A DNA stretch of 64,000 nt from positions 2,253,037 through 2,317,036 of the forward strand of contig JAAOMT010000436.1 of the NCBI GenBank assembly GCA_016748015.1, written 5' to 3'. The stretch is from Geosiphon pyriformis uo1. Its lineage: Eukaryota > Fungi > Glomeromycota. The notes beneath the pieces are model-generated. The model saw nothing but the letters and a program-made list of their open reading frames with translations. It did not search any database and had not been told where the DNA came from. A program made the position numbers and the translations under genes. Every line of letters begins with the position of its first letter. Positions within the stretch are counted from its first letter, which is position 1. Positions 1 through 64,000 of the stretch are shown here, piece after piece.

Positions 1-395
1 CCCAAAATTTCTGCCTGTATCTCTGAAGTTGTTTTCTTCATGAGCTTTATGTCATCTATGATTTCACCAAGGCGACCATAGAGCTCTAGTTGTCTTCCAT
101 ATGACAAGTTTTTGTCTATGAGTAAGATTTTTTTAATTGTTTTTCCAAGTGTGGTGGAAGGTACAAACATCACTGCTGTTATACTTTCTAGCAGATATTT
201 ATCTATTTTGCTACCAATTTTTTCTCTTCTGATAGTTGTTTTCTTTGGTCTAATAACAGTATGTGTTCCACTGCTATCAGTTATGGTGATCTGTTTTCCA
301 ATGGTCAAAGTAGCATTTGGATAGTTTTTAATCCAATACTTATGGAGAGTATAGAAGGCATTTTGAATGTTTTGATCCAGAAAATAATTGTTTAT
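1..395 (-). pseudogene. A1 ORF3 (accessory ORF), N-terminal part; start codon mutated ATG>ATA
   Basis: Colinear with intact A4 ORF3 (35033-35689). Confidence 0.8.
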
Positions 396-436
396 GTCAA
401 TTGAAGATACCTCTGTTTTGGGAATGGTGTGTTTAT

Positions 437-1749
437 TTATACTTGATTTTTGTTAATCATTTGAGTTGGTATTACCACAACAGACAACCAATCAGATTGT
501 TTGTGATATTTCTTGAGTTGCGTGCTGTGAACAGGTTGATCATTAAAGATTGTTCCAGATTGATCTTGAAGAATATAAGAACCATTGTTCAAAACTTTGT
601 TGACTATAAAGGGTTCTTTCCATTGGCTAAAAAATTTATCACCATAAATATTGTCTCTGTCTGAACAGTATTCCAATACCAAGTTACTAATACTTAAAAA
701 AAGTGTTTTATAGGTTTTCTTTTTCTTAAGCTTTTCTTGAAACTGTTTTATCTTTTCAAAAGCAATTATTTGTGCTTCTACCAAGGAGTCAAGAATGATA
801 TCAAGTTTTCTTTGCAAATGTCTTTGTAATTTTCTATTGTGATCTTTTCAAAGAGTATTGTCTCAATGTCAGTTTCTATTGGTAGTGTTGCCATGCATCC
901 ATAGAGCAGATAAAAAGGTTCATAACTTGTTATGTCATGATTCATAGTTCTATAAGCAAACAAAGCTGAAGGCAGTACTTTGTCCCATAAGTTTGTTTCT
1001 TTACTTGTTTTGGCTAGAGTTTCACATAGTGTTCTATTAAAATGTTCCACTAGGCCATTTGTATGGGGGTGATAAGGAGAGGAAAGTTTGTGACGTATTC
1101 CCATTTTTCTACAAAGTTCTTCAACCAGTGTACTGAGAAAAGCTTTTCCTCTATCAGATAAAAGTTCTCTGGGGCAGCCATGATGACAGATGATATTTTC
1201 ATAAATGAAATTGGCTATTGAAACTGCTGTTTGGTCAGGAGTGGCTCTTGCTTCTACCCACTTTGTAAGATAGTCAGTAGCTGTGATAATGTATCTGTTG
1301 CCATCAGGGGTTATTGTTAAGGGTCCAACAACATCTATACCAATTCTGTCAAATGGTTGGCCAACAGAGATTGGATAGATATCTTTTTTTCTATTGGGTT
1401 TTCCTCTTCTTTGGCAGGTATTACAGGTTTTAATGTACTCAGCAATGTCTTTTCCCAAGGTAGGCCAATAATAGTGAGCTAGAGTTTTCTGAATTGTTTT
1501 TGTTTTTTCAAAGTGTCCAGCTAATGGATCAGTGTGCATGTTATAGATCACAATTTCTCTTTCTTCAAATCTTATGACTCTCTGGGGGCAGTCAGAATCT
1601 TTTCTGTTTCTTTTGTATAGTTGGTTCTGGTGGATTAAATAGAAATTTGATTGTTTGCACAAATGTTCTCTTTGCTGTCAATTGTATTCCAGTGGGTATT
1701 GTTCTTTACCCAAAAATTCCATTAAGGCAGAGTAGTTGTCCAAGTCAAT
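437..1749 (-). pseudogene. A1 integrase (HHCC, DDE core, GPF/Y region), frameshifted
   Basis: ORFs 778..1662 and 437..817: HTDPLAGHF, CNTC, GIDVVGP, LSDRG, NGLVE. Confidence 0.92.
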
Positions 1750-1814
1750 TATCGTGTTTGGTTGTGAGAGAATTACTAATAATTAGGTTGGTTTGGTTTG
1801 AGGTAGTTGTACTG

Positions 1815-4472
1815 TCACTGGATGGTAAGTCTAGAGAGAACATCAGCATTTTGATAATGTGCTCCTTTGCAATGTTGAATGTCATAGTCAAATTTGTCCA
1901 AGTGGAGTATCCAGCAAGTTATTCTTTTATGTTCCAGCTTCTTTTTGTTGTGTAACCAAACCAAAGCTTAGTGATCTGTTACCACCAAAAACTTTACCTC
2001 CAGGAGATACTTATCTCAGTAACTGGTAGCCCAGACTACTGTTAAGCATTCCTGCTCAGTAACTGAATAGTTCTACTGGCATATGCTATTGCATGTTCTC
2101 TGTCATCTTCATTTTTTTGTGACAGGACAGCACCAAGTTTATAACCAGATGCATTAGTATGAAGGATAAAAGGTTGATCCAGATCAGGTTGCTTGAGAAT
2201 AGGTTCTGTAACCAATTTTTCTTTGAAGGTTTCAAATGCTTTCTGCTGATGTGTACCCCAATGGTAATTAACATTTTTCCTAAGTAGCTGATTGAGTGGA
2301 GAGGCAATTTTGGAAAAATCTTTGACAAATTTCTGATAATAAGAAGCCAAACCAAGGAAAGAGCACAGTTCATGAACATTCATTGGTTGTCTAATGTTCT
2401 GGACTTTTTTAACCTTGGCAGGATTAGGAAAGATTCCATCCTTTGTAATAAGATGGCCAAGAAATTGGGTTGATTGCTGTCCAAAGAAAGATTTAATTGG
2501 GTTTATCTTAAGGCCAGCATTTCTAAAGAGGTCAAAAACCTTTTGCAAATGTTCAAGATGTTCATCTCAGGTTTTTGAGTACACCATTATGTCATCCAAA
2601 TAAACCAGAACAAAATTTTTTTTTACTGATTCAAATACTTTGTCCATTAAGCATTGAAAGATGGGAGGAGCATTGGTGAGACCAAAAGGCATGACTGTAA
2701 ATTCATAGGTGCCATACTTGGTTATGAAGGCGGTTTTCTTTCGACTTTCTGGATCCATCTCTACTTGCAGTTAGATCAATGGTTGAGAAGAAAGCAGCAC
2801 CCTTGAATTGATCTAGCATTGCATCAATTTTGGGAAGTGAGTACATGTCTCTTTCAGTAATGGCATTTAATTGGCAATAATTGACACAGAAGCACAGAGT
2901 TCCACTTTTCTTGGATACCACTACAACTGGGAAAGCCCATTCACTCTTGGTTTCTTGTATAAATCCAAGATCTTTCATTTGTTTTATTTTTTTCTTGATG
3001 AACTCATCATTGTGGTGATTAAATTGATATGGCTTTAGATGGATGGGGTGAGTTTCTCTGGTGGTGATGGTGTGTTGTATCACATGAGTTCGTCCAGGGG
3101 TATTACCTTCTTTTGAGATAACTGGGCTGTTTCTAGCCAGCGGATTTTCAATGTCTATTTTTTTTTCTTCTGGAGAGGGTTTTCTTTGTTTTACAACTAG
3201 TGATTGGATCTCAGATGGTTCATTTTCAAAAGACTTTTGGACTTCTTTCAATTTTTCTCTAGGTATCAAACTGATTGGTTCCCAATCTTTGTAATAGATC
3301 AGGCATGATTTGCATTCATCACTTGGAGAATACAAGGGTTGGTTGCACTAGCACCAGGCACAAGAACCATGCCACCAATAATGGTACTTGGCTTTCTTGC
3401 CAGGCTTTTGGTCAAAGGTTTTTCTAAGGATATCATAGTAGGGCCAGCAGATCAGCTTGCCATTCACAATGATTCCTTCTTTGTCAGCTTTGACATTGTT
3501 CAGTGGCTTGCCATTGCTGGTGAAGGTAGTATATGCAAGTTCAGTGGTTTCTTTTTGTTCCTCTTGTTCTTCTTCTTCATCACTCTCTTTATCATCTGAT
3601 TCATTTGATTGTTCTTCTTCTTGATCCTGTTTGTTTGCTGGGGGAGTTGTCCAATGGCAGCATTTAACCACTATGGGCTTCTCATTACATCTGATGGTTA
3701 ATTCACACAGTTCATAGTCAAGTAAGGCTTTTGCTTTTTTGAGCCACTCATTGCCAACAATAATGGTGTATTCCTTTGCTTCAGAAACCTCCATATCAGT
3801 TTCAATGCTGATGCCATTGATGTGGACAGGAATAGCTTTGGCAATACCAAGACCTTTCTTTTTATTACCATGTACATTAGTCATAGGTCTGGTGGAAGGT
3901 TCGTCAATTTTTCTGCCAATTGCTTCTAAGAAATGTTTGGCAATGACACTCACAGATGATCTACTGTCTAGGATCAAGTCAATGAAATAACCAGCCACTT
4001 GGGCTTTGCAAATTAAAGGAGTAATATTGCTGTTGTCAGCAAGTCCAGCTTGACAAGGGCATTTGTTGGTTTTTGGTATTTTCTTCTTGGGAATCAGAGA
4101 TTTGTGGAGATCTTTTCTAAACTGTGGATGGGTTATCAGCTGGCCAAAGGTAATATGTGCTGGGGTTTCCATGAGATCTTTAACAACAGAATAAGGTCCA
4201 GATTTTTGTACTATTTCTGGGGGTTTTAGCTTTGGAGGATTCTTAAAAACTTTAGCCTTTGGTGGCTCATTATTATTAGCAGTTGATGTAGATGGTTTGT
4301 TTGGATCCAAAACGAAATCAACCTTGGCTTTCTTCTTCCTTGTTGATTCTGTGGTGTTAATTGCTAGTTCATCCATGTCATTGTCATCATCAGTTAAGTT
4401 AAAGGTGTAAAAGGAGTTTTTTTTTGGTTGGCTTGCACTCTCACCCTTTGGAGATGCGCCTACCAGTTTAAA
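1815..4472 (-). pseudogene. pol: A1 pol (aspartic protease, RT, RNase H), fragmented
   Basis: [33 protein letters not shown]. Confidence 0.92.
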
Positions 4473-5962
4473 GGCTGATAAACAGTGGCTTTAACTAGGA
4501 GATTCTCTCCAAAGAAATTGATATTGGCATGATTAGGTCTTTGATTAAGGGCATTGTTGTTAATGGTTCTGTTGTTTTGGTTATCATTGTTTCTGGGAGC
4601 TGGAGAGGGTAAGAGAAAATTGTTGCAATCTCTTGAAAAATGTCCAGTTAATCCACAGCAATAGCACACAGATGAGCCACAATTTTGTTGTCTTTGATAA
4701 GGTGGTTGCTGAGGCTGATTGAAACATGGCTCAAATCTGGGTCTTTGGGGTTGCTAGTTATCTCTGACTGCTTGGGCTAATGGTTCTAATAGCTGAGCAA
4801 GATTTGCTGTGAGTCTATCTATCAACTGTTCATTTGGGTCTTGAGTTTGGACAGCAAAAGAAGTAGTAGCCATTTGGGAAGCAGGAGCCATAACAGGAGC
4901 AGGAGCAAAAACTGGAAGTGTGGATCCCAAGTGCATTCTTTGGTTGTTTTCAATTCTTTGGGCAAGTTCAATGGCCATGTCCATTGTAGGATTATCTTTT
5001 AGAGCCAAGAAAGGCCAAAGAGCATAGGATAAGTCAGTTCTCAATCTTTTTGTAAAGGAATGAATTTTTTGTTCTTCTGTCCAGTTTCTTCCAGAGTCTA
5101 CTTGTTTGATTAACTTTCTGATTGCTTTGGCATATTCAGTTACTACTTCTCCTGGACCTTGAGTTCTTCTTTCCAATTCTATGCGCCACTTGGATATCAA
5201 GATTGGGGTTCTGAACTTGTTTTCAAACCGGGTTGTGAAAGAGGTGTTGTTTTCTCCAGCATTTGCTGGCATTCATCTAATGATTCTTTGATGAGCATTG
5301 GAGTCTTGAAGGTAGCCACCAACAATTTGAAACTTGTACTCATCATTGTATTGGTTAGCTGTAGCAGCTCTCTCAAAGTCATCCAACTATTCAATTAAAT
5401 CTTGTGCATCACCTTTAAATAATGGTAGTGGAGTGTTGTTTCTTCACCCCAAGGCAGTTTGTATACCTTGGAGGACAGCCAGGATGTTTGCTTGCATTGG
5501 ATCTTGGGCCATTAGTTCAGGAGTTACTGTTTGTGTGGAGTGCTCTGATTTACTTGAGAAAATATCAAAAATAGGGGCAGTTTGGTAACTTTCTTCTTCT
5601 GTTTCAAAGGGGTTTTCAGCTAGTTAGTGAGCAGCAATCCAAATATGGATTTGGTGATTCAGATATTCGAAATCAGGGGGCTGTTGTTCAAAGGTTGTGG
5701 AGTATAAGAGCTGATTAATGCTGGTATTTCTTTCTTCAAAATTGTCTTCAAAATAAGCTTGATTAAAGTAATAGATAGTATAAGCTGTGTAGGTTTCAGC
5801 TGAATACTCATTCAGAAACCAGTTCCAAAAGTCTTGGAATTGTCTACTGGATTGTTCTTCAACAGGGAAACAGATCAAGCAGGAGGGCAGAGGATTGAGT
5901 TCAATAAACTCTAAGTCGTTTCTGTTGTGTGCTGCAAAGTGTTCTTCTGATTGCTGTGGCAA
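4460..5962 (-). pseudogene. gag: A1 gag with CCHC knuckle; the ATG region is deleted relative to A2-A4
   Basis: RRTQGPGEVVTEYAKAIRKL (retrotrans_gag-like); CYCCGLTGHFSRDC. Confidence 0.9.
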
Positions 5963-5987
5963 TGAGAAAATAAGTGAATTTTGACAA

Positions 5988-6004
5988 CCTCACAGGGAGC
6001 ACCA
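5988..6004 (-). other. Primer binding site TGGTGCTCCCTGTGAGG (A1)
   Basis: Starts with TGG, 6 nt after the 5' LTR end; complementary to a tRNA 3' end ...GGGAGCACCA. Confidence 0.85.
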
Positions 6005-6010
6005 CTTTTA

Positions 6011-6651
6011 TGTTATGGGTTGGAATTACAAGCTAACAGATAACAAGGAAGAACAGGATTGTAGGGTGATGGAAATAATCAAAGGGAATTTCAACTTTAA
6101 AGAGCGAATTGAATGAGTATGGATTCAATGTGCAAGATTAGTCTCATAAAATATCTCAGTCACTATTCTTTTCAAAGGTAACTGGGGAATCTGAAAGTAG
6201 AGGGATAGTCCGTACTGTCAACAATTAATCACCACTGGTATAATTCTATGCTTCACATCAGCACTCTTAGAATTCAATATCAGGTATTAACTTGTGCTTT
6301 TCAGTCATGTTTATTCAAATAATCTTCAAATGCTACAATTATATATGTCAGGAAAAGGCCAACAAGTAATCTTTTATCTTTAAGATGTTCAGATACTTGA
6401 AGGTAGGGAAAAAGAAATTAGTGATAAGAGAAGAATTGAGATGAAAGTTGTTATTTTATTTATTCTTGATTATTCAGATGCTTGTTATTACATGCTTTTC
6501 TATAGCTAAGAGATTCATCATTTATATAGCTATCAAAAGTAGTCAATGATCAGGTCAATGATCACTTTCTAAAAATAGTGTGGCTAATCATATGACATCA
6601 GTGGCTAATACATGTGATAATTAATAAGAAGTATAGGTCTCAACTGTAACA
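6011..6651 (-). repeat. A1 5' LTR
   Basis: TGTTA...TAACA ends; near-identical to the A4 LTRs. Confidence 0.93.
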
Positions 6652-7853
6652 GTATAAAGATGAGTAATGCATGGCACTGGCCGAAATATCTACTGAAAGT
6701 TTTGCTTTTCTTTTTACAGTAGCTGAGATCTTTGAGGTCCACTTTCTGGCTTAACTGTTTGGTATATGGGTCAATTGAGATCTAAATTCTATTGCTGGAC
6801 CAAGTACACTGTTGAAGATATAAATTGCCTGTTTTTCAGTAATGTGTTTTTTCCTAATAACCCCACATACTGCTTCAATGTTAAATCCTATTATTTTTAG
6901 CACAGTTTTATTTTTTCCATCTGCTTTGATCCATACCCCCAAATATCAGGTGCATGTAGACAAATTCAGCAATTTCAAGGTTTGTTTGTTTGGACCAAAT
7001 TTTAGTGGCTCAACTAACATTGATTTTTTTTTAGAGGGTCTTATCACCATTGTTTTAGTCTTATCTAAGTTAATCTCAATATCCACCATTCTAAAGAAGG
7101 AGCTGACTGTGTTCAGAATACTCTGTATTTTTTGTCTTGAGTTAGCTATCCACACTGTGTCATTGACAAAGGCAAGGTGGTTTACTGATGCCAATAGGGA
7201 TTGTGTGTTTGTTTGATCATCCCACTTTTTTTATTCAGCTGTTAATTTGTATTCTTGGCTGTAATTGGTTTGTTTCACCTCACACAGTAGAGAGTCATAA
7301 AAAATCCTCCACATAATAGGTGAGCTCATTTCCTCCTGATCTAGTCTATTCTGTATTTGATATTTATCACTTAACCCAAACTCAGTTATGATCCTATTGC
7401 TACTATTGTTATGTATTAAGCAAAATAGCTCAGTAAATCTATTGTTCATTTTGATTCTTTTTAGTGCAGCTTTCATGGGTTTCTATTCTACTGAGTTGTA
7501 TGTTTTTTTCATGTCCTGAAATGTAAACCAAACCTTATTACCAAATTCTCTTGTATGCTCAACAATAGCATTAATCACATAAATTGGCACTACTGTAAAG
7601 GTATTCTTTAAAACTGAGGTGTTGTAACCTTTTAAGACATTGTGGAGCTCATATGCTTTTGATATTCTTGCAGTTAGAATCTTTGTTAAGATCTTTCTGG
7701 TGCTTTCAATAAGTGTGATTGGTCTGGTAATGTCAATATTGCCATCCCATTCTTTTGGCTTTGGAATCAGTATGACCTGTGCTATTCTCCACTTTTCAGG
7801 CATGTTTGCTGCTTCTATGCAAACATTCAGCAATGTTCTTAGTTTAAACTTAG
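6652..7853 (-). mobile_element. Non-LTR (LINE) retrotransposon RT fragment, interrupted by A1 and A2
   Basis: PEKWRIAQVILIPKP..TRPITLIES.RKIL, FQDMKKTYNSV, LDQEEMSSP (QG..SP-like), LAFVND, INLDKT are LINE RT motifs. Confidence 0.88.
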
Positions 7854-8519
7854 TGTTACGGGTTGGAGTAACAAGCTAACAGATAGCAAGGGAGAACAGT
7901 ATTGTATGGTGATGGAAATAAACAAAGTAGGAATTACAATAAGGAAGCAAATTGAATAAGTAGGAATTCAATGTGCATGATCAGTCTCATAAAAATCACA
8001 GTCGCTAATCTTTTCTTAAATCTGAAGGTAGAGGAATAGTCCATGATTGTCAACAAGATAACACCGCTGCAATTATTCAATGCCTCAACTTGGCGATTCT
8101 TAGAATCAATAACAGGTATCATTGTACTTTTCAATTGTTTCTTTATTCAATGAATTACAAGAGCAAGCCAATTGCTTCTCAGGCTAATTCTAACAAATAC
8201 AAATCAAGAAGGGGAAAAAATAAGGTATGTCAATGCCAACAAGTAGATACTTGAAGGTAAGAAAAGGAGAATAAGCGATTATGAAAGGAAGTAATTGATA
8301 TTGTTTATTTCGTTACTTTGATCATGTCTTTCTACAGCTAAAGAAATCATTGCTTATATAGCTATCTAAAGTGGTCAACGACCAGGTTAATGATCAGGTC
8401 AATGATCAGGTCAATGATCAGGTCAACGATCACTATCTAAAAATAGGGTGGCTAATTATATGACATCAGTGGCTAATACATGTGATAATTAATAAAAACT
8501 ATGTGTTTCAACCATAACA
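7854..8519 (-). repeat. A2 3' LTR (PPT GGAGAGGATGA at 8520-8530)
   Basis: TGTTA...TAACA; homologous to 14862-15539. Confidence 0.95.
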
Positions 8520-8735
8520 TCATCCTCTCCAAAAAGATTAAGCTCTGGCGAAATCAAACTATTTATGGGATAGTCTATGTGAAGGGTTTTGTCTAACTCA
8601 AAACTAACTAGTTTGTTGAAGTCTTTTGTGGATAGAGTATATAGTACTTGAGGCAAAATAAGCTTTGTATCCAAGAGACCAAATCTTTGTATAAGAGTTC
8701 TGGCTCTTCTTGCAATGGTCAAAACTCTTGGGACA
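8489..8735 (-). pseudogene. A2 ORF3 C-terminal part (remainder in the gap)
   Basis: VPRVLTIARRARTLIQRFG...ETHSFY matches A3/A4 ORF3. Confidence 0.85.
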
Positions 8736-9416
8736 NNNNNNNNNNNNNNNNNNNNNNNNNNNNNNNNNNNNNNNNNNNNNNNNNNNNNNNNNNNNNNNNN
8801 NNNNNNNNNNNNNNNNNNNNNNNNNNNNNNNNNNNNNNNNNNNNNNNNNNNNNNNNNNNNNNNNNNNNNNNNNNNNNNNNNNNNNNNNNNNNNNNNNNNN
8901 NNNNNNNNNNNNNNNNNNNNNNNNNNNNNNNNNNNNNNNNNNNNNNNNNNNNNNNNNNNNNNNNNNNNNNNNNNNNNNNNNNNNNNNNNNNNNNNNNNNN
9001 NNNNNNNNNNNNNNNNNNNNNNNNNNNNNNNNNNNNNNNNNNNNNNNNNNNNNNNNNNNNNNNNNNNNNNNNNNNNNNNNNNNNNNNNNNNNNNNNNNNN
9101 NNNNNNNNNNNNNNNNNNNNNNNNNNNNNNNNNNNNNNNNNNNNNNNNNNNNNNNNNNNNNNNNNNNNNNNNNNNNNNNNNNNNNNNNNNNNNNNNNNNN
9201 NNNNNNNNNNNNNNNNNNNNNNNNNNNNNNNNNNNNNNNNNNNNNNNNNNNNNNNNNNNNNNNNNNNNNNNNNNNNNNNNNNNNNNNNNNNNNNNNNNNN
9301 NNNNNNNNNNNNNNNNNNNNNNNNNNNNNNNNNNNNNNNNNNNNNNNNNNNNNNNNNNNNNNNNNNNNNNNNNNNNNNNNNNNNNNNNNNNNNNNNNNNN
9401 NNNNNNNNNNNNNNNN
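8736..9416. other. Assembly gap (N run)
   Basis: 681 N; the equivalent stretch in A3 (24284-24841) is 558 nt. Confidence 1.
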
Positions 9417-10623
9417 TGAATATTGTTCCATATTGATCTTGTAAGATATAAGAACCATTGTTCAAAACTTTGTTGACTATAAAGGGTCCTTTCCACCAGC
9501 TAGAGAATTTATCACCATAGACATTGTCTCTGTCTGAATGGTATTCCAAAACTAAGTTACCAACACTTAAGGAAAGTGTTTTATAGGTCTTTTTCTTTTT
9601 GAGCTTCTCTTGGACCTGTTTTATCTTTTCAAAGGCAATTATCCGTGCTTCTACTAATGAGTCAAGAATGGTACCAAGTCTTCTTTGCAAAATGTCTTTG
9701 TAATCTCCTATTGTTATTTTTTCAAAAGGTATTGTTTCTATATCCGTTTCTATTGGTAGAGTTGCCATTTGTCCATAGAGCAGATAAAAGGGTTCATAAC
9801 TTGTTATGTCATGATTCACAGTTCTGTAAGCAAACAAGGCTGAAGGCAATACTTTGTCCCATAGGTTGGTTTCTTCACTGGTTTTGGCTAGGGTTTCACA
9901 TAGTGTTCTATTGAAACATTCCACTAGACCATTTGTTTGGGGGTGATAAGGGGAAGAGAGTTTATGACATATTCCCATTTTTCTGCAAAGTTCTTCAACC
10001 AGTGTACTGAGAAAAGCTCTTCCTCTATCAGATAAAAGTTCTTTGGGGCAGCCGTGGCAACAGATAATATCTTCATAAATGAAATTGGCAATTGAGACTG
10101 CTGTTTGATCTGGAGTGGCTCTTGCTTCTACTCACTTTGTAAGATAGTCAGTAGCTGTGATAATGTATCTGTTGCCATCAGGAGTTACTGTTAAAGGTCC
10201 AACAACATCTATACCAATTCTATCAAATGGTTGACCAACAGAGATTGGATGGATATCTTCCTTGCGATTGGGTTTTCCTCTTCTTTGGCAGGTATCACAG
10301 GTTTTGATGTATTCAACAATGTCTTTTCCCAAAGTAGGCCAATAATAGTGAGCTAAAGTTTTCTGAATTGTTTTTGTTTTTCCAAAGTGTCCAGCTAATG
10401 CATCAGTGTGCATATTGTAGATCACAATTTCTCTTTTTTCAAATCTAATGACTCTCTGAGCGCAGTCAGGATCTTTTCTATTTCTTTTATATAACTGGTT
10501 CTGGCAAATCAAATAGAAATTTGATTGTTTGCACAAATGTTCTCTTTGCTGTCGATTATAGTCTAGCGGGTATTGTCCTTTACCCAAAAATTTCATTAAA
10601 GCAGAGTAGTTGTCCAAGTCCAT
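9417..10623 (-). pseudogene. A2 integrase
   Basis: MDLDNYS...GHF...CDTC...GIDVVGP...NGLVE...GPF. Confidence 0.92.
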
Positions 10624-10688
10624 TATCGTGTTTGTTTGTGGGGGAGTTACAAATAATTAAGTTGGTTTGGTTTGAGAGGGTTTTACCA

Positions 10689-13267
10689 TCACTGGATGGT
10701 AAGTCTGGAGAGAGTGTTAGTGTTTTGATGATTAGCTCTTTTGCAGTGTTGAATGTCATAGTCGAATTCGTCCAAGTGGAGTATCCAGCGAGTTATCCGT
10801 TTATGTTCCAAGTTTCTTTTGTTGCATAGCCAAACCAAAGCTTGGTGATCTGTTACCACCAAAAATTTCACACCTTTAAGATATTTGTCCCAGTAGCTGG
10901 TAGCCCAAACTACTGCTAAGCATTCCTGCTCAGTAACTGAGTAGTTCCTTTCTGCTGGTGTGAGAGTTCTACTGGCATATGCTACAGCATGTTCTCTGTT
11001 ATCTTCATCTTTTTAGGAAAGAACAGCACCAAGTCCATAGCCAGATGCATCAGTGTGGAGGATAAAAGGTTGATCCAAATTAGGTTGATGAGGATGGGTT
11101 CTGTAACCAGTTTTTCCTTCAGAATTTCAAATGCTTTTTATTGATGAGTGCCTCAGTGATAATTGATGTTTTTCCTAAGTAGCTGATTGAGAGGAGCAGC
11201 GATTTTGGAGAAATTCTTGATAATAAGAGGCCAAACCAAGAAAAGAGCGTAGTTCATGAACATTCATTGGTTGTTTAATGTTTTGAACTTTTTCAATTTT
11301 GGCTGGATCAGGAAAGATTCCATCTTTTGTAATAAGATGGCCAAGGAACTAGGTGGATTGACGTCCAAAGAATGATTTGATTGGATTGATCTTGAGACCA
11401 GCATTTCTAAGGAGGTCAAAAACCTTTTGCAAATGTTCAAGGTGTTCATTCCAGGTTTTTGAGTATACCATTATGTCGTCCAAGTAGACTAGAACAAAGT
11501 TTTCTTTTACTGATTCAAATACTTTGTCCATTAAGCATTAAAATGTGGAAGGAGCATTTGTGAGACCAAAAGGCATGACTGTGAATTTGTAGGTGCCATA
11601 CTTGGTGATGAAGGCAGTTTTCTTTCTGCTTTCTGGATCCATCTCTACTTGCCAGAATCCAGCAGTTAAGTCAATGGTTGAGAAGAAAGCAGCACCATGG
11701 AATTGGTCTAGCATTGCATCAATCTTGGGAAGTGGGTACATATCTCTTTCAGTAATGGTGATAGTCAACACAAAAGCATAGGGTTCCTCCTTTCTTGGAT
11801 ACCACTACAACTGGGAATGCCCATTCACTCTTGGTTTCCTGTATGAATCCAAGGGTTTTCATTTGGGTTATTTCCTTTTTTATAAACTCATCATTGTGCC
11901 TGTTGGATTGATAGGGCTTCAAATGGATGGGGCGAGTTTCTCTGGTGATGATGGTGTGTTGTATCACATGTGTACATTCAGGAGGTTCACCTTCTTTTGA
12001 GATAACTGGGCTGTTTCTAGCCAGCAGGTTTTTAATGTCTACTTTTCTTTCTTCTGGAGAGGGTTCTCTTTGTTCTACAACCAGTGATTGGATTTCAGGT
12101 GGTTTGTTTTCAAAGGACTTTTGGACTTCTTTTATTTCCTCTCGGGGTATCAAGCTGATTGGTTTCCAATCTTTGTAATAGATCAGGCAGGACATGCATT
12201 CATTGCTAGGAGAGTACAATGGTTTGTCACACCAGCACCAGACACAAGGACCATGCCACCAATAACTGTATTTGGCTTTCTTGCCTGGCTTTCTGTCAAA
12301 GGTTTTTCTAAGCATGTCATAATAAGACCAGCAGATCAGCTTGCCATTGACAATGATTCCTTTTTTATCTGCCTTGACATTATCCAGTGGTTTGCCATTG
12401 CTAGTGAAGATGGTATAAGCGAGTTCAGCAGTTTCTTCTTGTTCTTGTTTTTCTTCTTCCTCACTTTCTTCATCATCTGATTCATCTGATTCATTTTCTT
12501 CTGGACTCTGCTTGGGTACTGGGGGAGTTGTCCAATGGCAACACTTAACCACAATGGGTTTTTCACCACATCTGATGGTTAGTTCACAGAGTTCATAATC
12601 AAGCAAAGCCTTTGCTTTCTTGAGCCATTCATTGCCAACAATGATGGTGTATTTTTTTGCTTCAGACACTTCCATATCAGTTTCAATGCTGATGCCATTG
12701 ATGCGGACAGGAATACCTTTGGCTATGCCAAGCCCTTTTTTCTTATCACCATGCACATTGGTCATTGGTTGTGTGGATGGTTCATCAATTTTTCTGCCAA
12801 TTGCTTCAAGAAAGTGTTTGGCTATTGTCAGCAAGTCCAGCTTGGCGAGGGCGTTTGTTGGTTTTGGGTGGTTTTTTCTTTGGAATCAGGGATTTGCAAA
12901 GATTTTTTCTGAATTGTGGATGGGTCATCAATTGGCCAAAGGTTATATGTGCTGGGGTTTCCATAAGGTCTTTGACAACAGAATAGGGACCGGATTTTTG
13001 TACTATTTCTGGGGGTTCTAACTTTGGAGGGTTCTTGAAAACTTTGGCTTTTGGGGGCTCATTGTTGTCAGCAGTTGATGTAGAAGCTTTATTGGGGTCT
13101 AGAACGAAATCAACTTTGGCTTTCTTCTTCTTTCTTGTGGATTCAGAGGGGTTGATTGCTAATTCATCCATGTCATGGTCATCATCAGTTAAGTTAAAAG
13201 TGTAAAAGGGGTTTTCTTCTGGTTGGCTTGCACTCTCACCCTTTGGAGGTGCGCCTACCAGTTTAAA
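10689..13267 (-). pseudogene. pol: A2 pol (PR-RT-RH); about 89 nt deleted at 12820/12821, removing the protease DSG site
   Basis: Alignment by eye to A3 20766-20854; YLDD retained. Confidence 0.9.
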
Positions 13268-14809
13268 GGCTGATAAACAGTGGCTTCAACTAGGGGATCC
13301 TCTCCAAAGAAATTGATGTTGGCATGATTGGGTTTTTGGTTGGGCACATTGTTGTTGTTGATACTGTTGTTCTGAGCATCATTGTTTCTGGGGACTGGTG
13401 GAGGCAGTGGAGGATTGTTGCAATCTCTTGAAATGTGTCCAGTTAATCCACAGTGATAGCATACAGGTGGGCCATGATTTTGTTGTCTTTGATAAGGTGG
13501 TTGCTGGGGCTGATTGAAGCGTGGTTCAAATCTGGGTCTTTGTGGTTGCTGATTTTCTCTGACTGCTTGGGGCTAAGGGTTCTAATAACTGGGCAAGATT
13601 TGCTGTGAGTCTGTCTATTAACTGTTCATTTGGATCTTAAGTGTGAGTGGCAAAAGAAGTAGCAGCCATTTGAGGGGCAGGAGCCATGACAGGAACAAGA
13701 GCAAAAACTGGTAGTGTGGATCCCAAGTGCATCCTTTGGTTGTCTTCAATTCTTTGTGCTAATTCAATGGCCATATCCATGGTGGGATTATTTTTCAGGA
13801 CCAGGAGGGGCCAAAGAGCATACGATAGATCAGTTCTCAATCCTTTTGTGAAGGAGTGAATTTTCTGCTCTTCTGTCCAATTTTTTCCAGTGTCTACTCG
13901 TTTGATTAACTTTCTGATTGCTTTGGCGTATTTGGTTACAACTTCACTGGGACCTTGGGTTCTTCTTTCCAATTCCATATGCCATTTTGATATTAATATT
14001 GGGGTTCTGAACTTGTTTTCAAACCGGGTAGTGAAAGAAGTGTTGATTTCTCCCACATTTGCTGGTGTCCATCTAACGATTCTTTGCTGGGCATTGGCAT
14101 CTGTTTCTTGTGAGAACCAGATAGCAGGGGATCCTTGAAGGTAGCCACCAACAATTTGGAACTTGTACTCATCATCATATTGATTGGCTGTAATGGCTCT
14201 TTCAAAGTCATCCAACCATTCAATTGGATCTTGTGCATCACCTCTAAATAATGGTATTGGGGTGTTGTTTCTTCACCCTAGAGCAGTTTGTATACCTTGG
14301 AGGGCGGCCAGAATGTTTGCTTGCATGGGGTCATTAGCCATTGGTTCAGGAGTAATTGTTTGTGTAGACGAGTCTGATTTGCTTGATAAAAGATCAAAAA
14401 CAGGGGCAGTTTAGTAGCTTTCTTCTTCTGTTTCAAAGGGAGTTTCAGTTGCTTGATGGGCAGCAATCCAAATGTGGATTTGATGATTCAGATATTTGAA
14501 ATCAGGGGGCTGTTGTTCAAAGGTTGCAGAATATAAGAGCTGATTGATACTGTTGTTTCTTTCTTCAAAGTCGTTTTCAAAATAAGCTTGGTCAAAGTAA
14601 TAGGTTGTATAAACTGTGTAGGTTTCAGCTGAATGCTCATTCAGGAACCAGTTCCAAAAGTCTTGGAATTGTCTACTTGATTGTTTTTCAAGGAGGAAGC
14701 AGATCAAGCAGGAGGGCAGAGGATTAAGTTCAATGAAACTTTGGTCGTTTCTGTTGTGTGTTACAAAGTGTTCTTCTGATTGCTGTGGCAGATATGAGTA
14801 ATCACCCAT
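13255..14809 (-). pseudogene. gag: A2 gag
   Basis: MGDYSYLPQQ...; capsid-like segment; CCHC knuckle; premature stops. Confidence 0.9.
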
Positions 14810-14861
14810 ACAATGAGGGAATAAGTGAATTTTGACAACCTCACAGAGAGCACCACTTTTA

Positions 14862-15539
14862 TGTTACGGGTTGGAGTAACAAGCTAATGGATAGCAAGGG
14901 AGAACAGTATTGTATGGTGATGGAAATAAACAAAGAAGGAATTCCAATAAGGGAGCGAATTGAATAAGTAGGAATTCAATGTGCATGATCAGTCTCATAA
15001 AAATCACAGTCGCTAATCTTTTCTTAAATCTGAAGGTAGAGGAATAGTCTGTAATTATTAACAAGATAACACTGCTGCTATTATTCTATGCCTTAACTCG
15101 GTGATTCTTAGAATCAATAACAGGTATTGTTGTACTTTTCAATCGTTTCTTTATTCAATGAATTACAAAAGCAAGACAATTGCTTCTCAGGCTAATTCTA
15201 ACAAATACAAATCAAGAAGGTGAAAAGATAAGGTATGTGAATACCAACAAGTAGATACTTGAAGGTAAGGAAAGGGGAATAAGCAATTATGAGAGGAAGT
15301 AATTGATATTGTTTATTTTGTTACTTTGATCATGTCTTTCTACAGCTAAGGGAATCATTGCTTATATAGCTATCTAAAGTGGTCAACGACCAGGTCAATG
15401 ATCAGGTCAATGATCAGGTCAATGGTCAGGTCATTGATCAGGTCAACGATCACTATCTAAAAATAGGGTGGCTAATTATATGACATCAGTGGCTAATACA
15501 TGTGATAATTAATAAAAACTATGTGTTTCAACCATAACA
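14862..15539 (-). repeat. A2 5' LTR (PBS at 14839-14855)
   Basis: TGTTA...TAACA followed by TAAAAG TGGTGCTCTCTGTGAGG. Confidence 0.95.
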
Positions 15540-15683
15540 TTAGTATTAAGCCCAGCCTTCCTCCAAAGTTCAGCTTGTATGCCTGATAGGCAAGGAGCTT
15601 TGTTATAAGGTATGTGGCTCAATATGTGTTCAAATTTTTCATTTGTTATTTCAGTCATCACATCATCAAAGGCATGATTTGGG
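15540..15683 (-). mobile_element. 5'-truncated end of the LINE RT fragment
   Basis: EITNEKFEHILSHIPYNKAPCLSGI (KAPG.DG-like motif upstream of LINE RT); joins family C sequence near 15683. Confidence 0.75.
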
Positions 15684-18071
15684 GTGTTTAGTTGTTCTAA
15701 ACATTGCTTTTGCTCCTCTCTGGTAAATGCTAATTCTTGGTAATATTTATTGAATTGTTTGAAATTTATTATGTCAAAGATAATATCAGAATTTAGAACC
15801 CAAATGATCTCTTCTGGTTCTGGTGAGTTGTTTTTGATCATTCTAATTTCTTTTGGTGTTGCTTCTTTAATTTTGGGAATTGCTATTTTTTATATTTTGT
15901 TGTTATTATGTAGACAATTGTTCAGATGTTTTACAGTTCTTCTCCAGACAGTGTCTATAAGCATTCTTTTTCTCACCCAATTACTAATAAAAATCATGTA
16001 TTGACATGATTTGTCGCATATTCCTCTATGATCAGAAATGTTGTTTTATATTCCTTCATTTAAAAGAGTTTCTCCACAAGCAAGGCATGGTTTGTTATTT
16101 CATTTTTCTTGTTTTTTTGGTCATCCAAAGCATTCAAGGATGTATGAACAGCAGTAGTATTTTGTGGCTATTGGCCATTCCTCATTGTTATTATAACATG
16201 TGCCCATTGTTGACAATTTCTTGCTACAATTAATGCAAATTAATTTTGGTTGATGATAGTTTGGCTGGTATTAAGTAGTAGTGCTGTATGAAATATATAT
16301 GGAGATAGTTGCTTGGGTTTTTTCTTCTTTTTTTTTCTTCTTTTTTCCTTTCTCTTCTTATGTAGGTATCAGTAGTAATTTATTGTGTTCTTTTTCAGCT
16401 CATAATACTTAACATATTTTCCAAGTAGGTTTTTTCAAATTCAATTAGTGGTTGTTTGTTGATAGTGGTCTTAAAATGACTACAAGTAACTAGTACCTAA
16501 ATGTTTTGGCCATTCTGATTTAGTTGTAATTCTTGAGTGGTCCAGTCAAATATGGCATTGGTTTTGGATAGCCAGTTGTTATCAATTAGAGTTTGGTACT
16601 GGGTGACTTTTATGACAAGAATTTTTATGGATGCAATGATGCCATTGACTTCAAATAAAAAGTCATCAATCTTACCAATAGGTATTTTTGTCACTTCATT
16701 GGTATTAATAATTCTGGTATTAGCAATGTAATCAACTTGATAACTTAATTGGTCTATGAGTTGTCATGTAATTATGCTGCTGGCTGATCCACTGTCCAGG
16801 ATCAGTTTGATAGACTAATTATTAACCTTAGCATTTGTATACATTGTAGTGATTGGTTTTGATTCAAGAATAGCTCTACTGAATAGTGGTGTTTCAACTA
16901 ATTCCTTCAGTTCAAAGGGAAAGATGATAGTAAGTAATTTGTTTTCAATAATAATTGCTGAAGATATGTTGTTGGTGAGTAGTTGGGTTTGATTGGGTTC
17001 TTAATTGCTGGGTTTAGTGTCTTTTGGGGTAACCAGAAGACTTAAATAGTTATGAAAATTTGGGTTTTGGTTGTACCCAATTTCTAAATTCCACTGGTAT
17101 AATCCTGATGGCTGTTGTAATAAGCTGGGAATTGATTAATATATTACTATCGCCAATTGCTAATTTTGTTGGATGTAGGTAATTCTTGGTCTTGGATTTC
17201 TGGATATTTGAGCTGAGTTTTGTGGTGGTGTTTGAAATGGTTGGGACTGATATATGATCTGTGACTGTTGTTAATATATTACTAATGCTGAAGACTAATA
17301 AATTGGTGGTGAATATATTGTTTGTTACATTATTAGGGTGTAATAAGGTTAATATAAATCTTGATTTGAGTGGTAATTCAGAGTTTAAAATCAGTGATTG
17401 GGGTTTCTATGTTGATTTTCCAATTGTTGATTATTAATCTTAGCATAACAATCAACCCTGATGTGTTTTTGTTTACCACAATTATTGCAAATATATGTCT
17501 CTTGTTGCCATGATGATCAAGTTAATGATGACATAGAACACAACAAATTTTGGTGCTAATTGAAAGTTTTGGAATTGTCATGATGTTATAGTAGTTGATA
17601 TATGGCCTGATTGTTATTAACTAAATACCTCTCTAATTTCTGATTAATTGAATCACTAAATTGTTTCAATTTGGAATCCAATTCAAATTATCCATTCATC
17701 ACTAAATTTATAGCTTGGACATAATTGGCTTTGAGTTTAGCTGATTTGAAATCTCAGTATAAGTAATAACATTTTAAAGTATTTGTAAGTGTATTGGATA
17801 TACATATTGTAGGAGACTATTGCATAGGCCACAAATAAATTGATTTAAGATTTGTGGTATAATAAAGTAGTTTGTGTCAATTGCTTGTATTTGGCATAAG
17901 CTCCTATGAAAGCATCCTAAGTAAGTGGTAATTGCTTCAGTTTCTTTTTGTTTGATAATTGTGAAAGTATTTGCTAGGCAATTGATACTATTATTATTAC
18001 TAAAATATCTCAAAAATTCAACCTTAAATGCATTAAAGTCTTGGGGTTTCTGGATTAGGCTTTAATACTAT

Positions 18072-18725
18072 TGTTACAGTTGAAACCCATAGTTTTTATT
18101 AGTTATCACATGTATTAGCCACTGATGTCATATAATTAGCCACCCTATTTTTAGATAGTGATTGTTGACCTGATCATTGACCTGATTGTTGACCTGGTTG
18201 TTGACCACTTTAGATAGCTATATAAGTGATGATTCCCTTAGCTGTAGAAAGACATGATCAAAGTAATGAAATAAACAATATCAATTACTTCCTCTCATAA
18301 TCGCTTATTCTCCTTTCCTTACCTTCAAGTATCTACTTGTTGGCATTCACATACCTTATCTTTTCCCCTTCTTGATTTGTATTTGTTAGAATTAGCCTGA
18401 GAAGCAATTGGCTTGCTCTTGTAATTCATTGAATAAAGAAACGATTGAAAAGTACAACAATACCTGTTATTGATTCTAAGAATTGCTGAGTTGAAGCATA
18501 GAATAATAGCAGTGGTGTTATCTTGTTGACAATCATGGACTATTCCTCTACCTTCAGATTTAAGAAAAGATTAGCGACTGTGATTTTTATGAGACTGATC
18601 ATGCACATTGAATTCCTACTTATTTAATTTGCTCCCTTATTGTAATTCCCTCTTTGTTTATTTCCATTACTATACAATACTGTTCTCCCTTGCTATCCAT
18701 TAGCTTGTTACTCCAACCTGTAACA
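18072..18725 (+). repeat. A3 5' LTR (TATA-like CTATATAAG near 18218-18226; PBS 18732-18748)
   Basis: TGTTACAG...TAACA followed by TAAAAG TGGTGCTCCCTGTAAGG. Confidence 0.95.
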
Positions 18726-18777
18726 TAAAAGTGGTGCTCCCTGTAAGGTTGTCAAAATTCACTTATTCTCTCATTGT

Positions 18778-20331
18778 ATGGGTGATTACTCATATCTGCC
18801 ACAGCAATCAGAAAAACACTTTGCAGCACACAACAGAAATGATCTAAATTTCATTGAACTTAATCCTCTGCCCTCCTGCTTGATCTGTTTCTCCCTTGAA
18901 GAACAATCCAGTAGACAATTCCAAGACTTTTGGAACTGGTTTCTGAATGAGCATTCAGCTGAAACCTACACAGCTTATACAACCTATTACTTTGACCAAG
19001 CTTATTTTGAAAACAACTTTGAAGAAAGAAACAACAGTATAAATCAACTCTTATATTCTGCAACTTTTGAACAACAGCCTCCTGATTTAGAATATCTGAA
19101 TTATCAAATTCACATTTGGATTGATGCCCATCAAGCAACTGAAACTCTCTTTAAAACAGAAGAAGAAAGTTACCAAACTGCCCCTGTTTTTGATCTTTTA
19201 TTAAGTGAATCAGACTCATCTACACAAACAGTTACCCCTGAACCAATGGCTAATAACCCCATGCAAGCAAACATTCTGGCCGCTCTCCAAAATATACAAA
19301 CTGCTCTAGGAAGAAGAAACAATATCCCACTACCAATATTTAGAGGTGATGCACAAGATCCAATTGAATGGTTGGATAATTTTGAGAGAGCTGCCACAGC
19401 CAACCAGTATGATGAAAAATACAAGTTCCAAATCGTTGGTGGCTACCTCCAAGGCTCTCCTGCTACCTGGTTCTTACAAGAAACAGATGCCAATGCTCAA
19501 CACAGAATAATCAGATGAACACCAATCAATGCTGGAGAAGAAAATACCTCTTTCACTACCTGATTTGAGGCCAAGTTCAAAACCCCAATATTAATATCCA
19601 AATGGCACATGGAATTGGAAAGAAGAACCCAAGGCCCTGGAGAAGTAGTGACTGAATATGCCAAGGCTATTAGAAAGCTAATCAAACATGTAGACTCTGG
19701 GAGAAATTGGACAGAAGAGCAGAAAATTCACTCCTTCACAAAAGGATTGAGAACTGATCTATCATATGCTCTTTGGCCCCTCCTGGCCCTGAAAGATAAC
19801 CCCACTATGGATATGGCCATTGAATTAGCACAAAGAATTAAAGATAACCAAAAGATGCACTTGGGATCCACACTACCAGTTTTTGCTCTTGCTCCTGTCA
19901 TGGCTCCTGCCCCTCAAATGGCTGCTACTTCTTTTGCCACTCACACTTAAGATCCAAATGAACAGTTAATAGACAGACTTACAGCAAATCTTGCCCAGTT
20001 ATTAGAACCCTTAGCCCAAGCAGTCAGAGAAAATCAACAACCACAAAGATCCAGATTTGAACCACGCTTCAATCAGCCCCAGCAACCACCTTATCAAAGA
20101 CAACAAAATCATGGCCCACCTGTATGCTATCACTGTGGATTAACTGGACACATTTCAAGAGATTGCAACAATCCTCCACTGCCTCCACCAGTCTCCAGAA
20201 ACAATGATGCTCAGAACAACAGTATCAACAACAACAATGTGCCCAACCAAAAACCCAATCATGCCAACATCAATTTCTTTGGAAAGGATTCCCTAGTTGA
20301 AGCCACTGTTTATCAGCATTTAAACTGGTAG
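18778..20331 (+). pseudogene. gag: A3 gag (premature stops at 19516, 19561, 19948)
   Basis: ORFs 18778..19518 and 19609..19950 are in one frame; CYHCGLTGHISRDC; natural stop TAG 20329-20331. Confidence 0.92.
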
Positions 20332-20371
20332 GCGCACCTCCAAAGGGTGAAAGTACAAGCCAACTAGAAGA
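20319..20371 (+). promoter_or_regulatory. Putative -1 programmed ribosomal frameshift signal (T TTA AAC plus downstream hairpin)
   Basis: Heptamer in gag phase, two codons before the gag stop; pol is in the -1 frame; present in all four A copies. Confidence 0.8.
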
Positions 20372-23012
20372 AAACCCCTTTTACACTTTTAACTTAACTG
20401 ATGATGACAATGACATGGATGAATTAGCAATCAACTCCTCTGAATTCACAAGAAAGAAGAAGAAAGCCAAAGTTGATTTCGTTTTAGACCCCAATAAAGC
20501 TTCTACATCAACTGCTGACAACAATGAGCCCCCAAAAGCCAAATTTTTCAAGAACCCTCCAAAGTTGGAACCCCCAGAAATAGTACAAAAATCCGGCCCC
20601 TATTCTGTTGTCAAAGACCTTATGGAAACCCCAGCACATATAACCTTTGGCCAATTGATAACCCATCCACAATTCAGAAAAGATCTTTGCAAATCTCTGA
20701 TTCCAAAGAAAAAGACACCCAAAACCAACAAACACTCTTGCCAAGCTGGACTTGCTGACAATAGCAATGTCACTCTTCTAATTTGTAAAGCCCAAGTGGC
20801 TGGCTATTTTATCGATTTGATCCTAGACAGTGGATCATCTGTTAGTGTTATTGCCAAACACTTTCTTGAAGCAATTGGCAGAAAAATTGATGAATCATCC
20901 ACACAACCAATGACCAATGTGCATGGTGATAAGAAAAAAGGGCTTGGCATAGCCAAAGCTATTCCTGTCTGCATCAATGGCATCAGCATTGAAACTGATA
21001 TGGAAGTGTCTAAAGCAAAAGAATACACCATCATTGTTGGCAATGAATGGCTCAAGAAAGCAAAGGCTTTGCTTAATTATGAACTCTGTGAACTAACCAT
21101 CAGATGTGGTGAAAAACCCATTGTGGTTAAGTATTGCCATTGGACAACTCCCCCAGTACCCAAGCAGAGTCCAGAAAAAAATGAATCAGATGAATCAGAT
21201 GATGAAGAAAGTAAGGAAGAAGAAAAACAAGAAAAACAAGAAGAAACTGCTGAACTTGCCTATACTATCTTCACTAGCAATGGCAAACCACTGGATAATG
21301 TCAAGGCAGATAAAGAAGGAATCATTGTCAATGGCAAGCTGATCTGCTGGCCTTATTATGACATGCTCAGAAGAACCTTTGACAGAAAGCCAGGCAAGAA
21401 AGCCAAATACAGTTATTGGTGGCATGGTCTTTGTGTCTGGTGCTGGTGCAACAAATTATTGTATTCTCCTAGCAATGAATGCATGTCCTGCCTGATCTAT
21501 TACAAAGATTAGGAACCAATCAGCTTGATACCCCGAGAGAAAATAAAAGAAGTCCAAAAGTCCTTTGAAAACGAACCACCTGAAATTCAATCACTGGTTG
21601 TAGAACAAAGAGAACCCTCTCCAGAAGAAAGAAAAGTAGACATTGAAAACCTGCTGGCTAGAAACAGCCCAGTTATCTCAAAAGAAGGTGAACCTCCTGG
21701 ATGTACACATGTGGTACAACACACTATCATCACCAGAGAAACTCACCCCATCCATTTGAAGCCCTATCAATCTAACAGGCACAATGATGAGTTTATAAAA
21801 AAGAAAATAACCCGAATGAAAACCCTTGGATTCATACAGGAAACCAAGAGTGAATGGGCATCCCCAGTTGTAGTAGTATCCAAGAAAGGAGGAATCCTAT
21901 GCTTTTGTGTTGACTATCGCCAATTAAATGCCATTACTGAAAGAAACATGTACCCACTTCCTAAGATTGATGCAATGCTAGACTAATTCCATGGTGCCGC
22001 TTTCTTCTCAACCATTGACTTAACTACTGGATTCTGGCAAGTAGAGATAGATCCAGAAAGCAGAAAGAAAACTGCCTTCATCACCAAGTATGGTATCTAC
22101 GAATTCACAGTCATGCCTTTTGGTCTCACAAATGCTCCTCCCACATTTCAATGCTTAATGGACAAAGTATTTGAATCAGTAAAAGAAAACTTTGTTCTAG
22201 TCTACTTGGACAACATAATGGTATATTCAAAAACCTGGGATGAACACCTTGAACATTTGCAAAAGGTTTTTGACCTCCTTAGAAATGCTGGTCTCAAGAT
22301 CAATCCAATCAAATCATTCTTTGGATGTCAATCCACCCAGTTCCTTGGCCATCTTATTACAAAAGATGGAATCTTCCCTGATCCAGCCAAAATTGAAAAA
22401 GTTCAAAACATTAGACAACCAATGAATGTTCATGAACTACGCTCTTTTCTTGGTTTGGCCTCTTATTATCGCAAGTTTGTCAAGAATTTCTCCAAAATCA
22501 CTGCTCCTCTCAATCAGCTACTTAGGAAAAACATCAATTATCACTGGGACACTCATCAACAAAAAGCATTTGAAATTCTGAAGGAAAAACTAGTTACAGA
22601 ACCCATCCTCATGCAACCTAATTTGGATCAATCTTTTATTTTCCACACTGATGCATCAGGCTATGGACTTGGTGCTGTTCTTTCCCAAAAAGATGAAGAT
22701 AACAGAGAACACGCCGTAGCATATGCCAGTAGAACTCTCACACCAGCAGAAAAGAACTACTCAGTTACTAAGCAGGAATGCTTAGCAGTAGTTTGGGCTA
22801 CCAGCTACTGGGACAAATATCTTAAGGGTGTGAAATTTTTGGTGGTAACAGATCACCAAGCTTTGGTTTGGCTATGCAACAAAAGAAACCTGGAACATAA
22901 ATGGATAACTCGCTGGATGATCTACTTGGATGAATTCGACTATGACATTCAATACCACAAAGAAGCTAATCATCAAAACGTCGACGCTCTCTCCAGACTT
23001 ACCATCCAGTGA
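20319..23012 (+). pseudogene. pol: A3 pol (PR LILDSGSS, acidic/Cys linker, RT, RNase H)
   Basis: ORFs 20415..21512, 21525..21986 and 22113..23012 share a frame; YLDD mutated to YLDN. Confidence 0.93.
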
Positions 23013-23077
23013 TAGTAAAACCCTTTCAAACCAAACCAACTTAATTATTTGTAACTCCCCCACAAACAAACACGATA

Positions 23078-24390
23078 ATGGACTTGGACAACTACTCTGT
23101 TTTAATGAAATTTTTAGGTAAAGGACAATACCTGCTGGACTATAATCGACAGCAAAGAGAACATTTGCGCAAACAATCAAATTTCTATTTGATTTGCCAG
23201 AACCAGTTATATAAAAGAAATAGAAAAGATCCTGACCGCCCCCAGAGAGTCATTAGATTTGAAGAAAGAGAAATTGTGATCAACAATATGCACACTGATC
23301 CATTAGCTGGACACTTTGGAAAAACAAAAACAATTCAGAAAACTTTAGCTCGCTATTATTGGTCTACTTTGGGAAAAGACATTGCTAAATACATCAAAAC
23401 CTGTGATACCTGCCAAAGAAGAGAAAAACCCAATCGCAAGGAAGATATCCATCCAATCTCTGTTGGTCAACCATTTGATAGAATTGGTATAGATGTTGTT
23501 GAACCTTTAACAGTAACTCCTAATGGCAACAGATACATTATCACAGCTACCAACTATCTTACAAAGTGGGTAGAAGCAAGAGCCACCTCAGATTAAACAG
23601 CAGTCTCAATTGCCAATTTTATTTATGAAGATATTATCTGTTACCACGGCTGCCCCAAAGAACTTTTATCTGATAGAGGAAGAGCTTTTCTCAGTACACT
23701 GGTTGAAGAATTTTGCAGAAAAATGGGAATATGTCATAAACTCTCTTCCCCTTATCACTCCAAACAAATGACCTAGTAGAACGTTTCAATAGAACACTAT
23801 GTGAAACCCTAGCCAAAACCAGTGAAGAAACCAACCTATGGAACAAAGTATTGCCTTCAGCCTTGTTTGCTTACAGAACTGTGAATCATAACATAACAAG
23901 TTATGAACCCTTTTATCTGCTCTATGGACAAATGGCAACTCTACCAATATAAATGGATATAGAAACAATACCTTTTGAAGAAATAACAATAGGAGATTAC
24001 AAAGACATTTTGCAAAGAAGACTTGGTACCATTTTTGACTCATTAGTAGAAGCATGGATAATTGCCTTTGAAAAGATAAAACAGATCCAAGAGAAGCTCA
24101 AAAAGAAAAAGACCTATAAAACACTTTCCTTAAGTGTTGGTAACTTAGTTTTGGAATACCGTTCAGACAGAGACAATGTCTATGGTGATAAATTCTCTAG
24201 CCAGTAGAAAGAACCCTTTATAGTCAACAAAGTTTTGAACAATGGTTCTTATATCTTACAAGATCAATATGGAACAATATTCAGTGATTGCCCTGTTCAT
24301 GGCACGCGACTCAAGAAATATCACAAACAACCTGATTGGTTACCTGTTGTGGTAATACTGACCCAAATGATCAGCAAAAATTAGATATAA
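23078..24390 (+). pseudogene. A3 integrase, separate ORF, no chromodomain
   Basis: Own ATG 65 nt after the RNase H stop; HHCC/DDE motifs; ends shortly after LKKYH. Confidence 0.92.
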
Positions 24391-24393
24391 ATA
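24386..24393 (+). promoter_or_regulatory. Candidate internal TATA box (TATAAATA) for ORF3
   Basis: 46 nt upstream of the ORF3 ATG; equivalent TATA at similar spacing in families B and C. Confidence 0.55.
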
Positions 24394-24431
24394 AATGCAC
24401 CATTCCCAAAACAAAGGTATCTTCAATTGAC

Positions 24432-25088
24432 ATGAACAATTATTTCCTGGATTAAAACATTCAAAATGCTTTCTATACTCTCCATGAATACTGGATCAAG
24501 AACTATCCAAATGCTACTCTGACTATCGAAAAACAAACCACTATAATAGACAACAGTGGAACTCACACTGTTATTAGACCAAAGAAAACAACTACCAGAA
24601 GAGAAAGAATTGGTGGCAAAATGGATAAATACCTACTGGAAAGCATAACAGCAGTGATACTTTCACCTTTCAGCACAATTGGAAAAACAATACAAGAAAT
24701 CTTGCCCATAGACAAAAACTTGTCATATGGAAGACAACTAGAACTCTATAGTCATCTTGGTGAAATCATAGAAGACATGAAGCTCATGAAGAAAACAACT
24801 TCAGAGATACAAGTGGAAATTTTGGGCATTATACGATTGGATGTCCCAAGAGTTTTGACCATTACAAAAAGAGCCAGAACTCTTATACAAAGATTTGGTC
24901 TCTTGGATACAAAGCTTATTTTGCCTCAAGTACTATATACTCTATCCACAAAAGACTTCAACAAACTAGTTAGTTTTGAGTTAGACAAAACCCTTCACAT
25001 AGACTATCCCATAAATAGTTTGATTTTGCCAGAGCTCAATCTTTTTGGAGAGGATGATGTTATGGTTGAAACACATAGTTTTTATTAA
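24432..25088 (+). pseudogene. A3 ORF3 (218 codons, one CAA>TAA stop at codon 8), running through the PPT into the 3' LTR
   Basis: MNNYFLD*N...; ORF 24621..25088; colinear with A4 ORF3. Confidence 0.85.
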
Positions 25089-25735
25089 TTATCACATGTA
25101 TTAGCCACTGATGTCATATAATTACCCACCCTATTTTTAGATAGTGATTGTTGACCTGATCAATGACCTGACCATTGACCTGATCATTGACCTGATTGTT
25201 GACCTGGTCGTTGACCATTTTAGATAGCTATATAAGTGATGATTCCCTTAGCTGTAGAAAGACATGATCAAAGTAACGAAATAAACAATATCAATTACTT
25301 CCTTTCATAATCGCTTATTCTCCTTTTCTTACCTTCAAGTATCTACTTGTTGGCATTCACATACCTTATCTTTTTCCCTTCTTGATTTGTATTTATTAGA
25401 ATTAGCCTGAGAAGCAATTGGTTTGCTCTTGTAATTCATTGAATAAAGAAATGATTGAAAAGTACAATGATACCTGTTATTGATTCTAAGAATTGCCAAG
25501 TTGAGGCATAGAATAATAGCAGTGGTGTTATCTTGTTGACAATCACAGACTATTTTTCTACCTTCAGATTTAAGAAAAGATTAGTGACTGTGATTTTTAT
25601 GAGACTGATCACACACATTGAATTCTTACTTATTCAATTTGCTCCCTTATTGTAATTCCTTCTTTGTTTATTTCCATCACCATACAATACTGTTCTCCCT
25701 TGCTATTCATTAGTTTGTTACTCCAACCCGTAACA
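25058..25735 (+). repeat. A3 3' LTR (PPT 25047-25057)
   Basis: TGTTATGG...TAACA. Confidence 0.95.
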
Positions 25736-26471
25736 TTACGATTGAAACCCATAGTTTTTATTAGTTATCACATGTATTAACCACTGATGTCATATAATTA
25801 GCCATTCTATTTTTAGATAGTGATTGTTGACCTGATCAATGACCTGACTGTTGACTTGATCATTAACCTGATCATTGACCTAATCAATGACCTGATTGTT
25901 GACCTGATCATTGACCTGATCATTAACCTGATCATTGATCTGGTCATTGACCACTTTAGATAGCTATATAAGCGATAATTCTCTTAGCTGTAGAAAGACA
26001 TGATCAAAGTAACAAAATAAACAATATCAATTACTTCCTCTTATAATTGTTTATTCCCCTTTCCTTACCTTTAAGTATCTACTTGTTGGCATTCACATAC
26101 CTTATTTTTTCTCCTTCTTGATTTGTATTTGTTAGAATTAGCCTGAGAAACAATTGGCTTGTTCTTGTAATTCATTGAATAAAGAAACAATTGAAAAGTA
26201 CAACGATACCTGTTATTGATTCTAAAAATCGCCAAGTTGAGGCATAGAATAATAGCAGTAGTGTTATTTTGTTGACAATCACGGACTATTCCTCTATCTT
26301 CAGATTTAAGAAAAGATTAGCGACTGTGATTTTTATGAAACTGATCACACACATTAAATTCCTACTTATTCAATTTGCTCCTTTATTGTAATTTCCTCTT
26401 TGTTTATTTCCATTATCATACAATACTGTTCTTCCTTACTATCCATTAGCTTGTTACTCTAACCTGTAACA
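25736..26471 (+). repeat. Third, tandem family A LTR lacking its first TG, with about 10 copies of a 12-bp repeat
   Basis: TTACGATTGAAACCC...TAACA directly abuts the previous LTR. Confidence 0.93.
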
Positions 26472-27622
26472 CTATGAATTGGTAATATTCTGAAGAAAAT
26501 ATAAGATTACTTGTAATGCTCTGATGTCATCCCATTTATTGGTTGCGATGGCTTTTTTCATGTTATTGAGTCATATTTGTATGTCATTTTCTTTGTTGGT
26601 AAATTTCTGGAGTTTTGCAATTGGTGCATATGCTATTGGTGCTAATAGTAGTTGTTATTGTAGTTGTGGTTACTATTGAACCTGTTGCTGAAGTAATAAT
26701 AATAGCTGTTATTGTTGCTGTTTAGCAATTGGTACAACTGGTAATAGATCTATTATGATTACTAGAAATAAGTTTTGGTAAACTATAGAGATGGAGTTTG
26801 GATTGTTTGGATTTGGCTGAGTTGGAACAATTAAGGTTTGAATTTCCAGGTTTCTTGAAATCAGATTTTGATAATTAAATTTCTGATTTCCATTTTTCTC
26901 TTCTTCCGATTTCATTATTTCTCAAAGACTACTGGTTCTGAAATCTGGTTGAAGTGGCAGTAATTGAAATTCTAATGACATTGATGATTGTGATTTAAAT
27001 TTCTCAAAATAATTGTCATAAGTTCCTAATAAATTGGCTTTTTCTTGGTTGTTTTGGATGGTTATTCTTGCTAACAGTGTTCTCATAGTTAAGATAAATG
27101 TGTCTGCTGATGTTATGTTGATAATACTTCCTAGTATATGGTAGTATAATGAATGAATAGAAAAAACTACTTTTGGTTTTTTCTAAGTAAGTAGTTGTAT
27201 TTTTTTTGATGTTTCTGTTGGTGTTTGTAGTTTTCTCTTGCCTTTTTCTATATAAGTAATAGGAAACATTTGTTGAGTGTGATTTTTAATTTCTTTGTTG
27301 ATTTCAGTGATGATTGATATAAAATTGTAATTTACTAGTAAGCTGGTATATTGAATTAATTCATTATAGAAATTTTCTCTTGCTAATTCTGTATTCACTA
27401 ATTTTCCTAAGAAATATTTAATTCTTTTATTAATGTAAAAGTTGAAAACTGATTCTACTAATAATTGGTTGTTGGTTAATTTCAAGTGTTAACAGTAGTA
27501 TTAAAATAAGAATTTGGTAAATCCTAAATGGTTTGTTCTTTTTCTTTCTAATTTTGCCACTTTTAAATAATTGTTATTAGTGCTGGTTTTTTGTAGGATT
27601 ATACTTTACAGAGAACACCAAA

Positions 27623-28498
27623 TGTTACAGATGATTACTTGGAGTCTCAAATCAAATAACAAACCTGTAATTTGGTGCTTAATAGCTGATCTTATTGGTA
27701 ATATTTAAAGGTTTTGGTCATCTAAAGATTTTGGTGAAGTTCTTTGTATAATAAACAGAGATTCAATAGTTGTTTTTAGTTGCCTCCCAGAATTGCAATT
27801 CCATTAATTTTTTTTCAGCATGATGACCAGCAATTTTCTAGTAAGCTATCCTCAAATTTGAATGTTTACCCTTATTTTTGGGTCTTTTATTAGTATTATA
27901 TTCTAATATTAGTACTCTACATATTAAATTTTTTTAATCAATTTAGTAAATAAACAACAAAAAAATAAAATAAAAATAAAAGAAAAAAAAATGAAAAAAT
28001 AAACTAAGACAAGAAAAGTTAGTATCCTGTCAATAGTTGTGATCAAGAGTTATTGGTCCAGTATAGTTAAGTATTAATTACTATCAACATGAAGTGTTAA
28101 TAGCAAAAGATGGATTATAATTAAAATAAGTATTTTATTAATATGAAATAAGAGGACTTGGTGAATTTAAACTAACAATTTTAACTTTGAAATTCTTTTT
28201 AAGAATTCTGTTCTTTTTGTTTTTAATACTACTGCTATATATACATAAATTTTGTTATACAAGATTTCTTGAATTTTTCAAATCTCTAGCCAGAAATTCT
28301 GAAATTCTTGAAATTCTATAATTTTTTGAAAGGAATCCTGAAATTCTGAAATCTTGTAATTCCTTTTACTGAAATCCTGTAATTCTGGAATCCTGTGATT
28401 TTTTTGAGAAGAATCTTGGAATTTTATTTTTATTGTGTTTTTTCTAATTGGCTAATTTATATACTAATATATATAATTTCTATATTCTATGAGTAATA
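27623..28498 (-). repeat. C0 5' LTR
   Basis: Homologous to 62804-63635 and 43473-44277. Confidence 0.88.
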
Positions 28499-29006
28499 TT
28501 ATTAATGATTTAAAATGTTTATAATAAAAGCATCTGTCCCAAAATAAAAATACAAAACAATAATTATTTTGAAAGAAATACAAAATGATTGATGACTATG
28601 TATAATAATTTTAGGTTTTAAATAAATTTTTTATTTTTCATAATATATAATAGTTATAAGAAAAAAAAATTGATTCTTGTTTGGCTGTCTTTTTCTAACT
28701 TTTACAACTACTTATTTTTATATATTTTTTTTGGTTTTACAAGATTGCTTTTTAATCATTTTGTTTTTGTTAGTTATTGCTTCACTATTTCTGTTATTGT
28801 TTTATTTTTCTATATTATTACTAGTTATTCTATGTTTTAACTAATTATTTTGTACTATAATATATTATCAAGTTTTGTATTATGTTATTTTGAGTTATTA
28901 TGCATTATTCTGTGTTTTTTTGCATTATTCTGTGTTATTTTATGTTATCACATTTTTGGTCATGTTTTTTCTATAACTTTAGATTGGTTTTTCTATTCAG
29001 GTAACA
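28499..29006 (-). repeat. Decayed family B LTR remnant (host of C0)
   Basis: Matches 45500-46001 (..ttttctattcaggtaaca end). Confidence 0.75.
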
Positions 29007-30369
29007 ACACTTAATTTAAATTACTTAGTTTAATATATTATGTAAGATAATATTTAAGTCTTACTTATAAAATAATATTATTATTATTAATATTAACAAT
29101 TATAAATACAACAAAAAATAAAACATAATAACTAATTATTAAGTAATATAATTAATTATAAAATTAAAAAACAAATTATTATTATATTATATCAAAGTTA
29201 AAAAATAATAAAATAAAAAATTTAATTACAAATAAGATAGACTATTTTATATTTATAAAATATTTAAAAATAAATTATACAAGTTAAAATTAGATAAAAA
29301 AATATTAAAAAAAGCAGCAGTTAATAACCAGTTAAAATTATATTATAACAAATCAGTAATAATAACACAAATACTCAAAATTAAAACACAATTACTACTA
29401 ATATTATCAGATCAAATTCTACAAAATCTAAAGCCAATAGTTTTAATTAAATACTATTTAAAAAATAATTAATTTTAGATTATACTTTATAAACATAAAA
29501 ACTTATGCAAAAAAATTCAAACAGTAATTAAAAACATTAACAATAATACATATTTCAAAAAACATCAATATAACTCAATAATTATTATTTGAAAACTTAC
29601 AATAATTAATTTAAATTTAGAAATCACAATCAGTAGTTTTAAAATAATATATATATATATATAAAAGTAATAAAAGTTTCAATTTAAAAAAAGAACATGA
29701 TTTTAAGTTATATACTATTATTTCTAAACACAATAATAAATTTATTAACAAAATTATTGAAAAGTTAAAAATAGCATTATTAATTCCTTAAAATAAATAA
29801 TTACAAAGTAATTCCTTTATTTCCAATTTTTTAATAAAATAATTAACATTAAAATAATTAATACTTTTTTGCTTAACAACATTATTATTGAATTTCACTT
29901 ATTAGCTTCCAAAAACCCAAAACTAATAACAAACTCAAAATTAATCTCTGGTTAGATTAATATCCAAATTAAACCAATGGACAATTAATCCACTAATACT
30001 AATATCACGAACACAACTTTAGATTGGCAATTAACCAAATAAAGAAAAAAAAATTCGGAACTCATGAATAAAAGCAAGATCATGCCAAAAAACTCACCTC
30101 AATAGGAAATTTTTGGTTGAATATGCTGTATCCTACATGAAATAAATATCTTGCAGCATTACTGTCAATATTCTATGATTGTCTTACTGAACTTTACTTG
30201 TTTTTAATATCCCCAAATTAAAATTAGAGACCTAAAAAATTTAGGACAATCAATTTATCTTATGAACGTATACGCATAAACTGATTTTTATTTCAAGCCA
30301 GGGTATCGAGTCCTAGTAATATATTGTTCAATGGCCATAAGGCTTCCAGTTGCTGGTTTTAATTTCAAA

Positions 30370-32210
30370 TTACATTTGAGCTTGCTTATCGAGATCATCA
30401 GGCGCCGCATAATTTTCAACATGCATGTCATTTAAACCAAGGCTCTCATTTTCCTCCCATGTTCGTTTATAGGTTTCAATTACCATATTGGGATCAGAAT
30501 CTAAAGAGTATTGAGAAGAGGTTAGTTGGTTTTGAAATAGGTTGAGCTTTCCGACTTAAATCAGGATTAAAAACTTGAGAAAAGAAATAATCTATATTTA
30601 TATTTACCAGGGGCATAAGGATTTTGTAAATATGAATTTGCTAATGGGTCATTTAGTATCAAATATACAGGAAGCATCGAGCCAGAAATAACATTATTCA
30701 AATTTTCTATGAATTTATCAAATTTTGCTCGACGTTCGTCTTGAATAGAGTCACCATGTGCAAAGGGAACTCGGGCTTTCAATTCTTCACATACTTGTCG
30801 CAATAATCCTTCTACTGTTGTAAATCTTCCACCTAAAGTCCCCGGTAATAATTCTAAATTGATCTCAGGTATGGAAAGGCCGCATGTCTCGGATTTAAGA
30901 ATATCTCGTGACATATCTTCCATATCCTCCATAAGGAGGGTTATTCGTTTTCCTTGAGGCGAGATTGGACCACCAGCCTTTACTTCATTTGATTTATATC
31001 CACAACTCTATTTGTAAAATTTATATGATTTAACTTAGGGAAACAGTTTCAATTGCATCTTTCAGAAATTAACCTACATCACAAGAAGTCGACATAATGA
31101 CAACCTCTCTGAAATGAGGTATATTTATCACATGCATTCTTGTATCTGTTGGGGTATTACAATTATAGCAATTTGCTGGGAAAATCATGACTTCGGGAAT
31201 TTCTTCGTTTTCAACGTCCGTTTTATTTTCATCATCCTCTTCTTTTGGAGCATTCTGATTGTTATAACCTAAAGCGACTTCCATTTCTTGTGTTCGATTA
31301 TAATGTAGAATTTTTATTTTAGGATCTGAATGTGGAGCACACAGATTCTCAATGTAGCTTTGAATTAAGTGAAGATACTTGTCAGATTAAGGAGAATTTC
31401 AAAAATAACCAAAAAGTATATGTACCTGTTTCCAGCTGGGTCATCAATAGATACGGTAAAATTTTGAGTACCGTTGCGAAATGCCTCCAATTGCTCAAGT
31501 ACTCTCTCGATCTTGTTATGGGTATCCTGATCCGTAAACTTTCGTGTGGATTGACCACTTGATAAATCTTCGATGATTCGAGCAATCAGACCTTCAACTG
31601 TTGTCAAGGTCCCTTTTTGAGTATTTGACGATGGTAACTCAAGATCAAGTTCTGGGATTTTCACGCATGCTGTTTCAGATCTTAAAAGTTGTCGATTGAG
31701 ATCTTCTTTTGTGAAAATTTCGCATGTGTAAATACATCCTTTTTCAGCGATCGATCCTGTAAATTGGACTTCGTTATTGTTAAAACCACAGTGCTACAGT
31801 AAAATCAAAGGTTAATTGTTTTGTTTTGTTTATTGACTAATGGCAGGCCAACTTCTATAATAAACTTGCAAAGTTACCTCACAATCAAAACTCATAATCA
31901 CAATCTCTCGCCAATGTGGAATTTTTGTCAATAAAAGCCGTGTAATCCCCTGGTTTAAGAAAAAAGAGGGTTACGAATCTCTGATTTGCTGCAAATAGAC
32001 CAAGGTAAAATTGATGATTCTTACATTTTTTTCACAATTCATGCAATAACTCTCAATTTCTGTAGGTTTTCCGGTATCTCCTTGGTCGTTAGCAGCAGCA
32101 CTGACAACATCACCAATGTTTTGAAAAAGTGCCTCTCTATTGTACTTTTTACTGTCAATATCAGTATCGGCTTGATCTCTACCTTCTCGAGAAAGGCATT
32201 TTTTAGACAT
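30370..32210 (-). CDS. ZPR1: Zinc finger protein ZPR1 (eEF1A-binding, tandem ZnF-A domains), 6 exons: 32210-32025, 31949-31878, 31793-31426, 31357-31078, 31007-30608, 30500-30370; 478 aa
   Basis: [32 protein letters not shown] and [33 protein letters not shown] zinc fingers; TTVEGL and DDPAGNSYIEN/DPLANSYLQN A-domain motifs; five GT-AG introns give an open 1437-nt frame. Confidence 0.95.
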
Positions 32211-34421
32211 GTTCTTAGAATGAAATTCTATCCTAAATTAACCGCTAAATTATTTACTTTCAGGGATATGTTATGTCATACACACCAGAATTTTCTAAAC
32301 TCTAGACAAAGATTATACGTAATATTTGAAAGTTTCAACTTTTACCCTATTTTTGTGAGGAAACTTTCCAAAAGTTAATTATTTTTAATAAGTAAAAATT
32401 CTTAAAAGTCATATTTCAAATTGTGAACTTAAATAAAAATGAATTATAACTGTCCTAAATAAATGATTGAAAATTAACGTTATAACTACTATAAAACTAA
32501 CATTACAAAAATCTTTGTATAAACCATTTGGACATAAGATTTTTAGAATTTAAAACAATGTTTATGCTTATCCAGCAATTAAAATACAAAAAATGTTTAA
32601 AATTAATAACATATTAGTTTTTTCTAATATTATTAATCTTAAATTTAATTTTTTTTGGCTTTAAAATTATTTTATTATTAATAATTAAATAATTTAAAAC
32701 AATTTTATAAAATAAGTGCTCTAATATACTTTTAATTATGTAATTTTTATCAATAATAAACCTTTTTATATACTTTTTTATAATTAAGTTTATGTTTATA
32801 ATTTTAGTTATCTTAAATTTATAATATTAAAAACTTGATAATTTCTTTTAATTTAAAAAAAACATTATTAATATTAGCCAAACTTATATTATTTATTAAA
32901 ACTAATATTTTAAATGCTTTAATAATATTAATAAAAAACTACATATATAAAAACCAATTAAATTTAGTAACAAAACCTAACTTTTAAGTCTTAATAATTT
33001 TAGTTATTAATAGTTTTAACTTAAAAAACTTTAATAACAGCTTATTTTTGAAGTTATTGTATTTAATAAATTAAAATAAAAAAATTTTTATTAAGTATAA
33101 ACACAAAGTGTTTTTAAAAATATTTTATATTATATTTAAATTTCCAAATTTTTTTAATATACTAAATATATCTATCATATTTAATGTTTTAAATAAAGTT
33201 ATTTTACTAAAACAAATTTATTTAGTACTATTAATATTAAAGTTTTAATAATTTTTGTTAACTTATTTGTGTATAAAGTTTAAATAAGTATTCAAAAAAC
33301 TACTTAAATTAATAAAAACCAAAATTATCTTATAATTAATATTAAAAAACTTAAATATATTATAAATATACTTATTATAAACAAAAACTTATTAACAAAA
33401 ATATAATTGTAAATTAATATGTTAAAAAATTGTGTAATCTTAACTTAAATTATTTTTTAAAATTAATACTGTATTTGGTATTATTTTTATTAAAATTATT
33501 ATTTAAGACTATATAAGTATTAAAATTTATAATTTTAACAATAAAAAATTATTGTTGTTATAGGTAAACTTGTTGAAATATGATAGTAATATTTAATACT
33601 TTAAATTTGGATAAAAAAGCTTAAAAGTTTCTATTATAAACACTTAAAGTAAGTTAGTAATATTAGTTTTTAAAAGTTTTTGCTAATTTTATCTATAGAG
33701 TTTTTTGGTTATAAGACACAAAAAAATGTTTTGGCTGTTTGTAGCTTAAGTATATAAGCTATTTTTTCTGAACTAGTTAAATATAGTTACTAAAATCTGG
33801 CAGTATTTTTTTGCTCTTCTAATAAGCTAACAAAATAATATTAATATTTAATTCTAAAAAAAGTTTTTTTTTTTATTAAGCTATTATAAAGTCTATTTTT
33901 AGACAGTCAATTTTAGAATATTGTTACTCTATAAGAGAATAAAAAAAAGATAAAATTTAAAAAAAAGATAAATTAGTATTATCAATTACTGTAATTAAGA
34001 ACAATTAGTCCAAGTTATTAAGATTTTACTACAATTATATTAAGAACATCTGGCTAAAAACTAAAATAAAAGAAGTAATTAATTTAGTTAAAACATATAG
34101 ATTTAAGATTTAAATATAAGTGATTTAGTTTTGACTATTTTTTTTATTTGAAGTAATATAAATATAAAATATAAATAAGATTAATTTACAAAAAAGATAG
34201 AAAAAAAAATAGAAAAAAAATTGTTTTTTTTTATCTGTTTTTTTTTATTTTTTAAAACTATTTGTTTTTATATATTTTCTTTAGCTCTACAAGATTGTTT
34301 TTAATCATTTTATTATTAATAACTATTACTTATTATTTCTGTTATTGTATTGTTTTTTTATGTTATTATTAATTATGTTAGGTTTTGATTGATTATTTTA
34401 TACTATATTATGTTATTATAT

Positions 34422-35063
34422 TGTTATGGATTGGAGTAACAAGCTAACAAATAGCAAGGGAGAACAGGATTGTAGGGTGATAGAAATAATCAAAGAAGAT
34501 TCAACTTCAATGAGCAAATTGAATGAGTATGGATTCAATATGCAAGATCAGTCTCATAAAATATCTTAGTCGCTATTCTTTTCAAAAGGTAACAAGGAAA
34601 TCTGAAGATAGAGGGATAGTCCATACTGTCAACAATTGATCACCACTAGTATAATTCTATGCCTTACGTCGGCACTCTTAGAATTCAATATCAGGTATCA
34701 ACTTGTGCTCTTCAGTCACGTTTATACAAATAGTTTTCAAATACTACAATTATTCAAACAGGAAAAGACCAACAAGTAATCTTTTATCTTAAGATGTTCG
34801 GATACTTGAAGTTAGGGAAAGGGAAATTAGTGATAAGAGAGTGATTAAGATAAAAGTTGTTATTTTTATTTATTTGATTCTTGTTTGAGAGATGATTTTC
34901 TACAGCTAAGAGACTTATTGCTTATATAGCTATTGAAAATGGTCAATGATTAGGTCATTGATCAGGTCAATAATCACTATCTAAAAATAAAGTGGCTAAT
35001 TATATGACATCAGTAGCTAATACATGTAATAATTAATAAAAATTATGGGTTTCAATCATAACA
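34422..35063 (-). repeat. A4 3' LTR
   Basis: TGTTA...TAACA; PPT at 35064-35074. Confidence 0.94.
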
Positions 35064-35689
35064 TTATCCTCTTCAAAGAGATTGAGCTCCAGCAAAATCA
35101 AGCTATTTATAGGGTATTCTAATTGAAAAGTTTTGTTTAACTCAAAACTAACTAGTTTGTTGAAGTCTTTTGTGGATAGAGTATATAGTACTTGAGGCGA
35201 AATAAGCTTTGTATCCAAAAGACCAAATCTTTGTATAAGAGTTTTGGCTTTTTTTGCAATGGTCAAAACTCTTGAGACATCTAAACGTATAATGCCCAAA
35301 ATTTCCACTTGTATCTTTGAAGTTGTTTTTTTCATGAGCTTCATTTCTTCTATGATTTCACCAAAATGACCATAGAGTTCTAGTTGTCTTCCATATGACA
35401 AGTTTTTGTCTATGGGCAAGATTTTTTTAATTGTTTTTCCAATTGTCATGGAAGGTATAAGTATTGCTGCTGTTATGCTTTTCAGCAAATACTTATCTAT
35501 TTTGCTACCAATTCTTTCTCTTTTGGTAGTGGTTTTCTTTGGTCTAATAACAGTATGTGTTTCACTGTTATCAGTTATGGTGATTTGTTTTCCAATGGTC
35601 AGAATAGCATTTGGATAATTTTTGATCCAGTACTCATGGAGAGTATAGAAAGTGTTTTGAATATTTTGATCTAGGAAATAATTGTTCAT
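35033..35689 (-). CDS. A4 ORF3, intact 218-aa accessory protein of unknown function
   Basis: Open from ATG 35689 (MNNYFLDQN) to a stop inside the 3' LTR; conserved among A copies. Confidence 0.75.
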   Translation of the reverse strand: MNNYFLDQNIQNTFYTLHEYWIKNYPNAILTIGKQITITDNSETHTVIRPKKTTTKRERIGSKIDKYLLKSITAAILIPSMTIGKTIKKILPIDKNLSYGRQLELYGHFGEIIEEMKLMKKTTSKIQVEILGIIRLDVSRVLTIAKKAKTLIQRFGLLDTKLISPQVLYTLSTKDFNKLVSFELNKTFQLEYPINSLILLELNLFEEDNVMIETHNFY

Positions 35690-35730
35690 GTTAATTGAAG
35701 ATACCTCTGTTTTGGGAATGGTGCATTTAT

Positions 35731-37045
35731 TTATATCTGATTTTTGTTGATTATTTGGGTCGGTATTACCACAACAGATAACCAATCAGGTCATTTATAA
35801 TATTTTTTGAGTCGTGTGCCATAAACAGGGCGATCATTAAAGATTGTTTCATATTGATCTTGTAAGATATAAAAACCATTGTTCAAAACTTTGTTGATTA
35901 TAAAGAGTCTTTTCTACCGGCTAGAGAATTTATCACCATAGACATTGTCTCTGTCTGAACGGTATTCTAAAACTAAGTTACCAACACTTAAGGAAAGTGT
36001 TTTATATGTTTTTTTTTTTCTTAAGCTTCTCTTGGAATTGTTTTATCTTTTCAAAAACAATTATCCATGCTTCTACTAATGAGTCAAGAATGGTACCAAG
36101 TCTTCTTTGCAAAATGTCTTTGTAATTTTTTATTGTTATTTCTTTAAAGGGTATTGTCTCAATGTTAGTTTCTATTGGTAGGGTTGCCATTTGTTTATAG
36201 AGTAGATAAAAGGATTCATAACTTGTTATGTTATGATTCACAGTTCTATAAACAAACAAAGCTGAAGGCAGTACTTTGTCCCATAAGTTTGTTTCTTCAC
36301 TGGTTTTGGCTAGGGTTTCACATAGTGTTCTATTGAAATGTTCTATTAGGCCATTTGTTTAGAGGTGATAAGGAAAGGAAAGTTTGTGACGTATTTCCAT
36401 TTTTCTGCAAAGTTTTTCAACAAGTGTACTGAGAAAAGCTCTTTCTCTGTTAGATAAAAGTTCTTTGAGGCAGCCATGGTGACAAATGATATCTTCATAA
36501 ATGAAATTGGCTATTGAAACTGCTGTTTGGTCTGGAGTGGCTCTTGCTTTTACCCACTTTGTAAGATAGTCAGTAGCTGTGATAATGTATCTATTGCCAT
36601 CAGGAGTTATTGTTAAAAGTCTAACAACATCTATACCAATTCTGTCAAAGAGTTGACCAACAGAGATTGAATAGATATCTTCTTTGCGATTGGGTTTTTC
36701 TCTTTTTTGGCAGATATCACAGGTTTTGATATATTTAGCAATATCTTTTCCCAAGATAGGCCAATAATAACGAGCTAAGGTTTTCTAAATTGTTTTTGTT
36801 TTTTCAAAGTGTCCAGCTAATGGATCAGTATGCATATTGTAGATCACAATTTCTTTTTCTTCAAATCTGATAATTATCTGGGAGCAGTCAGGATCTTTTC
36901 TATTTTTTTTATAAAGTTGGTTCTGGTGAATCAAATAAAAATTTGATTGTTTGCACAAATGTTCTCTTTGTTGTTGTGTGTATTTTGGTGGATATTGTCC
37001 TTTACCCAAAAATTCTATTAAGACAGTGTAGTTGTTTAAGTCCAT
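35731..37045 (-). pseudogene. A4 integrase
   Basis: ORFs 36785..37195, 36359..36754 and 36002..36259. Confidence 0.9.
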
Positions 37046-37112
37046 TATCATGTTTGTCAAAAAAGAGGAATTACTAATAATTAAGTTGGTTTGGTTTGAG
37101 AGGGTTGTTCTA

Positions 37113-39806
37113 TCACTGGATGGTAAGTCTGGAGAGAGCATCGGCGTTTTGATGATTAGCTTCTTTGCGATGTTGAATATCATAGTCAAATTCATCTAAG
37201 TGGAGTATCCAGCAAGTTATCCATTTGTGTTCTAGCCTCTTTTTGTTGCACAGCCAAACCAAAGCTTGGTGATCTGTTACCACCAAAAACTTCACACCAA
37301 GAAGATACTTACTCCAGTAACTGGTGGACCATACTACTGCTAAGCATTCTTGTTCAGTGACTGAATAGTTCTGTTTTGCTGAAGAAAGAATTCTGCTGGC
37401 ATAGGCTATGGCATGTTTTTTGTCATCTTTATTTTTCTGGAAGAGAACAGCACCAAGTCCAAAGCCAGATACATCAGTGTGGAGGATAAAGGGTCGATTT
37501 AGATTTGGTTGCTTGAGGATGGATTCTGTAACCAGTTTTTTCTTTAAAGTTTCAAAGGCTTTTTGCTGATGTGTTCCCCAATGATAATTGACATTTTTTC
37601 TAAGTAGCTGATTGAGAGGAAAGGTGATTTTAGAGAAATTCTTGACAAATTTGCGATAATAAAAGGCCAAACCAAAAAAAGAGCATAGTTTATGAATGTT
37701 CATTAGTTGTTTGATGTTTTGGACTTTTTCAACTTTGGCTGGGTCAAGAAAGATTCTATCTTTTGTGATAAGATGACCAAAAAACTGGGTGGATTGTCTT
37801 CCAAAGAAAGATTTAATTGGGTTGATCTTGAGGCCAGCATTTCTGAGGAGGTCAAAAACCTTTTGCAAATGTTCCAAGTGTTCATCCCAGGTTTTTGAGT
37901 ATACTATTATGTCGTCCAAATAGACTAGAACAAAATTTTCTTTGACTGATTCAAATACTTTATCCATTAAGCATTAAAAGGTGGAAGTGGTGTTGGTGAG
38001 ACCAAAAGGCATGACTGTGAATTCATAGGTGCCATACTTGGTGATGAAGGCAGTTTTTTTTCTACTTTCTGGATTCATCTCTACTTGTCAGAATCCAGCA
38101 GTTAAGTTAATGGTTGAGAAGAAAGCAGCATCTTTGAATTGGTCTAACATTACATCAATCTTGGAAAGTGGGTACATGTCTCTTTCAGTGATGGCATTTA
38201 ATTGGCAGTAGTTAACACAGAAGCATAATGTTTCATCTTTCTTGAATACCACTACAACTGGGAAAGCCCATTCACTCTTGGTTTTTTGTATGAATCCAAG
38301 TTCTTTCATCCGGTTTATTTCTTTCTTGATAAACTCATCATTGTGCCAATTGGATTGATAAGGCTTTAAATGGATGGGTCAAGTTTCTCTGGTGGTAATA
38401 GTGTGTTGTATTACATGGGTACATCCAGGGGTATCACCTTTTTTGGAGATAACTGGGCTATTTCTAGCCAGCAAATTTTTAATGTCTATTTTTCTTTCTT
38501 CTGAGGAGGGTTCTTTTTGTTTTATAGTCAGTGATTAGATCTCAAGTGGTTCATTCTTAAAGAACTTCTGTATTTCTTTCAATTCTTCTCTGGGTATCAA
38601 ACTGATTGGTTCCCAATCTTTGTAATAGATCAGGCATGATTTGTATTTATCACTTGGAGAATACAAGAGTTTATTGCACCAACACTAGACACAAGGACGA
38701 TGCCACCAAAAACTGTATTTGGCTTTCTTGCCAGGTTTTCTTTCAAAAGTTCTTTTAAGAATATCATAATAAGGCCAGCAGATTAGCTTGCCATTTACAA
38801 TGATTCCTTTTTTGTCTGCTTTAACATTATCCAGTGGTTTGTTATTGCTGGTGAAGGTGGTATAGGTGAGTTTAGCAGTTTTTTCTTGCTCTTCTTGTTC
38901 TTCTTCTTCATCACTCTCTTCATCATCTGATTCATCTAATTGTTCTTCTTTTTGGTTTTGTTTAGATACTGGGGAAGTTGTTCAATGGTGACACTTAACC
39001 ACAATGGGTTTCTTACCACATCTGATGGTTAATTTACAAAGTTCATAATCAAGCAAAGCTTTTGCTTTCTTGAGCCATTTATTGTTAACAATGATGGTGT
39101 ATTTCTTAGCTTCAGAAACTTCCATGTCAGTTTCAATGCTAATTCCATTGATGTGGACAGGAACAGCTTTGGCAATACCCAGTTCTTTCTTTTTGTCACC
39201 ATGTATATTGGTCATTGGTTTGGTGGAAGGTTCATCAATCTTTCTACTAATTGCTTTCAAGAAGTGTTTGACAATGACACTAACAGATAATTCACTGTCC
39301 AGAATTAAGTTAATGAAGTATCCAGCCACTTGGGCTTTACAAATCAGAGGGGTGACATTGCTGTTGTCAGCAAGTCCAGCTTGGCGAAAACATTTGTTGG
39401 TTTTTGGTGTCTTTTTCTTTAGGATCAAGAATTTGTGAAGATCCTTTCTGAACTGTGGGTGGGTCATTAACTGGCCAAAGGTAATATGTGCTGGGGTTTC
39501 TATGAGATCTTTGACAACAGAATAGGGTCCAAATTTTTGTACAATTTCTAGGGGTTCTAACTTTGGAGAATTCTTAAAAACTTTAGCCTTTGGTGGCTCA
39601 TTGTTATTAGTGGCAAAAGTTGAGGCTTTGTTGGGGTTTAGAATGAAATCAACCTTAGCTTTCTTCTTCTTTCTGGTTGGTTCTAAGATGTTGATTGCTA
39701 GTTCATCCATGTCATGGTCATCATCAGTTAAGTTAAAAGCGTAAAAGGGGTTTTCTTCTAGTTGGCTTGCACTTTCACCCTTTGGAGGTGCACCTACCAG
39801 TTTAAA
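37113..39806 (-). pseudogene. pol: A4 pol (PR-RT-RH)
   Basis: LILDSELS, YLDD, TDVSG, TDHQAL, NADALSR. Confidence 0.92.
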
Positions 39807-41350
39807 GACTGATAAACAATGGCTTCAACTAGGGGATCCTCTCCAAAGAAATTGATGTTGGCATGATTGGGTCTTTGGTTGGGGACATTGTTGTTGTTGT
39901 TGGGTCTGTTGTTTTGGTTGTCATTGTTTCTGGGAGCTGGAGGAGGCAGTAGAGGATTGTTACAATCTCTTGAATAATGTCTAGTTAATCCACAATGATA
40001 GCACACAGGTGGGCCACAATTTTGCTGTCTTTGATAGGGAGGTTGATGGGACTGGTTAAAACAAAGTTTATATCTAGATCTTGGTAGTTGCTAGTTATTT
40101 CTGACTGCTTGTGCCAATGGTTCTAATAACCAGGCAAAGTTAGCTGTGAGTCTATCTATTAATTGTTCATTTGGGTCTTGGGTTTGGGCAGCAAAAGAAG
40201 TAGCAGCCATTTGAGGAGCAGTGGCCATGGCAGGAGCAGGAGCAAAAACTGGAAGTGTGGATCCCAGATGCATCCTTTGGTTATCTTCAATCTTTTGGAT
40301 GAGTTCAATAGCCATGTCCATTGTAGAGTTGTCTTTCAAAGCCAAGAGAGGCCAAAGAGCATAAGATAAGTCAGTTCTCAATCCTTTTGTAAAGGAATAA
40401 ATCTTTTGTTCTTCTGTCCAGTTTCTTCCAGAGTCTACTCGCTTGATTAACTTTCTGATTGCTTTGACATATTCGGTCATAACTTCACCAGGATCTTGGG
40501 TTCTTCTTTCTAATTCCATGTGCCACTTGGATATCAAGATTGGAGTTTTGAACTTGTTTTCAAACTGGATTGTAAAAAAGGTGTTGTTTTCTCTGGCATT
40601 TGCTGACATCCATCTAATAATTCTTTGATGAGCATTGGCATCAGTTTCTTGTGAGAACCAGGTAGCAAGAGAGCCTTGAAGGTAGCCACCAACAATTTGA
40701 AACTTGTACTCATCATCATATTGGTTGGCTGTAGCAGCTTTCTTAAAGTCATCCAACCATTCAATTGGATCTTGGGAATCACCTCTGAATAATAGTAATG
40801 GGGTGTTATTTCTTTGCCCTAAAGCAGTCTGTATATCTTGGAGGGCAATCAGAATGTTTTGTTGTAGAGGGTCTTAAGCCATTGGTTCAGGTGTAACTGT
40901 TTGTGTGGAGTGTTCTGATTCACTTGAAAAGAGATCAAAAACAGGAGCAGTTTGATAGCTTTCTTCTTTTGTTTCAAAAAGAGTTTCTGTTGATTGATGG
41001 ACAGCAATCCAAATGTGGATTTGATGATTCAGATATTCAAAATCAGGGGGCTGTTGTTCAAAGGTTGCAAAATATAAAAGCTGATTAATACTGTTGTTTC
41101 TTCCTTCAAAGTTGTCTTCAAAATAAGTTTGCTCAAAGTAATAGATTGTATAAGCTGTGTAGGTTTTAGCTGAATGCTCATTCAAGAACCAGTTTCAAAA
41201 GTCTTGGAATTGTCTGCTGGATTGTTTTTCAATGGGAAAGCAAATCAAGCAGGAGAGCAAAGGATTGAGTTCAATAAAGTCTAAATCATTTTTGTTGTGT
41301 GCTTTAAAGTGTTCTTCTGATTGTTGTGGCAGGTATGAATAATTACTCAT
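39794..41350 (-). pseudogene. gag: A4 gag
   Basis: ORFs 40874..41185, 40091..40756 and 39794..40006 (CCHC). Confidence 0.9.
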
Positions 41351-41402
41351 ACAATAGGAAACAAAGTGGATTTTAACAATCTTACAGGGAGCACCACTTT
41401 TA

Positions 41403-42032
41403 TGTTACAGGTTGAAGTAACAAGCTAATGGATAGCAAGGGAGAACAGGATTGTAGGGTGATGGAAATAATCAAAGGGGATTCAATTTCAATGAACAAAT
41501 TAAATGAGTATGGATTCAATATGCGAGATCAGTTTCATAAAATATCTCAGTTACTATTCTTTTCAAAAGATAACAAAGGAATCTGAAGGTAGAGGGATAG
41601 TCCGTACTGTCAACAATTAATCACCACTGGTATAATTCTATGTCTCACGTCAGCACTCTTAGAATTCAATATCAGGTATCAACTTGTGCTCTTCAGTCAT
41701 GTTTATACAAATAGTCTTCAAATACTACAATTATTCAAACAGGAAAAGGCCAACAAGTAATCTTTTATGCTAAGATGTTCAGATACTTGAAGATAGGGAA
41801 AGGGAAATTAGTGATAAGAGAGTGATTGAGATAAAAGTTGTTATTTTTATTTATTTGATTCTTGTCTGAGAGATGATTTTCTACAGCTAAGAGACTTATT
41901 GCTTATATAGCTATTAAAAGTGGTCAATGATCAGATCAATGATCACTATCTAAAAATAGAATGGCTAATTATATGACATCAATGGCTAATACATGTGATA
42001 ATTAATAAAAATTATGGGTTTCAACTGTAACA
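41403..42032 (-). repeat. A4 5' LTR
   Basis: TGTTA...TAACA. Confidence 0.94.
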
Positions 42033-43124
42033 ATATTTTTGTATTGTATTATCCTAAATTATTATGTATTTTTTTGTGTTATTTTGCATTATTACATTTT
42101 TTTTATATTATTATGGTTTTTCCATAACTTTGAATGGGTCTTTCTATATAAGTAATATTATTCCTCTTTTTTAGAATTCAGCTCCTACAAAATTGTATTT
42201 TTATATAATATTCAATTATTTATTAAGTATTGTTTTTTGTAGATTTTCAAATTGTGAGTTTGTTATTTGCTTTATGCTGTTAACTGTAATAGTTTTTAGT
42301 ATACTATTTAGCAATACAACTGGACAGTATTTAAATATAGCATATAGTTAATACGTTGCTTTGTAGTATAATGTTAAATTGTTTTTTTTAACAAATTTTT
42401 TTACTTGTTTAAAAGCTTTTCTGTTGAATATTTATTTGTTAATATCTATGTATAATATTTGTAAGTCTAGTTTTTCACTAATTTTAAAGAATTAATACAC
42501 TAGTAGAAGTCTTTTTTTTCATACTTTGGAGTTTTTTGGTGTCTATTTTTTCATGTTAGAAAGTTTTAATCTCTTAAAAAAAAGCTTATTGGATTTTTTT
42601 TAGTATTAGAAATCACATACTCTTTTTTTTCTTTTTTTCTCATATATAAAAATAAAACATTCAGTTTTTTTTGAATTTTTGTCCATTTTTTTTTGTTCAT
42701 GTCTTTGTATCATATTTTTTTTCTATTAATTGTAATTTCTATTAATGTTGTGATTTGTTGAATTGCTTCAAATAATTGTTTTAAAAGTTTTAATATTTGA
42801 TTTGAAAAATCTATATTAAAAATACTATTGACTTTTTTTTGTTGTCTTAATCTTTATATATACTTAAATTTTCTTAATTAAATAATCATATATTGATTAT
42901 ATTTCAACAATAATAATTGGTTTTAAATCTTATGATATATTTTCTGGTTTAATTAATAAAATTTGTATTCTTAATTAAGATATAGATAACAATAATTCTT
43001 GATTTATATAATAAATTTTTAACTAATTTTCATGTGCTACTTTTTTTAAAATTCTGTTTTTCAATCTTAATTTGTAAGTTTTATTGTCTAAAACTTTATA
43101 TATGTAAAATAGTTTATCTTACTT

Positions 43125-43472
43125 TAGGTGGCTCTGGTTCTTAAGTTGTGGTAGACTTTTTGCATACAAACATTGATTGGTTTAGGTCATCTTTGGTGTG
43201 GCATTCTAATTCACATTTGGTCTCCGACTTTATTAGTAGGAGTACTACTAACACTTGTACTTATTTTATGAAGGCTTTGTATTACTGGCTTTTTATTACT
43301 GTTCATAAGCATTTGTATACCAAAAGTTATCCAAGTGTGGTATTTTTGTTTTGTGGAAATATTGAGGTTTCAGATCATGCTTTCTTCTGTTCATTTAATT
43401 CTGATGTTCATGTTCAGCTGCTGGACACTTATACAGCTGAATGGAGGGTAATTTCTGGTCTGTTTCACTTAG
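43125..43472 (+). mobile_element. LINE C-terminal fragment (zf-RVT-like Cys/His motif), interrupted by C1 and continuing at 63636
   Basis: FMKALYYWL....LY..SYPSVVFLFCGNIEVSDHAFFC resembles the C-terminal CCHC of non-LTR ORF2. Confidence 0.7.
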
Positions 43473-44277
43473 TATTACAGATGATTATTTGGGGTCTCAA
43501 AGCAAATAACAAATCCATAACTTGGTGCTTGGTTGGTATTCTGGTGTTAATATCTGAAGGTTTTGTTGATCTGAAAGTTTTGTTGTGGAGTTTTTTATAT
43601 AATGGACAGAGATTTAATAGTTGTTTTTAGTAGTCTTCCAGAATTGCAATTCTGTCGAATTTCTTTCTCAATGTAATGGCTGGTAATCCTCCTGATAAGC
43701 TATCCTCAAATCTATGAGTGTTCTACCCTTGTTTCACAAGTCTTTTACCAGTCCTTATGACGTCTGTAACTTAGCACTTTAATCCTTAATCAATTTAGTA
43801 AATAACAAAAGAAAATAAAAGAAAATAAAGAAATAAACAAAAGCAATTGCAAGTTAGTATACTGTCAATAGCCATAATCAAAAGCTATTGTTTCAGTGTG
43901 ATTAAGTATTACTATCAACATGAAGTGTTAATAGTGGAAAGTAGATTGAGATGGTGAATAATTATTTATTGATAGTTGTGAATAAAATGTTTGTTTAGAT
44001 CAGATCTAAACTGGAAGATCTCTAACTAAAAAATTTTGTCTTTTTTACTTCTAGTACTACTGCTATATATACATAATCGAAATTCCTCAATTCCTCAATT
44101 CTTCACACCAGAAATCTTAGAATTCCTGAAATCCTGCAATTTCTTATACAAGAATCCTGAAATTTCTGGAATTCTGCAATTTTTCTTGAGAGAAATCCTG
44201 AAATTCCACATTTACTATGGCTACTTCTAATTGGCTAATTTATATGCTAATATACTCCCTATGTTCTATAAGTAATA
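43473..44277 (-). repeat. C1 3' LTR
   Basis: Near-identical to 62804-63635; termini decayed to TATTA..TAATA. Confidence 0.93.
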
Positions 44278-44290
44278 TTATTTCTTCCTT

Positions 44291-44896
44291 TTAATATTGA
44301 GCTTCATCAAGATCTCCTAAATCTCCTAACTCTAATTTACTGTTTTTGAGTATTTTTTGAACTTTTTTTTCAAAAATTACTTGAGTTATTTTGTTCTGTA
44401 ATTTTTCAAATTGGGTATTAGTTATTTTTTTTATTTGGTTAACTATGATAGAGTCTATTCCTGGATAAAATAAGATTTCTGATTTGTCTTAAAATTCTGT
44501 ATGTAGCTAATAGATAGCTTTTACTTGTGTAGTCAAATTGTTTTTTCCCACAAACTATTCTAGTTGTTGTAATATTGTTGTATCAAATAATCACTTTGTT
44601 TTATTCATATATAGGTTTTGAATATTCAAGTATTGTCCCAAGTAGAAATAGCAAAAGTTTCTTAGAAATTTGTGTATCCACCATTTCCAAGTTTTTTTTG
44701 GTCAACTCTTGATATGTGGTGACACTTGTTGGTTCTTTTATTGCTAATTTTATCTTCAGAACTATTTTGTCGATAGTATTTTTTTGGTATCTCAGTATCA
44801 AATGGTTTGTTGATTAATAGTAATTTCTATATTCTGTTGTTGAATTAGTTGGAAAAATTGTTGTGCTAATGAGTGGATATTGTCAGTAATTTCTAT
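44291..44896 (-). pseudogene. C1 ORF3, decayed; homologous to B1 ORF3
   Basis: (M)EITDNIHSLAQQFF vs MNLSDQILKLSKQLF; FVGKNNLT vs FVGKKNLT; ITNTQFEKLQ vs ITNQQFKDLQ. Confidence 0.75.
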
Positions 44897-44919
44897 TTTT
44901 TTGAAGTCTTTTGTCATAT

Positions 44920-46001
44920 TGTTATAGGTAAACTTGGTGGATATAGGAAATGGTAATGTTTTGTGCTTTTAATTATTGATGACGCGTCTTTCACATAATT
45001 CTGTTGGCTTAGTCTTGATTATCAGTCTCTGAAGGTCTATTCCTGGATGTGAATTTACCCGTCAAGTTCTTTGGTTATAAGGCACAGAGTTTGTCTTTCG
45101 TCAATTGTAATGTTTTTTGTTAATGTAAGCTCTCTTTTCTGAGCTAACAAGCACAGTCATTAGAGTCTGGCATTGTCTTTTCACCCTTCTGGTAAGCTAA
45201 CAAGATAAAGTTAATATCCAAAACTTAGGGGAAGCTTCCCTTTTTTACCAGGCTATCACGAAGTCTATTCTCAGACAGTCAATTTTACTATGTTGCCACT
45301 CCACAAAAATAAGACAGAAAAAGAAAGAAAAAGAAAAAGAAAAGAAAAGAAAAGAGAGAAAAGATAAATTAGTATTGTCAATCACCATAATCAAGAGCGA
45401 TTGGTCCAAATCATTAATAGGTTTGAGGTGGTTATGCTAAGAGCATCTGTCTTAGAATGGAGATATAAGATAAGGGTTAATTCACGTAAATTCCACGAAG
45501 TTCGAGAACATCAATTCATGATTCTGATTTCTTTAATAATTGGTTTATTTCAGGAGATGAAAGAGAGAAGATAATAAAAGATGAAGGGGTATGGATATTT
45601 TAATTCTTGTCTAAAGGTTTGTATCTATTTGTCTGTCTTTTCTCACTTTTACAACTACTTGCTTTTATACATTCTTTTGGTTTTACAGGATTGCTTTCAA
45701 TTGTCTCACTATTGCTAACTATTGCTTTGTTGTTTCTGTTATTGCTTTGTTTTTCTATGTTATCGCTAGTTATCCTATGTTATAACACGTTATCTGACAT
45801 TATTACATGTTATTCTGTGTTATCCTGCATTATAACACATTATCCTATGTTATTGCACACTATTCTGTGTTATCCTGTATTATAACACGTTATCCTATGT
45901 TATAATGCATTATCCAATGTTATTGTGTGTTATTCTATGTTATGTCATATTTTGGTCACATTTCTTTATAACTTTGGATCAGTTTTTCTACTCGGGTAAC
46001 A
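44920..46001 (-). repeat. B1 3' LTR (about 1.08 kb)
   Basis: TGTTA...TAACA; near-identical to 54055-55136. Confidence 0.95.
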
Positions 46002-46015
46002 TTATCCCTCTCTTT

Positions 46016-46750
46016 TTAAAATTGAGCTCTTGCAAAACCATATGTATCTGTTATCGTGGCTTTGTTTATGTAATGTTCAATTGTTGCCTCGAGTATTGTC
46101 TTTTGTAGGTCTTTGAACTGTTGATTGGTTATTTGTCTTATGTTATTAACCATTATGGTTTTCATAGATCCATTCAGTAGTACATTTGGACAATGTTGAA
46201 AGGTGGCATATAGTTGGTATGCTGCTTTGTAATATAGGGTCAGGTTTTTTTTCCCTACAAATTTTTCTACTTGTTGTATTGCTTCTTTGTTGAATGTTTT
46301 CTGGCTGAAGTTTTTGTATGGTGTTTTCAAGTCAAGCTGTTTTTCAATTTTATAGAACCAATTAGCTGGAAAAAGTCTTTTTTTCCATTCCTGGGGATTG
46401 TCAAGTGTCCACTTCTCTGTTTTGGGGAGTTCAGTTTCACGAGCTAAAGCTTCTTTTATTTTTTTGAGCTTGGGGACCAAGTATCTTCTTTTGTAATCTT
46501 TTTCTTGTTCTTTGTCTCCTTCTTTTCCACCTCCCACCTGAAAACAATTTTTCCTCCAACATTGCCTTTCAGGTGGTGGGTAGGGGAAGGAATGTTTAGT
46601 TCTAATTGAACTCTTGTCCTCCCTTCTCCTGCTCTTATCTTTGTACCATATCTCTTTTTTATCAATTGTTATTTCTATTTGAGATGTCAATTTTTGAATT
46701 GTTTCAAATAATTGTTTAGATAATTTTAAAATTTGATCTGAAAGGTTCAT
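46016..46750 (-). CDS. B1 ORF3, intact 244-aa accessory protein of unknown function
   Basis: Open ATG-to-stop ORF between the integrase stop and the PPT; homologue in C1 and B0; TATATATA 46 nt upstream. Confidence 0.78.
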   Translation of the reverse strand: MNLSDQILKLSKQLFETIQKLTSQIEITIDKKEIWYKDKSRRREDKSSIRTKHSFPYPPPERQCWRKNCFQVGGGKEGDKEQEKDYKRRYLVPKLKKIKEALARETELPKTEKWTLDNPQEWKKRLFPANWFYKIEKQLDLKTPYKNFSQKTFNKEAIQQVEKFVGKKNLTLYYKAAYQLYATFQHCPNVLLNGSMKTIMVNNIRQITNQQFKDLQKTILEATIEHYINKATITDTYGFARAQF

Positions 46751-46830
46751 GTTGAAATTTCTATTGTTTCTTGCTGCTTTTTAGATGCTATATATATTTG
46801 AATTTCCCAATTTAATTTGCTGCCCATTGT

Positions 46831-48198
46831 CTACATTTCAATGACAATGATTGGTTCCAGATCTCATGGTATATCTTCTGGTCTGATTAATGAAATTTGT
46901 GTTCTTAGTTGAGGTACTGATAACAATGATTTTTGTTTTACATGATAAATTTTTAACCAATTTTCATGTGCTACTTTCTTTAAAATCCTGTCTTCCAATT
47001 ATAATTTGTAAGCTCTATTTCCTAATGCTTCATGTATGTGGAATAGATCATCCCACTTTGGGTCAAACTTTCCACTCCACTGTTTCTCAGCTTTTGTACG
47101 ATGTAACAGTACTTGGTTTCCAATCTTGAATTCCATTGGTTGTTCTGATAGGTGTTTATCATGTCTTTCTTTTTGTCATTTTTAAGTGTGACTAATATTG
47201 TCAGCTGCTGTTTTTCGATTGTTTTCCAATGTTTTCATTAGCTGGTATGTTCTTTGGTGTAAGGTAGCTTCAAAATTCTCTTCATTGATTGTTTTTGTTG
47301 GGTATGATGGTATTACTCGTTCAATTGGTAACGTAGCTTTTCTTCCATAAACTAGTTCAAATGGTGTGAACTGAGTCATATTTTGTTTTAATGTTCAGTA
47401 TGCAAAGAGTACAGAAGGTATAAATAAGTCCCATTCTTGTCTGTTTTCATGACTTATTTTTGCTAGTGCTTCACACAGTGTTCTGTTAAATTGTTCTATC
47501 AGCCCGTTCATTTGTGAGTGGTATAATGACAATAAGAGTTTCTTTATTCCAAACTGTTGGCTTAGTTCAATCAGTGTATTATTAATGAAGTGTGTTCCCT
47601 GATCAGATAATAATTCTTTCGGACATCCATGTCAGCAAATTAGGTCTTGATGCACAAATTTGGCTACTGTTTTGGCATCAGCCACTTGGATTGCTCTGGC
47701 TTCTGGTCATTTTGTAAGATAGTTTATGACTACAGCAATATAGCAATTTCCTTGGGATGTAATTGAAAGGGGCCCAACCAAATCAATCTCGATTCTATCA
47801 AATGGATTTCCAACTGGAATGGGTCAAAGTGGTTTTGTTGATCTTGCTCCTCCTTTTCGTTGGTATGCGTTATAATTGAGCACATATTCAAAAATGTCTT
47901 TATATATTGTTAGCCAATAGTATAAGTTTAGTGTTCTTTCGAGGGTAGCATTTTTGTTAAAGTATTCTGCAGTCAGATCTGAGTGCATGCTATATAGTAT
48001 AGTTTCTCTTTCACTGTTCTTGATTAGTCATTGTAAGTTGGGGTAATTTTGGCATTCTCGTCAATATAGTTGGTTGTCTTGAATAAAATAATTTCAGGCT
48101 TGTTTTCATATGGTACTCTGTTCCTGTTGAGATAATATCTCCTTAAAACATAGTGTCAATAGATACTGATGTAGTCATTGATAAGTGAGTGTGTCCAT
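46831..48198 (-). pseudogene. B1 integrase, separate ORF (MDTLTY...)
   Basis: IDLVGP, SDQG, TPFELVYG; ends DLEPIIVIEM*. Confidence 0.88.
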
Positions 48199-48208
48199 GG
48201 GTCTGAGA

Positions 48209-49654
48209 TTAGGTTTGTGGCATTCTTGACAAACTGTCGGCATTGGTGTTCTTGGATCCTTCCTTGTAATGGACTTCGAGTGGGAATTGTTGCAGATAAG
48301 TACTTCATCTTGCATATTTTCTTTCTAGTTGTGGATTGTTGAGTAACCAAATAAGTCCTTTGTGGTCAGTATATAGGTCAAATGGTTGACTGAAGTAATG
48401 TTTTCAAGTCTATATGGCCCAATAAATAGCAAGACATTCCAGATCTGTTGTGCTGTAATTTTTTTCTACTGGACTAGTGCTGTGACTAGCATAGACAACT
48501 GGGTGTTCTTTATTGTCTAGTCTTATCTGTAATAAGACTGCTTTTAGAGCATTTTTTGAGGCGTCCATAGTGACAATAAACTGTTTAGTGAAATCTGGAT
48601 AAATCAGGATTGGGGATGTGATCAATCACTACTTGAGATAGTCGAATGCTTTTTGTTGATCTTTCTTCCACAAGTACAGTACGTATTTGGACAACAATTG
48701 ATGGAGTGGTTTTGCAATGTTCAAAAAACCTTTGACAAATCGACGATAATATTTTGCCAATCTTAGAAATCCTCGTAATTCTCTAAAGTTGATTGGGGCT
48801 GGAAAATCCTTGACTTTTTGTACTTTATCTGGATCGGGTTTAACTCCATTCTTGCTGATTACATGTCCTAGGAATTTTAACTCAGTTTTTCCAAAGAAGC
48901 ACTTTTCAGGATTGAGTTTCAATCCAGCACTATAAAGGCATTTGAAGATTTGTTGTAGGTAGAGCAGATAGTCATCGAATGTTTTGGAGAACACATTTGT
49001 GTCATCTAGATAGACTACTACTAATTTCCAAAGAATTCCTTTGTATACTACATCCATCAGGCATTGAAATATGGCAGGAGCATTACAAAGTCCAAAAGGC
49101 ATTACATTAAACTCAAAGTTTCTATCTCAAGTGGTAAACGCTGTTTTTCCTTTGTTTTTGGGGTCCATTTCAACTTGCCAGTAACCACTTGCTAAATTTA
49201 ATAACAAGAACCATTTCTTTTTCTCTAAATTGTCCAGAATTTCCTGGATAAGGGGAGTGAGATAACTATCTCCTTGTGTAATGCTATTTAATTTTTGATA
49301 ATTTATGCAGAATTGTACTTTTCCATTTTTCTTGGTGACCAAAACTACTGGAGAAGACCAAGAGCTTAACAATTCTTTGATTAGGCTGTTATTAAGTATT
49401 TATTGCACTTCTTGCTTAATTAAGTTATTACCAGATGGGGGTACATGGTAAGCTCGTTGCTTAATCGGTCGAGCATCTCCCGTATCAATCTGATGCTTTA
49501 TAATGTTGGTGCATCTGAACTCATTTTCACTGGCAAAGACATTGGCATACGGATTCAGAAGGACTTTGAATTGCATTTGTTGCAGAATACTTAAATTTCC
49601 TAAATTCAATTTATTGATCTCTTTTGGTGTGAACAAGTAACTTTTTTTTGGCAA
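48209..49654 (-). pseudogene. pol: B1 RT-RNase H
   Basis: WSSPVVLV, MPFGLCNAP, YLDD, TMDAS, NADSLSR. Confidence 0.92.
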
Positions 49655-50034
49655 ATTTCATACTTGTAAGGTAATGTTACAGAATAAGAATAATTGTGTG
49701 AAATTTGGAATGGACTGGGGTTTTTCAGAATTTTGAATATCTACGAATATGAAACTGATAAGGGTCCCTTCGGGAATTTCAATGACATCTTCTGTTAGGT
49801 TGTGGATGGGGATTTTGAAGTGTTTATGGGCTTTGGCTAGTAGGTATAGATTAGCAACATCAGCTAGAGAACAGATTTTAGGACTGGCTTCAAATAACAG
49901 GGCTTGATCTTGGATCTTTTAATTTATCTTGAGGATGTATTGTCAGTATAGAGGAATGGAAATAATGATGTCAGTGTTTATAAATTCTATTTGGTCACTG
50001 TTTTCTTCCATGAAATTAACTGGTACATTTCCTC

Positions 50035-50425
50035 TTCCACTTGATCCAAACCCATTGATTCCTCGGACAGTGAGGCCTAACTCTTTTCGGGTTGTTACCA
50101 GGATTAATTGGGGTATTTTGACTAGGGGTAGGAAGATAGCTTGGGCAATCTTTTCTTGTGATTCTATTTTGTAGAGTCTATCCAAATTGTCCTGTAGCAT
50201 CACGATAATGTTTCCCATGTAACTGGCATCAATGATTCCTTCTTTTACATCGATTTTTTTCTTGGCTAGACTAGATCGAGAGGCAACTTGTATTATTGTA
50301 CTAACAAAAATTTCTAACACTATCTTAAGATTTATTTTTACAAAGGAATGTGGGACTATAATAATAGATGATTGTCTGGGGTATCATAGGTCAAAACTGG
50401 CATCAGTGTCATGCACTCTTTTGGG
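50035..50425 (-). pseudogene. B1 trimeric dUTPase domain between PR and RT
   Basis: Motifs I-V: DASFDL, RSSLA, GIIDASYMG, KIAQ, RGINGFGSSG. Confidence 0.92.
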
Positions 50426-51469
50426 GCAGATTTTTTCTTCGTTTTCACTGTACCATTTTAGCTCTAGTTCTTTGAATAGATCAGGATATGCGAAATACTG
50501 TTCTGTTTCAGTATCCTCAGTTGGATCTTGAAATGACATGTTCTCAGTGATCAATACCTCTTTTTCAGGCTCAGATAGTTCAGTGATTGGAAACAGTATT
50601 CTTGGAGGCAGATTAAACATGAGATCACATTCATCACAGTACTGGAAGTGACAGAGGATCAAACAGTGATCACACAGTTTGGTATTCAAATCAGCCAACC
50701 TTTGCTTCTGTTTTTCATAAGTTGGAGCCAATTTCTGATATCAGTTCTGAAATGTGTCTGGGTCATCTGTGAAAAAATCATCCTCGGGGTAGTCGGGTCC
50801 ATTATATTTGGGCGTCCAAGAGTTGTTTTTGATTTCTCGTATTTCTTCAGACATAGCACCTTTGGCCTTGGTGCTTGCCATTCTCCAGATTTTATGATTA
50901 TCATGTAGATAACTGTCCAGTCTGTTGAGTGCTTGTTTCCAAGTATCCTTGATGAGGGTTCCCTTTTGTACCCAATCATTGATTAATATGGTGTATTGAC
51001 AAATCTTGTTGCATGTTTCTCTTCTGCCAGACATATTATTCCAAAGTTCTTTATCTGGCAGGATTTTGCCACATGTGAGGCATGGCGTCCCACTTGCCTT
51101 ATCGTTTTGGTCATCCAAATCTTTTCAGTAAACAAGGTCTGCAATAGTATTTGGTGGCAGTGGGCCATTCTTCATTGTTCCCAATACATGCGCCTATAGT
51201 GGATAGTTTTTTTCCACAATCAACACATATTAGTTTTGGGGGTTGGTAAAATAAGTTTTTTTAGTCCGAGGTTATGTATCCTAGTGATGACAATTGGGGT
51301 TCTTCTTCAGCTCTGCCTTTTTTTTTTCTTTCCAGGTTGGTGGTGGGGGTAGTTCAGTTTGATAATCATCCACCCATGAAACCTGATAGGTCTCGATGGT
51401 TGGTAGCATTGATGTGTCTTCAAATTCAATAAGGGGTTCCTCAGTACATTGGGTTTTAAAGTGTCTACA

Positions 51470-51835
51470 CGTAGTTGAGACTTGAGAATGCTGTCTGTTG
51501 AATGTGAGTTGAAGTTTTTGGGTGTTCCAGTTGAGAGTAGCATTGGCTTTTGACAATCAATTGTTTTCTACTAGAGCTTGATATTAAGTAGCTTCTATGA
51601 TGAGTACTTTGGTAGGGATTTGGATTCTATTAATCTTGAAGGGGAAGTTGTCAATTTCTCCTATTGGGGTTTTTGTGTTTCCATCTGCTGTAATAATCCA
51701 AGCAGTAGCAGCACAGTCTACTTGGCAACCTAGTTGATTTATGAGCTGCTTCGTGATTATGCTACCAGCTGATCTGCTATTCAGGATTAATTTAATGTTT
51801 ATTTCTCTGACTCTGGCATCAGTGTATAGGGCCAT
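51470..51835 (-). pseudogene. B1 aspartic protease (active site decayed to LNSR)
   Basis: IKLILNSRSAGSII...IITADG.TKTPIGEI. Confidence 0.85.
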
Positions 51836-51899
51836 TATTGGTTTATTCTGATTAATGACTGCTCCACTAAAAAGGCTATGGGTGTTTAAATTATTGATG

Positions 51900-53992
51900 T
51901 CAAAAGAAAATATGGTGGCTAGGATGGTGCCTTCAGTAATAGTGGCTGGTAAGATATTGCTTTTTGTTTGCTTGGAAGGTTAGGAGATTCGTTCTATATC
52001 CTCTCCTTTCACAGGTGTAGATTTATCAAAACCTTGGTCTTCTATAAGACCGAGATAGGAAGCTTGATTTGGGTATCCAGTTGGTGTTGATTGAAATTGG
52101 GCAGGACTGCAAGAGATTGGTCGAGACAGTCCACTGTTGGTTTGCACCTAATTGTTGTTGGGATTCCTTCATCCTTGATTATAGTTTATAGCTCGAGATC
52201 TGGATGGGCTGTAAGGGGAAGTTTGATAGTGAGAGATTGTTTGTGTCATTGGTGGTAGTTGATAATAATTCTGGGGCAGTGGTTGAGTGTACAGAACTTG
52301 TTGTGCATATAGGGGTGGTTGATTCTGAAGTATAGAATATTGGGGTACCATGTTTTGCTGATATCTGGATTGCTGGTATGGGTTTCTTTGATTTTGGTTC
52401 ATGATCTTTTTTTTGCAGTCATGAGCGATGTGTTCAGATTTCTGGTAGTAGTAATAGTTGTGGGGATCGGATCTCCAAGATTGTTGCTGTTGCTAACAGT
52501 TCTGTTGCTGTGGATATCTGCTGTTGTTGTTATTTTCTCTCTGTTGGGGTGGTTGGTAAGTTCCTGTAGTTCTGGCTAAGAATTCCTCAATTTTCTGAGT
52601 TAGTTTTTCACTCAATTGGGTTATTTTTGCATTGATGTCAGAGGTTCCATTAATGGCTAAATTAACAGCTTGGGTATAGTTCACTTCTTGTTCTGCAAAC
52701 TCAAAATCACAAGCAAAAGTGACGGCGTCTTGTAAACTGGTCAGATGGCAGGGTCTTACAGATCTTAGAATACTACTCCACAATCTTTTAATGAATTGAT
52801 TAAGAACTTGTACCGCAGTGTAGTAGTCCCTTTCGATAACTAATATTTGACGCAGAATTTGATTGAATCGTCCGAGATAAGTAGTTACTGCTTCATGATC
52901 TTTTTATTTAATTATGCTGAATTGATTCTGCAATTGGATTAACATATTGGGGTCACAGAAGTATTGCAGAAATGCGAGTTTAAACTCAGTGAAGAAGGTA
53001 GGCTTCTCTGCCAGACTCTGGTATCACGAATTGGTGGTTCTGGTCAGAAAAAATGGCAGTGCCTAAATTGTGTGGTTATTGTTTCAACAGTTGGCAGTAA
53101 TTGCTTTCTCAGTGTTCACGATCCAAGAATATGTGTTATCTTTTTCACCAGAGAATTTTTCCAATTTAGCAATATCCTGGTAAGTCATGATCCAGTTAAT
53201 GGGTGGAGTATTACTGATTATGTTTAAAGGGATTGGTGTCTGCGTATTCGAGTGTTCTCCAGGTGCTAATGCTGGTTGCTTTTCTTTGTCACTTGAACCA
53301 ATAGGTTGTAAGATAGCTGTTTCTTCTATCAGGGGAGATGCTGATTCTGCTAAGTTTTGTGCTGGTGGCTGTTCCCAAGTTGATGGGTTTCCTTCTGTTT
53401 GACCGGCCACTGGAGTAAGATTTCCAAACAGCAATCTGTATTCTCCTAGTGATTTGGTCCAACTGTGTTGATTCCAAGGGTGTGGATTTTTAGAAGTTTG
53501 TGGTGTTTCCAACTGGGTTTCCGGGGGTGGGTTGAATACAATTCTACTTTGGGGTGTCTGATGGTATAATGGAGTTGTTGGAGAGAGAATTCTTGGTTTT
53601 TTGTTGACCGTGGACTTGGCTTGGGCAGTTATGGGGTTGTTAGATTTGTTTTCGTATTCCTCAGGGTTGGATTTTACTGGTTGTTATACTTGAGAGAATT
53701 GTTGTGCCACGTAATATTTAATGTCTATATCAATTATGCATAGAGTTTCAGTGATTGCTCAGGTAGTCGTGGCTGTTGAGTATCCTAGTAAGCTTTAATG
53801 GATTTGTTCTCTAAGTCTTCCTGTATTAGTTGTGTGGCCTAACAAGCAGTCAATTTTTGCATTGATATAGTTACAAAAATTACTTTCTGTGTAAGTGGTT
53901 TCTGCTAGTATTCCTAGGTCTTTTCGAAAGTATTAAAATAGTGCTTTTCCATATGAGGAGTGGTCCTTTCCTATTGTTCCAATAGTTGCCAC
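51900..53992 (-). pseudogene. gag: B1 gag, in frame with PR, with a long N-terminal extension
   Basis: IAKLEKFSGE capsid-like start; decayed CCHC near 52415-52450; Gln/Pro-rich tail. Confidence 0.82.
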
Positions 53993-54054
53993 TTTTATGT
54001 ATTTTTGGGGGTGCTCTGTTTCTGTGGATTTATAACCTTACAGGAAGCACCAAA

Positions 54055-55136
54055 TGTTACGGGTAAACTTGGTGGATATGGGAAATGATAATGTTTGGTG
54101 CTCTCAATTATTGATAACACATCTTCCACGTAATTCTGTTGGCTTAGCTTTGATTATCAGTCTCTGAAGATCTATTTTTGGATGTGAATTTACCCATTGA
54201 GTTCTTTGGTTATAAGGCACAGAGTTTGTCTTTCGTTGATTGCAACGTTTTTTGTAAATGTGAGCTCTCTTCTCTGAGCTAATAAGCACAGTTGTTAGGG
54301 TCTGGCATTGTCTTTTTGCCCTTCTAATAAGCTAACAAGATAAAGTTAATATCCAAAACTTAGAGGAAGCTTCCCTCTTTTATCAGACTATCACAAAGTC
54401 TATTCTCAGACAGTCAATTTTACTATGTTGCTGCTCCACAAAAATAAGACAGAAAAAGAAAAAAAAAGAAAAAGAAAAAAAAAGAAAAGAGAGAAAAGAT
54501 AAATTAGTATTGTCAATTGCTGTGATCAAGAGCAATTGGTCCAAATTGTTAATAGGTTCGAGATGGTTATGCTAAAAGCATCTATCCTAGAACAGAGGTA
54601 CAAGACAAGGGTTAATTCACGTAAATTTCACAAAGTTCAAGAACATCAATTCGTGATTCTGATTTCTTTAATAATTGGTTTATTTCAAGAGATGAAAGAG
54701 GGAAGATAATAAAAGATGAAAGGGTATGGATATTTTAATTCTTGTCTAAAAGTTTGTATCTATCTGTCTGTCTTTTCTCACTTTTACAACTACTTGTTTT
54801 TATACATTCTTTTGGTTTTACAGGATTGCTTTCAATTGTTTCGCTATCGCTAGCTATTGCTTTGTTGTTTTTGTTATTGCTTTGTTTTTCTACGTTATCG
54901 CTAGTTATCCTATATTATAACACGTTATCTGACATTATTACATATTATTCTGTGTTATCCTGCATTATAACACATTATCCTATATTATTGCATGCTATTT
55001 TGTGTTATCCTGTATTATAACACGTTATCCTATGTTATAATGTATTATTCAACATTATTGCACATTATTCTGTGTTATGTCACGTTTTGGTTACATTTCT
55101 TCATAACTTTGGATCGGTTTTTCTACTCGGATAACA
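54055..55136 (-). repeat. B1 5' LTR
   Basis: TGTTA...TAACA, then TT + TGGTGCTTCCTGTAAGG. Confidence 0.95.
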
Positions 55137-55178
55137 ATGTCTACTATGTCTTTATATACTTTTTTTTATTGTTCAATT

Positions 55179-56555
55179 TTACGTGTTTGGTTCAATGATT
55201 ATGATTGGTTCCAGATTTCATGGAATCTCATCTGATTGGACTAATATTCTCTGTACTCCTAATTGTAGAATATTACTGGTAGATAGTAATACTATATGGT
55301 AATATGGTTTCAGTCAATCACTATATGCTGCTTTGACTAAGATTTTGTTGTTCTATCTTAATTTATAAGCTTCATTTCCAAGAATTTCTTTTATGTGAAA
55401 TGGTTTGTCTTATTTGGAGTCAAATTTTCTACTTTATTGTTTTTTTATTTTGGTATGATGTAAAAGTACTTTGTCTCCAATCTTGAATTTAATTGGTTTA
55501 TTTGGTAGTTGGTTGTCATGTCTTTCTTTTTGTTTTTTTTGTGACTTTTGGATGTTATCAGCTGCTTTTTGTCATTTGTTTTCTAGTGTTTCCATCAAGT
55601 TATATGTTCTTTTTAGCAATATTTCCTAAAAATTGTCTTCAGTTATTGGTTCTGTTAGATAAGTGTTGACTTCTATCTCAACTGGTAATGTTGCTGTTCT
55701 ATTGTATACTAATTTAAATGGTGTTACTTGTGTAGTGTTTTGCTTCATTGTCCAATAAGCAAATAATACTAATGGTATAAACAAGTCTTATTTGTCTTGG
55801 TTTTTTTAACTGATCTTGGTAATTGCTTTACACAATGTTCTGTTAAATCTTTTAACTAACCCATTTGTTTGTGGATGATATGGTAATGATAATGGTCTTT
55901 TTATCCCAAATCTTTGACTTAATTCTGCCAATGTTCTATTCACAAAGTGAATTCTTTGATCTGATAGTAGTTCTTTTAGACATCTTTGTTGACATATCAA
56001 ATTTTGATAAATGAATTCAGTAATGGATTCTGTGTCTGTTCTTTGAATGGCTTTTGTTTTTGGCCATTTAGTGAGATAGTCCATGACTACTGCAATATAT
56101 CTGTTGCCTCTATTGGTGATTGTTAATGATCTGATTAAGTCAATTCCAATGTGATCAAATGGTTGTTCTACTTTAATTGGTTTCAATGGTTCTCTGGCTC
56201 TTGTTCTTCCTTTTTTCTGACAAACATTACAATTTTGAACATATTGGATGATGTCTGGATACATTAATGGCCAATAATATCTTTTTCTGGTTCTTTCTAT
56301 GGTTGTTTCTTTATGGAAATATCCTGCTGTTGGATCTAAGTACATGTTGAATAATATTGTTTCTTTCTCTGGTTCTGTAATTACTTTAGTTGGTTGATTT
56401 GGATTTTTTCTGTTCTTCCAGTAAAGTATATTTTGATGGTTGATAAAATATTTTGATTGTTGTTTTATGTTTTTTTGTTCTTTTTAAGATAATTTTTCCT
56501 TGAACAATTGGGTATTTATATAATATTATAGTTGTTGGTATTTTTGTATATTCAT
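55179..56555 (-). pseudogene. C1 integrase
   Basis: CNVC, GIDLI, LSDQ, HPQTNGLV. Confidence 0.88.
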
Positions 56556-56591
56556 CTTTTGTTATATTTTTGGGTTAAAATGTTTTTAGAT

Positions 56592-57960
56592 TTATTTCAT
56601 TGATGACAGACCATTAGCATTTCCATTTTTTTTCTCTTTTTGTAATATACTGTATAATTAAATGGTGAAAGTTCTATTTTTCATCTAACATAGTAGTTGT
56701 CTCCAAATTTCTGTTTCTGAATTGAAGTCAATCCTTTGTGATCAGTGTACACATCAAACTTTTGACTTAAGTATTCTTTCCACTTGATAACAGCCCAATA
56801 GATAGCTAAGTGTTCTAGTGCTGAAGTTCTATAGTTCTTTTCAGCTGAACTTAAGCTTCTACTGGCATAAACTACTAAATGCTCTCTTCCATCCAGTCTT
56901 CTCTGTGATAGTACTGCTTCCAATGCTTAACCTAATGCATCAGTTGTTATTATGAATGGCTTGCTATGATCTGGATAGATCAGTATTGAGGCTTAAACAA
57001 ACTTTCTTCTCAATATGTTAAAAGCTTTTTGTTGAGTTTTAGTCTATTTGTATTTGGTGTTCTTTGTTTGGAATTGGTATAATAGTTGAGTTATTTTGGA
57101 AAAGTCTTTGATAAAGTGGTGGTAATATCCAGCAAATTCCAAGAATGCTCTCAATTTTGTGAGATTATTTGGTACTGGAAAGTTCTTGACAATCTTAATC
57201 TTGTCTGAATCTGTTTTAATTCTGTCTTTGCTCATCACATGTCCCAAAATCTTGAGTTCTGTTTTTCCAAAGAAGCATTTAGTTGTATTTAGCTTTAATC
57301 CAGCTCTTCTTAGTCTTTCAAACACTTGTTGAAGATAATGTAGATGATCATCAAATGTTTTCGAAAACACATTGGTGTTATCCAAGTATACAACTACTGA
57401 TTTCCATAGTAGTCTAGTATAAACAATTTCTATAAGTCATTGGAATGTTGCTGGAGCATTCATCAAGCCAAATGGCATTACTTCAAATTCAAAATTTCCT
57501 TCTCAAGTTGTGAAAGCTGTTTTCTTCTTGTCTTCTGGTTTCATGGCTACTTGCTAGTAACCACTGTCTAAGTCTAACGTTGAAAACCATTTCTTTTCTC
57601 CAAAAGCATCGAAAAGTTCTTGGATCTTTGAAGTTGGGTAACTGTCTCTTTTTATTACTCCATTCAGTTTCTGGTAATTCACACAAAAGCAGATTTTTCC
57701 ATTTTTTTTACAGACTAGTACTACTAGTGATGACCATAGACTTATTGATGGCTGAATAAACCATTGTTGAGCATCCGATTAATTTCTTGACAAATGATCT
57801 TATGGCTAGCTGATGGTACTCTATATGCTTTTTGTTTAATTGGCATTGTATCTCTAGTCTTGATTTAATGTTGGATGATGTCAGTTCTGTCAAATTTGTT
57901 TTTGTTAGCAAAAATGTTATTGAAGTTGTTAAGTAACATCGTGAGTTGCATCTGTTGAAG
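56592..57960 (-). pseudogene. pol: C1 RT-RNase H
   Basis: MPFGLMNAP, YLDN, YASRSL, TDHKGL. Confidence 0.88.
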
Positions 57961-58416
57961 TGGGTCTAGATTTCTCAAATTCATCTGTTTTAATTGTTCT
58001 GGTTGGAGCAAATAACATTTTTCTTATCCATATATGGTTTGAGATATGATATTCACATATTCACACAGTTGTGAAAAGTCTGAAATGGTGTCTGGAAATT
58101 GATCTTCAATTTCTGTAGTCAGATATCCAATGGTGGTTCTTTCTGGTATCTTGATAATGTCTCCCATATTGTTGTAAATAGGGATTTTGATGTGGCTGTG
58201 GTTTTTGGCTGATATGTGTAGATTGACTAATCCGATCTTTTCTGATTCACAAAGTGTTGCTTCTGCCTCAAAAATTTGAACCTAATCTCTTACTTTTCTC
58301 TTTATGACTATCATATACTGATTATATAGTGAAATAGAAATTGATTAACAAGTGAAGATAATTTTTCTCTTGTCAATAATTTTTTCTTCTGCCATATTAA
58401 CTGGTACATCTATTCT

Positions 58417-58815
58417 ACCTGTGAATCCAAATCCTTATATCTCTCTAGCTGTGATCCCTAATTTTTCTCTGTTTCTTACTGATACTAATTGAGCTACTTT
58501 TACTAGAGGTAGAAATATTACTTGTGCTATCTTTTTATTTGGATCTATAATATATGCCTTTTCTGAGTCATTTTGTAGTATAGCAATGATATTTCCTATA
58601 TATCTTGTGTCAATTATTCCTCCTCTGATGTTGATTCCCTTTTTGGCTAAGCTACTCCTAAATGCTAACTGAACCATTGTTGTTGCTAGAATTTTCAGTG
58701 CTATTTTGAGATCAATACAAGTGTGCGAATGGAATTCCAATTTGATAAAATCTTTTTTCAGATATCTCAGATCAAACCCTGCATCAATATCATGTATGCA
58801 TTCTGGCATAATACC
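58417..58815 (-). pseudogene. C1 dUTPase domain
   Basis: DAGFDL, RSSLAKKG, GGIIDTRYIG, KIAQ, RE.*GFGFTG. Confidence 0.92.
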
Positions 58816-60059
58816 TTTATTATTATTGCTGAACCATTTAAGTTTCTGTTCCTTGGTGAGATTAGAGAGTGTAATGTATGTTTTGGGGTTTGAATCAGAG
58901 TTCAAATCACTATATTTTCTATTGTCATATTGAGCAGAGCTGGAACCATTGTTTTTGTCATTGTCATTGTCAGAGTTTGAATTGGAATTGAAAGTTGATT
59001 CTGATTCTGATGCGCAGCTGCTGATTGGTTTTTTTTCTTCTGAGATTGTATAGATCATGCAGATTGGTGGATTGTAAATGAGATCACACTCATTATAATA
59101 TTGAAAGTCACAGAGAATTAAGCAATGTTAACATAATCAAGTATTCAACTGCTCTAAACACTGCTCTTATTCTTTCTTAGTAGGTGTTAATTGTTGGTAA
59201 TGTTCATGGAATTCTTTCAGATCATCTTTCATGTTACCAAAGACATTGAAGGTGAGAATGTATTCAGGTTTGGGCAGTGAGAGTGGGTTATTTTTAATTT
59301 CTAATAATTTGCTGGTAGTGGTATTTTCTACTTTCACACTCACCATTTTCCAGATTTCATGTTCATTGTGAGGATATTTTTCCAATCATCACAACACTCT
59401 TTTTCAGGCATCATTAATTGGAGTTCTTTTGCAGACCTAGTTATTTATTAGGATAATATATTGGCATGTCTTATTGCACATTCTTTCTTATCTAGAAATG
59501 TCATTTCACATTCCTTTGTTAGACAAAACAGCTCCACATGCAAGACAAGGTTTGTTATCCCATTTTCTCTGTCTTTTTGGGCATCTAAACCATTCTATGA
59601 CACATGAGCGACAATAGAACTTTGTTGCTGTGGAGTATTTCTTGTTATTGTCACAACATGCACTCATTGATGACAATTTCTTGCCGCAATCTACACATAC
59701 TAATTTTGGTTAGTGATAATTAGATAGTAGTGATGAAAAATAGGCATATGGGCTATAAGTAGTGGTTAGTGTTGGACTTTCTTCTTCTTCTTTCCCCTTT
59801 TTCTTATTGTTATCTTCTTTCCACTCCTAAGTTATTAGTTTGTCCTAATTGTCATTGGTTACTTAAACTTGGTTGGCATTCCAGGTAGGTTCTTCTTTTT
59901 TTCTTGTCATCCCAAGAGAGTATTAGTGGTAGCTCATTGTAATCTTTATTGGCCCAGAAGACTTGGTAGGCTTCCCAAGTAAGTTTTTTTTCTTCTTTTT
60001 CGAACTCAATAAGTGGTGCTGTTGGCATGGTGATTAGCTTAAAGTAACCACATGTGGCT

Positions 60060-62741
60060 GGTACACGTATGTGTTAACCATTTTGACTAAGCTAAAGCTC
60101 TTGGGTGTTCCAATTAAGTGTTACATAAGTTTTGGACAGCCAGTTATTGCCAATAAGTGCTTGGTACTGAATGGCTTCTATGACTAATATCTTGATCAGT
60201 ACAATGATGCTGTTGACTTCAATGGGTAGGGCATCTATTTCACCAATTGGAGTCTTGGTGGCTTCATCAGCAGTAATTATCCTTGCACTGGCAGCTCAAT
60301 CAACTTGGTAACTTAATTGGTCTATAAGTTGTTTTGTGATGATGCTGCCAGCTGATCTACTATCTAGAATCAGTTTGATAGAATGACCATTAATTTTGGC
60401 ATCAGTGTATATTGCCATGATGGGTTTTTCCTTGAATGCAACTCCACTGAACAAAGAGGTTTCTGTCGGTTCCTCAATTTCGAAAAAAAATATAGCTGCT
60501 AAGAACTTGTTTTCTATGATGGTGGCTGGTAGTATATTGCTAATAAATAATTTTTGGTTTGTTTCCAAGTTATTAGATGGGGCATCTTCTGGGGTAACCA
60601 GGAGACTTAAATAGTTCTGGAAACTTGGGTTTTGAGTATACCCAGTTCTTGAACTTTACTGTTGTAATTCTAATGGCTGGTTGGATGAACTGAGAATTAG
60701 TTGGTGGACAACCATTGCTGATCTCCAGTTTTGGGTAACTCTTAATCTAGAGTTTTCTGATGTCATTTGAGCTGGGTTTGATGGCAGTGTTTGAACTGTA
60801 AGTGTCTGATAAATTATTTGTAACTGCAATAGTTGATATATTACTGGTGCTGCTGGTTGATAGAATAAAGCTTGATATACTAGTGGTTGATAGATTGATG
60901 GCTGCATTACTAGTAGATAATTCAATTGATATATTTCTGGATTAGATTGATATCTTGGAGTCTAAAACTGGCAATTGGGATTTCAATATTGATTTTCCAA
61001 TTGTTGGTTTTCTATCCTTAACCTGCAGTCAATCTTTAAAGGTCCTTGTTTACTACAGTAGTGGCAAACACACATCTTTTGTTGCCACTGTTGATTGGTG
61101 GAAGATGATGAATGTGACTGATTCTGGAAACGATTCACGTTTTCTTGATTATTGCATTATTGTGGAGGTTGATAAATTGCCTGATTGTTAGCTAAGTATC
61201 CCTCTAATTTCTGATTGATTGAGTTACTGAATTGTTTCAATTTGGAATCCAATTCAGATGATCCATTCATTACTAGATTAATGGCTTGGACATAATTAGC
61301 TTTGAGTTCAGCTGCTTCAAAATCTCTGGCATTTATAATGGTGGCTTGAAGATCTGCTGGATGCATTAGACATATGTGTTGGAGGATACTACTATGCAGA
61401 CCTCTAATAAATTGATTTAGAATTTGTGGCACTGTAAAATAGTCAGCCTGAATTGCCTGAATTTGGTGCAGATTCCTATGAAAGCATCCTAGGTAAGTGG
61501 TGACTGCTTCATTTTCCCTTTGCTTAATAGTGGTGAAGACATTTGCCAATCGATTGATGCTATTATTATTACTAAAATATTCCAAGAATACAACTTTAAA
61601 TTCTTGGAATGTTTGAGGTTTTGCGACTAAGCTTTAATACCATAAGTTGGCAGTATCCTGTAAGAAATAGGAGTGCTCTTGCATCATTCCATCCATTGGC
61701 TGTAATAGTCTTTTCAATATTGTTGAGCCATATTTGGGCGTTATCTTCTTCACCAGTAAATTTCTTAAGTTTTGCTATTGAAGCATAGGCCATTGGATCT
61801 AAGTTTAGTTGTTGAAGTTGTTGTTGCAATTGTTGAAGCAGCTATTGTGGTTGTTGGGGTGGTTGATCAGTAACAATTACTGGAGGTAAGTGTTATTGAT
61901 TATTAATGTCGGGGTTTCAATCATTCCAATTTTGCTGAGTTTGAAAATTTGGAGTTTTGACTTCTGGATTTTCTAAATTTGGATCTTGCTAAGTCTAAAA
62001 GTTTGGGATTTTAATGTTTGGGTTTTCCAGAATTGGGTTTTGGTAAGTAAATTCTTGATTTTTGGCTTCTTTTTTTTCTTCCTTTTCTGATTCTGTTATC
62101 TCCCAAGGACTCACATTTCTGAAATCTGGTTGAGGTGGCAGTAATCGGAATTCTAATAGCATTAGCAATCGTGATTTAAATCCTTCAAAATAATCACCAT
62201 AGGTTCCTAGTAATTCTGTTTTCTTTTGTTTACTTTGAAATGGAAGTCATCCAAATATTGATGTTATGTATGATGTGGACACGCCTGTTGATGAGATGTT
62301 AATAGTGCTTCTAGATATATAGTAGTATAATGGGTTTGTTGGTGATTCAACTCTGGTTTTTTTCCAAGTGGGTGGTTGTATTTGTTTTGGTGTTACTGCT
62401 GGTGTTTACAATCTTCTTTTGTCTTTGTCTGTGTAGATGATAAGGAATTGTTGTTGTGTATATCTTTCAATAGTTTGATTAATTTTCCTAATAATTGATA
62501 CAAAACTGTAGTTTCTTGGTAAGCTGGTATGTTGAAATAATTCTGTATAGAAGTTTTTTCTTTCAAATTTAATGTCAACTGTTTCTCCTAAGAAGTCTGT
62601 AATTTTATTGTTAACATAAAAGTTAAAGACTGATTCTGCTGGAAAATGGTTATTGTTTAATCCTAATTGTTGGCTGTACTGTTGAAACAAGGATTTGGCA
62701 AATCCTAAATGGTTTGCTTCTATGATTTCTGATTCTGCCAC
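60060..62741 (-). pseudogene. gag: C1 gag-protease
   Basis: MAYASIAKLKKFTGEE; KQRENEAVTTYLG; LILDSRSAGS. Confidence 0.85.
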
Positions 62742-62803
62742 TTTTAGATAATTGTTGTTGATGCTGGTTCTCTGTAAGATTATACCTCACAAAAAGCACC
62801 AAA

Positions 62804-63635
62804 TGTTACAGATGATTATTTGGGGTCTCAAAGCAAATAACAAATCTATAACTTGGTGCTTGGTTGGTATTCTGGTATTGATATCTGAAAGTTTTGTTGA
62901 TCTGAAGGTTTTATTGTGGAGTTCTTTGTATAATGGACAAAGATTTAATAGTTGTTTTCAGTAGTCTCCCAGAATTGCAATTTCATCAAATTTTTTTCTC
63001 AGTGTGGTGGCCAGTAATTCTTCTAATAAGCTATTTTTAAATCTATAAGTGTTTTATCTTTGTTTTATGAGTCTTTTACCAGTTTTTATGATGTCTGTAA
63101 CTCAGTACTTTAATCCTTAATTAATTTAGTAAATAACAAAAAAAAATAAAAGAAAATAAAGAAATAAACAAAAACAATTACAAGTTAGTATCCTGTCAAT
63201 AGCCATGATCAAAAACTATTGTTCCAATGTGGTTAAGTATTAATTACTATCAACACTTCATGTTGATAGTAGAGAGTAGATTGAGATAGTGAATAATTAT
63301 TTATTGATAGTTGTGAATAAAATGTTTGTTTAGATCAGATCTAAACTGGAAGGTCTCTAACTAAAGAATTCTGTCTTTTCTATCTTTAACACTACTGCTA
63401 TATATACATAATTAAGATTTCTTAATTCCTCAATTCTTTACACCAGGAATCCTGGAATTTCTCTTAAGAGGAATCCTGGGATTCTGGAATTCTGCAATTC
63501 CTTGTACAAAAATCCTGAAATTCCTGGAATCTTGCAATTTCTCTTGAAAGAAATTCTAGAATTTTACATTTACTACAGCTACTTCTGATTGGCTAATTTA
63601 TATGCTAATATACTCCCTATGTTTTATGAGTAATA
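62804..63635 (-). repeat. C1 5' LTR
   Basis: TGTTACAG start; PBS TGGTGCTTTTTGTGAGG adjacent. Confidence 0.93.
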
Positions 63636-64000
63636 TTGGTCTTGTGTGTATTACAATGTTTGAGTTCTTGTTCTTCTAATGTTGTCATGTGTATGGCTTT
63701 AAGCAAGGGTTTCATCTTCAATAATTGGTATTGAGAGTTTTTTTTATTTTTAAAGATTTTAAAATTGCAAGTTAGATGGTTGTGAACTTTGTATGCAGAT
63801 TTGGCCTTGCATTCAGAGAGGAAGTTTGGTTGGCTTATGTTAAATACCAGGCATTTATGGAAAAGAACAAACTAATTCTGCATGATGGGTCTGTTCTAGT
63901 CTTGGTGTTTGGGCTTTCTTTAGTGTTTTCTGCTGGTATAGTTAAATTGTTGAATATTGCTGATGCTTTTAGTGTTAGTTTTGGTTTTTGTAATTATTGT
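63636..64000 (+). mobile_element. Continuation of the LINE C-terminal fragment from 43472
   Basis: Reads on after the TSD (..SCVLQCLSSC..LSKGFIFNNW..EEVWL..). Confidence 0.68.

Follow-up and report, generated by a model that had tools for sequence, protein, structure and literature searches.

A group of Ty3/gypsy-type LTR retrotransposons in Glomeromycota with a stand-alone integrase frame and a third gene

In textbook LTR retroelements, integrase (IN) gets into the particle as part of Gag-Pol. A large and successful group of elements that makes its integrase separately must use another route for both translation and packaging, and which route this might be is the question raised by the locus studied here. 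The window, by which we mean the whole stretch of 64,000 nucleotides of Geosiphon pyriformis DNA that was analysed, holds the elements A, A', B, B', C and D. All belong to a group of Ty3/gypsy-type LTR retrotransposons that is widespread in Glomeromycota, and all are decayed; every one of the six carries stops and frameshifts, and the two LTRs of a pair are 91-95% identical.

Elements and families in the window

Element A lies on the forward strand. Its 5' LTR (18072..18725, TGTTA...TAACA) is preceded by the target-site duplication (TSD) CTAT and followed by a PBS (18732..18749) starting with TGGTGC. The gag frame (18778..20331; Retrotrans_gag and zf-CCHC) has in-frame stops from decay. The heptamer TTTAAAC (20319..20325), followed by a predicted hairpin and present in 4/4 A/B copies, is likely a -1 frameshift site into pol (20319..23012), which encodes protease (PR), an acidic/Cys-rich linker, RT and RNase H, and ends with a TGA at 23010, just past the last RNase H motif. 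A 65-nt A/C-rich spacer (23013..23077), unstructured (z +0.4), free of ATG and with a stop in the IN frame, leads to the stand-alone integrase (23078..24384), with a YPYY-like N-terminus, HHCC, a DDE core, a GPF motif and no chromodomain; this copy has one frameshift and stops. Further downstream, a TATA box, TATAAATA (24386..24393), lies 46 nt upstream of the ATG of ORF3 (24432..25088), a frame of 218 codons with one early stop that crosses the PPT and terminates within the 3' LTR (25058..25735), the partner of 18072-18725. A third tandem LTR lacking the first TG (25736..26471) is then followed by the TSD CTAT.

The other copies are on the reverse strand. A' (7854..15540, N gap 8736-9416), of the A family, has its pol stop at 10691, its IN ATG at 10623 and the TSD CTAA. 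B' (1..6652) extends beyond the window, with a pol stop at 1817, an ATT as IN start codon at 1749 and ORF3 from 395. B (34422..42032, LTRs 41403-42032 and 34422-35063), a sub-family of A, has its pol stop at 37115, its IN ATG at 37045, an open ORF3 (35689-35033) and the TSD ATAT. C (44920..55136, 1,082-bp LTRs at 54055-55136 and 44920-46001) carries gag and PR in one frame, a dUTPase at about 50350-50036, an RNase H stop at 48211, a 10-nt spacer, an IN ATG at 48198 and ORF3 at 46750-46016. It is inserted near the start of ORF3 of D (43475..63637), a member of an older family, with a dUTPase at about 58806-58462, an RNase H stop near 56594 and an IN ATG at 56555.

As in Ty3/gypsy elements (Metaviridae, yeast Ty3), we find TG...CA LTRs, a short TSD, a PBS, a PPT and the order gag-PR-RT-RH-IN, with RT, RNase H and IN all gypsy-type; among PDB entries, Ty3-G Gag-Pol matches the IN profile best (E 3e-53). 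The initial annotation had described three families with unrelated LTR interiors that share LTR termini, PBS, a 4-bp TSD and a chromodomain-less integrase. The shared features were borne out: the LTR pairs of A, B and C all have TGTTA...TAACA ends; the TGGTGC start is common to the PBS of all six copies, 6 nt past the LTR in A/B and 2 nt past it in C/D; the 4-bp TSDs are exact in A (CTAT/CTAT, counted beyond the third LTR), A' (CTAA/CTAA) and B (ATAT/ATAT), whereas the two copies differ at one position in C (ACAT/ATAT) and in D (CCAA/CTAA); and in the window pieces scanned, Pfam shows an IN zinc finger and core without any chromodomain. The interiors are another matter. End to end, the LTRs of A and B agree at 82-87% of gap-free positions (65-73% when gaps are counted), and over the 7,749 aligned columns of the complete elements identity is 82.9%; only the C LTR is unrelated by score, aligning no better than shuffled sequence does. 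A and B, whose LTRs are homologous, form a single family, and the window holds the families A/B, C and D. Likewise, a 'four-cistron' organization describes A/B, the only copies with gag and pol in separate frames (-1, at TTTAAAC), and does not describe C and D: in these decayed copies gag and protease share one frame, and a dUTPase found by Pfam between PR and RT had been missed. PosPlaTy3-5, a fungal gypsy element, has a dUTPase in that same position, and the legend of its figure lists 'additional ORFs' of unknown function (PMC2864245); the elements of this kind covered there have one fused Gag-Pol ORF or two ORFs, and the sections on them mention no separate integrase (PMC2864245).

The split between pol and integrase

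The layout of the initial annotation holds in all six window copies: pol stops once RNase H is complete, and IN follows in a new frame at the homologous Met codon, which is ATG in A, A', B, C and D and mutated to ATT in B'. Among 80 related metagenome loci fetched without a length filter, 46 span the junction from the end of RNase H to the start of IN and could be scored; all 46 are split in the same way, with all three frames represented, and the continuous PR-RT-RH-IN frame that the initial annotation had named as evidence against the layout occurs in none. Given that no scorable relative is fused, the split is almost certainly programmed. The alternative, namely decay or assembly error in dead but otherwise ordinary elements, might draw on the disrupted frames of the window copies and on two named AM-fungal gene models, P0256 and P0257, which join RT/RNase H to IN; however, these models omit the RNase H end and the IN N-terminus, as if predicted introns bridged the junction, relatives with open pol and IN frames (e.g. 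L001, L009, L028, L039) are split at the same site, and the 46 unfused junctions contradict it, leaving decay with a negligible chance of being right. Canonical Ty3/gypsy Pol is a single AP-RT-RH-INT polyprotein (PMC3248453), whereas these elements keep IN outside Pol, never at its C-terminus in the 6 copies and 46 loci, and add ORF3.

The integrase start codon and its context are under selection. Met1 is invariant across 79 full-length homologs (39-67% identity), Rhizophagus included, and an A occupies position -3 at 45/63 IN starts versus 124/385 internal Met codons (Fisher p=6e-9). The spacer, on the other hand, varies widely: in 42 non-redundant junctions its frames are distributed 12/17/13 and its lengths range from -20 to 727 nt, with 13 junctions overlapping or abutting (-20 to +2 nt; ATGA four times, TAATG once) and 29 having spacers of at least 24 nt, two of them 365 and 727 nt. 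This random frame argues against readthrough or a fixed frameshift for IN, and the 'recoding' that had been proposed for these elements therefore applies only to the gag/pol -1 site of A/B. Indeed, stop-codon readthrough or frameshifting at the RNase H end, which would yield a normal Pol-IN polyprotein, seems very improbable: that frameshift-like site and five in-frame junctions with a single stop (L008, L012, L057, L074, L075) are in its favour, but the spacers vary in frame and length, A and A' have an extra IN-frame stop upstream of the ATG, and there would be no need for Met1 to be invariant or for the -3 A to be selected.

Most fungal Ty3/gypsy elements have a chromodomain. Here, by contrast, PF00385 is absent from 120/120 IN homologs among the matches listed, which sets the integrase apart from that of chromoviruses. 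Our trees neither establish nor reject a single origin of the layout (support 0.91 in FastTree, 56 in IQ-TREE), and one fused protein, P0260, falls inside the group in 2/4 of them. In Gmr1-like elements IN lies upstream of RT; this identity was rejected, as IN here is downstream of RNase H and four proteins with IN before RT fall outside the group.

Routes to a separate integrase

Taken as a whole, the account that we lean towards, on sequence evidence, has IN likely made by reinitiation on genomic RNA and ORF3 likely expressed from an internal promoter. Genomic RNA would be translated into Gag and Gag-Pol, through a -1 frameshift in A/B and in a single frame in C/D. Post-termination 40S subunits would reach the IN AUG directly where stop and start overlap, and elsewhere would scan across a spacer that is short, unstructured and free of AUG (it measures 65 nt in A); in one subgroup an RNA structure of ~42 nt likely helps to position the ribosome. 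Not being fused to Gag, IN would have to reach the particle through contacts with RNA, RT or Gag, and fewer copies of it than of RT would be present there.

For the reinitiation step taken separately, we see the chances as even. Overlapping stop and start codons are a signature of termination-reinitiation in victoriviruses, the hypovirus CHV1 and SART1 (PMC5972666), and the ATGA and TAATG overlaps in 5/42 junctions here, with near-overlaps in 8 more, resemble them; the spacer of A is also close to that of LINE-1, where termination-reinitiation operates across 63 nt (PMC5972666). Pneumovirus reinitiation, however, tolerates up to about 29 nt (PMC5972666), and at 29/42 junctions the spacer is 24 nt or longer. 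The calicivirus UGGGA motif of TURBS-type termination-reinitiation is present at only 2/41 junctions, which counts against the mechanism, although the fungal viruses lack the motif as well. Moreover, a stable structure within the spacer would hinder scanning, and the window elements are without the ~42-nt structure. In A/B only frameshifted ribosomes meet the pol stop, and the yield of IN would therefore be very low. Spacers are depleted of ATG (7 vs 16.9), but this test is non-specific because GTA is depleted too (5 vs 14.4). The known systems are RNA viruses or non-LTR elements with the polymerase as downstream ORF, whereas here, where the mechanism is proposed from sequence alone, the downstream ORF is an integrase in an LTR element and the spacers differ greatly.

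Foamy viruses express Pol from its own subgenomic mRNA. IN could similarly have a message of its own, produced by splicing or from an internal promoter that has no TATA box and lies in the spacer or the RNase H region. The strong context of the IN AUG would fit ordinary cap-dependent scanning, the low yield expected after a frameshift would no longer be a problem, some spacers are long (365 and 727 nt), pyrimidine tracts occur (in L050 one is followed by TAG), and ORF3 apparently has an internal promoter in this group. Yet we find no conserved splice acceptor: YAG is missing from 11/26 spacers and any AG from 5/26, and near the RNase H end no AG position exceeds 64%. TATA motifs before IN are not in excess (9/56 vs 5.2, P=0.07), and the stop/start overlaps at 13/42 junctions would be left unexplained. 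We thus regard a subgenomic message for IN as rather unlikely.

The structure of ~42 nt, found directly 5' of the IN AUG in 25/80 relatives, covaries: 95.8% of cells are paired, 8/12 pairs show two-sided changes and 0/500 shuffles equal this. All 25 covariance-model matches lie just ahead of the IN AUG, 13 of them exactly 2 nt away. In an Rfam 15 scan of 20 loci carrying the motif (E<=1), none of the matches fell on it, and a weak MIR397 match lay elsewhere in L038. The structure likely helps to place the ribosome in this one subgroup. Alternatively, it could mediate internal ribosome entry independent of pol termination, with A/U-rich spacers serving elsewhere; the structure is wholly 3' of the pol stop at a near-fixed distance from the AUG, its stems covary, and the letters of its bulge and loop are nearly invariant. 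Against this, the motif is absent from 55/80 loci (some of them cut too short) and from every window copy, individual sequences do not fold more stably than shuffled ones (z -1.9 to +0.1), and the structure might just as well act as a repressor hairpin, bind a protein or be a site of cleavage. Internal entry is, in our view, improbable, less so than readthrough, and reinitiation remains the reading that we prefer.

ORF3, relatives and distribution

ORF3 is a real gene, judging from its sequence evolution. Three window pairs give dN/dS values of 0.28, 0.22 and 0.24, indicating purifying selection; homologs occur in 30/43 loci, and a profile built from 25 ORF3s outside the window ranks the window ORF3s first. 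In one subgroup ORF3 is missing and the IN stop is immediately followed by PPT and LTR. The TATA box keeps its offset from the ORF3 ATG in A, B and C, and TATAWAW occurs in 15/25 upstream regions versus 2.4 in shuffles (0/300 reach 15) and in 20/276 IN-coding windows used as a control. Expression of ORF3 from its own promoter is hence probable, and these sequence statistics agree with the accessory gene and internal promoter, behind a TATA box before the 3' LTR, of the initial annotation. In L014, L031, L043 and L044 the ORF3 ATG sits right at the IN stop, an arrangement suggestive of coupling instead of a promoter; the TATA of these four loci falls within the integrase frame, where the encoded protein could account for it.

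Env-bearing errantiviruses and complex retroviruses also place a third gene after pol and ahead of the 3' LTR. As there, it is dispensable in part of the present group. Unlike env, however, ORF3 (117-244 aa in family members) is predicted to be all-helical, with no transmembrane segment and no 19-residue hydrophobic stretch above 1.32 in family members; across 33 downstream ORFs the maximal 19-residue hydropathy is 0.16-1.55, short of an env-type protein, and the evidence points to a promoter, not to a spliced env message. The structure model of one ORF3 relative is likewise all-helix (pLDDT 95). The proposed likeness to complex retroviruses is an analogy. As a soluble helical protein, ORF3 may regulate the element's own nucleic acid or host silencing, a role that we put forward tentatively, as somewhat less probable than not.

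The integrase has relatives of a different kind. YPYY-motif gypsy integrases are known from Athila/Tat, Cer1, Gypsy-1-I_RO and DGLT-A1, and the motif is shared with Ginger1 DNA transposases (PMC2836005). By eye, against the description in PMC2836005, IN here has the ~40-aa aromatic YPYY motif directly before the HHCC finger and a GPY/F motif, and TGTNR termini and 4-bp TSDs add to the likeness. It also resembles a Ginger1 transposase in beginning at its own Met just before the YPYY motif. Unlike Ginger1, these elements possess LTRs, gag and RT, lack TIR ends and an OTU/Ulp1 tail, and have AT-rich instead of CCGG targets. A Ginger1 identity (TIRs, no RT, an OTU/Ulp1 tail, CCGG/CCGT TSD) was rejected on the direct LTRs, RT and AT-rich TSDs. 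In the FastTree IN tree the OTU/Ulp1-bearing proteins P0261 and P0337 branch near the group, and three fused YPYY-type elements branch nearer to it than Ginger1-like proteins do. The link between Ginger1 transposases and gypsy elements is an open question (PMC2836005), on which an integrase starting at the shared motif bears.

The literature that we compared, the Repbase and GyDB catalogues lying outside it, yielded no description of a layout with a separate integrase gene. A bolder reading, doubtful at present, is that of a polycistronic LTR lineage in which a free-standing Ginger1-like IN would be translated from within genomic RNA, in one branch with a new ribosome-positioning RNA of ~42 nt, and packaged without a Gag-Pol tether, alongside a promoter-driven accessory protein of new fold. 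If true, the group would serve as a living model for the step that separates RT-plus-transposase chimeras from integrase-only DNA transposons. The RNA structure before IN and the protein encoded by ORF3 give biochemistry two new and concrete subjects. In Geosiphon pyriformis, LTR sequences make up 41.2% of the genome (PMC11952901), and there are named homologs in Rhizophagus, Cetraspora and Entrophospora as well as in Geosiphon; therefore the group is likely a sizeable part of AM-fungal genomes. In these genomes, IN and ORF3 of the group are listed as hypothetical genes or are bridged by predicted introns.

Pol and integrase as separate genes

The separation of pol from integrase (IN) in these Ty3/gypsy elements is a programmed layout. 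In all six copies with coding regions in the window, namely A (18072-25735, + strand), A' (7854-15540, - strand), B (34422-42032, -), B' (1-6652, -), C (44920-55136, -) and D (43475-63637, -, with C inserted within it), pol terminates close to the last RNase H motif, a few codons away at most, and the IN frame starts from a homologous methionine, as the initial annotation had proposed for A, B and C. The spacer between the pol stop and the IN ATG measures 65 nt in A, 65 in A', 67 in B, 65 in B' (where the start is mutated to ATT), 10 in C and about 36 in D. Each of the six copies is decayed.

The same arrangement recurs outside the window. The A' IN, used as query against proteins of 220-702 aa, gave 963 hits, among them sequences named Rhizophagus irregularis and R. 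clarus; the first residues are M-D/E/N in 95 of the 120 matches listed, and Met1 is invariant in the full-length IN sequences aligned (79/79). To offset the length limit, metagenome DNA was scanned without such a filter and the best 80 loci (L001-L080) were kept. The junction is complete, with RNase H end and IN start, in 46 of them, the other 34 being cut by contig ends, and none of these 46 scorable loci has a fused pol-IN junction. Three junctions were assigned manually: in L019 and L035 a stop within the pol extension was taken to be decay, and in L075 the start had been mis-picked. Removal of four near-duplicates left 42. These divide 12/17/13 among the reading frames; 13 overlap or abut, 27 are separated by 24-162 nt and two by 365 and 727 nt. 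A search for long proteins (768-2190 aa) returned 718 hits, and the 120 listed are headed by three named gene models of arbuscular mycorrhizal (AM) fungi, the others being 31-45% identical. RT/RNase H and IN are joined in two of these models, yet both lack the last part of RNase H and the first part of IN, the pattern that predicted introns spanning the junction would leave; no RT is present in the third. Three IN matches on viral contigs were weak and partial, and were excluded from the analysis.

In ten loci, pol runs 216-343 aa beyond RNase H (L028, at about 4350-5163, L039, L069, L031, L037, L058, L015, L043, L011 and L013), and in L061 the extension reaches 585 aa. It comprises an acidic linker and a conserved domain rich in Cys and His, which has no Pfam match and is likely zinc-binding.

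Trees were built with mostly unnamed outgroups. FastTree analysis of 306 IN sequences places every stand-alone and locus IN (186) in one cluster with five long proteins (the three AM-fungal gene models and the database proteins P0260 and P0300; support 0.95), and in an RT-RNase H tree of 138 sequences the split elements (33/33) cluster with just the two joined gene models (support 0.91). IQ-TREE was run as quick trees, weaker than FastTree: 48 rows gave two state changes, with the fused P0260 within the split group, and 31 rows gave one, at support 56. Taking the FastTree and IQ-TREE outcomes together, a single origin of the split is therefore neither shown nor rejected. P0260 lies within the split group in two trees and is possibly a secondary re-fusion; its RT, RH and IN are fused with a short linker, and it has no YPYY-like region. 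The IN N-terminus of the group resembles YPYY, the aromatic motif ahead of the HHCC finger which PMC2836005 places in Ginger1 transposases and in Athila/Tat-related gypsy groups, including the family Gypsy-1-I_RO. The hallmark of Ginger1 is an OTU or Ulp1 tail; two proteins so tailed branch near the split group, and three fused elements branch closer to it than these two.

The layout is a real and conserved variant of Ty3/gypsy organisation, undescribed as far as we searched, and we infer its mode of expression. PMC3248453 describes Pol as a single AP-RT-RH-INT polyprotein and the majority of fungal gypsy elements as chromoviruses. A separate ORF of plant Tat elements encodes not IN but an extra RNase H (PMC10508981). 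Two papers on AM-fungal transposable elements, PMC11952901 among them, classify at superfamily level, and the word integrase is absent from the main text of PMC11952901. Neither a separate-IN gypsy lineage nor an RNA motif before IN is described in the literature searched, whose scope excluded Repbase, GyDB, subscription journals and supplements; the tables of elements in PMC2864245 and PMC2836005 may be relevant to whether the layout is new.

Possible routes to integrase expression

Position -3 is an A in 45 of 63 IN starts, compared with 124 of 385 internal Met codons (p=6e-9). For the starts without overlap the figure is 38 of 51, against an A content of 38% in the spacers, and this excess places the IN start codon under selection. 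Readthrough or a fixed frameshift is unlikely, given the random frames of the spacers and their extra in-frame stops. The likeliest route is reinitiation, in which ribosomes would resume translation after the pol stop on the genomic RNA; we give it about an even chance. The ATGA/TAATG stop/start overlaps of the group are of the same kind as those used for termination-reinitiation by fungal victoriviruses, hypoviruses and SART1, and LINE-1 has been proposed to reinitiate over a 63-nt spacer (PMC5972666 for both). No structure is predicted in the spacers of A, A' and B (z +0.3 to +0.5), and ATG is absent from the A and A' spacers. Overall, spacer ATG is depleted (7 versus 16.9 expected), which is real but not specific, since GTA is equally depleted (5 versus 14.4). 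Counting against reinitiation, the majority of spacers exceed the length tolerated by known viral systems, the TURBS motif UGGGA, rejected as a candidate, occurs at just 2 of 41 junctions, and in A/B the pol stop would be reached by frameshifted ribosomes only. The gag/pol overlap of A/B holds a TTTAAAC heptamer and a predicted hairpin in 4/4 copies.

Alternatively, IN could be translated from a subgenomic RNA, which we consider rather unlikely. A TATA box as the source of IN expression is unsupported, with no excess before IN (9/56 versus 5.2 expected, P=0.07), and so is a conserved splice acceptor, YAG being absent from 11 of 26 spacers. Ribosomes might also enter internally, independently of termination, and this we hold to be improbable.

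In 25 of the 80 loci, an RNA motif of about 42 nt lies just 5' of the IN start and at no other sites (L013 at 597-634, L005, L011, L014-L016, L019, L022, L028, L033, L035, L037-L039, L043, L044, L056, L058, L064, L068, L069, L072 and L078-L080). It is built of two stacked stems with a 5' bulge of about 11 nt and an 8-nt loop; a 2-bp pairing of bulge and loop is possible and, being nearly invariant, is without covariation support. In the alignment of 22 sequences, 95.8% of cells are paired, with two-sided changes in 8 of 12 pairs (41 cells). None of 500 shuffles paired as highly and slid controls were 30-53% paired, controls that overstate significance because the structure was drawn from the same sequences, which are related. 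The stem ends 2 nt from the AUG in 13 of the 25 loci (range -1 to 31). An Rfam scan of 20 of these loci gave no match on the motif, which is spread over two branches of the IN tree, mostly together with the long C-terminal Pol extension. A search of the window with the motif model gave no match; the motif thus supports separate control of IN in the group and not the mechanism in A-D.

The gene between integrase and the 3' LTR

Between the window copies, dN/dS of ORF3 is 0.28 for A-B (209 codons), 0.22 for A-B' and 0.24 for B-B'. The ORF3 homologs 3' of IN in other loci form a single family. A profile of 25 ORF3s from outside the window matches the A/B alignment at hhalign E 9e-5 and the C ORF3 at E 3e-4, both modest scores, and in a six-frame search with it the window ORF3 regions rank first; the D ORF3 lies outside the profile hits and was recognised by eye only. 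Of the B ORF3 homologs listed (120), all but the window's own protein carry the name Geosiphon pyriformis (119), which points to this fungus or a close relative as the host. A Geosiphon ORF3 profile search reached 27 proteins among 50%-identity representatives. ORF3 is present in 30 of the 43 loci having at least 480 nt past the IN stop (the 25 in the profile and 5 found with it). It is dispensable, as in L047, L049, L070 and L075 the PPT and LTR follow the IN stop directly. The ORF3 slot of L015, L019, L037 and L038 holds pyrimidine-rich stretches past the IN stop that may code on the opposite strand; that of L041 holds a 314-aa ORF (1945-2889) that looks Nudix-like by eye, and that of L009 an unrelated 132-aa ORF (6546-6944).

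The internal TATA box that the initial annotation saw before ORF3 was borne out. In A, B and C it lies at -46, and TATAWAW stands 20-100 nt 5' of 15 of 25 ORF3s, against an expectation of 2.4 and a frequency of 7% in control windows. In the subgroup of L014, L031, L033, L043 and L044, ORF3 starts on or next to the IN stop (-8 to +5 nt), an arrangement in which it may be translationally coupled as well.

ORF3 has no transmembrane segment. The model of the L014 ORF3 is compact and all-helical (pLDDT 95), and that from the shallow Geosiphon alignment has pLDDT 42. For the L014 model, no Foldseek match in PDB or BFVD reached E<=0.001, and the top VIA match had Z 4.7 (rmsd 5.5, 117 aligned), results that establish neither a new fold nor a lack of relatives. 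Pfam on the 25 ORF3s gave single weak hits only (best E 0.013), an identity as DUF1016 was unsupported (DUF1016_N at E 0.11), and ESM Atlas gave no usable match. As for function, we infer that ORF3 most likely regulates either the nucleic acid of the element itself or silencing by the host.

Elements and their surroundings

The window has a GC content of 33% and consists almost entirely of nested LTR retrotransposons, in several layers. The LTR termini, primer-binding site (PBS) and 4-bp target site duplications (TSDs) are as first described, with one TSD mismatch each in C and D. The A and B LTRs had been called unrelated and proved otherwise: they can be aligned over their full length with 82-87% gap-free identity, and identity between the whole elements is 82.9%. 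The LTR of C scores against those of A and B at the level of shuffled sequence. C and D have gag and protease in one frame, and between protease and RT both encode a dUTPase (Pfam E 1e-12 and 6e-18), at 50350-50036 (-) and 58806-58462 (-) respectively, with Cys-rich segments ahead of both. They match PosPlaTy3-5 in this position, its dUTPase sitting between PR and RT (PMC2864245). In A/B, an acidic stretch and a Cys/Trp-rich motif without a Pfam match lie between protease and RT (21380-21500, +).

A third tandem LTR stands at the 3' end of A (25736-26471), with its first TG missing and an internal decamer repeat expanded, and the TSD of A encloses the entire three-LTR unit. The targets of A and B insertion were older D-like and C-like elements (15541-18071, 26472-28503, 33688-34416 and 42037-43145). 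PBS sequences of at least three kinds are present across the group (one set in L011, L013, L014, L019, L028, L031, L037 and L061, another in L003 and L009, and that of the window), which makes it likely that more than one tRNA serves as primer; the window contains no tRNA genes. Host gene fragments lie between the elements at 30567-31793 (-) and include two ZPR1 jelly-roll domains.
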